A stretch of DNA of 32,000 nt from Candidatus Electrothrix yaqonensis (lineage in GTDB: Bacteria > Desulfobacterota > Desulfobulbia > Desulfobulbales > Desulfobulbaceae): positions 2,040,001 to 2,072,000 of the forward strand of contig CP178758.1 of the NCBI GenBank assembly GCA_047651235.1. Direction: 5' to 3'. The notes under the pieces were generated by a model. It had not been told where the DNA came from. It made no database searches and saw nothing but the letters and a program-made list of their open reading frames with translations. Positions 1 through 32,000 of the stretch are shown piece after piece (positions within the stretch are counted from its first letter, which is position 1; each line of letters opens with the position of its first letter). The position numbers and the translations under genes were made by a program.

Positions 1-99
1 AGTTCGACTACTGTGTTCATAGGGATATTGTAATCCATTGGATTACTCTTGACAAGAGGGGGAGGTGCCTTGGCGTAAAAAAGGTCAGTGAGAGGAACG

Positions 100-362
100 C
101 GGCGTTATGTCGATTTTCCCGCCGTGACCTCTCTTTCTGCACGGTTCCCGTGTCCGCCAATGCAACCCGGCAGGACTCTGATTGGGATTTTCTGATCATT
201 GCTTATCATCCGTTGGACAGAGAGATCATAACAAAGCTGAAGGATGGGCTGTATGATATTGAACTGGAAAGTAATGAGGTGGTGAGCAGTATTATACAGA
301 GTAGGCAGGAGTGGTCTTCGCCTGAATACGATGCGTTGCCGTTCAAGAAGGCGGTGGAGAGA
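100..362 (+). pseudogene. Degraded paralog of the 12166..12510 small nucleotidyltransferase (MNT-like) gene
   Basis: 171-362 aligns without gaps to 12304-12495, with 13 mismatches in 192 nt by hand count. The upstream part needs a 1-nt frameshift (cgccaatgcaacccgg here, cgcaaggaagcccgg in the intact copy) and crosses a stop. The 3' end is cut at ~362, where the convergent 377..685 gene ends. Confidence 0.6.
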
Positions 363-376
363 AATTTATCTTGTAT

Positions 377-685
377 TCAGGAATCCTGGATCAGAATTCC
401 GTTTTTCATTATTTCTTTCAGAAAACCGCCTTGATCATGTTTCGTTTCGAGAAGAACCGGTTCAATTCTGTCGTCCACTTCTCTCCTGATCTTCCAGAGC
501 AGCGGTCTTGTGGAAAAATAATCTCCCTCCATTTCATCAACTATTATGGCGACATCTACATCGCTGTCTTCCCGTTGAGTTCCCCGCGCATAAGAGCCGA
601 ACAGCATCATTTTATCAAATGCCATATATTGTGACAGGAGACGCTTGTATTGTACCAGTTTTCTTATAACCTCTTCTTTATCCAT
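377..685 (-). CDS. Minimal nucleotidyltransferase (MNT-type antitoxin-like) protein
   Basis: 102-aa ORF with the NTase signature GSYARGTQREDSDVDV (GSxxRG...DxD). It overlaps the upstream HEPN ORF by 22 nt, which suggests a coupled pair. Confidence 0.8.
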   Translation of the reverse strand: MDKEEVIRKLVQYKRLLSQYMAFDKMMLFGSYARGTQREDSDVDVAIIVDEMEGDYFSTRPLLWKIRREVDDRIEPVLLETKHDQGGFLKEIMKNGILIQDS

Positions 686-1071
686 TGTTGCAGTTCCTTT
701 GCATTTTCAAGTATCTCTTTACAGCGTTCTTCCGTTAAACTTCTCATCAGCTGCTCTTTGTACGTCGGGTATCTGCACTCAATATTCATCGGTTCGAGCA
801 TGTCGATAAAAAGTTTCTGGTTCTCTGAAAAAGTATCATAAATTTCCGCTTTCTTTGCGAGGTAAGACAAACTGTGGGAAAAAGGGGCCGGTTTGCCGTT
901 GCCTTTCACGTAGCAGGCCTTGAGTATCTTTTCAACGGACTGGTGGGCCATGAAGCCGACATAGAGATACCGCTTACTCTTCAGCATAGCTTGGGCTGTT
1001 TCAATATCATATTCTGATAATTCAACCCAGTATTGTACTTGATCAGTCATCTCATTATAACATTTCTTCAT
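664..1071 (-). CDS. HEPN domain protein (toxin-like partner of the MNT)
   Basis: 135-aa helical ORF with the pattern typical of HEPN partners of small NTases (AHQSVEKILKA ... ECRYP). It sits immediately upstream of, and overlaps, the NTase gene. The real start may be the internal Met at 1050 (MTDQVQYW...). Confidence 0.7.
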   Translation of the reverse strand: MKKCYNEMTDQVQYWVELSEYDIETAQAMLKSKRYLYVGFMAHQSVEKILKACYVKGNGKPAPFSHSLSYLAKKAEIYDTFSENQKLFIDMLEPMNIECRYPTYKEQLMRSLTEERCKEILENAKELQQWIKKRL

Positions 1072-1385
1072 GAGTAATGGGGTCGTCGGACTGAGTTTTC
1101 CCTTCTGCGGAAAATTTCTTTTTTTGTTTTATAGCTGGAGCAGTATAAACTGAATACAGGATCAGCTATCTGAAAGGCGTGAAGGCAAAACTTATGCCTC
1201 TTGTGGGCATATTCAAATTATGTTGCTCCAGCTATATCCCCTTACAATCGTATTATTCTCAGTATATTCAATTTTTCACGAAATTTCAACGGTTACAGTT
1301 TAGTGGATTGAGCATTTGCCTGATGAGGTGCTTTTGTTCCGCAGACGCAACCGAAGAAAAGACGGCTCGAAGTGTTCCGAAATAA

Positions 1386-1559
1386 ATCAGCGAGGTCGGG
1401 TTCACCGCCCTTCCTGTCGGTCCTGATCATGCTCGGCCTGCCGGGGAATGGGAAACGGAGCACCGCGATTCTTTTGATCGGATGCCTGCGGCGCAGGCGA
1501 AACTGGAAAATGTCGTTCCCGCAGGCGTTGACAAAGAATTGAGGCGATTTCCTGTGTAG
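1386..1559 (+). pseudogene. C-terminal remnant of a PIN-domain (VapC-like) toxin
   Basis: The frame reads ISEVGFTALPVGPDHARPAGEWETEHRDSFDRMPAAQAKLENVVPAGVDKELRRFPV*. This matches the C-terminal PIN signature (GF..LP...HA......HRDPFDR.L.AQA......T.D..L..YPV). The upstream frame is broken by stops and has no intact N-terminus. Confidence 0.45.
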
Positions 1560-1809
1560 ATTATGAGGGAATAAATGAGGGCAACAGGCGGGTGGCCGAT
1601 GCCCGGTACAATGCGTTATGGGTTGTGCAAGGTTTCCGGGGAGTGGGGCTTGATAGCGGCACATGGCTCGGTATGATGAGGGGGGAATGTGTAAGCAGGA
1701 AAGGTGATCTGACCCCGGTTTATGCTACGCTTGTATTCTGCTTGTTTTTTTGAATCCGATACGGTAATTTATTTAAGTTTATTAACCCAATTTATAAAAT
1801 TTATCCATT

Positions 1810-2223
1810 TTGAACACCATGTCACTAGAAAAACAGATAAGATTAGGAAGTGCTGTCCTGATAATAGACGACAATCGTATTCTGCTGGGCAAACGTAATA
1901 AGGAACCAGAGTTTGGCAAGTGGGTTTTACCGGGAGGGAAGATTGAATTCGGTGAAACCCACGAACAAGCTGCTATACGGGAAGCCAAAGAAGAATTGGG
2001 TGTTGATATTGAACCTCAAGGTCTGGCAGGGAAAGGTATATACTACATAATGGGGCAAAATAAACAACGTATAATTGTTTACAATCTCGCAAGGCTTACT
2101 GGAGGAGAGCTGCATCCGTCTTCCGATATTAGCGAGGCTAATTTTTTTTCAAAAAACGAATTATTACAAATTGATATTACGGATATTGTCAAAGAGGTTT
2201 TGTTGGATACTGGCTGGATTTGA
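1810..2223 (+). CDS. Nudix hydrolase
   Basis: Complete Nudix box GGKIEFGETHEQAAIREAKEELGV (Gx5Ex7REUxEExGU). The ORF-track start is a TTG, and the likely ATG start is at 1819 (MSLEKQ...). Confidence 0.85.
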   Translation: MNTMSLEKQIRLGSAVLIIDDNRILLGKRNKEPEFGKWVLPGGKIEFGETHEQAAIREAKEELGVDIEPQGLAGKGIYYIMGQNKQRIIVYNLARLTGGELHPSSDISEANFFSKNELLQIDITDIVKEVLLDTGWI

Positions 2224-3062
2224 ATGTCATGGACTTGTCTCATAAAAAGTCTATTTTTTGGTTAATTGTTGCCGCACTGACAGGATTTGCGCTCGCATTT
2301 TATTTTTGGTCCTGTCAGGTCAATGCAGAACCTATTAATTTCCCTTCGTTTATTTTTGTTGGCCTTTCGGGCGTGATTTGCTCTTTGCTTGCTTCTTACT
2401 TGGCATTATCTATTTTATCTCCAGACCATCAGTGCGCGAGGAAAGAATTCAATGAAATCTTAGCCACTGGCATTAACCAATATCTTGCCGATCAGGAGTC
2501 TATGCGAAGTAAAGATTGGGCAACGTTTATATCTGACACTCATAGAGACAGTGAAATTTATATAATTGGAACTGCTAATTCTGAATGGTTAAGAAATGAT
2601 AGATGCAAGAAGGCAATTATTGATGTCGTTACGAAAAAGAATATAACGATTTATGTTTATTTTTTGGATCCGGAGTCGTCATGGGCTGAGGCGAGAGAAG
2701 AAAATGATAAGGATAATAAGTTTGGCAAAACAAAAGAACGAATTAAAAATTCCATTGAAAAATTCAAGGAACTTGCGAGTGAGAATAATAGCAAAGGAAA
2801 AGGAAACATTATATTGCGACAATATGATGCTATGCCGAGTACAGGTATCATAACAAATGGAAGCAGAATTTTTATAAAACATTACCTGACATCAACTTCA
2901 AATAACAGAACGCCTATCGCTGCTTTCAATGTTCCAACAATGAGAAAGAGGTGGAGATTGTCTATTGATTCTATCGAAGGTTGCGATGAATATGTAGAAA
3001 AGTATTTTTTAGACCTGTACGATCTTGTTACTAAGTTCAGAGATAACCTGCCAGTAAGTTGA
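2220..3062 (+). CDS. Membrane protein with 2 N-terminal TM helices and a ~190-aa soluble domain of unknown function
   Basis: Hydrophobic segments SIFWLIVAALTGFALAFYFW and FIFVGLSGVICSLLASYLALSIL. Its start overlaps or abuts the Nudix stop (TTGA at 2220-2223, with an in-frame ATG at 2229). The soluble part shows an alternating strand/helix pattern (EIYIIGT..., ITIYVYFLDPES, NIILRQYD..., RIFIKHYL). No catalytic motif was recognised. Confidence 0.7.
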   Translation: MNVMDLSHKKSIFWLIVAALTGFALAFYFWSCQVNAEPINFPSFIFVGLSGVICSLLASYLALSILSPDHQCARKEFNEILATGINQYLADQESMRSKDWATFISDTHRDSEIYIIGTANSEWLRNDRCKKAIIDVVTKKNITIYVYFLDPESSWAEAREENDKDNKFGKTKERIKNSIEKFKELASENNSKGKGNIILRQYDAMPSTGIITNGSRIFIKHYLTSTSNNRTPIAAFNVPTMRKRWRLSIDSIEGCDEYVEKYFLDLYDLVTKFRDNLPVS

Positions 3063-3083
3063 TAGCTTCAAAGAGAGAAAAGA

Positions 3084-3761
3084 ATGAATAGTAAATGTGG
3101 AGTCTGCGCAGACATAAAAGATATATATAGTGATAACTTGTCACCACTTTCGCTTTCTTGGAGGATCATTAAAGAAACAAAGAATTTTATTGTCACACCA
3201 TCACTTGGGTCAATAGTGGACGGGTATATAGTAATTTGGCCAAAAAAGCATATTTTGAGCATGAAGAACTTGGTTGATGAAGAATTGTACGACTTGATAA
3301 GAATAGTAGAATATTTCAACAACATAATGAAAGAAAAATATGGAAAACAAATAGTTGTTTTTGAACACGGCCAGATTGAAGGATGTAGCGAGGTAGGATG
3401 TGGTGTTAATCATGCCCATATTCATATGGTAGCATTAGATGATGCGAAATTATTTCTGAATAAATCGGAATCTATCTACTTTACTATGAAAGAATATCCA
3501 TCTTACAAAGATTTTTATCAAGACAATTATTGTCCCGAAACAGACTATATGCTAATTTCATCAACTAGTTTTGAGAGTACGAAAGTTTTATCTTATGGTA
3601 ACTCCAGGGTTTCACAAGCGTTACGGAAGATATTGGCGGAATGTTGTGGGCAGAGTCAAAATTGGAACTGGCGAGAGGAGATGGCGATCCCAAAAGCTCT
3701 TAATACTATGAATATATTAAGAGGCGAAGAGTGCCTGGAGAAATCACTTGATTTGGCTTGA
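3084..3761 (+). CDS. HIT (histidine triad) family nucleotide hydrolase/transferase with a C-terminal extension
   Basis: N-terminal CGVC, then GYIVIWPKKH, then the histidine triad NHAHIHMV (HxHxHxx). The protein is 225 aa, about 100 aa longer than minimal HIT proteins. Confidence 0.8.
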   Translation: MNSKCGVCADIKDIYSDNLSPLSLSWRIIKETKNFIVTPSLGSIVDGYIVIWPKKHILSMKNLVDEELYDLIRIVEYFNNIMKEKYGKQIVVFEHGQIEGCSEVGCGVNHAHIHMVALDDAKLFLNKSESIYFTMKEYPSYKDFYQDNYCPETDYMLISSTSFESTKVLSYGNSRVSQALRKILAECCGQSQNWNWREEMAIPKALNTMNILRGEECLEKSLDLA

Positions 3762-4649
3762 AAATTTTCTTTCTGGCCAAGTTATATCCCAGAATATTAA
3801 TCGATGTATAGAATGAATATATCCGCAAGAGACTACAAAAGGATAGTCAACCTTAGTTAATTTTGATAAGTCAGATACTGTCTGCTTCAGGTATGAGAAG
3901 AGAAGCCGTATTTTCTTGTCTGAAATAGCAGTGTATTGATTTTCATTTCTTGTCAATAAATCAAACCCATGCTCTAATAAGTATTTTTTTGTTTGATATA
4001 TCCTAGTTGTATCATCCTGTTTCGAAAATACAATTTTGTTGTTCTTTTCTATATTAGATGCTATTTTTAAATATCTCCATTCAACACTCTTTCTGTATAT
4101 ATTTGTATTGTTAGCGTTTATCTTCCGCTTAATGATCCTGCCACTTCCAATATCCATACTAATAACTTCATGTGGGGATTGATCCCCTCTTTGCAGGTCA
4201 CTTGCATCAAAACCAGGGCCAACAATTTCAAATAATATATCATCCCGATTAAACAAACAGTTTATGCTGTAGATGTTATGCAGACAATTAGCTGGTTCAA
4301 GCCAAAATACAATTCTATTTTGCTCTATATACCTTTTTGTTTCTTGTTCAATATTTTCATGTTCAACGAGATATCCACCACGCGGATAAGGAGGCTTTTC
4401 TGGATTTTTATCATGTCTTAGCAGAAGACGGGTGAATCCATATCGTTTGGTGAAATACTCCACTTTTTCCAGAGAATATTCGGACCATTTTGTAATGATA
4501 ATACCGTTTAAAGTTGGAAAGTTTATTTTTCTCAAGAATAAGATGCTCAAAAACTTATTAAAACCGATCAAATCAGCTATTGCTTCATCAAGATCATCTT
4601 GATTGCCGTCAATCATATATGCATCTTTTAACATCATAGGATTATTCAA
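3744..4649 (-). CDS. Hypothetical 301-aa protein with a weak ATP-grasp / PEP-utilising N-terminal-like resemblance
   Basis: Long AT-rich ORF, convergent with the HIT gene and overlapping it by 18 nt. The only resemblance I can offer from memory is the segment LLLRHD...IVFWLEPAN...FEIVGPGFDASDLQRGDQSPHEV, which recalls PPDK_N-type ATP-grasp proteins. The confidence applies to the ORF being a real CDS. The functional call is weak, about 0.25. Confidence 0.6.
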   Translation of the reverse strand: MNNPMMLKDAYMIDGNQDDLDEAIADLIGFNKFLSILFLRKINFPTLNGIIITKWSEYSLEKVEYFTKRYGFTRLLLRHDKNPEKPPYPRGGYLVEHENIEQETKRYIEQNRIVFWLEPANCLHNIYSINCLFNRDDILFEIVGPGFDASDLQRGDQSPHEVISMDIGSGRIIKRKINANNTNIYRKSVEWRYLKIASNIEKNNKIVFSKQDDTTRIYQTKKYLLEHGFDLLTRNENQYTAISDKKIRLLFSYLKQTVSDLSKLTKVDYPFVVSCGYIHSIHRLIFWDITWPERKFSSQIK

Positions 4650-4748
4650 GGTGTATTTTCATTTTTTATATTTTTACTTGAAAGGATACAGTGTAACTAA
4701 ACAATTTTAGCTTTTACTACAGGTTACCATAATTCTTATCTGATCCTC

Positions 4749-4835
4749 CTACACCCAGTAATACAACACCGGCACGACAGAAACAGTCAAGATGGCGATG
4801 ACCATGCCCACCGAAAATGACGAAGAGGATCTTCA
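4749..4835 (-). repeat. RND pump 3'-end copy 4 (most diverged)
   Basis: The minus-strand frame reads ...SFSVGMVIAILTVSVVPVLYYWV* (TAG at 4749-4751). The intact C-terminus is ...PSFGGMIIAMLTVFVVPVLYCWVEEGRIR*. Confidence 0.7.
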
Positions 4836-5041
4836 GGTTCGCTTTCTCCGCTCCTTTATTTCAGTTACAATATCATCCAGACTCATCTTATCAAACTTTT
4901 TTTTCTCTCTTCCGTGTAGTCACCGAATCCGGTCGTGAACTGATTCAGAAAACGTATTGTGTCCGCCGTTCCGAGCCTGCTGCTTAACAGAGCAATAGCT
5001 TTGATATTTATATCGTTCAACGTTGTCGCCGTAGCACTCAT
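4833..5041 (-). pseudogene. Small antitoxin-like ORF interrupted at an A8 homopolymer
   Basis: The ATG at 5041 overlaps the stop of the upstream PIN remnant (ATGA). It reads MSATATTLNDINIKAIALLSSRLGTADTIRFLNQFTTGFGDYTEERKK, then stops at 4883. With 9 A instead of 8 at ~4894-4901, the frame would continue KKFDKMSLDDIVTEIKERRKRT* to 4833. Confidence 0.45.
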
Positions 5042-5228
5042 TTTTCCATCTCCTGTAACAGTTCAAGGATTGAAACAGTCCTGACTCCGAGATCGTCTAT
5101 CCTCTTCGCTTTTTTCAGAAAGTTGTCATCGCAGGTGCAGAAGAAATCAGCTTTCAGCATTTCCGCCGAGGCAAGATGCAGGGCATCAATCGGTCGCTGA
5201 ATGCAGCAGCAAGATATATTTTCATCAT
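5038..5228 (-). pseudogene. Decayed PIN-domain toxin gene
   Basis: The N-terminal piece MMKIYL... is frameshifted relative to the copy at ~11180 (MMKIYLDNCCI). The C-terminal frame PIDALHLASAEMLKADFFCTCDDNFLKKAKRIDDLGVRTVSILELLQEMEK* is PIN-like. The middle of the gene is missing. Confidence 0.5.
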
Positions 5229-5279
5229 GATCTCAGTATACAGTAATCACTCCATGCAGGTAAAGAGGCAAATCTGGAC

Positions 5280-5355
5280 TCATCCCGTTTTTTTCTCCTC
5301 CACCCAACAATACAACACAGGCACCACAAACACAGTCAGCATCGCAATAAGCATC
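5280..5355 (-). repeat. RND pump 3'-end copy 3
   Basis: ...MLIAMLTVFVVPVLYCWVEEKKTG* (TGA at 5280-5282). It has 3 mismatches in ~58 nt to 15850-15910. The flank 5199-5279 is shared with 11147-11232. Confidence 0.8.
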
Positions 5356-5364
5356 TTCTGAAAA

Positions 5365-5655
5365 ATGTATGAAAACTATGTTTTTACCGTGCCGGAGCAG
5401 AATGCGGATCTTCTTACATCCAACCATTTCTACCGGACCCAGGCCAAGACGGAAATTGATTTTATCACGGTCAGAGAACAGCAGTGTCGGCTGATTGAAG
5501 TGAAGGCGGGAATCTTTGACCGACCGGTCAAGGCGATGAGTGCTTTTGAGAAGAAATATCAGGGGCAATTTGCCGAAATCAGCAAGACTGTTGTCAACAG
5601 GTCGTGTCTTGCCCGGAAGAAAGGGTTTCGTTTTCTTCCGGCATGGTTATTGTGA
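5365..5655 (+). pseudogene. 3' fragment of an AAA+ ATPase gene (DUF4143-type C-terminus)
   Basis: YENYVFTV...HFYRTQAKTEIDFITV...RLIEVKAG matches the C-terminal fENfv...ywRt..g.EvDfv...iEvK signature of DUF4143 ATPases. The ATPase domain is absent, and the fragment begins right at the 5355 junction. Confidence 0.55.
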
Positions 5656-5816
5656 AAATGAACACAGCGGCATTCTTCTGAGGCTGATAGAAAAATACGC
5701 TGACCTGCCTATGGACTTGGCGAACACATGGGGTTCGCCCCTACTTCATTGTATTGATGAGTTTGTCGATATCCACAGATGGGTCGACAACAGGATGTAA
5801 TTGTTCTCTCAGGCCC

Positions 5817-5972
5817 TTAAACTCTTGCAGGGCAACCAAAACCTTCTTGCCCCTTGCTGGATCCGACTGTTTTAGAGCCTTTTTTTGTATGTTTGTCAAC
5901 GAGATATTCATAGAAGCCGAACAGCTCTCTTTTTGCGGCCTCGGGTAATATTTCCATGTTTAATTCTTTCAT
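5817..5972 (-). CDS. Small DUF2281-like (antitoxin-like) protein
   Basis: AGGAG lies 6 nt upstream of the ATG at 5972. The product reads MKELNMEILPEAAKRELFGFYEYLVDKHTKK.... The LPE..K.E...F.EFL pattern resembles DUF2281 proteins. Confidence 0.45.
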   Translation of the reverse strand: MKELNMEILPEAAKRELFGFYEYLVDKHTKKGSKTVGSSKGQEGFGCPARV

Positions 5973-6023
5973 AATCATCTCCTGACCCTGCATTTCAACG
6001 TTCTGGAAATATTTAGTATGTTC

Positions 6024-6052
6024 AGTATATTCAAATTCTCCCGGAAGCACAA
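6024..6052 (-). promoter_or_regulatory. Sigma70-like promoter (TTGTGC-17 nt-TATACT) reading toward the DUF2281-like gene
   Basis: The minus strand reads ttgtgc ttccgggagaatttgaa tatact. It is part of a 33-nt module repeated in inverted orientation at 9345-9377. Confidence 0.4.
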
Positions 6053-6298
6053 CCGTTGTGGTGGAACAGGGGATGCGGGTGGTTGCGGGGCGGCAGACGG
6101 TGGGATGGGGGAACGAGTTGCGATTATTTCTTTTTTTTGGGGGATTTGGTATTTGTCGGGGATAATTGAAGAGGATGGAGGGGGACAGCCCTTCGGGGGA
6201 AGGGCCGGGTTTATTGCATTCTTGGGCTTTATGTTCACGGTACCGGTGGGCATTGGAGGAGGTGATAAACGAGTTTGCTTAATTGGGCTCTGACCCCT

Positions 6299-6391
6299 AA
6301 TTACTCGTTCGGAAAGTTCTGAGCGCTGAATTTCCCGGCGGACAGCCGGGGTTGTACGCGCTCTTTTGTGCAGACCGGTGACATAGGAAAC
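6299..6391 (-). mobile_element. N-terminal fragment of an IS481-like transposase
   Basis: The frame reads VSYVTGLHKRARTTPAVRREIQRSELSERVI, like the HKNARTTP..R..I HTH N-terminus of IS481-family transposases. It breaks off at the GGGGTCAGAG motif (6280-6304). Confidence 0.4.
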
Positions 6392-6577
6392 CGGCAGGCC
6401 GAAGCCTCCCGCACAGCCCACCCAAAGGAAAAAGCACGCCATGCACTGGACATAAAAATACCGCCGGTTAATAAGTAAAAAAGGCGGTTGTCCGCCTATG
6501 TCTTTCGGGTTTCCAAGCCCGGCCCACGGATTTTGCCGTGGACGAAAATAAGGTACAGGGAAGGGGTGGGGGTGTCA

Positions 6578-6606
6578 ATAAAAAAGCCCCGGTGGTGGCC
6601 GGGGCT
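6578..6606 (-). terminator. Rho-independent terminator downstream of the 74-aa peptide gene
   Basis: The minus strand reads AGCCCCGG-CCACCA-CCGGGGCT followed by TTTTTATT. Confidence 0.7.
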
Positions 6607-6665
6607 GTGCAGGTTCTGTTATTGTTGGGATTCGTTTCTCATCCCAACTTACCGTGCCTTCAATA

Positions 6666-6890
6666 TTAGCGATTCAGGACTGGGTTCCTAAGAACTTCGG
6701 CCGGATTTTCCATTCCGCCGCAACCATCGCCGAAACACGATCCAGCACCAGCAATTTTCACCGCAATCGCTTCTATCATTTCCTCCTTAATTCCTTTTTG
6801 TTGCAAACCCTCTACGAGAGCACCGAGCATCTCTGCTTGATCTTTGCCAATTTCCTTAGCCGTAACTTCTCTCATTACCAATCTAGGCAT
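6666..6890 (-). CDS. 74-aa Cys-containing small protein, candidate RiPP precursor
   Basis: Strong SD (AGGAGG, 8 nt before the ATG at 6890). It has a helical, charged N-terminal two thirds ending ...AVKIAGAG, followed by SCFGDGCGGMENPAEVLRNPVLNR. It lies immediately downstream of the rSAM/SPASM gene on the same strand and is followed by a terminator. Confidence 0.6.
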   Translation of the reverse strand: MPRLVMREVTAKEIGKDQAEMLGALVEGLQQKGIKEEMIEAIAVKIAGAGSCFGDGCGGMENPAEVLRNPVLNR

Positions 6891-6918
6891 ATCAATTACC
6901 TCCTTTAAATTTATATTT

Positions 6919-6942
6919 AGTAAGTACCTTATTATACTTACT
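6919..6942. other. Perfect 8-bp-stem hairpin between the rSAM gene and the peptide gene
   Basis: agtaagta-ccttatta-tacttact. It sits at the AT-rich to GC-normal composition switch. Confidence 0.5.
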
Positions 6943-6948
6943 TTCTGC

Positions 6949-8271
6949 CTAGTAAATACTATCTACACTTATATCCACATCACGTTGCACACTCTCTAAT
7001 AAATTGTGCTTCGCAAAACATCGATGTGTATTTTTTTTATCTTTTTTTGTTTCCAAATAAAGTAAACATCCACCCATACAAAGAGGTAATTCCTTGCAAC
7101 TAATACATTCATTATCTTTAAATGGACTCCAATTATCCCAACTTGCCTGTGATCCAGTTTTATTTACAATAATTTCACCATGATCTGATAGCTCTCCATA
7201 TCTTTCATCCTTAACACCAAGATATTTTGTACAGCGATGAATATGTCCAAATGGATCAATCATAAAAGAATTTTTTTGATACCCCATACAAAACGAAGTA
7301 CAGGGTAATGCATAACCACGAGCTACTGTAAATCCTAAAGAATCTGACAACCGTCCTAAATCTTTCTCTAAATTCCAATAATCATCTGGTAATGTTGTTA
7401 ATGGTTCCATTTTATATATATCGTCAGGGGGTAATGCTTCACGAAAATTTAAAACTATATTATTTCTCAATGGATATAAATACTTTTCAAGTAACGTAGG
7501 GATACTATGCCGATTATGTTCATCAATATTAATTCTCACTATAACCCTTTCAAACAACTCACAATTTTTTTCTATATTATTTAAAATACGACTAAAACTA
7601 GGAAAACCACCTGTCCTAAATCGTCTTTCATCATGAATTTCTGGAGGGCCATCAATTGTTATTTGTATTTCATCTACATGATAACGTCTTAACATTTCAG
7701 CAGTACCACGCGATAATAAATATCCGTTTGTAGCTATACGAGCACTATATTTAACATTCTCAATATCACATTGTGTGATAAAAAAATTACTAAATTTTTC
7801 AATAAGTCGTGTTTGAAGAAGTGGCTCTCCTCCAAACCATGCTACACGAAACCGCTTTTTCCCAATAATATTCCGTGAAACGAACTTGTTGATTGAACTA
7901 CATAACTCATTAGAGATATGAACATCAATGTGTTTTTCATAACAATAAACACATCGAAAATTACATGCCAAAGTTAAAGCAATCCCTAATCCAAAAGCAT
8001 CACTACCAAGTCTAGCTGTCTGATGTATCTGCTCAACCCAACCTTTTTCATCAAACTCGTTCTCTACAATAAATCCATTTTTCTTAAGCAATTGTATTGA
8101 AGAATCACCTACATCAAATACAAATTGCTCTCCACCTTTTATTAATAAGTCACCCAATTGCTGTAACGGAGGTTTACTAATATTAAGTACACTTGTAGTA
8201 CGAGTATTAATTAAAAACTGCTCTCCAGAGGAAGAAGTCTTTACTGTATTAAATATAGAATTTTTTACCAT
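6949..8271 (-). CDS. Radical SAM enzyme with a C-terminal SPASM domain (peptide-maturase type)
   Basis: CNFRCVYCYE (CxxxCxxC) at about residue 103, GGEPLL, and C-terminal Cys clusters (CTSFC..., HRCTKY, ECISCKELPLCMGGC) typical of SPASM. The ~90-aa N-terminal extension resembles peptide-recognition regions of sactisynthase-like enzymes. The gene is very AT-rich. Confidence 0.85.
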   Translation of the reverse strand: MVKNSIFNTVKTSSSGEQFLINTRTTSVLNISKPPLQQLGDLLIKGGEQFVFDVGDSSIQLLKKNGFIVENEFDEKGWVEQIHQTARLGSDAFGLGIALTLACNFRCVYCYEKHIDVHISNELCSSINKFVSRNIIGKKRFRVAWFGGEPLLQTRLIEKFSNFFITQCDIENVKYSARIATNGYLLSRGTAEMLRRYHVDEIQITIDGPPEIHDERRFRTGGFPSFSRILNNIEKNCELFERVIVRINIDEHNRHSIPTLLEKYLYPLRNNIVLNFREALPPDDIYKMEPLTTLPDDYWNLEKDLGRLSDSLGFTVARGYALPCTSFCMGYQKNSFMIDPFGHIHRCTKYLGVKDERYGELSDHGEIIVNKTGSQASWDNWSPFKDNECISCKELPLCMGGCLLYLETKKDKKNTHRCFAKHNLLESVQRDVDISVDSIY

Positions 8272-8365
8272 TTGATATTGTTTATTTTTAGTTAGACGGT
8301 ATCGCTTTTAGACAAATTCAACTAGTCAATTTTGTATATAATTTAAAAAAACAAAAAAAACCTAA

Positions 8366-9040
8366 TCAATTTATCCCCCGAACCACAATCCCCTCCCCAA
8401 GCAGCTGCCCCCAAACCGTATCCCCGGCCCGGGCCGCATACCACTTCCCGTTATCCATAAAATAACAAGGTTGCTCGGTCACCCCCCACCCCTTCAGCTT
8501 CACAGCCTCCCAACGCTCCTCAGTGGGCTGCAACCGGGCCCGGATAAAACGCCCATGCCCCGGCAGATGAATAATCCTGTCCGACCCCTCCGCCTGCAGG
8601 GCCAACCCGCTTTCTCCCTCGGTCCCGATGATCAGCCAGCGGCCTTTCTCAATCTTTCCGTTATTCCAACGTAATGTACCTTCAACAAAGCATTTCTGCA
8701 AACCCTTTAACTTATATTCCTCCAACATAATCTGAGGAGAACCGGTCAGATAGCCCAGCATGGCGGATAATCCGCCCATAGAGCCCACCTGACTGCCAGC
8801 CCAGGCCAGGGCACCGAAAATCAATAAAACGCTGAACTCGGCCCCGCTCCCGGTCTTCAGCCGCCATGATCGCTTGAAAAAGACAAAGAGCTTATTGGTC
8901 CAGGGCGACATGGCCCGCACCCCGCTGACCGTGGCGCAGTCAGCCACCACATGGAGCAGGGCACCGACCCCGATAAAAAAGTCGTAAATTAGGGACAAAC
9001 CACGTTTTCCACTAACAACGTAAGAGTCAAAAAAACACAA
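8366..9040 (-). CDS. YdjM/DUF457-like membrane-bound metal-dependent hydrolase, N-terminally truncated, with an unknown ~110-aa C-terminal domain
   Basis: LLHVVADCATVSGVRAMSPW matches the second His/Asp motif of the YdjM family (SH...D..T..G...L.P). There is no ATG start: the ORF opens with TTG, and a stop lies 14 codons upstream. A possible promoter TTGACA-17-ATATTG lies at ~9085-9113 on the minus strand. Confidence 0.45.
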   Translation of the reverse strand: MCFFDSYVVSGKRGLSLIYDFFIGVGALLHVVADCATVSGVRAMSPWTNKLFVFFKRSWRLKTGSGAEFSVLLIFGALAWAGSQVGSMGGLSAMLGYLTGSPQIMLEEYKLKGLQKCFVEGTLRWNNGKIEKGRWLIIGTEGESGLALQAEGSDRIIHLPGHGRFIRARLQPTEERWEAVKLKGWGVTEQPCYFMDNGKWYAARAGDTVWGQLLGEGIVVRGIN

Positions 9041-9348
9041 ACACGAAAAACCAATTAACGAGCCCCGTATTCCGTGCTGCTATGATCCGAACAATATGAC
9101 AATTATGATTTTTTTGTCAAGAATAACTTTCTGATAGACTGCTGTCTTAAAAGGCCAAATCCCCTTGCGCCTCAAGGAAATTTATCAGATCAGCTCGCTC
9201 AAACACCTTGCAGAAAAAAATTACATCTCCCTTTTCATCTCGTCAGCACCCCAACCTCCCGTGCCACAGCCCCGAGCTTCTCGTTCAGGATAAAACCACA
9301 AACTACACCTCCTCGCTCCCCGACACATTCCCTGCCCAAAAGCACCGG

Positions 9349-9377
9349 TTGTACTTCCGGGAAAATAGGAATATACT
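9349..9377 (+). promoter_or_regulatory. Sigma70-like promoter (TTGTAC-17 nt-TATACT) upstream of the Rpn-family gene
   Basis: ttgtac ttccgggaaaataggaa tatact, ending 80 nt upstream of the ATG at 9457. It is part of the module shared with 6024-6056. Confidence 0.4.
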
Positions 9378-9456
9378 GCTGACATTGATCATGAAGAAAG
9401 AGCGCGTTATGCTCAACGGCACTGGAATACTCGGCAACCTGTAAAAAACATACATA

Positions 9457-10380
9457 ATGGCCAGCAAAGAACGCTATATCAACCTGTTCACTGATTACGG
9501 ATTTAAGAAGATCTTCGGTGAAGAACCGAATAAGAACCTGCTCCTGGATTTTCTCAACGAGCTGCTGAAAGAGGAACAGGGAGAGATCCGGGATTTGACC
9601 TATCTGAAGACCGAACAGCTCGGTGACACCGATATCGACCGCAAGGCGATCTTCGATCTCTACTGCGAGAATGAACGAGGTGAGAAGTTCATTGTCGAAC
9701 TCCAGAAGAGCAAACAGAATTTTTTCAAGGACCGAGCACTCTACTACTCCACCTTTCCCATCCGCGAACAGGCTGAACGAGGGGACTGGAATTTTAAACT
9801 TAAGGCCGTGTATACGGTGGCTATCCTGGACTTTGTCTTTGACGAGGATAAGAACCAACCGGAAAAGTACCGCTATGATGTTAAGCTGTCTGATATCGAA
9901 ACTAACCGGGTGTTTTATGATAAACTGACCTTCATCTATCTGGAAATGCCCAAATTCAGCAAGAACCTGGATGAGCTGAAGACTCGTTTCGATAAATGGC
10001 TGTACGTTATCAGGAATCTGAACCGGCTGGAACGAATACCGGACATGCTACGGGAACAGGTGTTTGAGCAGCTCTTTGATACTGCGGAGATTGCACGCTT
10101 TACCCCGGACCAAGTGCGTTCTTATGAGAAGAGTCTGAAATATTATCGGGACATGAAAAACTCCCTTGATACAGCCTTTGATGAGGGGAGAGTAGAAGGA
10201 AAAGAAGAAGGGAGAGTAGAAGGAAAAGAAGAAGGGAGAGTAGAAGGTAAGAATGAAAGAGATAGAGAAATAGTCCTCAACGGACTTCAGCAAGGATTTG
10301 ATATCAAAATGATTGCTCAGTTGACGGGCCTGTCAGAAGAAGAGATTAAGGAGATTGGACAAGAGCGCTCGGACGACTAA
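9457..10380 (+). CDS. Rpn-family recombination-promoting nuclease / PD-(D/E)XK putative transposase
   Basis: The N-terminus YINLFTDYGFKKIFGEEPNKNLLLDFLNELL and the ...DLYCENERGEKFIVELQ core are characteristic of this family (TIGR01784-type). The C-terminus carries EGRVEGKE repeats. Confidence 0.85.
   Translation: MASKERYINLFTDYGFKKIFGEEPNKNLLLDFLNELLKEEQGEIRDLTYLKTEQLGDTDIDRKAIFDLYCENERGEKFIVELQKSKQNFFKDRALYYSTFPIREQAERGDWNFKLKAVYTVAILDFVFDEDKNQPEKYRYDVKLSDIETNRVFYDKLTFIYLEMPKFSKNLDELKTRFDKWLYVIRNLNRLERIPDMLREQVFEQLFDTAEIARFTPDQVRSYEKSLKYYRDMKNSLDTAFDEGRVEGKEEGRVEGKEEGRVEGKNERDREIVLNGLQQGFDIKMIAQLTGLSEEEIKEIGQERSDD
10186..10257 (+). repeat. 24-bp tandem repeat x3 inside the Rpn-family gene
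   Basis: gggagagtagaaggaaaagaagaa occurs twice perfectly, plus a third unit with 3 mismatches. It encodes (G)RVEGKEE repeats in frame. Confidence 0.9.
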
Positions 10381-10403
10381 CAAGAAGAAAGAGTCGTTTA
10401 TCC

Positions 10404-10440
10404 GGTAAAAAGGGTCAGAGTAAAATTAGATTTTACTCTG
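10404..10440 (+). repeat. GGGTCAGAGTAAAAT motif, left copy, itself a perfect hairpin
   Basis: GGTAAAAAGGGTCAGAGTAAAATTAGATTTTACTCTG. The stem is CAGAGTAAAAT/ATTTTACTCTG (10416-10426 / 10430-10440) with loop TAG. It lies 24 nt after the Rpn gene stop. Confidence 0.85.
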
Positions 10441-10488
10441 CAACTAATCAAATATTACGACTCGAATAATCCCCTTTTCCCCTACTCA

Positions 10489-11103
10489 TCAAGCCCCGCG
10501 CATAGTCACCCGATTTCTTCGCGCCCCCTGTTCAGCAAACCGTACTTTTCTGTACACCTCGGCCACCGGCAATTCGCACTCTATTGATTCGACAGGAAGT
10601 ACATCTTCTTCACCTTGATATATCGTATACACCCAGGACTTATCGGCCTGCCGGGCAAATCGTTCCATCTTAAAGCTATACTGAGAAACTAGGATATACT
10701 CAGTAAATGAAGGGAGCTCCTGATAATGGGAGAACTTGTCTCCCCGATCATAGGCCTCGGTGCTGCCGGAAAGGATTTCTATAAGAACGACGGGATTCAG
10801 CAGCACATCGTTATGTTCATCCTCATACTTCTCTTTTTCACAGACAACAACGATATCCGGGTAGGAATACTTTTTCCTCTTTTGGACCTTCACCTTCATG
10901 TCGCTGGCAAAGACGCTGCACGGCTTCTCCAACAGCTGATTGCCCAGCAGGCGGACGATATTTGTCGAGATCTGGTTATGTTCCCGGCTTGCCCCGGCCA
11001 TGGCAAAGACTTCTCCGGCAAAGTATTCATGCCGGATATCACCATCACGTTCCCCGGTAAGATATTCTTCAGGGCTGATATGATGCTGCTCCTGCGCCTG
11101 CAT
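10489..11103 (-). CDS. Uma2-family (DUF820) putative restriction-type endonuclease
   Basis: Typical Uma2 pattern: ISPEEYL..ER....RHEYF.GEVFAMAG.S..HN.I..N....L, then YPD..VVC and ...P.VLIEILS.ST...D...K...Y. SD AGGAGA lies 7 nt upstream of the ATG. Confidence 0.85.
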   Translation of the reverse strand: MQAQEQHHISPEEYLTGERDGDIRHEYFAGEVFAMAGASREHNQISTNIVRLLGNQLLEKPCSVFASDMKVKVQKRKKYSYPDIVVVCEKEKYEDEHNDVLLNPVVLIEILSGSTEAYDRGDKFSHYQELPSFTEYILVSQYSFKMERFARQADKSWVYTIYQGEEDVLPVESIECELPVAEVYRKVRFAEQGARRNRVTMRGA

Positions 11104-11109
11104 AAGTTC

Positions 11110-11390
11110 TTCTCCTTGATTATATCGTTCAACGTTGTCGCCATAGGAATGCAGCAGTTATCAAGATATATTTTCATCATGATCTCAGTATACAGTAATC
11201 ACTCCATACAGGCAAAGAAACAAATCCACGATCATCCGACCCTCCCCTCCTCAACCCAACAATACAACACCGGCACCACAAACACCGTCAGTAGAGCAAT
11301 AATCATCCCACCAAAAGAAGGAATAGCCATAGGCACCATAATATCCGAACCCCGACCGGTGGAAGTCAGGATCGGGACGAGGATGGCAAT
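11110..11390 (-). repeat. RND pump 3'-end copy 2 plus shared downstream flank (PIN start and antitoxin start remnants)
   Basis: 11233-11390 reads IAILVPILTSTGRGSDIMVPMAIPSFGGMIIALLTVFVVPVLYCWVEEGRVG* (TGA at 11233-11235). It is ~90% identical over ~145 nt to 15834-15980. 11147-11232 matches 5199-5279, and 11121-11142 matches 5019-5040. Confidence 0.85.
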
Positions 11391-11422
11391 CTCCGATATT
11401 GAGTAGATAACATGCTGTTCAA

Positions 11423-11836
11423 TCAGACGATTTCAATGTAGAATTGGGAAACGACCCTGAGTCCCAAGTGGGCAACCATAGGTTCAAAGTCCCTGTCATC
11501 ATGCAGCAAAGAGAGCGTGTTCATGATACAGAATGTCCCGATGATCATATCAACAGTCTTCCTAACGGTAACACCTTTTTTCCGTAACGTTCTGTAGTTC
11601 TCGGCAGCCGCGACAGCAACAGCATATCCTCCCAATTCTTTACAGGGAAGTATGCTCATAACTTCTTTTGCCTGTGCATAGTCGCTGTCTTTCCGAAATC
11701 CCTGCAGCACCTCTGTCAGAATCAGATCCCCGGTATACACCGGAACCTGTAGCAGCAGTTGATCCAGCATTTCCGTCTGCCATGTTGCCTGACCGTTAAA
11801 ATAGTTTACCCACACTGAGGAATCGACTAGAATCAT
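11423..11836 (-). CDS. vapC: VapC PIN-domain toxin
   Basis: MILVDSSVWVNYF..., with conserved acidic residues (D5, E in LTEV, D in VDMI, DDRDF). It overlaps the upstream vapB stop by 1 nt. Confidence 0.85.
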   Translation of the reverse strand: MILVDSSVWVNYFNGQATWQTEMLDQLLLQVPVYTGDLILTEVLQGFRKDSDYAQAKEVMSILPCKELGGYAVAVAAAENYRTLRKKGVTVRKTVDMIIGTFCIMNTLSLLHDDRDFEPMVAHLGLRVVSQFYIEIV

Positions 11837-12027
11837 CAGTCCAGCCTCATTTTCTCAAGATCGCCCTCCCAGTGCAGTTTGCCTTTTAGCTGCCGGACGG
11901 CTTCCTGTCTTTTGACCTGGATCAGCAACCTCAATGCCTGATCTATAACACCTTTTTTGGTCTTGATACAGCTTAACCGCATTGCTTCCGCCATCAGGTT
12001 GTCATCAACAACAATATTTGTTCTCAT
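11836..12027 (-). CDS. vapB: VapB antitoxin
   Basis: MRTNIVVDDNLMAEAMRL...KKGVIDQALRLL is the classic VapB N-terminus. SD AAGAGG lies 5 nt upstream of the ATG at 12027. The ORF track extends to 12075, but that start lacks an SD. Confidence 0.8.
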   Translation of the reverse strand: MRTNIVVDDNLMAEAMRLSCIKTKKGVIDQALRLLIQVKRQEAVRQLKGKLHWEGDLEKMRLD

Positions 12028-12165
12028 TGTGACCTCTTTAAAATTGATGTGTATTATTTTTTGTTTTATACACATTGGAAGCCGCTGTCAATGAGGCTTT
12101 GTACGCTGGATCGATTCTCTTGTTCTTGATAGTTGGGGATTATCTTTTTCTTGTGAGGAGAAATT

Positions 12166-12510
12166 ATGAAACCGGTTCCGCAATGGGAGAACAGTTCTCC
12201 GCACGCCCGGCATTTCCTGCATCAGGTGCGGGAGGAAGTGCATCGTCTGCTGCCTGATGCGAAAGTAATTCTGCACGGTCCCCGTGTCCGCAAGGAAGCC
12301 CGGCAGGATTCTGACTGGGATTTTTTGATCATTGCTGATTATCCGTTGGACAGAGAGATTATAACAAAGCTGAAGGATGGGCTGTATGATATTGAACTGG
12401 AAAATGATGAGGTGGTGAGCAGTATTATACAGAGCAGGCAGGAGTGGTCTTCGCCTGCATACGATGCCTTGCCGTTCAAAAAGGCGGTGGAGAGAGGGAT
12501 AGAATTGTGA
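12166..12510 (+). CDS. Small nucleotidyltransferase (MNT-like), no adjacent HEPN partner
   Basis: SD GAGGAG precedes the ATG. It reads ...VILHGPRVRKEARQDSDWDFLII (a variant of GSRARG...SDxD). It is the intact paralog of the remnant at 100-362. Confidence 0.7.
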   Translation: MKPVPQWENSSPHARHFLHQVREEVHRLLPDAKVILHGPRVRKEARQDSDWDFLIIADYPLDREIITKLKDGLYDIELENDEVVSSIIQSRQEWSSPAYDALPFKKAVERGIEL

Positions 12511-12520
12511 ATTACAGATT

Positions 12521-12544
12521 TAATTTTACTCTGACCCCTTTTAC
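12521..12544 (-). repeat. GGGGTCAGAGTAAAAT motif, right copy, inverted relative to 10405-10428
   Basis: The reverse complement GTAAAAGGGGTCAGAGTAAAATTA matches GTAAAAAGGGTCAGAGTAAAATTA at 23 of 24 positions. Confidence 0.85.
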
Positions 12545-12828
12545 TTATAATAAAAAAACAAAAGTTAAAAATATGTGGTGCCAAGAATGATTTTCCAAAA
12601 AGCCTAAAGTATTGATTTTAGGGGGATTGTTACCTCGGTGTCGCAAAGTTGGGTTATGCAATTAAAAGTATAATGTACATGAACGCACTGAAAGCATCAT
12701 TTTTAAAAATGAAACAATTACAAGATGCTGCCTTCTCTGCGTAACATGAGATACTATCTTATGGATGATTGCCGTAAAAGTCAAACTCTGGACAGTCTCC
12801 CCGGCAAAGCCGAGGAGGAGGGGATATT

Positions 12829-15738
12829 CTAATTATCAGAAGAGGCAACCAAGGGCGAAATTTCGATGAGGGTACTGTCGCTTTTGTCCTGATAGGTTGC
12901 TTTGATGGTTAGCTGGTAATCGGTCGGTTGTGCCTCCGGTGGTTGGTTGAGCTTGAGGGTTGCTGTCCCACCCAATATCACGATCTGTGCATTCGCCGAA
13001 TTAGGAGTAGGGGTCACTTCCCAGATCACCTTGTCTCCTAGGCTCTCGACCGTCCCATCGCTGTAGAACCCGGTGCAGTAGTAGGAGTAGCTCCCGCTGG
13101 CGGGTTCAGAATTATTCCCTCCGTAGAGCTGATTGCGCTGCGTAATCTGTAACCCGGTGAGCGTTTTCTCCGGCGCATTGACGGTGTAGCTGTAGGTGCC
13201 CGATACAGTATCCGCATTGGCCCCTAGGAGGGAGGCTGTGACAGTGACTGTACCGGAAGTCAGCGGTATGCCTATCCCTGAAGCATAGGGGACGTTGAGA
13301 AGATTCATGCTCCCGGTCGAATTACTGATACTCCAGTTGATGAGCTGCCGGACGGCATTGTAGGTACCTGTACCACCGCTATCCGTAGCTGTTGAGACTG
13401 TCTGACTCGAAGATGTCGAAGGATTGGTGAAACTCTTTGTCTTTCCTGATCCATAGCCGACTTCGAAGGATCCCCCGATGTTGATTTCATAGGTCACATT
13501 GGCATCGAACTGCATAGACCCAGCTGGCGGCGTGAAAGTTTTCGGTGAACCATCTGAGATCGGATAAGTTACCGGCTGCGCGGTTTTAGGTTCCAATATC
13601 TCAATGTTCGTCACCACCCCATACTGTGCGTACTCGCTGAGGACGAAGTTTGTTCCGGCGATGCCGTCAGGTGCTGCCGTCGCAGGATGAGATGCACCTG
13701 ATACAGCAAATGGTGTGACAGTAACGGTTGGCCCGAATGTGCGGGCGAGACAGTAGGGGTTTTTATCATCGGATTTCTTGTGATCTGTAAGGTCTCTGGT
13801 CTTCTCATAGTTCAATCGGAACTCATAATAATCATCCTTATAAATTTGATAGCCAGTTGAGCTGCTCGGATCGCCAAGCAATTCATAGTACGACATCCAC
13901 AAGTCCCCATGTTCTCCATTTTCTCCATTATCGTTGAATGCCTCAGCGTTATAAAATCCGAGGTAGGGAAGAGCGGTCGTTGTTGCGCCATAATCGGGAA
14001 CGGCGTTAAATGAATTGTGACTTATCGATTCGTCTCGGGTCGGACAATACGCAGCGCGTGCCTGTAGCGATAAGAATTCTCCGTAGGTAGGCAAGTGCCA
14101 GTCATCGTACACCACAACCGATCCGTCGGGCATAATCACCGATTCCGTAAATGACGAAGCGTTCGCATTGGCGTTATCATAGGTATCCGGCTCCCATATT
14201 TGGTCAAACCACATGACACCGTTTTCGAAGTCTGGAGTGATTCCTTCAACACTGTTGCGAAACGGCAGGAGTTGCCTCTGTGCTTTTTGGGACGCGATAT
14301 TGCTCGCAACATTTTTAAGGATCGCATTGATACCGTCCACGGGATTTTCATAGACAAGGTAGTTGTGCGCTTGTTCGGAGTAGATATTGAGGGTCGCGCT
14401 CTGTAGATAGGCAAACTGTTGATAAACCGGTAAGACTCTATCTATGACACGGTTTTGCCGCCACGGGAAGTAGAGTACATTACCGGGACAGTCTATTCCC
14501 AACTCCTGATTGAGCACAATATTTTGCACCCCGAGAATGATGCCGGTTCTGCCTGTGAGCTGTAGCTCGGCATCGTCCAGAATCGTTTGATAATCTGGTG
14601 CCTTGATGACTGCGACGAGATCGTTGATATTGGTCTGAACGGGCTGATTCAGCGGCGGCTGGGAACCGTTCTGGATAGCGGTCAGGGTTGCAGTTATACT
14701 GTTTACGAGAGTGACCTGCGCTCCTGTGGGATTGCCGTTATTGATATCAATGATAGGGAAAAACTCGGAAACCAACGATTTGATTTTTTTCTCTATCGAA
14801 TCGTCGGTGATCTCACTCTGTAGCTGTGTCAGAGACTGTTGCACAGCACTTAATTGTTCACTGATCTCCTGTAGTTGACCCGTTGTGCCGTAGTTCAGTC
14901 CTAACTGATTGGCCGCCCATCCCAAGATACCGTTCGCTACATCACCTACGACGTTACCCGTTATGCCCTGAGCCACCCCGAACAGGAACTGCCCTCCCAC
15001 GCTGGTGGGGGATGCCAGAAAAATTACAGGTGGATCGAACAGTTGGTTCATGTCAAGATTGGAAGCCGGGGTGAAACCGATACGATCGGTCGTTTCGAGA
15101 CGCACCGCTTCCACAGCATCGGAAAGTCCGGTTTCAAGGCCAGTGATCGGATGGTGGAGCTGATCTAGACTGATCAGAAATCGCCTTGGCTGCGGACTGC
15201 TGTACTGAAACTCCCGAGCAAGGGATACAATGTTGTTTTTGTAGGTGACCCAACCTTCGTTTTCCGATGCTTTACGGAAAAAAGCCAAGGAGGAAAAGAC
15301 CGGGTTGGGCTCCCTCAGGCTGATACCAAGTTGAAGGCTGTCGGGCAGAACAAGTGCCTTTTTGACCAGAGCCTCTGCCTGGGAAAGTGTCAGATCCGGC
15401 TCCGCCTGCATCACCTCGCTCGCCAGTGTACTCAACACCGAGATATGCACCTGCCGCTTCGTTGGGTCAAAATCCCGCAACTGTGCGGAAAATTGAATAC
15501 CCGAACCGGGTACCGTCGCATAAGCCCGAAAATCCTTCGGAAGGGACAGATGATCGAAAAACACTATCCCCTGCCGAGAGGTTGTCCCCCTAGCCAGTTT
15601 CTGTCCATTCAGGGACTCTATCTGGAGTGTGGCACCCTTCACATTACCACCCAGAAAAACATGCCCGACCACAGTGGCGGGGGGAGAAAGTGTCTCCTGA
15701 TTGTCGTTACTGTTACATTTTGTTCTCCTAATGTACAT
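12829..15738 (-). CDS. 969-aa multidomain protein of unknown function (adhesin/toxin-like), no signal peptide seen
   Basis: Long uninterrupted ORF with SD AGGAGA-N6-ATG. By eye it has an N-terminal beta-sandwich-like region, a Q/L-rich helical middle, a DDWHLPTYGEFLSL motif (DUF1566-like WRLPT..EL), an S/T/G-rich beta region, and a C-terminal Big_2-like segment (YYCTGFYSDGTVESLGDKVIWEV). Confidence 0.8.
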   Translation of the reverse strand: MYIRRTKCNSNDNQETLSPPATVVGHVFLGGNVKGATLQIESLNGQKLARGTTSRQGIVFFDHLSLPKDFRAYATVPGSGIQFSAQLRDFDPTKRQVHISVLSTLASEVMQAEPDLTLSQAEALVKKALVLPDSLQLGISLREPNPVFSSLAFFRKASENEGWVTYKNNIVSLAREFQYSSPQPRRFLISLDQLHHPITGLETGLSDAVEAVRLETTDRIGFTPASNLDMNQLFDPPVIFLASPTSVGGQFLFGVAQGITGNVVGDVANGILGWAANQLGLNYGTTGQLQEISEQLSAVQQSLTQLQSEITDDSIEKKIKSLVSEFFPIIDINNGNPTGAQVTLVNSITATLTAIQNGSQPPLNQPVQTNINDLVAVIKAPDYQTILDDAELQLTGRTGIILGVQNIVLNQELGIDCPGNVLYFPWRQNRVIDRVLPVYQQFAYLQSATLNIYSEQAHNYLVYENPVDGINAILKNVASNIASQKAQRQLLPFRNSVEGITPDFENGVMWFDQIWEPDTYDNANANASSFTESVIMPDGSVVVYDDWHLPTYGEFLSLQARAAYCPTRDESISHNSFNAVPDYGATTTALPYLGFYNAEAFNDNGENGEHGDLWMSYYELLGDPSSSTGYQIYKDDYYEFRLNYEKTRDLTDHKKSDDKNPYCLARTFGPTVTVTPFAVSGASHPATAAPDGIAGTNFVLSEYAQYGVVTNIEILEPKTAQPVTYPISDGSPKTFTPPAGSMQFDANVTYEINIGGSFEVGYGSGKTKSFTNPSTSSSQTVSTATDSGGTGTYNAVRQLINWSISNSTGSMNLLNVPYASGIGIPLTSGTVTVTASLLGANADTVSGTYSYTVNAPEKTLTGLQITQRNQLYGGNNSEPASGSYSYYCTGFYSDGTVESLGDKVIWEVTPTPNSANAQIVILGGTATLKLNQPPEAQPTDYQLTIKATYQDKSDSTLIEISPLVASSDN

Positions 15739-15753
15739 TTTGTTCTCCTAATG
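15714..15753 (-). repeat. Perfect 20-bp tandem duplication carrying SD+ATG at the 5' end of the 969-aa ORF
   Basis: tacattttgttctcctaatg x2 (15714-15733, 15734-15753). On the coding strand each unit is CATTAGGAGAACAAAATGTA. Confidence 0.95.
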
Positions 15754-15833
15754 ATGGCAGTGGATTTAATTCAAGTTGTGATAACATCATTCACTCATTA
15801 TATAGCAATAGGCAAAGAAACAAAAATCCAAAA

Positions 15834-18800
15834 TCATCTGATTCTCCCCTCCTCAACCCAACAATACAACACAGGCACCACAAACACTGTCAGCATCGCA
15901 ATAATCATCCCGCCAAAAGAAGGAATAGCCATAGGCACCATAATATCCGAGCCCCGCCCAGTGGAGGTCAGGATCGGAATCAGGGCCAGGATGGTGGTGG
16001 CCGAGGTCATCAGGGCCGGGCGGATGCGGCGTTGGGCACCGTGCAGGACCATGTCGCGGATGTCCTGCCGGGTTCTCTCCTTCTTATCCTTGAGGCGGGC
16101 CTTGGATTCATCCAGATAGGTGGCCATGAGCACCCCATCATCAGTGGCAATGCCAAAGAGGGCCAGGAAGCCCACCCAGATAGCTACAGAGAGGTTGATG
16201 CTCTGGACCTGAAAGAGCCTGCGCATATCAGTATCAAAGAGAGAGAAATCCAGGAACCAATCCTGACCATAGAGCCAGATCATCAGAAAGCCGCCGGACC
16301 AGGCCACCAGAATGGCGGAAAAGACCATCATGGTGGTGCCCAGGGAACGGAATTGAAGGTAGAGAATCACCATGATTACCAGCAGGGCCAGGGGCAGGAT
16401 CACCGACAGCCGTTTCTGGGCCCGGACCTGGTTCTCGTAATTACCGGCAAAGGTGTAGGAGACACCGGGCGGAATCCGCAGCTCACCGCTATCAATCTTC
16501 TCCTGAAGAAATTGGCGGGTCTGCTCCACCACATCCACTTCAGCAAAGCCCTTCTTTTTATCAAAGAGCACATAACCGGTCAGGAAGGTGTCCTCGCTCT
16601 TGATCATCTGCGGGCCGCGCACATAGCGGATATCGGCCAGCTGGTTCAGGGGGATATGCTCGCCCGTGGAGGCGGTGACCAGGATTCGCTCCAAGGCCTC
16701 CAGGGAGTCCCGCCGTTCCCGCTGATACCGCACCCGGACCGGATAGCGTTCCCGGCCTTCCACGGTCATGGTGGTCATTTTGCCGCCCACTGCCGCTGCA
16801 ATCACCTCCTGGACCTTGCCCAGCCGGATGCCGTGGCGGGAGATGGCCTCCCGGTCAATGACGATCTCCAGATAGGGCTTGCCCACCACCCGGTCGGCCA
16901 GCACGGTCAGGGGAGAAACTGAGGGAACCTGTTTGACCAGTCGTTCCAGGTCCAGGCCCACCTGCTCGATGGTCGCCAGATCAGGCCCTTTGACCTTGAT
17001 GCCCATAGGGGCGCGCATGCCGCTCTGGAGCATGACGATGCGGGCCGCAATGGGCTGGAGTTTGGGTGCCGAGGTCACACCGGGGATCTCGGCGGCCTGA
17101 ACGATCTCGTTCCAGATGTCATCAGTGTCTTCAATGCCGGGCCAGGGCTCGCGGTCCGGGTTGATGGTCGGATCAAGGGCGGTCCGCCAGAGGCGGAAGG
17201 GTCTGCCTTCAGCACCAGAGGCATCAGAAGCGGCAGGAATGAGCCGTCCCCTCTCATCCCGCTCAAAACGTCCCTGCACCAGATAGGGCATGCCGTCCCC
17301 GGCCTTGAGCAGCACGCCTGCCGGGCTGCGGCAGAAATCCTTCCGGTCCGCCCGCCAGGAAAAAAGCAGGCGATTTCCCTGTTCATCCTTCAGGTATTCG
17401 GGATGGTAATTGATAATGGTTTCAATCATGGACAGGGGCGCAGGGTCCAGCGGGGTCTCGGCCCGGCCCAGCTTGCCCACCGCCGATTCCACCTCCGGGA
17501 TGGCGGTGATCGCCCGGTCCTGAGCCGCCAAGACTTCCTGAACCTCGGTCAGCCCGGCATGGGGCATGGTGGTGGGCATGTAGAGAAAAGAACCTTCATC
17601 CAGGAAGGGCATGAACTCCCGACCCAGACCGGGAAAGCTGTGCGCCAGACTCATCATCGGCTTGGCCCGACGGATACTGTCCGGCAGCCAGCCGGTGAGC
17701 TTCGGTACACCCAGCCAGACCATGGCCCCGCCGATGACCACCAGCAAGGGGAAAATCAGAAAAATCAGCTTCCAGCGGAGAAACAGGCGCAACAGGTGCG
17801 GATAGAGCCACTGAAAAACCTGGAAAGATCCCAGCAGGCCGCCGATAAGCAGGGCGACAAAGAAGAAGTTCGCCCATGCCCCTTGCTCGATTCCCAGAGG
17901 CTGCCAGCTGCGGGCCAGCAGGACCGTGACCAGCAGAATCATGATCCAGTTTTCTATCCGGCTGAGGATAGGCAGTACCTTCGGGGGCAGGAACTGGAGG
18001 ATCAGGCGGTAAACTCCCAGGCCGAGCAGGATCAGGGCCAGGAGATGGACCTTCCAGGCCAGCACAGCCCCGGCAATGATCAGCAGGCCAGGCAGGACAA
18101 AACGGATCTTCCAGGAGGCCTTACCTGCTTTTTTGCGGCGAAAAAGACTATGGGCCAGGGGCGGCAGCACGGTCAGGGCGATGACCACCGAGGCGATCAG
18201 GGCAAAGGTCTTGGTGTAGGCCAGGGGCCTGAAGAGCTTGCCTTCGGCGGCCTGCATGGTGAAGACCGGCAGGAAGCTGACAATGGTGGTGGCCACGGCA
18301 GTGAGTACGGCACTGCCCACCTCCACCGAGGCATCGTAGATGATCCGCAGGGTGGATTCCTCGGGATTGGCCTTGTCCAGCCGGGTGAGAATATTCTCGC
18401 AGATAATGATGCCCATGTCCACGATGGTGCCGATGGCAATGGCGATGCCGGACAGGGCCACCACGTTGGCATCCACGCCAAAGACCTTCATGCCGATAAA
18501 GGCCATGAGCACGGTCAGGGGCAGGAGGGCCGAGATGAGCAGGGACGAGCGCAGGTGCATGACCGTGACCAGGATGACGATGATGGTGATCAGGATTTCC
18601 TCGCTCAGGGCGATCTTCAGAGTGTCCAGGGTTTCATGGATCAGGCCGGAACGGTCGTAGAAGGGCACAATGGTGACCTTGCTTATGGTGCCGTCGGCCA
18701 GGGTTTTGCTGGGCAGGCCCGGTGATATCTCCCGGATCTTCTCCTTGATCCGTTCAATGGCGGCCAGCGGATTATCGCCGTAGCGCACCACTGCCACGCC

Positions 18801-19745
18801 GCCCACCACCTCGCTGCCTGCCTTATCCAGCACTCCCCGCCGCAGGGCCGGGCCCAGACTCACCGTTGCCACGTCCGCTATGCGGATGGGGATATTATCC
18901 ACCGCTTTGATCACGGACTGCTCCAGATCCTTGAGGCTCTTGACAAAGCCGATGCCCCGGATCACGTACTCCACCCGGTTGATCTCAATGGTGCGCGCGC
19001 CCACATCGATATTGGACTGGCGCACCGCCGCAAAGACCTCCTCCAGGCTCACGCCCCGGTCATGGAGGGCGTCCGGGTCCACGTCGATCTGGTATTCCTT
19101 GACAAAACCGCCGATGGAGGCTACTTCTGAGATCCCGGAGGCCCCCATCAGGGCGTAGCGCACATACCAGTCCTGGATGGAGCGCAGCTCGGCCAGATCC
19201 CAGCCGCCTGCGGGTTTGCCGTCCGGGGTACGGCCCTCCAGGGTGTACCAGAAGATCTGGCCCAGACCGGTGGCATCCGGGCCCAAGGTGGGGCGAACCC
19301 CGTCTGGCAGGGTACCGGGCGGCAGGCTGGAGAGCTTTTCCAGAAGCCGGGACCGGGACCAGTAGAACTCCACCGAGTCGTCAAAGATGACATAGATGGA
19401 GGAAAAGCCGAACATGGAATAGCTGCGCACGGTCTTGACGCCCGGCAGACCGAGCAGGGACACGGTCAGGGGATAGGTGACCTGATCCTCCATGTCCTGG
19501 GGCGAACGGCCCGCCCATTTGGTGAACACGATCTGTTGGTTCTCGCCGATGTCCGGGATGGCATCCACCGGCACCGGGTCGCGAGGCAGACCGCCCAGAT
19601 TGAAATTAAAGGGGGCGACCATCAGGCCCCAGCCAGTCAGGGCCAGGAGCAGGAGGCTGACGACCATCTTGTTGAGCAGGCAGAAGCGGATGATGCCGCT
19701 GACAAAGGAGGTGGCAGGGGGGAGGTGTTGGTCTGGCGTGTTCAT
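15834..19745 (-). CDS. CusA/CzcA-family heavy-metal-type RND efflux permease, long form (1303 aa)
   Basis: Family-typical N-terminus (IIRFCLLNK..., AIPDIGENQQIVFTKWAGRSPQDMEDQVTYPL) and the 12-TM RND layout throughout. It carries an extra ~100-aa hydrophobic insert after TM6 and a ~90-aa insert in the second periplasmic loop. Confidence 0.9.
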   Translation of the reverse strand: MNTPDQHLPPATSFVSGIIRFCLLNKMVVSLLLLALTGWGLMVAPFNFNLGGLPRDPVPVDAIPDIGENQQIVFTKWAGRSPQDMEDQVTYPLTVSLLGLPGVKTVRSYSMFGFSSIYVIFDDSVEFYWSRSRLLEKLSSLPPGTLPDGVRPTLGPDATGLGQIFWYTLEGRTPDGKPAGGWDLAELRSIQDWYVRYALMGASGISEVASIGGFVKEYQIDVDPDALHDRGVSLEEVFAAVRQSNIDVGARTIEINRVEYVIRGIGFVKSLKDLEQSVIKAVDNIPIRIADVATVSLGPALRRGVLDKAGSEVVGGVAVVRYGDNPLAAIERIKEKIREISPGLPSKTLADGTISKVTIVPFYDRSGLIHETLDTLKIALSEEILITIIVILVTVMHLRSSLLISALLPLTVLMAFIGMKVFGVDANVVALSGIAIAIGTIVDMGIIICENILTRLDKANPEESTLRIIYDASVEVGSAVLTAVATTIVSFLPVFTMQAAEGKLFRPLAYTKTFALIASVVIALTVLPPLAHSLFRRKKAGKASWKIRFVLPGLLIIAGAVLAWKVHLLALILLGLGVYRLILQFLPPKVLPILSRIENWIMILLVTVLLARSWQPLGIEQGAWANFFFVALLIGGLLGSFQVFQWLYPHLLRLFLRWKLIFLIFPLLVVIGGAMVWLGVPKLTGWLPDSIRRAKPMMSLAHSFPGLGREFMPFLDEGSFLYMPTTMPHAGLTEVQEVLAAQDRAITAIPEVESAVGKLGRAETPLDPAPLSMIETIINYHPEYLKDEQGNRLLFSWRADRKDFCRSPAGVLLKAGDGMPYLVQGRFERDERGRLIPAASDASGAEGRPFRLWRTALDPTINPDREPWPGIEDTDDIWNEIVQAAEIPGVTSAPKLQPIAARIVMLQSGMRAPMGIKVKGPDLATIEQVGLDLERLVKQVPSVSPLTVLADRVVGKPYLEIVIDREAISRHGIRLGKVQEVIAAAVGGKMTTMTVEGRERYPVRVRYQRERRDSLEALERILVTASTGEHIPLNQLADIRYVRGPQMIKSEDTFLTGYVLFDKKKGFAEVDVVEQTRQFLQEKIDSGELRIPPGVSYTFAGNYENQVRAQKRLSVILPLALLVIMVILYLQFRSLGTTMMVFSAILVAWSGGFLMIWLYGQDWFLDFSLFDTDMRRLFQVQSINLSVAIWVGFLALFGIATDDGVLMATYLDESKARLKDKKERTRQDIRDMVLHGAQRRIRPALMTSATTILALIPILTSTGRGSDIMVPMAIPSFGGMIIAMLTVFVVPVLYCWVEEGRIR

Positions 19746-19962
19746 GTTCTTGCCCCAAGAGATGGGAGATAGGTGTAATGATTCATAACGATCAGTTTAG
19801 CAAGATATACAGTTCAGTATAATTTAATCCAAGTTGTGACCTGTAAAATCAACTTGCTGATTTTTCGTTCTGGCGATTTAGAAGCAGCTTTTTTATCGCG
19901 ACACAAGTATTTGATTTTCTGTTGTCAGTCGATAGGTCATGACTTGAGTTAACAGAAGGTCG

Positions 19963-21204
19963 TTACTGCTGAATCTCCAGTAATGCCCTCCGCACTGTAT
20001 CCAAAGCGGTTATCGCGGTTGTCTCCTGAATTTCTCTGCGGGAGCCGGTAAAATGATACAGAGTATCACTGACCTTATTCTGAAAAAAAAGGCCGATATA
20101 CACTGTGCCCACGGGTTTTTCCTCTGTGCCGCCGTCCGGTCCGGCAATACCGGTGACGGATATGGCGATTTTACTGCCGATCCGGTCTGCCAGGCGGGCC
20201 GCCATTGCTCTGGCTACCGGTCCGCTGACTGCTCCGTAATTACGGAGCAGATCCCGGTCCACATTGAGTACTACCTCCTTGAGATGATTGGAATAGGCAA
20301 CGACCCCGCCGGTAAACCACGCTGAACTGCCCGGTACAGCCGTGATTTTTGCGCTGATCAGGCCGCCGGTGCAGGATTCGGCTGTGGCAAGCATGAGTTT
20401 TTTTTCCTGCAGCAGTCTACCCGTTACCTCGGCCAGTGTCTCCTGATCAGTGCCGTAGAGATGTCCGCCCAAGGCCTGCCGGATATGCAGGTCGGCCTGG
20501 TCAAACAGAGTGTCGGCCTCACTGCTGCTGCCTGCTGTCGCACTCAGGCAGACCTGCACCTCACAGCCAACCGGATAATATCCGACCTGCACCTGCTGTT
20601 CCTGTTCCAGCCGGAGAAGTCGTCGGTTGATCTCGTATTCAGGCAGCCCCACGGTCCGGTATAAACGCATCCGCATGCTCCTGCGGTTGCCTTCCTTCCA
20701 GCCCGCAAGCCGGGGCAGCACCATATCCACGAGCAGCTTTCTGGCCTGCACCGGCACGCCGGGCAGAAAAAAAAGAGGCACTGCATCGTGAACCAGCAGG
20801 TGCCCGGACATCCGTTCGGCAGCATTGAGCACCTCTGCTCCTTCGGGGAGCCAAGCCAGTTTTTCCAGGGCATCATGCTGACCGTGCCATTCCTCCAGCT
20901 GCGAGCGGATCTGCTTCAGGACTTCGCTGTTCAGGGTGGCAGGCCGCTGCAGGGCTGCAGACACGGCTTCATTGGTCAGGTCATCCGTTGTCGGCCCTAA
21001 TCCGCCGGTGACAATGACGAAATCCACCCGTCGGATCGCCCGCTTCAGAGCCTCGCCGATCAGTTCCGGCGTGTCGCCGATGGTGTGCATAGCATAGATC
21101 TGATGTCCGGCAGAAAAAAGTTCTCTGGCAGCAAAAGCGCTGGTAGTGTTGGTGATCCGGCCGGAGGTCAGCTCGTCACCGATAGCAATAATTTCTCCGA
21201 TCAT
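19963..21204 (-). CDS. cinA: CinA-family protein (MoCF-binding domain plus nicotinamide-nucleotide amidase PncC domain)
   Basis: IIAIGDELTSGRITNTTSAFAA...DFVIVTGGLGPTTDDLT N-terminal domain. The C-terminal domain reads ATAESCTGGL...ISVTGIAGPDGG. Confidence 0.9.
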   Translation of the reverse strand: MIGEIIAIGDELTSGRITNTTSAFAARELFSAGHQIYAMHTIGDTPELIGEALKRAIRRVDFVIVTGGLGPTTDDLTNEAVSAALQRPATLNSEVLKQIRSQLEEWHGQHDALEKLAWLPEGAEVLNAAERMSGHLLVHDAVPLFFLPGVPVQARKLLVDMVLPRLAGWKEGNRRSMRMRLYRTVGLPEYEINRRLLRLEQEQQVQVGYYPVGCEVQVCLSATAGSSSEADTLFDQADLHIRQALGGHLYGTDQETLAEVTGRLLQEKKLMLATAESCTGGLISAKITAVPGSSAWFTGGVVAYSNHLKEVVLNVDRDLLRNYGAVSGPVARAMAARLADRIGSKIAISVTGIAGPDGGTEEKPVGTVYIGLFFQNKVSDTLYHFTGSRREIQETTAITALDTVRRALLEIQQ

Positions 21205-21570
21205 GCGTGCGTTCCTGCATTATTTTTTCCGGTCAGGAGCTATCTGTTGTATATCATGCCCAATGTAGCACAAACAGGCAGGAAAGGGAAACAGAGAAGA
21301 GCATGTCCTGCTGAACACATTCTGGAGAAAGACTACGTGGAATTTGCTGTTGACCATGAACAGCGGACAACGCTGCAGGGCGGTATGGGGAAAATGTGAC
21401 CGGTACATTCAAGTTTTTTTCAGAGCAAAACAGGCTGTTTTACGGTATAAAAAAAGCTGAGAAAGCTGAGCAACCTCCTGTTGACAACGTCGATACCAGT
21501 ACCGGCAAGACCCGGAATGATCAAAACGTGATCAGAACGCCTATCCGAATATACCGAACCGGAACCAACT

Positions 21571-23436
21571 ATGTTGAAGACTCAAGTTACCCTGCCGTCT
21601 GTTTCCCTGAATGACGATGAATTTCTTGAAGGCGACGAAGTCATTCTTGCAGTGGATGATTATCATGCCGTTGTGCATCTGCTGCAGGATTTCCTGCACC
21701 AGCATGAACTGGAAACTGTGACCGCCAGCTCTGCCCGCGAGTTCCGGGAGAAATTCGTCCAGCTGCCGGTTGCTCTGGTTCTGCTTGATATCAATCTGCC
21801 TGATGCGGACGGCACTGAACTCATCTCGGAAATCAAGGATTCCAGTCCGAATACAGCGATCATCATGCTGTCGGCTGCAACAGATCTCCAGACCGCTCTG
21901 GAATGCCTCAGACACGGCGCTGATGATTATCTGACCAAACCGGTGCAGCTGACCGCTTTCTGGGAAACTGTCCGCAAGGTTCTTGAAAAACGGCGGCTGC
22001 AGATCAACAACCGGCGGTACCAGCTGCAGCTTGAACAGGCAAATTTCCGGATTCAGCTCCTGCATGAACTGGCCATGAAGATGAACACGGCCTATCTCGG
22101 CATGACTGCTCTGGATGAAATCCTGCAGGCCATCCTGGTCGGCATCACTGCTGAGGAAGGGCTTAAATTCAATCGGGCCTTTCTTGCTCTGTTTGATTCT
22201 TCCGGTACAATGCTGGAAGGAAAGCTGGCAGTCGGCCCCGGGTGTCGTGAGGATGCGATCCGCATCTGGCAGGAAATGAACAGCCGCGATATGGGATTTC
22301 ACGATATTATTGAAGCTATCAAAGAGCACGATTTCCAGGAAGACGGCGAGGTCAACAGAATTGTCCGGGCCCTGCGCATACCTTCCGACAACAGCGAACA
22401 CCTGCTCATCCGGGCAGCAATGGAACGAAAAACCATCAATGTACAGAAGGGCCAATGTAAAGTGCCTAAAGTTCCGGTGTCGGTAGATCTCATGGGACTG
22501 CTGCAGGAAGACAGTTTTGTCGTAGTGCCCCTGTTTTCGTCAGGCAGAGCACTCGGCGTGATTATTGCGGATCACTTTGTGACAGGACAGGAAATTGACG
22601 CTCCCCTTATCCATGCTCTGGAAAGTTTTGCCACCCAAGCGAGTCTTGCCATAGAGCATTGCCGTCTGTATAAGGAAATGGAGCTGAAAATAGAGGAACT
22701 GGAACTGGTTACCCATGAACTTGAGGCAAATAAAGATCTGCTTGTCGAGTCTGAACGTTATTCGGCAGTCGGCCAGGTTGCAGCGCAGCTTGCGCATAAT
22801 ATCCGCAACCCTATAACCTCAATCGGCGGTACAGCCAGATTGCTCAGCCGGAAGTCCGGCGACCCGCAGCTGCTCAAATTTTTGGAGATGATGACCGCAG
22901 AGGTTGCCAAAATAGAACAGACCCTGGAGGATCTGTTTAATTTTGTTGAAAAAACCGTCCTAAAAAAAGAGCTGGTTCTTCTCTATCCGATCATCATAAA
23001 ATCCCTGATGCTTTTTTATACGGTTATGCAGAAGCAGGGGATTGAATATCAGGCCGTTGTTCCGGAACAGCTGATGTGCGAACTCGACCCCCTGCAGATG
23101 AAACGGGTGTTAGTGCATCTTATCCGCAATGCTGTGGAAGCAATGGAGAATGGAGGAGAACTGATTGTGGAGGTGACCACGGACTCCGGCCAGATTCGCA
23201 TTGCTGTACGGGACAGCGGAATGGGCATTGCCGATGCTGACCTGCAGCGGGTTTCTGATCCGTTTTATACCACAAAGATTGCCGGAACCGGCGTAGGACT
23301 GGCTCTGGTTGAGCGGATCGTCAGCGACCACGACGGCGAACTTGTTATCCGCAGTCAAAAGGGCGGGGGAACAGAAGTTATCGTGACTCTGCCGTCATCA
23401 TCAGACGCTCAGGTTATCCCCTCAGCTTGTTGTTAA
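21571..23436 (+). CDS. Hybrid sensor: receiver (REC) - GAF - histidine kinase
   Basis: REC (ILAVDDY...LVLLDINLPDADG...MLSA...KP), then a GAF-like middle, then an H-box (AAQLAHNIRNPITSIGG), then HATPase motifs (HLIRNAVEAM, DSGMGI, GTGVGLALV). Confidence 0.85.
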   Translation: MLKTQVTLPSVSLNDDEFLEGDEVILAVDDYHAVVHLLQDFLHQHELETVTASSAREFREKFVQLPVALVLLDINLPDADGTELISEIKDSSPNTAIIMLSAATDLQTALECLRHGADDYLTKPVQLTAFWETVRKVLEKRRLQINNRRYQLQLEQANFRIQLLHELAMKMNTAYLGMTALDEILQAILVGITAEEGLKFNRAFLALFDSSGTMLEGKLAVGPGCREDAIRIWQEMNSRDMGFHDIIEAIKEHDFQEDGEVNRIVRALRIPSDNSEHLLIRAAMERKTINVQKGQCKVPKVPVSVDLMGLLQEDSFVVVPLFSSGRALGVIIADHFVTGQEIDAPLIHALESFATQASLAIEHCRLYKEMELKIEELELVTHELEANKDLLVESERYSAVGQVAAQLAHNIRNPITSIGGTARLLSRKSGDPQLLKFLEMMTAEVAKIEQTLEDLFNFVEKTVLKKELVLLYPIIIKSLMLFYTVMQKQGIEYQAVVPEQLMCELDPLQMKRVLVHLIRNAVEAMENGGELIVEVTTDSGQIRIAVRDSGMGIADADLQRVSDPFYTTKIAGTGVGLALVERIVSDHDGELVIRSQKGGGTEVIVTLPSSSDAQVIPSACC

Positions 23437-24740
23437 CAGGAACAACAGAACGCACAAGCAGCTCCGAACAGCGGCCCGACAAGCCGGATTCTGACCTGCT
23501 GCCCTTTTTCCAACGCTGCATATCCCCCATCTTCTTTTCCGGCACAATCGAGATGGAGAATCGCATTGGCCGGTTCACCCTGTTCTGCCGGACGAACCTG
23601 CAACCGACCTTTCCGCAGCTCCGCCATTGCTCCCTTGAGACTGAGCGGCGTATTCCGGCGGAAACGCACAGGGGCAGTGAGAACGGCATCCGCGAGACTT
23701 TCGGAGAATACTTCTTCTTCCGGCAGCCCCTGCAGACGCTGCAGTCCGGGCATCACAAGTTCATGAAACAGAAGACGGACAGCAGGCGGCGGTCCGGGCA
23801 GGGCAAAGAGCGGTGTTGTGCCGATCATGGCAAACAGGGTGGATTTGCCGGGACGCACTGCAAGACGGGTGTACACAGGCTTTCCGCCAAGACGGGCAAC
23901 AACCTGTTCCATCAGGTCAAATTTGCCCGGTCCCATTCCACCGGTCGTGAGCAGCATATCCGGTGTATCCCGGCCAAGTATATCTTCAATCAGCCTGACT
24001 GCTGTTTTTGTCTCATCCTCCACAGCAGCGGTTCGGAGACAATGACAGCCCCGGACTTCCAGCAGAGAGGAGAGCAGAATTTCGTTGCCAGAAATTTTTC
24101 GGCCGGGCTGTAGAGCGCCTTCTGACCGGACCAGTTCACTGCCGGTGCAGATGACTGCCACGCCGGGTTGTCTGGAGACCATGATCTCCTGGGCACCGTT
24201 TTCCGCCAGCAGGAGCAGATGATCCGGCTGCAGTCGGATTCCGGCAGCAACCAGCAGCTGTCCTTCCCGGATATCCCGGCCCTGCTGGCGGATATAGCCG
24301 CCGTGCCGGGAAAGTTCTGCTGTCGGAATCAGAACGCTGCCGCCTTTTTCCCGGCAGACCTCAAAAGGAACAACCCGGACACAGCCGGAAGGGATCATGG
24401 CTCCGGTCATGATTCTGTACGCCTGCCCTGCCTGCACCTGCCGGTGCTCCGTACAACCGGCAGGGATCTCGCCGATCACCTGAAATTCGGCAAAAGCTGC
24501 ATTCTCTGCAGCAGGTCGGGCTGCCAGCGCGAAGCCGTCTCTGGTGGACTGGCTGTAGAAAGGTTTAGGCCGGACAGCATAAATCGGCTCTGCAGTGATG
24601 TGGCCCAGGGCCTGGAAGACGGGGATTTTCTCCGGCTCAAGAGGACATATCTGTGCTGCAATGGCGACGCGGGCCTGCTGAAGAGAATATTCAATAACCG
24701 GGAACGGAGAGTTCTTCATGCGGTTGTCGGGATCGGTCAT
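23433..24740 (-). CDS. moeA: Molybdopterin molybdotransferase MoeA
   Basis: LSLQQARVAI...L.EALGHI.AEPIYA N-terminus, MoCF-binding core (VAVICTGSEL..., DMLLTTGGMGPGKFD) and a C-terminal beta-barrel. The start could be the Met at 24719. Confidence 0.85.
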   Translation of the reverse strand: MTDPDNRMKNSPFPVIEYSLQQARVAIAAQICPLEPEKIPVFQALGHITAEPIYAVRPKPFYSQSTRDGFALAARPAAENAAFAEFQVIGEIPAGCTEHRQVQAGQAYRIMTGAMIPSGCVRVVPFEVCREKGGSVLIPTAELSRHGGYIRQQGRDIREGQLLVAAGIRLQPDHLLLLAENGAQEIMVSRQPGVAVICTGSELVRSEGALQPGRKISGNEILLSSLLEVRGCHCLRTAAVEDETKTAVRLIEDILGRDTPDMLLTTGGMGPGKFDLMEQVVARLGGKPVYTRLAVRPGKSTLFAMIGTTPLFALPGPPPAVRLLFHELVMPGLQRLQGLPEEEVFSESLADAVLTAPVRFRRNTPLSLKGAMAELRKGRLQVRPAEQGEPANAILHLDCAGKEDGGYAALEKGQQVRIRLVGPLFGAACAFCCSC

Positions 24741-24762
24741 ATACCAACTGCCCGACTGTATT

Positions 24763-25314
24763 TCACGCCAGGGCCATGCCGAACAGCATCAGCAGTACCC
24801 CGATGATCAGCAGTAGAAGGTCCAGTCGGGTGTAGCGAAAAATGATCAGTCCGCTCAGAGTAAGAAAAAGGATCAGCAGGGCGACGCCGTCTGTCAGTAG
24901 CACCCAGAACAGGCTGGTTTTAAGGGATTTATGCAGGCTGTTCAGCCAGTACCAGGGCTGCTGTTCCTGCTTGTCGATCCGAACCATGACGCCTTTGGCG
25001 GAGTCAATAATATAGGTTGTCCGACCATGTGAGCCGTAGAGAAATTCAACAGTCCCGCCGTCCCTGATACGGATTACCGCCGGATCATCGTCACGGCCGA
25101 TCTGTTGTTTGTAGCTGTCAATAAATTTGTTGAGCGCATCCTGCTGCTGCACTTCAACAGCGAACGTCTGCTGATGGCGGACTGTAAAGTAGTTAAATGA
25201 TTTCCGGTGGTTCAGCATGACTCCTGTTATGCAGTACAACAGGATAAAACCGGACAGCAGTAATCCGGCCCAGCGGTGCAGCCTGCGCCATTTTCCGATA
25301 TTCAGACGTATCAT
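24763..25314 (-). CDS. PepSY-associated TM helix protein
   Basis: WRRLHRWAGLLLSGFILLYCITGVMLNHR is the PepSY_TM signature. A second TM helix lies at the C-terminus. Confidence 0.6.
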   Translation of the reverse strand: MIRLNIGKWRRLHRWAGLLLSGFILLYCITGVMLNHRKSFNYFTVRHQQTFAVEVQQQDALNKFIDSYKQQIGRDDDPAVIRIRDGGTVEFLYGSHGRTTYIIDSAKGVMVRIDKQEQQPWYWLNSLHKSLKTSLFWVLLTDGVALLILFLTLSGLIIFRYTRLDLLLLIIGVLLMLFGMALA

Positions 25315-25425
25315 ACGGTATCATAAAAAAAATCTGCCGATCTGCATAGTTTCTGAAGCAGACCGGCAGATAGGAGTGAGACGGATTATCCGGAAGGAGC
25401 CGGTGAAACTGAGAAAAATATCCGC

Positions 25426-27951
25426 TCAGCTTTTTCTGATGACCAGTTTTGTCCCCGGATAAAGCTGGTTGCCGTCCAGACTGTTCCAGCGCTTGATTTC
25501 CTGCATGGAGACCTCCAGTTTTCTGGCAATCGACCAGAGGGAATCCCCGTTACGTACTTTGTAATACTTGATTGCATTCTTCTTTTTCTTTCCCGATGCA
25601 TGACTGACATCAAGCAGGGCAACCGCAGAACCGGAGGTCTGATGTTTCCGGGACGGATACAGAGCCAGCTTCCGACCGGCCGGTATCCTGCGCACATCAT
25701 CGATATTATTCCACCGCATAATCCTGGCGACCGAAACACCATACCGCTGACTGATTTCGGACAGGGTTTCGCCTCTACGCAGCCTGTGGGTTATCCTGCC
25801 GTCCATATTGCCTTCACGCCCGGCATGCGTCTGCTCAAGATTGGCGAGAAAATTTTTTCTGCTGCCCGCAGGAACTTTCAGAGCATATTTCCCCTTGCTC
25901 GGCGGGACCGCATCTCTGAGCAGTTCATTATTGAGGTACCGGAGCTTACTTACAGAAAAAGAACCGGCCGCAGCGATGGTTTTCAGCGGGGTGCGGGGAG
26001 GTACCCTGACAATCTCATATGCCAATTTTTTCTTGTAATTGTGTCTGGTAAAACCGTACTTCTCCGGTTCTTCGGCAATGAGGATAGCTGCAATCAGCTT
26101 GGGTACATAACGTTTCGTTTCAAGAGAAAGATATTTATGATCAGCCAGATCCCAGAAATTATCGACCCTGTATTTCGCCAGTCCCCGTTCGATCTTTCCT
26201 TCGCCAGCATTATAGGCCGCAACTGCAAGCTGCCAGTCGCCAAACCGTCTATACAGAGCATCGAGATAGGCAACTGCCGCTTTGGTTGCCTTGACAGTAT
26301 CCCGGCGTTCATCGACCCAAGAATCAATACGCAGTCCGTAGTTCCGCGCTGTGGAGGGAATGAACTGCCATAATCCGGCGGCATGGGCATGAGAATAGGC
26401 GGAGGGCTTGAACCCGGATTCGATCATGGCAAGATACGCCAGTGAGCGGGGAAGGTCGGCTTTCTTCAGTTCCTGTTCAATTACAGGAAGGTACTGTGTT
26501 GATCGTTCCAGCCAGCGTCTGAACGTTCTTCGTTGTTTATTCCGGAACTGGTCCAGATAAAATTCGACCTGTCTGTTGATGATTACTGGAAAATCACAGA
26601 CAGCATTTTCCGTTTTTTCATCCGCTTGCTGCGCCTGTTTTTCCACCTTTTTCTGTTTGTGTTCAGCCGAAGCAGTTGCCGGGTCTGCAGCATCTTCCAT
26701 CTCGGTCGAAGAATCTACATACAAGTCAGGATCAGTCTGCAGCGGAGCCGTCATTTTACATTGACCGCTCAACAAGAATCCGGAAAGAGACTTTGTCTGT
26801 TCATCGATTTTCCAGTTCCCCACCCGGTCTAATGCCGCAAGTTCCTCCTTCAGCTCCTGTTCGGACTGAACCGGAGTGTAGAGCGGAGCCTCTCTAACCG
26901 GTTCCTTTACAGGAAGGATGGCAAGGACCAGCTTATCGGAAGCAACGGCAGCAGTCTCCGTGACGCTTTTTTTTGTCCTGCCGACTTGTTCCTGACCTTC
27001 CGGACGATATGCCGGGCGGACTGATGAAAGCGATATACTACCGGGGGGAAGTGATGTACCGGAGTGAACGGAAACGGAGTGCCGCCTGTCAGCGCCAGAA
27101 GCGGCAACTGAAGAAGTACTGATAGCCACAGTACTTCTTTGAGTGTTTTTCTTTATTCTGCTGATCTTTTTGCTGACCTGTTCTATCCGACGCGCAAGTC
27201 GGCCCGACGGAGCCGATATGCCGGAAGACGCAAAATGCCGCCGTTTATCTGAGTAAACAGTGCTATATGCGGTATTCCCTTTTGTCCTGTTGGTTTGTTT
27301 CAGACGACGTGCAGGGCGGATCACCGGAGCCGAGATAGCAGAATATACGGAATGCTGCTGCCTGTCCGAATAAACTACGGCACTATCCGTGGAGCTCCTC
27401 CTTGGCCTGCTGACCTGTTTTGTCCGATGTGTAGTACGGACAGATGGAACCGGTATGCTGGAATGTTCGGAGTACCAACGCCTTTCAGAAGGAATAGTTG
27501 AAGGAGCAACAGCAGCCGCAGTGCTTTGTTGGCTGTTTTTCTTTATTCTGCTAGCCTGTTCTGTCCGTGCAGAAGGGCGGACCGACAGAGTTGATCCGTC
27601 GGAGTAGATCAGCTTGTCAGAATAAACAACCGTAGCGAGCGGAATATTTTTTCCTCCCGTCTTTTTGCTTTTTTCCGTGCCACGGGCCGCCGGGGGCGAT
27701 CCCCCTGTTTGCCCGCTCTGTCCGGCAGACTTCAATATAGCCTCTGATGCAGCAGCCTCTGTTTTTCCCTGTCGGCTCTCCAGGCCGGGCGGTATTGTCG
27801 GTATTATTTCTGCCGGTGCCGTGACAGCAGAGGAGGAAATAACGGCGGCTTCAGGAGTAAGATTATTTGCTGTTATTCTGGTATGAACAGCCGGTGCACA
27901 GGCTGTAAGAAGGGGAAGAGAGACAAGCTGTACAGCAAGCGAGATTTTCAT
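25426..27951 (-). CDS. mltD: MltD-like membrane-bound lytic murein transglycosylase lipoprotein with 2 LysM domains
   Basis: Lipobox at the Met-31 start (MKISLAVQLVSLPLLTAC). SLT catalytic motif AMIESGFKPSAYSHAHAAGLWQFIPSTA. Two C-terminal LysM domains (HRLRRGETLSEISQRYGVSV..., YKVRNGDSLWSIARKLEVSM...). The ORF track extends to 28041, but the lipoprotein signal supports 27951. Confidence 0.85.
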   Translation of the reverse strand: MKISLAVQLVSLPLLTACAPAVHTRITANNLTPEAAVISSSAVTAPAEIIPTIPPGLESRQGKTEAAASEAILKSAGQSGQTGGSPPAARGTEKSKKTGGKNIPLATVVYSDKLIYSDGSTLSVRPSARTEQASRIKKNSQQSTAAAVAPSTIPSERRWYSEHSSIPVPSVRTTHRTKQVSRPRRSSTDSAVVYSDRQQHSVYSAISAPVIRPARRLKQTNRTKGNTAYSTVYSDKRRHFASSGISAPSGRLARRIEQVSKKISRIKKNTQRSTVAISTSSVAASGADRRHSVSVHSGTSLPPGSISLSSVRPAYRPEGQEQVGRTKKSVTETAAVASDKLVLAILPVKEPVREAPLYTPVQSEQELKEELAALDRVGNWKIDEQTKSLSGFLLSGQCKMTAPLQTDPDLYVDSSTEMEDAADPATASAEHKQKKVEKQAQQADEKTENAVCDFPVIINRQVEFYLDQFRNKQRRTFRRWLERSTQYLPVIEQELKKADLPRSLAYLAMIESGFKPSAYSHAHAAGLWQFIPSTARNYGLRIDSWVDERRDTVKATKAAVAYLDALYRRFGDWQLAVAAYNAGEGKIERGLAKYRVDNFWDLADHKYLSLETKRYVPKLIAAILIAEEPEKYGFTRHNYKKKLAYEIVRVPPRTPLKTIAAAGSFSVSKLRYLNNELLRDAVPPSKGKYALKVPAGSRKNFLANLEQTHAGREGNMDGRITHRLRRGETLSEISQRYGVSVARIMRWNNIDDVRRIPAGRKLALYPSRKHQTSGSAVALLDVSHASGKKKKNAIKYYKVRNGDSLWSIARKLEVSMQEIKRWNSLDGNQLYPGTKLVIRKS

Positions 27952-28400
27952 TATTCTTTTTCTTATGTTAAGATGGCATAAAGATTGGTGTCGAGAACAA
28001 TCGGATGATACAGTATAATTACACACTGCTCTGCAGAACATAAAGCTGCAGGAGTATCCTTAAATGAACTGTACCATAAGTATAAATTATTTTACAAGGA
28101 AAAACATATTGTTGACAATTGTTCCTGTTTTGATTTACAAATATACTGTTATAATAAATATCGGCAGCGACCCGACTCTCTCTGTTTTGTACCCCGTAAC
28201 GGAAACTTTATGAAATTTTTCTTTTCCCGGAAAACTCCGGAAAAATATGTATTGGTCCAGCCCGGCCCCGACTGTCGGGCGTACATGCTGCGCATACCTT
28301 GTAATCTGGTTATCTGCGTATGACCTGTTTAATCCGAACTGACGACATGCCGGAAAAACGTTACATCCCAACCGCAATTTTCTGACCGGACCTTCAATCT

Positions 28401-31400
28401 ATGCGTGGTTTTTTCAGATTTCTCTGTAAATCTTTTTTCTTTTTTACTTTCCTCGGCTTGGTCGCCTCTGCCGGATTTCTGGGCTGGGTCTATTATCTGG
28501 TGACCGAGGTGCCGTGCCCGGAGATGGAGCCTGAAAATATCGCCTCCATTCTCGGACGGGAAAGTCCTGTTTATTATCATGGCGGTCAGGAAAAGATAGG
28601 TGTGCTGTTTGAAGATATTCATCGCCAGTATCTGCAGTACAATCAGATTCCGGAAAAGTTCATCAAGGCTATTATTGCCGCAGAAGATGATCAGTTTTTC
28701 CATCATTACGGCATTGATTTTTATGGAATTGCCAGAGCGGCAATTGCCAACTTTAAAGCAGGGAAGATTGTTCAGGGCGGCAGCACCATCACCCAGCAGA
28801 CTGCGAAAAATTTATTCAAACGGGCAGCCCGTAACTATGAGGCAAAACTGAAGGAGATGCTCTATGCCCTGCGGCTGGAGTACCGTTTTTCCAAAGAAGA
28901 GATTCTCGAATTTTACTGTAATCAGTTTTATGTCAGCGGCAACGGGCACGGACTGGGGGTTGCCGCCCGCTACTATTTCGACAAGGAACCTGCTGATCTG
29001 ACCCTGCTGGAAGCTGCCTTTATTGCCGGTTCCGTCAAGCAGCCGAATTTTTATAATCCGTTTATAAAAGAAGACAAGGTCAGCACCCTGAAGGCCAAGC
29101 TCCGCGCTGAAGAACGGGCCGAGTATGTATTGGGCAAGATGCTCAAGCAGGGCATGATCAGTCAAGCGGAATATGATGCTGCTGTCAACGGAGAAATTAT
29201 GTTCAATCAGGGGAAAACCAGTTTTGCCCTGAATACGATTATGGATCTGGTCAAAGAGGGGCTGTCCTCTGACGTCATTACCGATGCGCTTTCGGAGCAC
29301 GGTATTGATAATATTTCAACCTCCGGTGCACGGATTATTACCACAGTGGATCATGCCCTGCAGACGGAAACTCTGTACAGTCTGCGTCGCGAGCTGTCGC
29401 GCCTTGATGTCCGTCTGCGCGGCTATGAGAGAAAGGAGACCCAAGAGGAGTACAGGAAGCGGAAAGGGGACAGTGAGATCAGAGAAAAAGGGTTTCTCTT
29501 CGGCAGGATAAAAAAAATTAACAAGGAAGATCCTGAACATCCGGTTATTACTGTCAGCTTCGGGCCCAAACAGTCTGAAGGCTTTATTGACCGTCAGGGA
29601 CTGGAACGGATGCTGGTTGCCCTGGTGAAATACAGAAAAAACCGCTGGGCAAAACCGGAAAAAAAAGATCTGGCAGAACTGCTTTCCCGGCTGCAGACCG
29701 GAGACAGAGTGTATGTCAGCGTCAGAGAAGTGGATTTCTTTGATGGTACTCCGACTTTGGAGCTTGAACGCTATCCGGTGCTGCAGGGCGCCGCTCTGGT
29801 TCTGCAGCACGGGATGATCCGGGCAATGGCCGGAGGGGTGGAAAACCGTTTTTTCAACCGTGCTGTTTCCGCAAAACGCGTTATGGGGTCAACCTTCAAA
29901 CCTTTTCTGTTTGCCGCTGCTCTGCAGTTGGGCTGGACGCCTCTGGACAGACTCGACAACCGGAGAAATGCCTTTGTCTTTATGGGGCAACCCTATTTTC
30001 CCCGACCGGATCATAAAAGCCCGTTCAGTCATGTTTCCCTGAGCTGGGCCGGGGTGAAATCGGAAAATGTTGCAGCTGTCTGGCTGCTCTACCATCTGAC
30101 GGACCGGCTCAATCCGGCAAAGCTGCGGGAGGTGGCTGCTGTTCTTGATATGGCACCCAGGATAAAAGGAGGAAAGACGGAAAACTACCAGCAGTTCAGC
30201 AGTCGTATACGCGACCGGTTCGGTATCCGTATTTCTTCCGGTGTGCTTGATCGGGCTGCTTATGAACAGGCTCTCCGCAGGATGGAACCGGATTTTGTGT
30301 TTGACGGCCGGACCGGAGAGTATCAGAGCTGGAAACGCATCCCTTATGGTCTTGATTTCGGTAAATTCCGTTCAGCCCTGTATCAGGCACTGAAAAAAAA
30401 GAAGCTGGATTCCCGCGAGCGCTCGGAGTACTGGTCCCGTATCTCGATGCTGTATCCGAGTTACCTGCAGTTAAGCAGGGTGCAGCGGCGGCTGCTGCAG
30501 CACCGGAAATATATTGAAGAACTGCCTGTCCCGTGGTTCGGCAGCTCTTTTTTCTCCAGGGAAGAGTTGCAGGAAACAGAGGAGAAACGGCCTAAGGGGT
30601 TCTTTGCCGAGAATAACCGGGGCAAGCTGGTGTATACGCTCAGAAGCAAGCTGCCAAAGAGCTGGCGCCGGGTGGAGGATCTTGCTCTGCGCCGTCGGCT
30701 GATCGGTCTTTTTTCTGCTGAACGGAAAGCATTATGGGCAAATATTCTACTGGAAGGTACTGTAACCACTGAGAGCTTCAGAATGGTGCAGCGGCAGATG
30801 CGGGAGGAACGGCAGGCTCTGGCGCAGCATAAAAACTATTCCATGGAGGTGCTGACAGCTGTTTCCGATTACCGGGTCATGGTCGGACTGCAGTATCTGA
30901 TACGCCTTGCCCGCGAAAGCGGGATCAACAGCCCTCTTGCTCCGGTTCTTTCTTTTCCTCTGGGATCAAATGTGGTTTCCCTGCTGGACAGTGTGCGCAT
31001 GTATGAGACGCTGGTAACCGGCAAAAATTATACAGTGCAGTTGTCAGAGGGGCAGAGGGATGAAGAATCCGTTGACAGCCTGGAAGGGTTGGCCATCATT
31101 GAGCGGATCGAGGCGGCGGATGGCAGAATTGTTTATGCGCGGGACACAACGGCACGCCCTGTTTTGGACCGGAAGACCAGCAATGAACTGAGCAGTATTC
31201 TGCAGAATGTTATCCGTTACGGCACAGGGCGTTATGCTGCCAAGAATGTCCGGCTCCGAAGTGACAATGAAGAGCGGAACAATAAATTGAGCAAGATGGA
31301 TCTTCCCCTGCCGCTCATGGGCAAAACAGGCACGGCCAATGATTTCCGCAATGCTGCTTTTTTCGGCTATGTCCCGACAGGCACAGCTGAATCAGCCCTT

Positions 31401-31796
31401 CTTGCCGATGCAGGCTATGCTGTGGGCGTCTATACAGGGTTTGACGACAATGATCCTATGAAAAAGGGAACAACCCGGATCAGCGGTGCTCAGGGGGCGC
31501 TGCCCACCTGGAGCAGCATTGCTGAATATCTGTATACAATCGAAGGCGTCGCTGACCGGCTGGACCCGGTGGATCTCGCTTTCGACGGTATTGCTCTGAA
31601 ATACCCGGACACCGGCCAGTATTTTGTCCCGGTACGGCAGGACAACGGCGGCCTGATGAGCAGAGGAAAGGCGGGTATCCGCTCTGTTATCGCTCCGCCG
31701 AACCCGGCTGTCCTGGGACATGGCAGCGTGAGTGCAAACGGCAGTTTTGAAGCGGAGCGGAGATTTATTCCTTTCTGGCTGAATCAGCAGCCGTAA
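28401..31796 (+). CDS. Class A penicillin-binding protein (GT51 glycosyltransferase plus transpeptidase), long form
   Basis: N-terminal TM anchor. GT51 motifs (AAEDDQFFHHYGID, GGSTITQQTAKN, RLE..FSKEEILE.Y.N). Transpeptidase motifs STFK (S497), SEN (S554) and KTGT (K975). Confidence 0.85.
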   Translation: MRGFFRFLCKSFFFFTFLGLVASAGFLGWVYYLVTEVPCPEMEPENIASILGRESPVYYHGGQEKIGVLFEDIHRQYLQYNQIPEKFIKAIIAAEDDQFFHHYGIDFYGIARAAIANFKAGKIVQGGSTITQQTAKNLFKRAARNYEAKLKEMLYALRLEYRFSKEEILEFYCNQFYVSGNGHGLGVAARYYFDKEPADLTLLEAAFIAGSVKQPNFYNPFIKEDKVSTLKAKLRAEERAEYVLGKMLKQGMISQAEYDAAVNGEIMFNQGKTSFALNTIMDLVKEGLSSDVITDALSEHGIDNISTSGARIITTVDHALQTETLYSLRRELSRLDVRLRGYERKETQEEYRKRKGDSEIREKGFLFGRIKKINKEDPEHPVITVSFGPKQSEGFIDRQGLERMLVALVKYRKNRWAKPEKKDLAELLSRLQTGDRVYVSVREVDFFDGTPTLELERYPVLQGAALVLQHGMIRAMAGGVENRFFNRAVSAKRVMGSTFKPFLFAAALQLGWTPLDRLDNRRNAFVFMGQPYFPRPDHKSPFSHVSLSWAGVKSENVAAVWLLYHLTDRLNPAKLREVAAVLDMAPRIKGGKTENYQQFSSRIRDRFGIRISSGVLDRAAYEQALRRMEPDFVFDGRTGEYQSWKRIPYGLDFGKFRSALYQALKKKKLDSRERSEYWSRISMLYPSYLQLSRVQRRLLQHRKYIEELPVPWFGSSFFSREELQETEEKRPKGFFAENNRGKLVYTLRSKLPKSWRRVEDLALRRRLIGLFSAERKALWANILLEGTVTTESFRMVQRQMREERQALAQHKNYSMEVLTAVSDYRVMVGLQYLIRLARESGINSPLAPVLSFPLGSNVVSLLDSVRMYETLVTGKNYTVQLSEGQRDEESVDSLEGLAIIERIEAADGRIVYARDTTARPVLDRKTSNELSSILQNVIRYGTGRYAAKNVRLRSDNEERNNKLSKMDLPLPLMGKTGTANDFRNAAFFGYVPTGTAESALLADAGYAVGVYTGFDDNDPMKKGTTRISGAQGALPTWSSIAEYLYTIEGVADRLDPVDLAFDGIALKYPDTGQYFVPVRQDNGGLMSRGKAGIRSVIAPPNPAVLGHGSVSANGSFEAERRFIPFWLNQQP

Positions 31797-32000
31797 AAGA
31801 CCGGTTCTCAGCCTGACCGAACAGGAATCCCGGAAAAAATTAGGCGGCCGGTCTAAAAAGGAATTGTGCAGACTCTCGTTTTCTGATAGTTTTCATCTTC
31901 TGTCCGTCTGCTGTTTTTTCAGAAAGAGAAAAGACCTAACCTGTCCACACTATATGCCAATGCATTCCGCATCATTTTTTATGCGTATTAACGTCAGAAG

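Follow-up and report, generated by a model that had tools for sequence, protein, structure and literature searches.

We found that the AT-rich block at positions 1740–4748 of the analyzed window, a 32,000-nucleotide stretch of DNA from Candidatus Electrothrix sp. YB6, represents a copy of a four-gene operon for nucleotide processing that is conserved, self-contained, and horizontally mobile, and of which we found no description in the literature searched. An initial annotation of the window had noted a block of ~3 kb that is richer in AT than both flanks, and the composition profiles agree with it: GC content is about 0.33–0.39 in the block (0.32–0.39 between about 1800 and 4800), compared to 0.49–0.50 at 1201–1800 and 0.44–0.47 at 4801–5800, and it is 0.355 for the cassette vs 0.502 for the remaining window. 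The block holds four intact genes, encoding a Nudix protein, a protein with two transmembrane helices (2TM protein), and a HIT-family protein, all on the forward strand, and the convergent P301 on the reverse strand, whose gene overlaps the 3' end of the HIT gene by 18 nt (3744–3761), as had been described. The block is bounded on the reverse strand by what remains of the 3' end of an RND transporter gene (4749–4832, stop codon at 4749–4751), with a translation that ends in GMVIAILTVSVVPVLYYWV and the stop. Based on repeat family D1 and the translations, this remnant has diverged furthest among four copies of the 3' end of the real RND gene, consistent with its earlier designation as the oldest copy. 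All sequence observations of the initial annotation were upheld, with corrections to a start overlap and to the orphan status of P301 (see below). Specifically, the 2TM start overlaps the Nudix stop only if translation begins at a TTG at 2220, and with the annotated ATG the two genes are separated by 5 nt; public gene calls on identical contigs place the start codons at ATG 1819 (Nudix), ATG 2229 (2TM), and ATG 4637 (P301). Upstream of the Nudix gene lies a weak sigma-70-like promoter match (10/12; 1650–1677, forward strand), and matches to this consensus were no more numerous in the region than in shuffled sequence.

Whether the four families co-localize elsewhere was the test on which the annotation had staked its proposal, and the result is clear: all four genes occur together at 54 out of the 64 loci that were informative, and these span at least seven phyla, archaea among them, with cassettes in Acidobacteriota, Verrucomicrobiota, Actinomycetota, Proteobacteria, Desulfobulbia, Planctomycetota, and Bathyarchaeia. 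The order Nudix, 2TM, HIT, P301 is kept in nearly all four-gene loci, with the P301 gene inverted in the clade of the window, and neighboring cassette genes in related loci overlap by 1–4 nt. The divergence of the four families is correlated (r = 0.74–0.87, Mantel p ≤ 0.0005), which could partly mirror shared host phylogeny. In the window alone, the opposite strand of the fourth gene might suggest that four unrelated genes came together by chance in a patch of foreign DNA, with no functional link. However, the recurrence of the full set in distant phyla in nearly always the same order, together with translational coupling, gene fusions, and correlated divergence, argues against such a juxtaposition, which the comparative data already refute and to which we assign virtually no probability. 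In 29 out of 29 loci, the GC content of the cassette (or of whatever part of it is present) falls below that of the flanks. No fifth conserved gene was found beside the cassette, and the flanks differ between loci. HIT and P301 form the recurrent core, while the nucleotide enzyme and the membrane partner vary. Most loci derive from soil and peat MAGs (Acidobacteriota, Actinomycetota, and Verrucomicrobiota), and no relatives of P301 or HIT were found in IMG/VR viral contigs.

The core protein P301 (3744–4637, reverse strand; 297 aa, or 301 aa from an alternative TTG start at 4649) had been called an orphan, which did not hold: its family is rare but has 470 representatives among 1.84 billion, and its fold can be predicted. 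The sequence has no match in Pfam, NCBIfam, PHROG, or PDB, and its sole match in PADLOC, to BnzB, is marginal and partial (E = 0.0013). Structure-based analysis, which the annotation had suggested, gave an AlphaFold2 model with a pLDDT of 93.8, for which 50 out of the 50 best PDB matches listed by Foldseek belong to the ATP-grasp superfamily, with PEP synthase among the top matches. P301 is thereby confidently predicted to adopt an ATP-grasp fold. We assign this divergent protein to the dikinase type because fusions to a PEP-utilizers swivel domain occur among its relatives: this phospho-histidine domain is found in four of them, one of which (L044) directly follows co-oriented 2TM and HIT genes, and is absent from P301 in the window. 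We conclude that P301 is the founding member of a previously unclassified family of stand-alone ATP-grasp proteins of the PEP-utilizing/rifampin-phosphotransferase 'dikinase' type. Small-molecule dikinases (HpeHI, RPH, and PEP synthase/PPDK) share with P301 the nucleotide-binding ATP-grasp module and with some of its relatives the swivel domain with its GGxxSHAA motif. RPH is a single-chain enzyme of this type (PMC4844700), and HpeI, with its ATP-grasp as a separate polypeptide, is a precedent for a stand-alone component such as P301 (PMC12167813). Unlike these dikinases, P301 has no sequence match to PPDK_N or any PDB chain and, in the window, no swivel, and in the cassette it is accompanied by HIT, Nudix, and a membrane protein rather than placed in a catabolic or resistance context.

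This relationship raises the conceivable, though unlikely, explanation that the cassette inactivates or catabolizes an environmental antibiotic or xenobiotic of the nucleoside or nucleotide type. In this scenario, P301 would act as a kinase on the compound, in the manner of RPH and HpeHI, while phosphoramidate or NMP adducts would be split by HIT and the toxic nucleotide removed by Nudix; sensing or binding of the compound would fall to the membrane protein. In favor of such a role, HIT hydrolases such as MccH give resistance to peptide-nucleotide antibiotics. Moreover, the characterized small-molecule dikinase-type ATP-grasps are resistance or catabolic kinases (PMC4844700; PMC12167813), and the soil and peat origin of most loci, with their housekeeping flanks, would fit. 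On the other hand, the cassette encodes no substrate-binding domain like the RIF-binding or HpeH domain, no conserved transporter or regulator adjoins it, it also occurs in anaerobic archaea and a cable bacterium, and the enzymes that replace Nudix elsewhere point to canonical (d)NTP substrates.

The Nudix protein itself (1819–2223, forward strand; 134 aa, alternative TTG start at 1810) is a pyrophosphohydrolase of the MutT/MTH1 type, with MutT/MTH1/NUDT1-type proteins as its closest solved relatives. Its Nudix box, described earlier as perfect, is indeed complete (G-KIEFG-E-THEQAAI-RE-A-K-EE-L-G-V; Pfam NUDIX 7.5e-19). It matches the PADLOC candidate model PDC-S07 (4.6e-17), as do 13 out of 13 cassette Nudix proteins tested (best 6.2e-17), with a score of 59.9 bits that is lower than the 68.5 bits for the generic Pfam NUDIX model. 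We take 'PDC' to stand for an untested phage-defense candidate. Under this label, PADLOC lists PDC-S07 as consisting of one gene, about 390 nt long (PMC11514479). In variant loci, the Nudix position is occupied by MazG-like enzymes fused to P301, or by Dcd-like enzymes fused to or adjoining HIT; these swaps and the dikinase-type ATP-grasp support the earlier description of the module as nucleotide-centered. The swappable enzymes (MutT-type Nudix, MazG-like, and Dcd-like) all act on (d)NTPs, which likens the cassette to nucleotide-depletion defenses (dCTP deaminase, dGTPase, and MazG-like), with depletion being only a putative activity here. To our knowledge, those defenses are single enzymes, whereas the cassette has an obligatory pair of HIT and ATP-grasp proteins and usually a membrane protein.

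A pathway that yields a modified (d)NTP, or that introduces modifications into DNA or RNA, and that might serve mobile-element self-protection or chemical defense, could also bring such enzymes together: an NTP pyrophosphatase would produce an NMP, which would be altered and then re-phosphorylated by P301. Phage pathways for modified dNTPs likewise combine an NTP pyrophosphatase, a modifier, and a kinase (e.g. T4 gp56/gp42/gp1). We observed HIT and P301 clustered with Dcd-like, MazG-like, SAM methyltransferase, ThiF, and cysteine-desulfurase genes in variants, and one variant cluster in Streptomyces (L047) has as its neighbors a phage portal gene and a helicase gene of 16 kb. Nevertheless, we consider this pathway improbable, given that the canonical cassette has no recognizable base-modifying enzyme, the HIT triad is of the hydrolase rather than the transferase type, the membrane protein would have no obvious role, and the viral contigs held no P301 or HIT relatives.

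The HIT-family enzyme (3084–3761, forward strand; 225 aa; Pfam HIT and DcpS_C) has an N-terminal CxxC, an FEHG motif, the GCGVNHAHIHMV triad, and a C-terminal extension resembling CwfJ_C_2. The CxxC (CGVC) and NHAHIHMV motifs reported earlier are both present, the Pfam HIT score exceeds the cut-off (25.1 vs 21.5 bits), and the HxHxH triad is intact, with H112 and H114 invariant and H110 near-invariant in the family alignment. Judged by these residues, the cassette enzyme is predicted to be of the hydrolase type (HxHxH) and not of the transferase type. It has a full-length match to phrog_23000 (1.1e-15) and no match among INPHARED phages. Four cassette HIT proteins weakly match ThsC (best 6.3e-7), a Thoeris-associated HIT protein (PMC8565338), and the cassette has neither ThsA nor ThsB. 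The best solved relative of the family profile is the C-terminal CwfJ_C_1 and CwfJ_C_2 module found in CWF19L1/Drn1 and CWF19L2: residues 354–523 out of 538 of CWF19L1 align (2.5e-13) over both the HIT-like core and the extension (...SYL...PSQ..R..LA...WDWR), and by this alignment the extension is homologous to that of the eukaryotic protein. The aligned segment of CWF19L1 matches only one histidine of HxHxH and lacks the preceding GGCG loop, whereas the cassette HIT keeps the complete triad and the CxxC, stands alone or is fused to the membrane protein, and occurs in organisms without a spliceosome.

The CWF19L1 likeness could point to end-healing or decapping of RNA or DNA beside Rtc-type RNA repair, with HIT removing 5'-App or 3'-ppG adducts like aprataxin, Nudix removing 5' pyrophosphate or caps, and P301 phosphorylating the ends. 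Drn1, the yeast homologue of CWF19L1, acts together with the lariat-debranching enzyme; at one locus (L045), the gene immediately upstream of HIT encodes RtcB, another cassette (L030) is followed by an RtcR-like sigma-54 activator and has a -24/-12-like element 47 nt upstream of its Nudix gene, and the copy in the window is surrounded by genes for RNA-targeting toxins (HEPN/MNT). Yet the Rtc link is seen in only 2 out of >100 loci, the sigma-54 match is imperfect at two positions and comparable ones arise by chance in three other loci, membrane anchoring of HIT through the 2TM fusion fits RNA repair poorly, and we know of no ATP-grasp polynucleotide kinase; we regard this role as distinctly improbable.

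The 2TM protein (2229–3062, forward strand; 277 aa, alternative TTG start at 2220) has, in agreement with the annotation, two hydrophobic helices (N-terminal, at residues 8–26 and 42–60) and a soluble domain, which we place in the cytoplasm. Eleven out of 19 family members match DUF5919 (best 8.5e-7), but no such match is seen for the window protein; at the family level, these weak matches suggest a non-catalytic domain with a PLD-like fold and no HKD motif. The structure-based check proposed for this protein (280 aa in the annotation) gave a low-confidence model (pLDDT 59) with non-significant Foldseek matches, mostly to PLD-fold proteins. It is fused in frame to HIT in at least five loci of one clade, frameshifted or absent at several others, and replaced by a TCAD9 kinase-like protein in L033. 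CBASS, Pycsar, and Thoeris variants with 2TM effectors are likewise compact operons in mobile or variable DNA, with nucleotide enzymes adjoining a small 2TM protein that has a putative cytoplasmic ligand-binding domain. By this analogy the protein may be an effector, but it could equally be an anchor or sensor, and the cassette differs in having two hydrolases and a kinase-type ATP-grasp and no CD-NTase, cyclase, or TIR.

We tentatively propose, at somewhat less than an even chance for the reading as a whole, that this mobile operon is an accessory genetic-conflict module for phage or mobile-element defense or inter-element competition. At its core would be the HIT hydrolase with its CwfJ-like extension and the stand-alone ATP-grasp P301, accompanied by an NTP pyrophosphatase (MutT-type Nudix here, MazG-like or Dcd-like elsewhere). 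P301 would convert ATP to AMP and Pi while phosphorylating either a substrate of the nucleotide type or a histidine in one of the partner proteins, and HIT and Nudix would cleave nucleotide-phosphate linkages. In most loci, the membrane protein, partnering physically with HIT through its PLD-like domain, would tether and regulate HIT as sensor or effector, and jointly the proteins would convert or drain a nucleotide pool or use it for signaling. The annotation had not recognized the gene combination as any named system, and we found no match to one either: PADLOC found none, the cassette contains no hallmark of a named defense system, and no component matches a validated defense protein. Its suggestion of a defense-like module is supported as regards co-localization and nucleotide chemistry, and not as regards defense itself. 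Only ~6 out of 147 flanking ORFs in 22 genome loci match PADLOC models (at least one being a cysteine desulfurase), and by Pfam the neighbors in Acidobacteriota and other genome loci are mostly housekeeping genes. These flanks, the lack of relatives in IMG/VR, and the lack of HIT matches in INPHARED argue against a conflict role, and an operon with three enzymes resembles a pathway more than it does a single effector. Known defense or mobile-element genes do flank a minority of loci: integrase and ICE genes (L041–L043), type I R-M genes in the vicinity (L006, L008, and L034), and toxin-antitoxin pairs with a Schlafen-like gene (L036). The window copy lies in a serial-insertion hotspot among the HEPN, MNT, Rpn, and Uma2 genes noted previously, whose presence we confirmed. 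Together with the TCAD9 swap and the loss or frameshift of the 2TM gene, these settings hint at conflict, and we consider a role of the operon in phage or mobile-element defense plausible.

GC content falls from 0.49-0.50 (positions 1201-1800) to 0.32-0.39 (about 1800-4800) and returns to 0.44-0.47 beyond 4800. The host is Candidatus Electrothrix sp. YB6, a cable bacterium, and one of the cassette proteins (277 aa) is identical to a protein from the YB6 MAG. The AT-rich block holds four intact ORFs: a Nudix gene (1819-2223, plus strand), the gene for this 277-aa protein with two transmembrane helices (2TM; 2229-3062, plus), a HIT gene (3084-3761, plus) and, convergent with the latter and overlapping it by 18 nt, the gene for P301 (3744-4637, minus). 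The ATG starts are those used by the gene calls on identical public contigs. Nudix and HIT (HIT and DcpS_C models) scored above the Pfam cut-offs, and Pfam gave no significant match for the 2TM protein or P301 of the window. About 100 nt from the end of the block lies the stop codon (4749-4751, minus strand) of a 27-codon remnant of the C-terminus of the RND transporter, whose intact gene occupies 15834-19745 on the minus strand. The RND 3' end is present four times (4721-4806, 5270-5355, 11222-11307, and 15824-15909; 64-84% identity to the reference copy), this remnant having diverged furthest, and further repeat pairs link 5210-5285 to 11162-11237 and 11222-11382 to 15824-15984. The four copies therefore suggest serial insertions downstream of the RND gene, and the sequence points to its 3' end as an integration hotspot at which each foreign module would bring or displace a copy; an integrase for this site was not identified.

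Pfam confirmed HEPN, MNT, radical-SAM, Rpn (PDDEXK_2), and Uma2 genes as neighbors of the cassette in the window. Rfam and tRNA scans placed no RNA element inside the cassette or at its borders, and promoter and terminator scans of the region did no better than on shuffled sequence. A neighboring inserted module has a near-threshold Rfam match to an isrK/C4-type antisense RNA (6477-6551, minus; 48.6 bits, the gathering score being 50; E = 2.3e-8), a type of RNA typical of the immunity regions of P1/P7-like prophages and of genomic islands. A second, strongly AT-rich patch (6949-8271, minus; GC about 0.30-0.34) is probably a separate foreign cargo; its product is a radical-SAM protein of 440 aa (Pfam Radical_SAM and Fer4_12). 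Other repeats in the window include a 205-nt direct repeat with 93% identity (158-362 and 12291-12495), the copies of which lie inside a 94-aa ORF lacking a Pfam match (150-434) and a 114-aa ORF (12166-12510); a GAAGAAGG-type repeat with a period of 12 nt, with which the Rpn (PDDEXK_2) gene ends on its 3' side (10180-10257); and four 56-nt repeats spaced 117-141 nt apart (27171-27604) inside an 871-aa ORF (25426-28041).

The P301 family is real but rare: a word-indexed protein search found 56 relatives, and an exhaustive profile search over 1.84 billion cluster representatives returned 470, of which 385 reached E <= 1e-10. Around these relatives the same neighbor genes recur. Scanning one genome per GTDB species gave 25 loci, and a metagenome scan gave 167 relatives, from which 80 loci were kept; the four families were then assigned by local phmmer and HMM searches. 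We found all four genes in 54 of the 64 loci with enough flanking DNA, a tally not de-replicated for near-identical metagenome contigs, and P301 without the other three in 5 informative loci. The complete loci comprise 44 that are co-directional in the order Nudix, 2TM, HIT, P301, 6 in which 2TM and HIT were scored as one ORF, and 4 with one part inverted (the window and loci L003, L048, and L070). One of the single-ORF loci (L028), which has other frameshifts too, is probably an assembly artefact. The bacterial hosts include Acidobacteriota (many), Verrucomicrobiota, Solirubrobacterales, Alphaproteobacteria, Candidatus Aquilonibacter, Planctomycetota, and Desulfobulbia; for archaea we observe two proteins labelled Bathyarchaeota and a locus (L037) with archaeal housekeeping neighbors. 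The initial annotation had staked its four-gene module on co-localization in other genomes, and this recurrence in distant phyla and in archaea bears it out, so that the module is not refuted on that ground. Adjacent cassette genes frequently overlap by 1-4 nt, and the four families diverge in step with one another (correlation of pairwise divergences across 17 complete loci, r = 0.74-0.87, Mantel p <= 0.0005). A chance juxtaposition of the four genes is excluded. The cassette, or the part of it present, had lower GC than its flanks in 29 out of 29 loci (mean -6.2 points; -14.7 points in the window).

A fifth conserved gene was also sought by clustering all flanking ORFs and rejected; the clusters were antisense shadow ORFs, HsdR in three loci, and an upstream gene of about 125 aa in three archaeal loci. 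In the archaeal cassettes this divergent gene (122-128 aa, no Pfam match) lies just upstream of Nudix (L006:5192-5575, L008:3872-4258, and L037:7305-7673, each on the minus strand) and may be a regulator. In the closest relative of the window cassette (L003, 66-87% protein identity), a gene with RVT_1 and GIIM domains, a group II intron reverse transcriptase, adjoins Nudix (L003:3951-4814).

P301 had been described as an orphan of 301 aa, which neither the 470 representatives nor its structural model supports. The AlphaFold2 model (39 homologues; pLDDT 93.8, pTM 0.90) was compared to the PDB with Foldseek, and the top 50 matches listed all belong to the ATP-grasp superfamily, including D-Ala-D-Ala ligase, PEP synthase, RimK, PurK, LysX, and MdnB/C. 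The best listed match (4c5a, E = 1.2e-4, TM about 0.42) is distant, and P301 is accordingly assigned, by distant similarity, to the ATP-grasp superfamily. At the sequence level, searches of Pfam, NCBIfam, PHROGs, and PDB sequences gave nothing significant for P301, its profile finds nothing among PDB sequences even at E <= 10, and PADLOC gives a marginal partial match to BnzB (E = 0.0013). The family has the conserved motifs LLLRHDKxPExPPYPRGGY and EVVGPGFDASDLQRGDxxPHE and 17 invariant positions, including R74, G87, G88, E137, D144, R150, H156, and K191. In four members a PEP-utilizers swivel domain (PF00391, 3e-19 to 2e-26) is fused to the C-terminus; the one in L044 directly follows co-oriented 2TM and HIT genes, and its phospho-histidine motif is the canonical GGKLSHAAVVAR. 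Still others begin with a MazG/PRA-PH-like NTP-pyrophosphatase domain, which scores at the Pfam cut-offs or slightly under them. The P301 of the window has no swivel domain, and it matches neither PPDK_N nor any PDB sequence. Because of the swivel fusion in its relatives, we tentatively place P301 with the ATP-grasp modules of dikinases (PPDK, PEP synthase, and rifampin phosphotransferase, RPH). In RPH, ATP and substrate react via a swivelling phospho-histidine to give AMP, Pi, and phospho-substrate (PMC4844700), and HpeHI sets a precedent for an ATP-grasp subunit that stands alone and cooperates with a second subunit bearing the His (PMC12167813). The cassette might likewise encode a small-molecule dikinase pathway for resistance or catabolism, a reading that we consider unlikely.

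For gene 3, reading the ORF confirmed the CGVC and NHAHIHMV motifs reported earlier, and Pfam scores exceed the cut-offs for both HIT (25.1 bits vs 21.5) and DcpS_C (26.7 vs 24). Across 21 homologues, H112 and H114 of the triad never vary, and conservation of H110 is 90% or higher; the same alignment shows a near-invariant N-terminal CxxC, FEHG, and GGCGxxHAHLHxVP, and a conserved C-terminal region (SYL...PSQYxRxxLA...WDWR). By its HxHxH, within an H-phi-H-phi-H-phi-phi motif, gene 3 is assigned to the hydrolase branch of the HIT superfamily; the motif of the transferase branch is HxHxQ. A role as a GalT-type transferase making an NDP-X messenger was ruled out by HxHxH, in which the third position is an invariant His, and GalT chains matched the family profile at only E = 0.015-0.075. 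Among solved structures, that profile matches human CWF19L1 best, in its C-terminal CwfJ region (8ro2_L1, 2.5e-13, query 46-211) and in an alignment that covers the core and the C-terminal extension. Pfam CwfJ_C_1 is over its cut-off for a relative (L023, 23.8 bits vs 21), and the Pfam CwfJ models give no match for the window HIT alone. These comparisons indicate that the family is homologous to the CwfJ C-terminal module (CwfJ_C_1 and CwfJ_C_2) across both the core and the C-terminal domain. One PHROG of unknown function is matched by HIT over its full length; IMG/VR returned no relatives of P301 or HIT, and HIT had no match among INPHARED phages.

The Nudix box was likewise read correctly at the outset: it is complete (G-KIEFG-E-THEQAAI-RE-A-K-EE-L-G-V; consensus GX5EX7REUXEEXGU), and with a Pfam NUDIX score of 68.5 bits (cut-off 21.1; 7.5e-19) gene 1 is assigned to the Nudix hydrolase superfamily. 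The nearest solved proteins are NTP pyrophosphohydrolases of the MutT/MTH1/NUDT1 type, which indicates this type for gene 1; the MutT/8-oxo-dGTPase equivalog TIGR00586 scored 51.1 bits against a cut-off of 97.9, and all other NCBIfam equivalogs were far below theirs.

A single-sequence search with the 2TM protein returned only itself and one relative at 87%, which reflects the limit of the word prefilter; with local HMMs, the family was found in nearly every cassette. Two hydrophobic helices are present in 16 out of 19 homologues, and the charges beside them (an N-terminal KK and an RK after helix 2) suggest, by the positive-inside rule, that the soluble domain is cytoplasmic. Pfam DUF5919 (PF19319) matches 11 of the 19 (best 8.5e-7) and does not match the window protein. 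The Foldseek matches of its model were non-significant (all E >= 0.08) and mostly of PLD fold (FAM83-like BJ-TSA-9, PLD3, NucT, MITD1, and F13), which we take as a hint only because the structure is of low confidence (pLDDT 59). The family alignment has no conserved HKD/HxK motif, and the soluble domain is therefore not expected to be an active HKD enzyme; tentatively, it may be a non-catalytic PLD-like binding domain.

Comparison of the variant loci indicates that HIT and P301 form the recurrent core and that the other parts are exchangeable. The 2TM gene is fused in frame to HIT in a Verrucomicrobiota-centered clade (L034, L058, L062, L064, and L071), is missing from L011, L054, and L055, and is split by a frameshift in L029, L036, and L048. 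In a Planctomycetota locus (L033), a TCAD9/APH kinase-like protein of 364 aa stands in for it between HIT and Nudix (9181-10275, minus; 1.1e-17), and TCAD9 is a domain defined in NTPase-based conflict systems. A different multi-TM protein takes the place of 2TM in two MazG-P301 loci (L039 and L045). The only relatives found in cultured organisms are on plasmids of Streptomyces sp. Mg1 (L046, pSMg1-2, 5770-9066) and Streptomyces sp. NBC_01278 (L047, 4730-8030), where Dcd-like, HIT, P301-like, and cysteine-desulfurase genes are consecutive, with a MazG-like NTP pyrophosphatase and methyltransferases nearby. The NBC_01278 genes are followed by a phage portal gene and a 16-kb DEAD-box helicase gene, which suggests a phage-plasmid. 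In L023, a Dcd-like~HIT fusion is followed by a methyltransferase and then P301, and in L035 (5520-8388) a trio of ThiF (E1-like), a P301-like ATP-grasp, and a SAM-methyltransferase, with no HIT or Nudix, sits inside a mobile element that also encodes TraG, Phage_rep_O, and HNH. That the cassette serves a pathway of nucleotide or nucleic-acid modification is, in our judgment, quite unlikely.

Two of the loci have a link to RNA repair. A gene for the RNA ligase RtcB lies directly upstream of, and co-directional with, HIT of the MazG-P301 variant in L045 (4382-5830, minus), and in L030 an RtcR-like CARF-AAA-HTH sigma-54 activator (5506-7170; PADLOC 1.3e-114) is encoded 560 nt downstream of the cassette. 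The latter locus also has a -24/-12-like element (TGGCTC-N5-TGTGC) that precedes its Nudix ORF (L030:1826) by 47 nt, so its cassette may be under sigma-54/RtcR control. Both loci would fit an Rtc-linked module for end healing; the link is confined to these two, no RtcB, RtcA, or RtcR was present among the Pfam-scanned ORFs beside the window cassette, and we regard such a function as improbable.

Several observations make a defense role of the cassette plausible. Its composition is foreign in every locus examined, which we count in favor of defense, and its modular part-swapping resembles that of conflict systems. In L041-L043, an integrase, an excisionase-like HTH, and DUF2274 have the cassette next to them as cargo. 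It adjoins type I R-M genes in L006, L008, and L034, lies among HepT/MNT, HigBA, RelBE, and a Schlafen-like gene in L036, and in the window occupies an insertion hotspot among HEPN/MNT, Rpn, and Uma2. The strong enrichment in defense islands that the initial annotation asked about was not seen in the flanks of the genome loci: PADLOC matched about 6 out of 147 flanking ORFs at 1e-10 (22 loci, raw count), at least one of which is a cysteine desulfurase and another the RtcR-like regulator, and the Pfam content was mainly housekeeping (YceG, RuvX, CarD, URO-D, aminotransferases, and others). The suspicion that the gene combination is not a named system held, as PADLOC matched no system. At E <= 0.001, the window proteins and 41 cassette proteins matched only the candidate model PDC-S07 (Nudix) and, weakly, ThsC (some HIT), and the hallmarks of named systems (CD-NTase, cyclase, and TIR of CBASS, Pycsar, or Thoeris, and other system-specific models) were absent from the PADLOC scans. 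A reading of the cassette as plain PDC-S07 was rejected, since that model is a generic small Nudix. We put the chance that the cassette is a conflict module at somewhat less than even.

We regard as established the folds and families assigned above, those given as tentative excepted, together with the fusion of 2TM to HIT, the swivel fusion in some cassettes, and the interchange of Nudix, MazG-like, and Dcd-like enzymes. Beyond these, we propose that P301 would transfer phosphate to a nucleotide-type substrate or to a histidine of a partner at the cost of ATP (yielding AMP and Pi), that HIT and Nudix would hydrolyze NMP-X and NDP-X or NTP linkages, and that the membrane protein would anchor and regulate HIT. 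The net effect could be that a nucleotide pool is converted or drained, or that a nucleotide-derived signal is made and destroyed. The searchable literature contained no description of a Nudix, 2TM, HIT, and ATP-grasp gene set; given this, the missing named-system hallmarks, and the lack of a curated model for P301, we rate the cassette outside the known kinds of system, with the caveat that every component belongs to a known enzyme superfamily. We know of no precedent for a dikinase-type ATP-grasp or a CwfJ-type HIT as the core of a defense system. The full proposal, which we hold only as a doubtful possibility, is that bacteria and archaea share an immune or conflict system of a new class, coupled to the membrane and based on nucleotides, with a core of dikinase-type ATP-grasp and catalytically intact CwfJ-type HIT, an interchangeable NTP pyrophosphatase and membrane or kinase partner, and a HIT family that is the active prokaryotic counterpart, and possibly the ancestor, of the spliceosome-associated CwfJ domain of CWF19/Drn1.

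No queried library recognizes as a system this compact module of four genes, which is found again and again in bacteria and archaea; being self-contained and about 3 kb long, it lends itself to direct cloning and testing. Should it be a conflict system, the coupling of ATP-grasp/dikinase phosphotransfer to HIT chemistry at the membrane would be a new principle, and its exchangeable nucleotide enzymes would be a new set in the defense repertoire. If it is not, P301 would still define a new branch of dikinase ATP-grasp proteins, DUF5919 gains its first operon context, and catalytically intact prokaryotic relatives of the eukaryotic CwfJ/CWF19 module have been identified.

Follow-up and report, generated by a model that had tools for sequence, protein, structure and literature searches.

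The accretion of ICEs and CIMEs at the fda site of Streptococcus thermophilus, like that of tandem tRNA/tmRNA islands, yields stacked elements separated by copies of the 3′ end of the target; some of these elements lack an integrase and are served in trans, and the repeats between them are att sites of constant extent. Many integron cassettes are toxin-antitoxin modules. Growth that does without a recombinase has been proposed for the Rhs C-terminal displacement arrays, which Jackson et al. (2009) ascribed to homologous recombination via circular intermediates and whose displaced ends are common to several strains (PMC2935791). For the T6SS immunity arrays of V. cholerae, Kirchberger et al. 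(2017) proposed homology-facilitated illegitimate recombination and remarked on an integron-like polarity without an integrase (PMC5361080). The locus considered here lies in a 32,000-nt stretch of the Candidatus Electrothrix yaqonensis genome (henceforth the window), in which the 3′ end of an RND metal-efflux pump gene is present in four copies.

The RND gene, the copies of its 3′ end and the cargo between them

The anchor of the locus is an intact RND permease gene, which scores 777.8 bits against TIGR00914 in a profile search (cutoff 701). Reading downstream from it, the region is organized as follows:

15834..19745, minus strand: intact RND permease gene, the anchor; 1303 aa, CusA/CzcA family (TIGR00914, Pfam ACR_tran)
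15834-15984, minus strand: copy 1, the last ~150 nt of the intact RND gene (direct repeat)
15784..15833, minus strand: decayed native RND-PIN spacer after copy 1, up to the PIN ATGATG, then cargo (alignment)
11391..15783, minus strand: block 1 cargo, the newest (Pfam)
12829-15738, minus strand: 969-aa protein, function unassigned, block 1
12166-12510, plus strand: MNT nucleotidyltransferase, block 1 (Pfam)
11836-12075, minus strand: VapB, block 1 (Pfam)
11423-11836, minus strand: VapC/PIN, block 1 (Pfam)
11232..11390, minus strand: copy 2, displaced RND 3′ end of 52 codons plus stop (repeat, translation, substitution pattern)
11123..11231, minus strand: native spacer followed by a fusion of PIN nt 1-34 with antitoxin nt about 8-33 (against the intact pairs of loci L100, L102 and L005)
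5356..11122, minus strand: block 2 cargo (Pfam, NCBIfam)
10489-11103, minus strand: Uma2 nuclease, block 2 (Pfam/NCBIfam)
9457-10380, plus strand: Rpn/PDDEXK_2 protein, block 2 (Pfam/NCBIfam)
8366-9040, minus strand: YdjM-like protein, block 2 (Pfam/NCBIfam)
6949-8271, minus strand: radical SAM/SPASM maturase, block 2 (Pfam/NCBIfam)
5365-5655, plus strand: 3′ fragment of a DUF4143 ATPase gene, block 2 (Pfam/NCBIfam)
5280..5355, minus strand: copy 3, displaced RND 3′ end cut to 25 codons plus stop (repeat)
4836..5279, minus strand: native spacer, PIN gene with an internal deletion and frameshifted antitoxin-like ORF
4749..4835, minus strand: copy 4, an RND 3′ remnant more diverged than the other copies, adjoining the antitoxin gene end (repeat)
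1..4748, no strand assigned: distal variable region with a 301-aa unknown, a HIT-like protein, a 280-aa unknown, a NUDIX protein, a HEPN-MNT pair and an MNT 3′ fragment

A repeat search recovers a single direct-repeat family of four members (15824-15909, 11222-11307, 5270-5355 and 4721-4806), as well as a pair of 161 nt with 89% identity (15824-15984 versus 11222-11382). The degenerate 26-mer GTNGTGCCNGTGYTRTATTRYTGGGT matches the four copy sites and nowhere else, and 100 dinucleotide-preserving shuffles yielded 0 matches. These results bear out a sequence-only reading of the window, which had claimed four RND 3′ end copies at these places, all in one orientation and each with its own stop codon; all four lie on the minus strand; its four translations agree with the sequence, but the stop codon of copy 2 ends at 11232 rather than at 11233, the limit it had given. 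Copy 2, credited there with ~90% identity to copy 1 and mostly synonymous differences, indeed differs from it at 22 of 159 nt (identity 86-89%), with 14 of the 22 differences at third codon positions and the set as a whole comprising nine substitution types. Copy 3 is 95% identical to copy 1 over 61 nt, and copy 4, correctly described as more diverged, retains about 75-78% identity over about 72 nt (pS 0.79 against copy 1). The C-terminal 45-130 residues of RND are conserved among the copies, and variation is confined to the last 3-9 residues. In the intact gene, GC3 is 0.78 overall and drops to 0.50-0.60 across the final 120 nt; the GC content is 60-64% in the RND body, about 46% in the RND end and the cargo, and 32-38% over 2000-4800.

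Copies 1-3 had also been reported to share a flank past the stop, which proves to be the same spacer with the remains of the PIN/antitoxin pair, decayed after copy 1; when aligned to the spacer of Ca. E. aestuarii, the copy 1 flank reaches a score of 28, as against 15.3 ± 2.5 for shuffles (maximum 26). Copies 2 and 3 have a common flank of 76 nt at 88% identity, PIN start included, and both this start and that of a small ORF, likewise reported as shared by the two, are seen in the sequence. As aligned to the intact pairs, 11123..11231 is a PIN/antitoxin pair remnant with two deletions, and the copy 2 flank corresponds to an L102-like PIN-antitoxin-remnant-Uma2 arrangement with two deletions. 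The stretch 4836..5279 is 91-92% identical to the PIN C-terminal region and antitoxin of L005 and L100. The cargo likewise has counterparts elsewhere: the block 1 VapBC is 90% identical to that of L095, which directly adjoins the L095 RND stop, the block 2 Uma2 is 93% identical to one located after PIN-antitoxin in L102, and the block 2 DUF4143 piece is 94.5% identical to a full-length gene in L101. Within the window, the MNT 3′ fragment at 158-362 repeats 12291-12495 at 93%.

Empty site, stacked relatives and the nature of the remnants

The proposal of a serial-insertion hotspot at the RND 3′ end, with its copies bounding stacked blocks, is supported by the relatives, in which an empty site and further stacks are both found. 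The empty site, for which the sequence-only reading had suggested looking, is present in Candidatus Electrothrix aestuarii (L100, CP159373.1): a single RND end is followed, after a 51-nt spacer, by PIN-antitoxin, and this spacer is the flank common to window copies 1-3. Stacks with differing cargo occur at five related loci (L005, L095, L091, L093 and L101) and in one Verrucomicrobiia genome. L005 has three RND ends, L095 an RND remnant of 420 nt, L091 a 123-nt remnant preceded by CBASS genes, L093 a remnant with internal deletions that is split in three pieces and spans at least 500 nt, and L101 two remnants of 800 nt and 123 nt. In L096 and L099, close relatives with other cargo, no remnant was found within 5.5 and 9 kb. 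The Verrucomicrobiia MAG (L029) carries an independent array on the orthologous RND gene, with units that are single small ORFs, junctions that cut into the cassette ORFs and copy differences that are mainly synonymous. The junction between the antitoxin and copy 4 recurs in L102, an independent metagenome contig with a homologous RND remnant after the antitoxin; together with the greater divergence of the 4749 copy, this suggests that it is probably the oldest, as had been supposed.

Across these loci, the start of a displaced copy lies about 20-25, 76, 87, 123, 135, 158, 195, 420, at least 500 or 800 nt upstream of the stop, a 40-fold spread in which the window copies occupy 76-158 nt. The proximal cargo junctions also vary, the extremes lying within the final RND codons and at PIN nt +34, and the junctions display no clear microhomology signature. 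With remnant lengths so variable, and with the internal deletions, the loci have no fixed att core. The DUF4143/copy 3 junction of the window equals that of L101 minus 703 nt, and since the homologous L101 junction keeps 123 nt of RND, a later deletion has shortened copy 3.

Divergence between remnants and intact genes was measured as pS and pN. The 800-nt remnant of L101 has 74 differences from its own RND gene, 59 of them at third positions, and one frameshift (pS 0.32, pN 0.02), and the L095 remnant gives pS 0.36 and pN 0.06; for comparison, the orthologues of the window and L005 stand at pS 0.40 and pN 0.012. Further, the L101 remnant is 91.6% identical to the window allele, to which the L101 gene itself is 87.5% identical. 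Incoming DNA thus appears to have restored RND with an alternative, mainly synonymous 3′ end (pS 0.32-0.36, pN 0.02-0.06). Judged by these substitution patterns, the remnants are displaced, diverged, once-functional alleles and not in-place duplicates. The intact genes display a patchwork: between the window and L099, identity is 95% in the final 195 nt and 84-90% over the preceding 1 kb, L096 and L099, which differ in cargo, are 92-96% identical over columns 2600-3400 and 83-87% in the last 400-500 nt, and in L096 the intact gene is preceded by what is left of the 5′ part of an L005-like allele. The alignments thereby place recombination breakpoints inside RND near its 3′ end and mark the RND alleles as mosaic.

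Mechanism and its alternatives

That the series is an assembly artefact, with strain variants of a single locus chained via the common repeat into a false succession, is very hard to credit. The same-sample short-read (Logan) assembly does break at exact repeats and within RND, so that its contigs bear on the junctions and not on the long-range order of the window, and the exact RND protein has no record in that collection. However, contigs of run SRR31704081 match the window at 100% identity and independently span several unique junctions:

L003, 11319-12328: short-read contig across the VapC/copy 2 junction
L004, 12443-15885: short-read contig across the copy 1 stop/969-aa gene junction
L002, 10218-11191: short-read contig across the PIN/antitoxin remnant/Uma2 junction

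Those contigs that stop within copies or common flanks do so in the longest exact repeats there. Moreover, each copy bears substitutions of its own and is flanked by unique sequence on either side, the exact common stretches are short (roughly 40-50 nt in the copy 1/copy 2 and copy 2/copy 3 alignments), and similar stacks recur in five independent assemblies from other samples, with L101 repeating the order of the window (RND, VapBC, RND remnant, further on DUF4143, remnant and PIN-antitoxin). A biological alternative is that RND, or its 3′ part with PIN/antitoxin, was duplicated in tandem in place and underwent pseudogenization and deletion, the cargo arriving separately between the duplicates. 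The sequence-only reading had named deletion remnants of tandem paralogues as an outcome that would undo its proposal, and this holds to the extent that the short copies are deletion remnants of longer ones; the relatives retain long remnants (420 and 800 nt) and one internally deleted remnant, the repeated unit takes in the spacer and PIN/antitoxin pair as a segmental duplication would, and if the intact copy underwent allelic exchange afterwards, the outcome could look like a foreign origin. The longer copies are, however, diverged alleles rather than in-genome paralogues (pS about 0.32-0.36, pN 0.02-0.06): remnants differ from the resident gene at ~9-14% of nt, nearly all synonymously, which points to two genes that diverged under selection and not to a decaying duplicate. 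Their divergence equals that of orthologues between lineages, and the L101 remnant is nearer to the window allele than is the L101 gene, which partly shows, for L101, that the remnant belongs with alleles of other lineages. We therefore regard in-place duplication as improbable.

Also unlikely, if somewhat less so, is site-specific accretion of att-flanked elements without integrases, for which the RND 3′ end would be the attB, a tyrosine or serine recombinase would be encoded elsewhere, and each element would bring its own substitute for that end, in the manner of e14 at icd; cis-mobilizable elements beside ICEs and satellites would be comparable. Direct same-strand copies with their own stop codons bound the blocks, the replacement ends differ chiefly at synonymous sites, as in icd/icdC (PMC13626634), the last about 75 nt are common to all copies, GC3 declines in the last 120 nt of the gene, and one gene is used in two phyla. 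Yet the upstream limits of the copies range over about 20-800 nt with internal deletions, so the crossover point is not fixed, the proximal limits vary too, and the cargo is a mosaic rather than a set of discrete elements, in that VapBC and PIN-like modules recur beside different neighbours. These variable limits, the 703-nt deletion relative to L101 and the lack of an integrase in the window or the related loci scanned tell against the earlier comparison with tRNA-like att sites; its fallback, repeated Campbell-type single crossovers, is viable. As to enzymes, the earlier statement that there is no recombinase in 32 kb stands for the tyrosine and serine recombinase and DDE transposase families, with 0 matches to Phage_integrase, Resolvase, rve or DDE among the 38 ORFs of 1-16200, but is qualified by the Rpn-family "recombination-promoting nuclease/putative transposase" at 9457-10380. 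The other scanned window genes have no integrase, resolvase or transposase family match, and neither do the cargo ORFs covered by Pfam scans or precomputed annotations in L005, L091, L093, L095, L096, L099, L100, L101 and L102. Searches for tRNA and Rfam families found none, and a general inverted-repeat scan of 1-16200 returned four pairs only, none flanking the copies.

The reading we favour as fairly likely is that the locus is a displacement array, formed by serial homology-anchored insertion and displacement. The ancestral order would have been RND, 51-nt spacer, PIN and antitoxin, as kept in Ca. Electrothrix aestuarii. Incoming DNA from related lineages would comprise an RND 3′ part with the donor's downstream material; homologous recombination inside RND would create the left junction and an intact hybrid pump gene, and illegitimate joining inside the resident RND 3′ region would create the right end. 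The intermediate could be linear DNA, by homology-facilitated illegitimate recombination, or a circle entering by a single Campbell-type crossover. With each event, new cargo would come to adjoin the RND stop, and the resident RND 3′ part, spacer, PIN/antitoxin and older cargo would shift one step downstream, where deletions would cut the redundant PIN/antitoxin and the displaced pieces, whose length while young can reach 800 nt or more, to the stubs of 76-158 nt found in the window. Neither a site-specific recombinase nor an att core would be needed, and foreign DNA was probably taken up next to the pump gene repeatedly without a dedicated recombinase. We infer this mechanism from its end products, and with it the linear or circular form of the intermediate, the way in which DNA entered and the precise succession of the insertions and deletions. 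In experiments, homology-facilitated illegitimate recombination usually deletes recipient DNA and does not duplicate the anchor; hence the anchor duplication seen here may need a circular intermediate or a break-repair variant.

Comparison with known systems

Toxin-antitoxin and anti-phage islands beside conserved genes are widespread, and how those without a mobility gene grow is mostly conjecture. The present loci supply an unusually complete natural series, from the empty site through young insertions with 800-nt and 420-nt ends to older ones trimmed to 20-160 nt, and the allele divergence shows these displaced ends to derive from genes that were functional in other lineages. Stacked, synonymously diverged 3′ pseudo-ends of variable length could serve as a practical signature of growth points and of the order of their layers.

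Certain established classes were tried and rejected. A diversity-generating retroelement does not fit, as the Pfam-scanned window ORFs include no RT and the differences fall into nine substitution types instead of being adenine-specific. Nor does an integron, given that the 38 ORFs of 1-16200 include no integrase and the inter-block repeats are RND coding fragments. The array does resemble those of integrons in its polar growth, with the newest unit beside a fixed anchor, and in the single small ORFs that form the L029 units; it differs in that no IntI was found, the repeats are coding fragments rather than short attC sites, and the junctions cut ORFs. It is conceivable, albeit doubtful, that the RND 3′ end is more than a chance homology anchor and constitutes a dedicated cassette-capture site, recombinase-independent or using a recombinase in trans, that builds polar, integron-like arrays in at least two phyla (Desulfobulbaceae/Electrothrix and Verrucomicrobiia). 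If so, it would be a functional analogue of the integron without an integron integrase, and its arrays would gather genes for toxin-antitoxin systems, defence and small membrane proteins, with possible co-transcription from the pump gene.

With ICE/CIME accretion the locus shares the serial stacking with a repeated target 3′ end, but its repeats vary in extent and no tRNA or integrase was found. As with e14 at icd/icdC, an incoming alternative 3′ end keeps a protein gene intact and the displaced end persists on the far side of the insert as a C-terminal pseudogene, with mostly synonymous or conservative differences (PMC13626634). However, e14 encodes an integrase, uses a fixed att core and excises precisely upon SOS induction, whereas the loci described here yielded no integrase, their remnants cover a 40-fold range of lengths and their inserts are pieced together from small modules. 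In the V. cholerae T6SS arrays, new modules likewise settle beside an anchor that is conserved and lies upstream, and the genes already present shift downstream together with effector 3′ ends (PMC5361080); there selection is thought to keep the immunity genes, while here no functional link between anchor and cargo is evident and the displaced pieces include the anchor's own conserved end.

The Rhs arrays also have an intact gene after which its 3′ core is repeated directly in stretches of unequal length, with differing downstream DNA and some frameshifts, and combine a G+C-rich core with an A+T-rich end and downstream DNA (PMC2935791), to be compared with 60-64% versus about 46% here. Varying-length 3′ core repeats with differing downstream DNA, a feature of polymorphic-toxin arrays, are thus found at this locus as well. 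Membership in those arrays (Rhs, CDI or T6SS) is nevertheless rejected, as the anchor is an RND permease (TIGR00914) with a conserved C-terminus: a CusA/CzcA efflux permease takes the place of the polymorphic toxin, and no new toxin domain replaces the encoded C-terminus. The variation lies in the genes downstream (toxin-antitoxin, CBASS and unknowns), with no tip/immunity pairing among genes that comprise PIN/antitoxin, VapBC, Uma2, CBASS and unknowns. Homology-anchored displacement has so far been described mainly for polymorphic toxin loci (Rhs, T6SS); its probable operation here on a non-toxin anchor, with toxin-antitoxin and defence cargo, supports the view that displacement is a general way for ordinary genes to turn into sites at which islands of defence genes and addiction modules grow.

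The RND gene, its repeated 3' ends and the cargo between them

The intact RND permease gene (whose end is copy 1) and the displaced copies of its 3' end occupy the following positions:

15834-19745, minus strand, intact RND permease gene of the CusA/CzcA family, 1303 aa
11232-11390, minus strand, RND 3' end copy 2, with its own stop codon
5280-5355, minus strand, RND 3' end copy 3, with its own stop codon
4749-4835, minus strand, RND 3' end copy 4, with its own stop codon

The permease matches TIGR00914 at 777.8 bits (cutoff 701), as well as Pfam ACR_tran. The presence of four RND 3' ends, each retaining its own stop, had been proposed in the sequence-only reading, and is confirmed by a repeat search grouping them as a single family (and also returning a 161-nt pair of 89% identity), by a degenerate 26-mer matching precisely the four sites, with no match in 100 shuffles, and by short-read junctions. 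Copies 2 and 3 have in common the downstream spacer and the starts of a PIN gene and of a small ORF, while the spacer after copy 1 is a decayed version of theirs, reaching the ATGATG of the PIN gene. At the RND end GC3 falls from 0.78 to 0.50-0.60; as proof of a foreign end this drop, though real, is weak because it concerns only 40 codons. Elsewhere in the window, an 871-aa SLT/LysM lytic transglycosylase gene contains, at 27096-27604, diverged repeats of 117-141 nt (families D4 and D9).

Short-read contigs of run SRR31704081 match the window at 100% identity and span a number of unique junctions, namely VapC with copy 2, the copy 1 stop with the 969-aa gene, and the PIN/antitoxin remnant with Uma2; those terminating in the repeat region do so only inside exact repeats. 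These confirmed junctions, the private substitutions in the copies, similar stacks in five independent assemblies and the same element sequence in a related locus (L101) all speak against the four-copy stack being an assembly artefact, which we regard as highly improbable. In an attempted leftward extension from the window, Logan contigs of the same sample were short and terminated at repeats. On the housekeeping side, the 73.7-kb Logan contig L001 ends at 19141, 600 nt into the RND gene, and exact-protein look-ups of the RND gene and of a 301-aa cargo gene found no record. The contig end and the missing RND record may reflect strain-level RND polymorphism in the sample (RND 15885-19141), which would accord with the mosaic alleles described below.

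To the right of the RND gene lie housekeeping-type genes (CinA, hybrid histidine kinase, MoeA, the SLT/LysM lytic transglycosylase and a class A PBP), and to its left is lower-GC DNA with addiction and defence-type genes:

1-15800, 969-aa protein without assigned function
1-15800, MNT and VapBC
1-15800, Uma2; Rpn/PDDEXK_2 nuclease
1-15800, radical SAM/SPASM maturase; DUF4143 gene fragment
1-15800, HIT-like and NUDIX proteins; HEPN-MNT pair

Several features of this cargo deserve record. At 158-362 (plus strand), the 3' part of an MNT nucleotidyltransferase gene is 93% identical to 12291-12495 (plus strand), part of the complete MNT gene in the block adjoining the RND stop (11391-15783); the two lie 12 kb apart in direct orientation. 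L100 (Ca. E. aestuarii, CP159373.1) and L101 each contain two or three related pieces, and L005 contains one; hence partial gene copies in the island are not limited to RND, and MNT may act as a second anchor for recombination. A palindromic element (GGGGTCAGAGT...ACTCTGACCCC) is found in inverted orientation at 10405-10445 and 12518-12544 (27 nt, 93% complementary), immediately after the Rpn and MNT genes, respectively, and recurs in L005 (about 16010-16055), where it directly adjoins copy 3 of RND on the upstream side; possibly it is a REP-like element or a terminator hairpin marking module ends. The very low-GC (32-38%) cluster at 1810-4649 encodes a NUDIX protein matching the PADLOC candidate family PDC-S07, a 280-aa membrane protein, a HIT-like protein and the 301-aa protein, which has no family match; it is possibly an uncharacterised defence module. 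The radical SAM/SPASM RiPP-maturase-like gene (6949-8271; best NCBIfam match TIGR04463, below its cutoff) sits in a 30-34% GC patch, and the 3.5 kb around it is 100% identical in a second run, SRR31704082. Finally, the Rpn/PDDEXK_2 gene has 12-nt tandem repeats (EGRVEGKE-type) at 10180-10257, in its C-terminal part, and the short-read contig L002 ends within them, at 10218.

Empty and occupied sites in relatives

The organism is a member of the Desulfobulbaceae and a near relative of the cable bacterium Candidatus Electrothrix, and the best matches of its RND protein are in MAG S24.Bin023 and Ca. E. aestuarii (91-92% amino-acid identity). The empty-site relative which the sequence-only reading suggested looking for is provided by the complete genome of the latter (L100): a single RND gene is followed by 51 nt of spacer and then by a PIN gene, which is intact, and its 67-aa partner; this spacer is the flank common to window copies 1-3. 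Other relatives carry diverse insertions at this point.

Table. Arrangements downstream of the RND gene in related loci
L005: PIN-like gene and 53-aa ORF; copy 2 with PIN-antitoxin; copy 3
L095: VapBC and truncated PIN-like gene; 420-nt RND remnant with PIN-antitoxin
L091: CBASS-type genes (CD-NTase, patatin); 123-nt remnant; OMP-YHS-MFP
L093: distal locus as in L091; remnant broken into three pieces, containing stops, over at least 500 nt
L101, proximal: spacer and PIN nt 1-23; VapBC-like genes; 800-nt remnant fused to PIN C-terminus and antitoxin
L101, distal (after the 800-nt remnant/antitoxin): 822-aa gene, MNT, DUF4143; 123-nt remnant with PIN-antitoxin
L096, L099: other cargo; no RND remnant within 5.5 and 9 kb, respectively
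L102, L103: just about 20-25 nt of RND tail ahead of the PIN-antitoxin pair

The CBASS-like set of L091 (oriented, 561-3367, RND stop to 123-nt remnant) comprises a SEC-C-motif protein, a CD-NTase (SMODS/DncV-like) and a patatin phospholipase. The OMP, YHS-like and MFP genes after that remnant are the usual partners of Cus-type pumps; these are absent beside RND in the window.

Nature of the remnants and a model of displacement

The upstream limits of the remnants lie at about 20-25, 76, 87, 123, 135, 158, 195, 420, at least 500 and 800 nt before the stop, and the cargo-side limits after the intact gene likewise vary. Therefore, there is no constant att-like core, and the original proposal of elements recombining at an attachment site in the RND 3' end is not supported. 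Trimming of remnants after the event is directly visible when window junctions are set beside those of relatives: the junction between the DUF4143 fragment and copy 3 equals the L101 junction minus 703 nt, and two small deletions turn an L102-like PIN-antitoxin-remnant-Uma2 arrangement into the copy 2 flank.

Between the 800-nt remnant of L101 and the RND gene of the same locus there are 74 differences, of which 59 fall on third codon positions, and one frameshift (pS 0.32, pN 0.02); the L095 remnant gives pS 0.36 and pN 0.06. Orthologues from different lineages are just as divergent (pS 0.40 and pN 0.012 for the window and L005 genes); further, the window allele is closer to the L101 remnant than to L101's own RND gene. 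Such synonymous-dominated, orthologue-like divergence indicates that the remnants are recently working RND ends of a different allele class, and contradicts an in-place duplication of RND with the remnants as decayed duplicates, a reading that we consider very unlikely.

Alignment of relatives shows RND alleles to be mosaic. The window and L099 genes are 95% identical over the last 195 nt and 84-90% over the preceding 1 kb, while L096 and L099, which differ in cargo, are 92-96% identical over columns 2600-3400 and 83-87% in the last 400-500 nt. The alleles fall into two sharply separated classes in columns 1600-2000 (window about 17750-18150), with the window and L005 in one and L088, L096 and L099 in the other; identity between the classes is 68-70% for columns 1600-1800 and 78-82% for 1800-2000, compared with 83-94% elsewhere. 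Additionally, L096 carries at 14-121 an RND 5' remnant of 36-40 codons of an L005-like allele (91% nt), about 330 nt upstream of its intact gene (from 445). The situation mirrors that of the 3' remnants and suggests that an entire allele was replaced, imprecisely at its left end. Between the window, L005, L088 and L100 no similarity is detectable in the DNA upstream of RND; conserved upstream synteny as a core-gene boundary was hence rejected, and both RND ends are recombination boundaries.

The simplest account, pieced together from end products, is serial, homology-anchored insertion and displacement. Incoming DNA, consisting of an RND 3' part and donor-specific downstream genes, would recombine homologously within RND, leaving the gene intact at that junction, while its other end would be joined illegitimately inside the resident RND 3' region. 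The displaced resident end, along with its spacer, PIN/antitoxin pair and older cargo, would thus shift one step distal and subsequently erode. The intermediate could be linear, with homology-facilitated illegitimate recombination as in the proposal made for Vibrio T6SS arrays (PMC5361080), or it could be a circle that integrates through one crossover, the route put forward for Rhs tips (PMC2935791); both fit and are not distinguishable here, and the Campbell-type single crossover offered earlier as a fallback is accommodated as the circular option. A polarity follows from insertion-displacement, with the newest block adjoining the RND gene. Copy 4, previously taken as the oldest, is indeed old, being the most diverged and having an antitoxin junction in common with L102, but insertions into distal copies are possible and the order of blocks is not strictly chronological.

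A site-specific recombinase acting in trans, either in single events or encoded elsewhere (CIME-like accretion, or e14/icd-like), would fit the idea of replacement ends and the synonymous differences, but sits poorly with the variable limits, the mosaic cargo and the missing integrases; we judge it unlikely. The earlier statement that no recombinase occurs in the 32 kb holds insofar as none of the 38 ORFs in 1-16200 matched integrase, resolvase or DDE transposase families, but an Rpn/PDDEXK_2 protein is present. A transposon or IS origin was rejected, as that protein is the sole transposase candidate, and of the only four inverted-repeat pairs found none flanks the copies. Searches for a tRNA, a tmRNA or an Rfam family as the true target found none. 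A DGR was dismissed given the lack of a reverse transcriptase among the ORFs scanned and of adenine-specific substitutions, and an integron given the lack of IntI and the coding nature of the inter-block repeats (by general rather than attC-specific searches). Microhomology at the three deletion or illegitimate junctions inspected gave no clear signature.

Probable displacement arrays beyond the window

The Verrucomicrobiia MAG Co_bin.226 (L029) has three ends of an orthologous RND gene (58% identity), separated by single small ORFs into which the junctions run. This array occupies 13493-15067, with membrane-protein ORFs of 165, 145 and 185 aa after successive copies; a 50-nt stretch (the GSDVMIPMAIPSFGG region) is identical in all three, and its flanks differ at synonymous sites. 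Homologues of the three cassette genes were found beside RND in none of 80 loci. Six 21-nt tandem repeats (heptad-like small ORFs) lie downstream of a displaced copy in both L005 (15760-15906) and L029 (16076-16261), perhaps by coincidence, as the two repeat sequences are unrelated.

In our assessment, an ordinary gene here anchors displacement arrays whose cargo is of toxin-antitoxin and defence kinds, both among relatives of cable bacteria and, as an independent case, in Verrucomicrobiia. Known processes suffice to explain this; what makes the loci valuable is the series they form, running from an empty site by way of 800-nt remnants down to stubs of 20 nt and clearly documenting in nature what would be recombinase-free island growth. 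The arrangement is not of the e14, ICE/CIME or integron type, because the defining recombinase and fixed sites were sought and not found. Rather, it resembles the 'C-terminal displacement' arrays of Rhs genes in its direct core repeats of varying length, some with frameshifts, its GC-rich core with AT-rich ends, and displaced ends common to several strains, and the effector-immunity arrays of V. cholerae in architecture. It belongs to neither of those families: tip/immunity pairs are absent, and the anchor is a metal-efflux permease with a conserved C-terminus.

Follow-up and report, generated by a model that had tools for sequence, protein, structure and literature searches.

Small thioether rings have been described in peptides of several radical SAM (rSAM) systems. 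NxxcA carries a single thioether between Cys23 and the β-carbon of Asn20, and freyrasin carries thioethers linking Cys to the β-carbon of Asp (PMC8326336). The enzyme PapB depends on a carboxylate partner (PMC12373016). Besides these, the TIGR04463, Clo7bot (TIGR04334), CefB and geopeptide families are computationally defined pairs of an rSAM/SPASM enzyme and a peptide.

The window, that is the whole 32,000-nucleotide stretch of Candidatus Electrothrix yaqonensis DNA analysed here, contains on its minus strand a gene for a 440-aa enzyme followed by a gene for a 74-aa peptide. We consider it likely that the two genes form a self-contained, horizontally acquired RiPP cassette, in which the 74-aa protein is the putative precursor and the 440-aa protein its putative maturase.

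The putative maturase and precursor genes

The maturase gene (6949..8271, minus strand, as for all features below) encodes three domains: an RRE-like N-terminal peptide-recognition domain (aa 1-90, 8002..8271), a radical SAM core and a SPASM domain (7018..7290). The core contains the CX3CX2C motif of the radical SAM [4Fe-4S] cluster (C103/C107/C110, 7942..7965). Seven SPASM cysteines (328, 347, 389, 392, 398, 402 and 418) fit the canonical 7-Cys SPASM motif, CX9-15GX4C...CX2CX5CX3C...C, in the form CX13GX4C...CX2CX5CX3C...C, as C328-x13-G342-x4-C347, C389-x2-C392-x5-C398-x3-C402 and C418, and the SPASM regions of CteB and anSME align with this part of the protein. All ten Fe-S cysteines are invariant in an alignment of 24 homologues (alignment A1). 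Thus, the enzyme that a first-pass annotation had described from the DNA, with its CxxxCxxC motif, N-terminal extension and Cys-rich SPASM region, is indeed present, and its motifs are invariant in homologues. The protein is 100% identical to one of Ca. Electrothrix sp. YB6.

In the AlphaFold2 model (pLDDT 88.4), the N-terminal ~90 residues form an RRE-like strand/helix domain (pLDDT ~90), with strands at 2-4, 8-12, 18-22 and 27-30 followed by helices at 36-44, 56-64 and 75-88. Within this domain, K3, S5, N8 and N22 are near-invariant in homologues, and L62, F67 and E75 are invariant. The closest PDB fold found by Foldseek is that of CteB (5wgg), matched over its full length with a TM score of 0.67 (452 alignment columns). 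The N-terminal domain of CteB, which is an RRE, lies inside this alignment. Next in the fold ranking come anSME, SuiB, SkfB and ChlB, anSME being the second-best match in fold and sequence alike. Overall, the modelled structure shows the RRE/radical SAM/SPASM architecture of CteB-type peptide maturases.

Profile searches place the enzyme in the same class. Pfam detects Radical_SAM (55.4 bits for a cut-off of 29.5) and Fer4_12. The top NCBIfam models are all RiPP rSAM/SPASM maturases, although none is matched at its own cut-off: TIGR04463 (213.4 bits, cut-off 525), the Clo7bot maturase TIGR04334 (199.8, cut-off 600), CefB NF038107 (166.5, cut-off 600), the geopeptide maturase TIGR04280 (154.9, cut-off 400) and PapB NF047865 (107.7, cut-off 340). 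The SCIFF maturase model TIGR03974 gives 59.9 bits (cut-off 425). Among these, PapB is the best-scoring family that we take to be experimentally characterised. Since no curated family cut-off is reached, the function of no characterised enzyme can be transferred to this one. Classification with subfamily HMMs, as proposed in the first-pass annotation, therefore yields the class of RiPP rSAM/SPASM maturases but no NCBIfam subfamily.

The precursor ORF (6666..6890), 58 nt downstream on the same strand, has the sequence originally quoted. It is preceded by the Shine-Dalgarno sequence AAAGGAGG (6899..6906), 8 nt before the ATG, and followed by an intrinsic terminator (6577..6606) with the stem AGCCCCGG/CCGGGGCT and then TTTTTTATT; the terminator-like hairpin itself (6606..6585) has 8 pairs, 7 of them G-C. 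Both signals had been pointed out before and are present. A promoter scan of this strand detected no sigma-70-like site ahead of either gene, its total of 9 sites being no higher than in shuffled sequence (mean 6.8), and an Rfam scan of the whole window gave no match. A hairpin with a 9-bp stem and a 6-nt loop does exist between the genes (6919..6942). It had been read as a perfect 8-bp hairpin at a switch in base composition, but its fold does not stand out from those of shuffled sequences (z = -0.81; an equally good fold in 37 of 200 shuffles), it has no counterpart in homologous loci and it does not lie at the switch. As a functional element it was rejected on the shuffle test and its absence from those loci, and it is probably incidental. 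Homologous pairs are mostly 3-22 nt apart or overlapping, compared with the 58-nt gap observed here.

When modelled by AlphaFold2 with 12 homologues, the peptide has two parts. The leader (aa 1-50, 6741..6890) is predicted to be a two-helix hairpin with helices at 11-31 and 36-50 (pLDDT 82-91 over residues 11-40) and follows the conserved pattern ...A-E-x-L-x-x-L-x-x-x-L-x-K-K-G-h-x-x-x-h-x-E-x-I-A-x-x-h-A-G-A. The core/tail (aa 51-74, SCFGDGCGGMENPAEVLRNPVLNR, 6666..6740 with the stop codon) is unstructured and of low confidence (pLDDT 47-52). This two-helix leader and disordered tail, separated by a Gly/Ala-rich junction, agree with the charged helical leader-like part recognized earlier. 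The GMENPAE tail is common to the peptide and its closest homologues.

Conservation in the tail is centred on the signature S51-C52-F-G-D55-G56-C57 (6720..6740), which we propose as the modification site from the comparison of 38 small family members. D55, G56 and C57 are invariant in alignment A4. Family-wide, the core after the two-helix leader reads S-[S/C]-x-x-D-G-(x)-C. The motif [D/N/G]-G-x(0-1)-C occurs in all 38 members, with D in 35, N in 2 and G in 1; the [D/N/G]-G-x-C spacing is found in 28/38, so that x, and with it the Asp-Cys separation, varies between 0 and 1 residue. In six members, at most three residues follow the conserved Cys. The residue three before the motif, at position 52, is Ser in 27/38 and Cys in 8/38. 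This Ser/Cys alternation is also that of the substrates of anSME-type oxidation, so that a non-thioether outcome is conceivable for the present family. Although the peptide of this locus has 2 Cys in its 74 residues, 25 of the 38 members have a single one. Hence, the two cysteines taken at first as the hallmark of the peptide do not define the family: only Cys57 is invariant. Scans of 12 family members against NCBIfam and Pfam (E up to 1) returned scattered chance matches, none consistent, and the search for Nif11/NHLP or another curated leader family, as proposed in the first-pass annotation, gave no significant match there.

Recurrence of the pair across lineages

A single-sequence search of 5.8 billion proteins retrieved the 74-aa peptide itself only. 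Its apparent orphan status was overturned by reading the DNA beside rSAM homologues and then running profile searches. Homologous ORFs of 58-77 aa lie beside every close rSAM homologue with enough contig, giving 12 distinct pairs. The rSAM partners are 38-54% identical to the enzyme studied here (L001, L002-4, L005, L006, L007, L087/L166/L167, L088, L089, L095/L169, L170 and L171), L006 being a Brevefilum MAG and L007 an Ignavibacteria MAG. L087/L166/L167 have two peptide copies, and some loci carry two copies that flank the enzyme. Weaker leader homologues occur beside rSAMs of 32-37% identity (L016/L099, L091, L092 and L093). Conversely, the five peptide homologues from the profile search of the 5.8 billion proteins that were looked up are all beside an rSAM gene; at L168, also among the looked-up loci, the sequence is cut 112 nt before the peptide. 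Wherever flanking DNA was available, no peptide homologue was seen apart from an rSAM gene.

Among 1.84 billion representative proteins, the peptide family comprises ~27 clusters. Two matches from this representative search, P0144 with tandem repeats and P0155 with repeated Cys-rich, saposin-like-looking units, were judged on inspection to be repeat or chance matches, and P0153 and P0157, which are also long multi-stretch matches, were left out as well. Named genomes with the family belong to an Electrothrix (Desulfobulbaceae), one member of the Anaerolineae and one of the Ignavibacteria. A genome labelled simply Proteobacteria has weaker relatives, and a Bipolaricaulota genome has ORFs with the core motif. 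The pairing spans loci of different phyla whose GC content ranges between 32% and 64%. The divergence of the enzymes correlates with that of the peptides (Pearson r = 0.80, 66 locus pairs; 0 of 5000 Mantel permutations). Together, these comparisons show that, as judged from the sequences, the two genes have been inherited together, as one unit, across many unrelated lineages. The adjacent Cys-containing precursor proposed in the first-pass annotation is therefore supported, since rSAM homologues elsewhere adjoin homologues of the same peptide, and the pair, far from being an orphan, belongs to a small, phylogenetically scattered family.

The cassette is minimal. When the 27 ORFs of the window were compared by tblastn with all 171 loci, no consistent conserved accessory gene was found near the rSAM gene; upstream of the pair in L002 and L006 is a pst operon, and downstream are SGL/cupin genes. 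It had been noted that no protease, transporter or immunity gene accompanies the pair; this proves to be a family-wide trait of a two-gene cassette. A blastn search of a plasmid collection gave no match to the cassette. The surrounding region is a mosaic of accessory genes, and a search for flanking repeats as island ends gave only an unconvincing 13-nt inverted repeat with one arm inside a neighbouring gene. The scattered spread across phyla points to transfer of the minimal two-gene unit.

These results define a new, uncurated family of rSAM/SPASM-modified peptides, in which the enzyme clade falls below the NCBIfam cut-offs and the precursor has no Pfam or NCBIfam model. The family is rare yet spread over unrelated anaerobes. 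Its unusually small conserved core, with a single invariant Cys, should make the site of the chemistry easy to locate experimentally. There is also a lesson of method: a word-indexed single-sequence search produced a false orphan, which the DNA beside enzyme homologues corrected. The understanding of rSAM/SPASM peptide systems is unchanged: the family adds solidly, but without surprise, to a familiar type of system. Nothing links the cassette to the electron conduction of cable bacteria.

Proposed modification and alternative readings

By analogy with characterised enzymes, the maturase would most likely form, guided by the leader, a single thioether that links Cys57 to a carbon close by, probably one of Asp55. 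The RRE-like domain would bind the helical leader, and the CX3CX2C cluster would cleave SAM to give a 5'-deoxyadenosyl radical. This radical would abstract a hydrogen from a residue of the core shortly before Cys57, most likely from a side-chain carbon of Asp55, and the resulting radical would be captured by the thiol of Cys57, which auxiliary cluster I may hold. The outcome would be one small thioether ring (-2 Da), a ranthipeptide-type chemistry like that of NxxcB (Asn-x-x-Cys) or PapB (Cys-Asp). Ranthipeptides are defined by a thioether between a Cys sulfur and a carbon other than the α-carbon (PMC8326336, PMC10114670). In several family members only 1-3 residues follow the Cys, so that the thioether partner must be upstream of it. 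On the same ground, a C-x3-E reading, in which CGGME would be a PapB-like site, was discarded as the family chemistry. Position 55 is Asn in 2/38 and Gly in 1/38 members and the Asp-Cys spacing varies, which speaks against Asp55 as a fixed partner. Since the pair is accompanied by neither a protease nor an exporter, its product may have an intracellular role or depend on host functions, as discussed for SCIFF peptides.

It is also conceivable, though doubtful, that the product is of an undescribed kind, with a short S-S-x-x-D-G-x-C core on a long folded leader and a chemistry unlike known sacti- or ranthipeptide links. An unusually tight Cys-Asp ring of 2-3 residues or oxidation of Ser/Cys would be candidates. 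The lack of a protease or exporter would then point to an intracellular role, and the product could be an intracellular signal, a cofactor precursor or a redox-active small protein in anaerobes, including this cable bacterium.

Alternatively, the genes could be a true maturase-precursor pair with a chemistry other than a Cys thioether: conversion of Ser/Cys52 or Cys57 to formylglycine or a thioaldehyde, as by anSME, a C-C or ether cross-link, epimerisation, or a cofactor rearrangement of the PQQ or mycofactocin kind. SPASM enzymes catalyse many different reactions (PMC10114670), the Ser (27) or Cys (8) at position 52 is an alternation accepted by anSME (PMC8326336), and anSME ranks second to CteB in both fold and sequence. 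An intracellular or cofactor-like product would also be compatible with the missing export and protease genes. However, the only invariant side chains of the core are those of Asp, Gly and Cys, and the core lacks the C/S-x-P-x-R motif of anSME substrates. In addition, CteB, whose fold matches best, is a thioether synthase, and the nearest NCBIfam families pair with Cys-rich peptides, as judged from the model names. We therefore hold such a chemistry to be rather unlikely.

The small protein might instead be an accessory partner, such as a chaperone, a scaffold or an Fe-S/redox protein, of an enzyme whose true substrate is encoded elsewhere or is not a peptide. Its helical hairpin is confidently predicted and could be a small folded domain, and its role as a modified substrate is itself predicted. 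Nevertheless, the enzyme already has its own RRE-like domain, a single invariant Cys is too few for a cluster, and the conserved residues are concentrated in a short motif of the disordered tail, right behind a Gly/Ala-rich junction, as is classic for a leader followed by its core. The two copies that flank the enzyme in some loci are likewise frequent for precursors. An accessory function is thus improbable.

Base composition had raised the suspicion that the adjacency is an accident of island junctions, i.e. that an AT-rich rSAM gene was inserted beside an unrelated host small ORF and its enzyme has another substrate. The mismatch is real and unusual: the rSAM gene has 32.2% GC and a GC3 of 0.18, compared with 47.1% and 0.41 for the peptide gene, and this GC3 gap exceeds that of all 11 homologous pairs (maximum 0.12). 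Genes of host composition (n = 9) have GC3 values of 0.55-0.78 in eight cases and 0.49 in one. The shift falls within the peptide gene, the 6919-6942 hairpin and the Shine-Dalgarno sequence still being in AT-rich DNA, and codons 51-74 of the peptide are closer to host codon usage than to that of the rSAM gene; the region, moreover, is an accessory-gene mosaic. Part of the GC difference, however, comes from amino-acid composition, since 41.6% GC is expected for the peptide under rSAM codon usage. The same peptide family stands beside rSAM homologues in at least 12 independent loci of different phyla, homology to the partners elsewhere extends over the entire peptide up to the GMENPAE tail at its C terminus, and peptide and enzyme co-diverge. 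Protein-level conservation across very different GC contents also contradicts the idea that the related small ORFs are non-coding artefacts. Genuine as the GC3 gap is, recurrent pairing and co-divergence refute an accidental adjacency, to which we give very little credence.

Finally, a viperin-like defence-island enzyme, suggested by weak PADLOC pVip matches (43.6 bits over residues 99-213 and 33.5 bits) and by an accessory neighbourhood with a NUDIX gene matching a candidate defence model and HEPN/NTase, PIN and Uma2 genes, is the least credible reading of all, because these matches are confined to the generic radical SAM core (residues 99-236), models of RiPP maturases give much better scores (up to 213 bits), a conserved peptide partner is present, and the enzyme has full SPASM and RRE-like domains, with which we know of no viperin.

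Comparison with known systems

Among the listed titles and abstracts of recent ranthipeptide papers, we found no description of the present family, and the nearest TIGRFAM families are absent from the compendium paper on rSAM-RiPPs. Literature searches found no account of FlmE or OhkG as radical SAM enzymes and, for Electrothrix and radical SAM, a single unrelated preprint.

The TIGR04463, Clo7bot, CefB and geopeptide families share the same gene-pair logic, and their models align with nearly the whole protein, including its N-terminal domain. Their partners are Cys-rich, to judge from the model names, whereas in the present precursors just one Cys is conserved, together with a long helical leader. 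PapB/freyrasin resembles the present system in having Asp as the likely acceptor next to a donor Cys. However, PapB acts on repeated C-x3-D motifs with Cys upstream of Asp, while the present core has one motif, in which the invariant Cys comes after Asp; C52-x-x-D55 is not a C-x3-D motif, and C52 is not conserved.

The likeness to the streptococcal NxxcA/NxxcB pair, drawn from the core motifs, lies in the predicted single small ring from Cys to an Asx residue 2-3 positions upstream. The N-x-x-C of NxxcA has the same spacing as the D/N-G-x-C of most family members (PMC8326336), and two distant relatives, L016 and L090, have exactly N-G-N-C. In contrast, the subclade of this locus has D-G-C, which is one residue shorter with Asp instead of Asn, its leader is unrelated and much longer, and there is no quorum-sensing context.

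CteB/thermocellin and the other SCIFF-type ranthipeptides (scfA-scfB) have the same type of enzyme, with an RRE, a radical SAM core and a 7-Cys SPASM domain. CteB is the best PDB match in both sequence and fold, yet only 18% identical. SCIFF systems are also minimal two-gene cassettes without a protease or exporter, and the precursor core is likewise C-terminal and Cys-containing. The SCIFF precursor, however, has six Cys in ~45 residues, compared with 1-2 Cys in 58-82 aa and an unrelated leader here, and the present family extends beyond Clostridia.

The radical SAM/SPASM gene and its peptide neighbour

Two minus-strand ORFs form the pair, a radical SAM (rSAM)/SPASM gene of 440 aa (6949..8271) and, after an intergenic gap of 58 nt, a 74-aa precursor peptide gene (6666..6890). 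AAAGGAGG, read from the sequence, precedes the latter on the minus strand, 8 nt 5′ of the ATG, and a strong terminator-like hairpin with a T-run lies 3′ of it on the same strand (6606..6585). All of these features are present where the first-pass annotation had placed them. In the database, the two products are annotated as “radical SAM protein” and hypothetical protein, respectively.

Pfam recognizes Radical_SAM and Fer4_12 domains in the enzyme. Classification with HMMs, as the first-pass annotation had suggested, was run with NCBIfam. The top matches are all radical SAM/SPASM peptide maturases, namely TIGR04463 (213 bits), Clo7bot (200), CefB (166), the geopeptide maturase (155), FlmE/OhkG (133) and PapB (108), and no top model approached its curated cut-off (340–600 bits). 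Since the top models all describe peptide maturases and none comes near its cut-off, the enzyme is, judging by sequence, a peptide maturase whose subfamily has no curated model. Across 24 aligned homologues, the CX3CX2C cysteines C103/C107/C110 are invariant, as are seven C-terminal cysteines in a SPASM pattern (C328-x13-G342-x4-C347, C389-x2-C392-x5-C398-x3-C402, C418). In the AlphaFold2 model (pLDDT 88.4, pTM 0.88), residues 1–90 form a strand/helix domain that precedes the barrel and the SPASM domain. The closest solved structure is CteB (5wgg; full length, TM 0.67), followed by anSME, SuiB, SkfB and ChlB, and a PDB sequence search agrees, with matches to CteB, anSME, SkfB and ChlB. Alignment, model and PDB matches bear out the earlier reading of a CxxxCxxC motif, a recognition-type N-terminal extension and a Cys-rich SPASM end.

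Recurrence of the pair and the precursor family

When the 74-aa peptide alone was used as query against 5.8 billion proteins, it matched only itself. The DNA flanking the closest enzyme homologues was then read for small ORFs. A 77-aa ORF begins 3 nt past the stop of the rSAM gene for P0006 (48% identical), a 75-aa ORF lies 62 nt upstream of that for P0002 (54%), and a downstream ORF overlaps that for P0005 (51%); their products are 38–50% identical to the window's peptide. HMM searching of all six-frame ORFs in 160 more loci around rSAM relatives added members in L006 (Brevefilum sp. MAG), L007 (Ignavibacteria MAG), L087, L088, L089 and L095, with one copy on either side of the rSAM gene in L087. 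The GC-rich loci L087, L166 and L167 have two diverged precursor copies, up- and downstream of the rSAM gene (1104-1337 and 2932-3159 in L166), and additional called ORFs of 61 and 64 aa that are probably spurious. With a broader profile, homologous leaders were found adjoining rSAMs of 32–37% identity in L016/L099, L091, L092 and L093. Short ORFs with DCISNGNC, YCDGDGRC, SCGDGC and SCNSDGVMPC lie beside 33–35% identical rSAMs in L090, L101/L102 and L008. Those of L008 (Bipolaricaulota MAG; 33–35 aa, 169-267 and 1628-1732), which carry the last two motifs and flank a 35% identical rSAM, have no long helical leader; the core motif may therefore predate the leader family.

In the reverse direction, searching the 5.8 billion proteins with a profile gave 12 peptides, and all five that were looked up adjoin an rSAM gene; the window's enzyme shares 53% and 51% identity with the rSAM fragments next to P0126 and P0123, respectively. 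The sequence of locus L168 ends 112 nt upstream of its peptide. Over 12 loci, pairwise identities of enzyme and peptide are correlated (r = 0.80, Mantel 0/5000). Related loci have no counterpart of any other window gene near their rSAM gene; in L002 and L006 the pair is flanked by a pst operon and sugar-related genes. Because the pairing recurs and no other window gene accompanies it, the conserved unit is exactly two genes. The first-pass annotation had proposed an orphan RiPP pair. The peptide is no orphan, its homologues adjoining rSAM relatives in many loci, and the RiPP-pair reading is supported by this recurring adjacency, the reverse search and the co-divergence; where looked up, neither a different partner nor a peptide homologue lacking an rSAM neighbour was seen.

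Scanned in full with HMMER, 1.84 billion representative proteins yielded 31 matches at E up to 0.001, 27 of them peptides of 41–82 aa. The four long matches, P0144 and P0155 being inspected among them, were excluded as repeat or chance. P0144 is a 796-aa repeat protein in which seven stretches match precursor profile positions 29–57, its tandem units reading ...AAWVTAQTTAIQSSFADGCNP...; chance or a distant relationship are both possible. The family pattern is ...A-E-x-L-x-x-h-H-A-E-L-h-K-K-G-h-x-x-x-h-A-x-x-h-A-x-K-V-A-G-A-A-S-S-x-x-D-G-x-C-G..., and NCBIfam and Pfam scans found no model matching it. This is a small new family inside a well-known kind of system. AlphaFold2 predicts helices at 11–31 and 36–50 with good confidence and an unstructured segment at 51–74, and the precursor as modelled has a leader–core layout.

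All 38 small members contain [D/N/G]-G-x(0-1)-C, the first residue being Asp in 35, Asn in two and Gly in one. At the Cys52 position, 27 members have Ser and eight have Cys, 25 members have a single Cys only, and in six the chain ends at most three residues past the Cys. Selection acts on a short stretch, S-[S/C]-x-x-D-G-(x)-C, of which Cys57 is the sole invariant Cys. Since those six members stop so soon after it, a cross-link partner, if any, would have to lie upstream of Cys57. The window's subclade has D-G-C without spacer and a conserved G-M-E-N-P-A-E tail.

Composition and genomic surroundings

The composition mismatch noted earlier is real, with 32.2% GC (GC3 0.18) in the rSAM gene and 47.1% (GC3 0.41) in the precursor gene; GC3 is 0.55–0.78 in eight of nine host-composition genes measured and 0.49 in the ninth. 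Amino-acid composition accounts for part of the difference, the GC expected for the precursor gene under rSAM codon usage being 41.6%. The observed value is 4 SD above this expectation and 4 SD below that under host usage. Codons 1–50 fit rSAM synonymous usage better (logL −51.7 vs −63.3 under host usage), and codons 51–74 host usage (−27.0 vs −39.1). The gene is thus a codon-usage mosaic, with rSAM-like leader codons and host-like last 24 codons. Such a GC3 gap is unusual, since the paired genes differ by at most 0.12 in all 11 homologous pairs. The idea that the adjacency is an accident of island junctions is refuted by the conserved pairing and by homology of the entire peptide to partners elsewhere, so that the gap does not mark the end of a homologous unit. 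Exchange with a higher-GC homologous cassette and selection on precursor codons are possible origins of the gap. The hairpin at 6919-6942 exists, but not exactly at the composition switch as had been claimed: it sits upstream, in AT-rich DNA, is not more stable than shuffled sequences (z = −0.81) and has no counterpart in the other loci.

The pair belongs to an accessory region that spans about 0–12 kb of the window; core genes begin at 12.8 kb. An NTase/HEPN pair (377-1071) is followed by a second AT-rich block (1810-4649; genes of 33–36% GC), which may be a separate acquired module. It encodes a NUDIX protein that matches PDC-S07, a candidate defence model of PADLOC (4.6e-17), and a HIT-like 225-aa protein. 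Pfam and PADLOC gave no match for a 280-aa protein of the block, and these two and NCBIfam gave none for a convergent 301-aa protein. The region 4700-6450 has the look of accessory DNA in decay: many short ORFs overlap, no gene is convincing, and a DUF4143 protein is represented by a C-terminal fragment (5365-5655). Upstream of the rSAM gene, a 224-aa ORF (8366-9040) matches the YdjM model below cut-off (24.9 vs 29 bits), covering only positions 89–163 of 176. Given its TTG start, this may be a membrane protein gene that was truncated at the N-terminus or remodelled. A perfect 13-nt inverted repeat, GAAGGGGTGGGGG / CCCCCACCCCTTC (6560-6572 and 8483-8495), has the cassette between its arms, the right one within this ORF; we estimate a chance expectation of ~0.05 in 2.5 kb. 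Farther on lie genes for a PD-(D/E)XK transposase-family protein (PDDEXK_2; 9457-10380) with three C-terminal tandem EGRVEGKE units, Uma2 (10489-11103) and PIN (11423-11836). Low GC, together with the absence of other Electrothrix among the best 80 of 334 genome matches, indicates that the cassette was acquired horizontally.

Proposed cross-link and related systems

In the proposed mechanism, the RRE-like domain would bind the helical leader, the 5′-deoxyadenosyl radical would take a hydrogen from a residue that shortly precedes Cys57, and the Cys57 sulfur would then form a thioether. Asp55 is the favoured candidate partner, because its functional side chain alone, besides that of Cys57, is near-invariant and because characterised ranthipeptide enzymes join Cys to the C-beta of Asn/Asp. 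A different chemistry on the precursor is possible, such as anSME-like oxidation, at which the Ser/Cys alternation at position 52 hints. The thioether to Asp55, as the favoured reading, has parallels in the C-beta links of NxxcA (Cys23-Asn20) and freyrasin (Cys-Asp) (PMC8326336). Most family members here, with D/N-G-x-C, have the same spacing as NxxcA with its N-x-x-C. SCIFF cassettes likewise have no protease or export genes, as is the case across the whole present family, and their wide conservation has been taken as an argument against an antibiotic role (PMC8326336).
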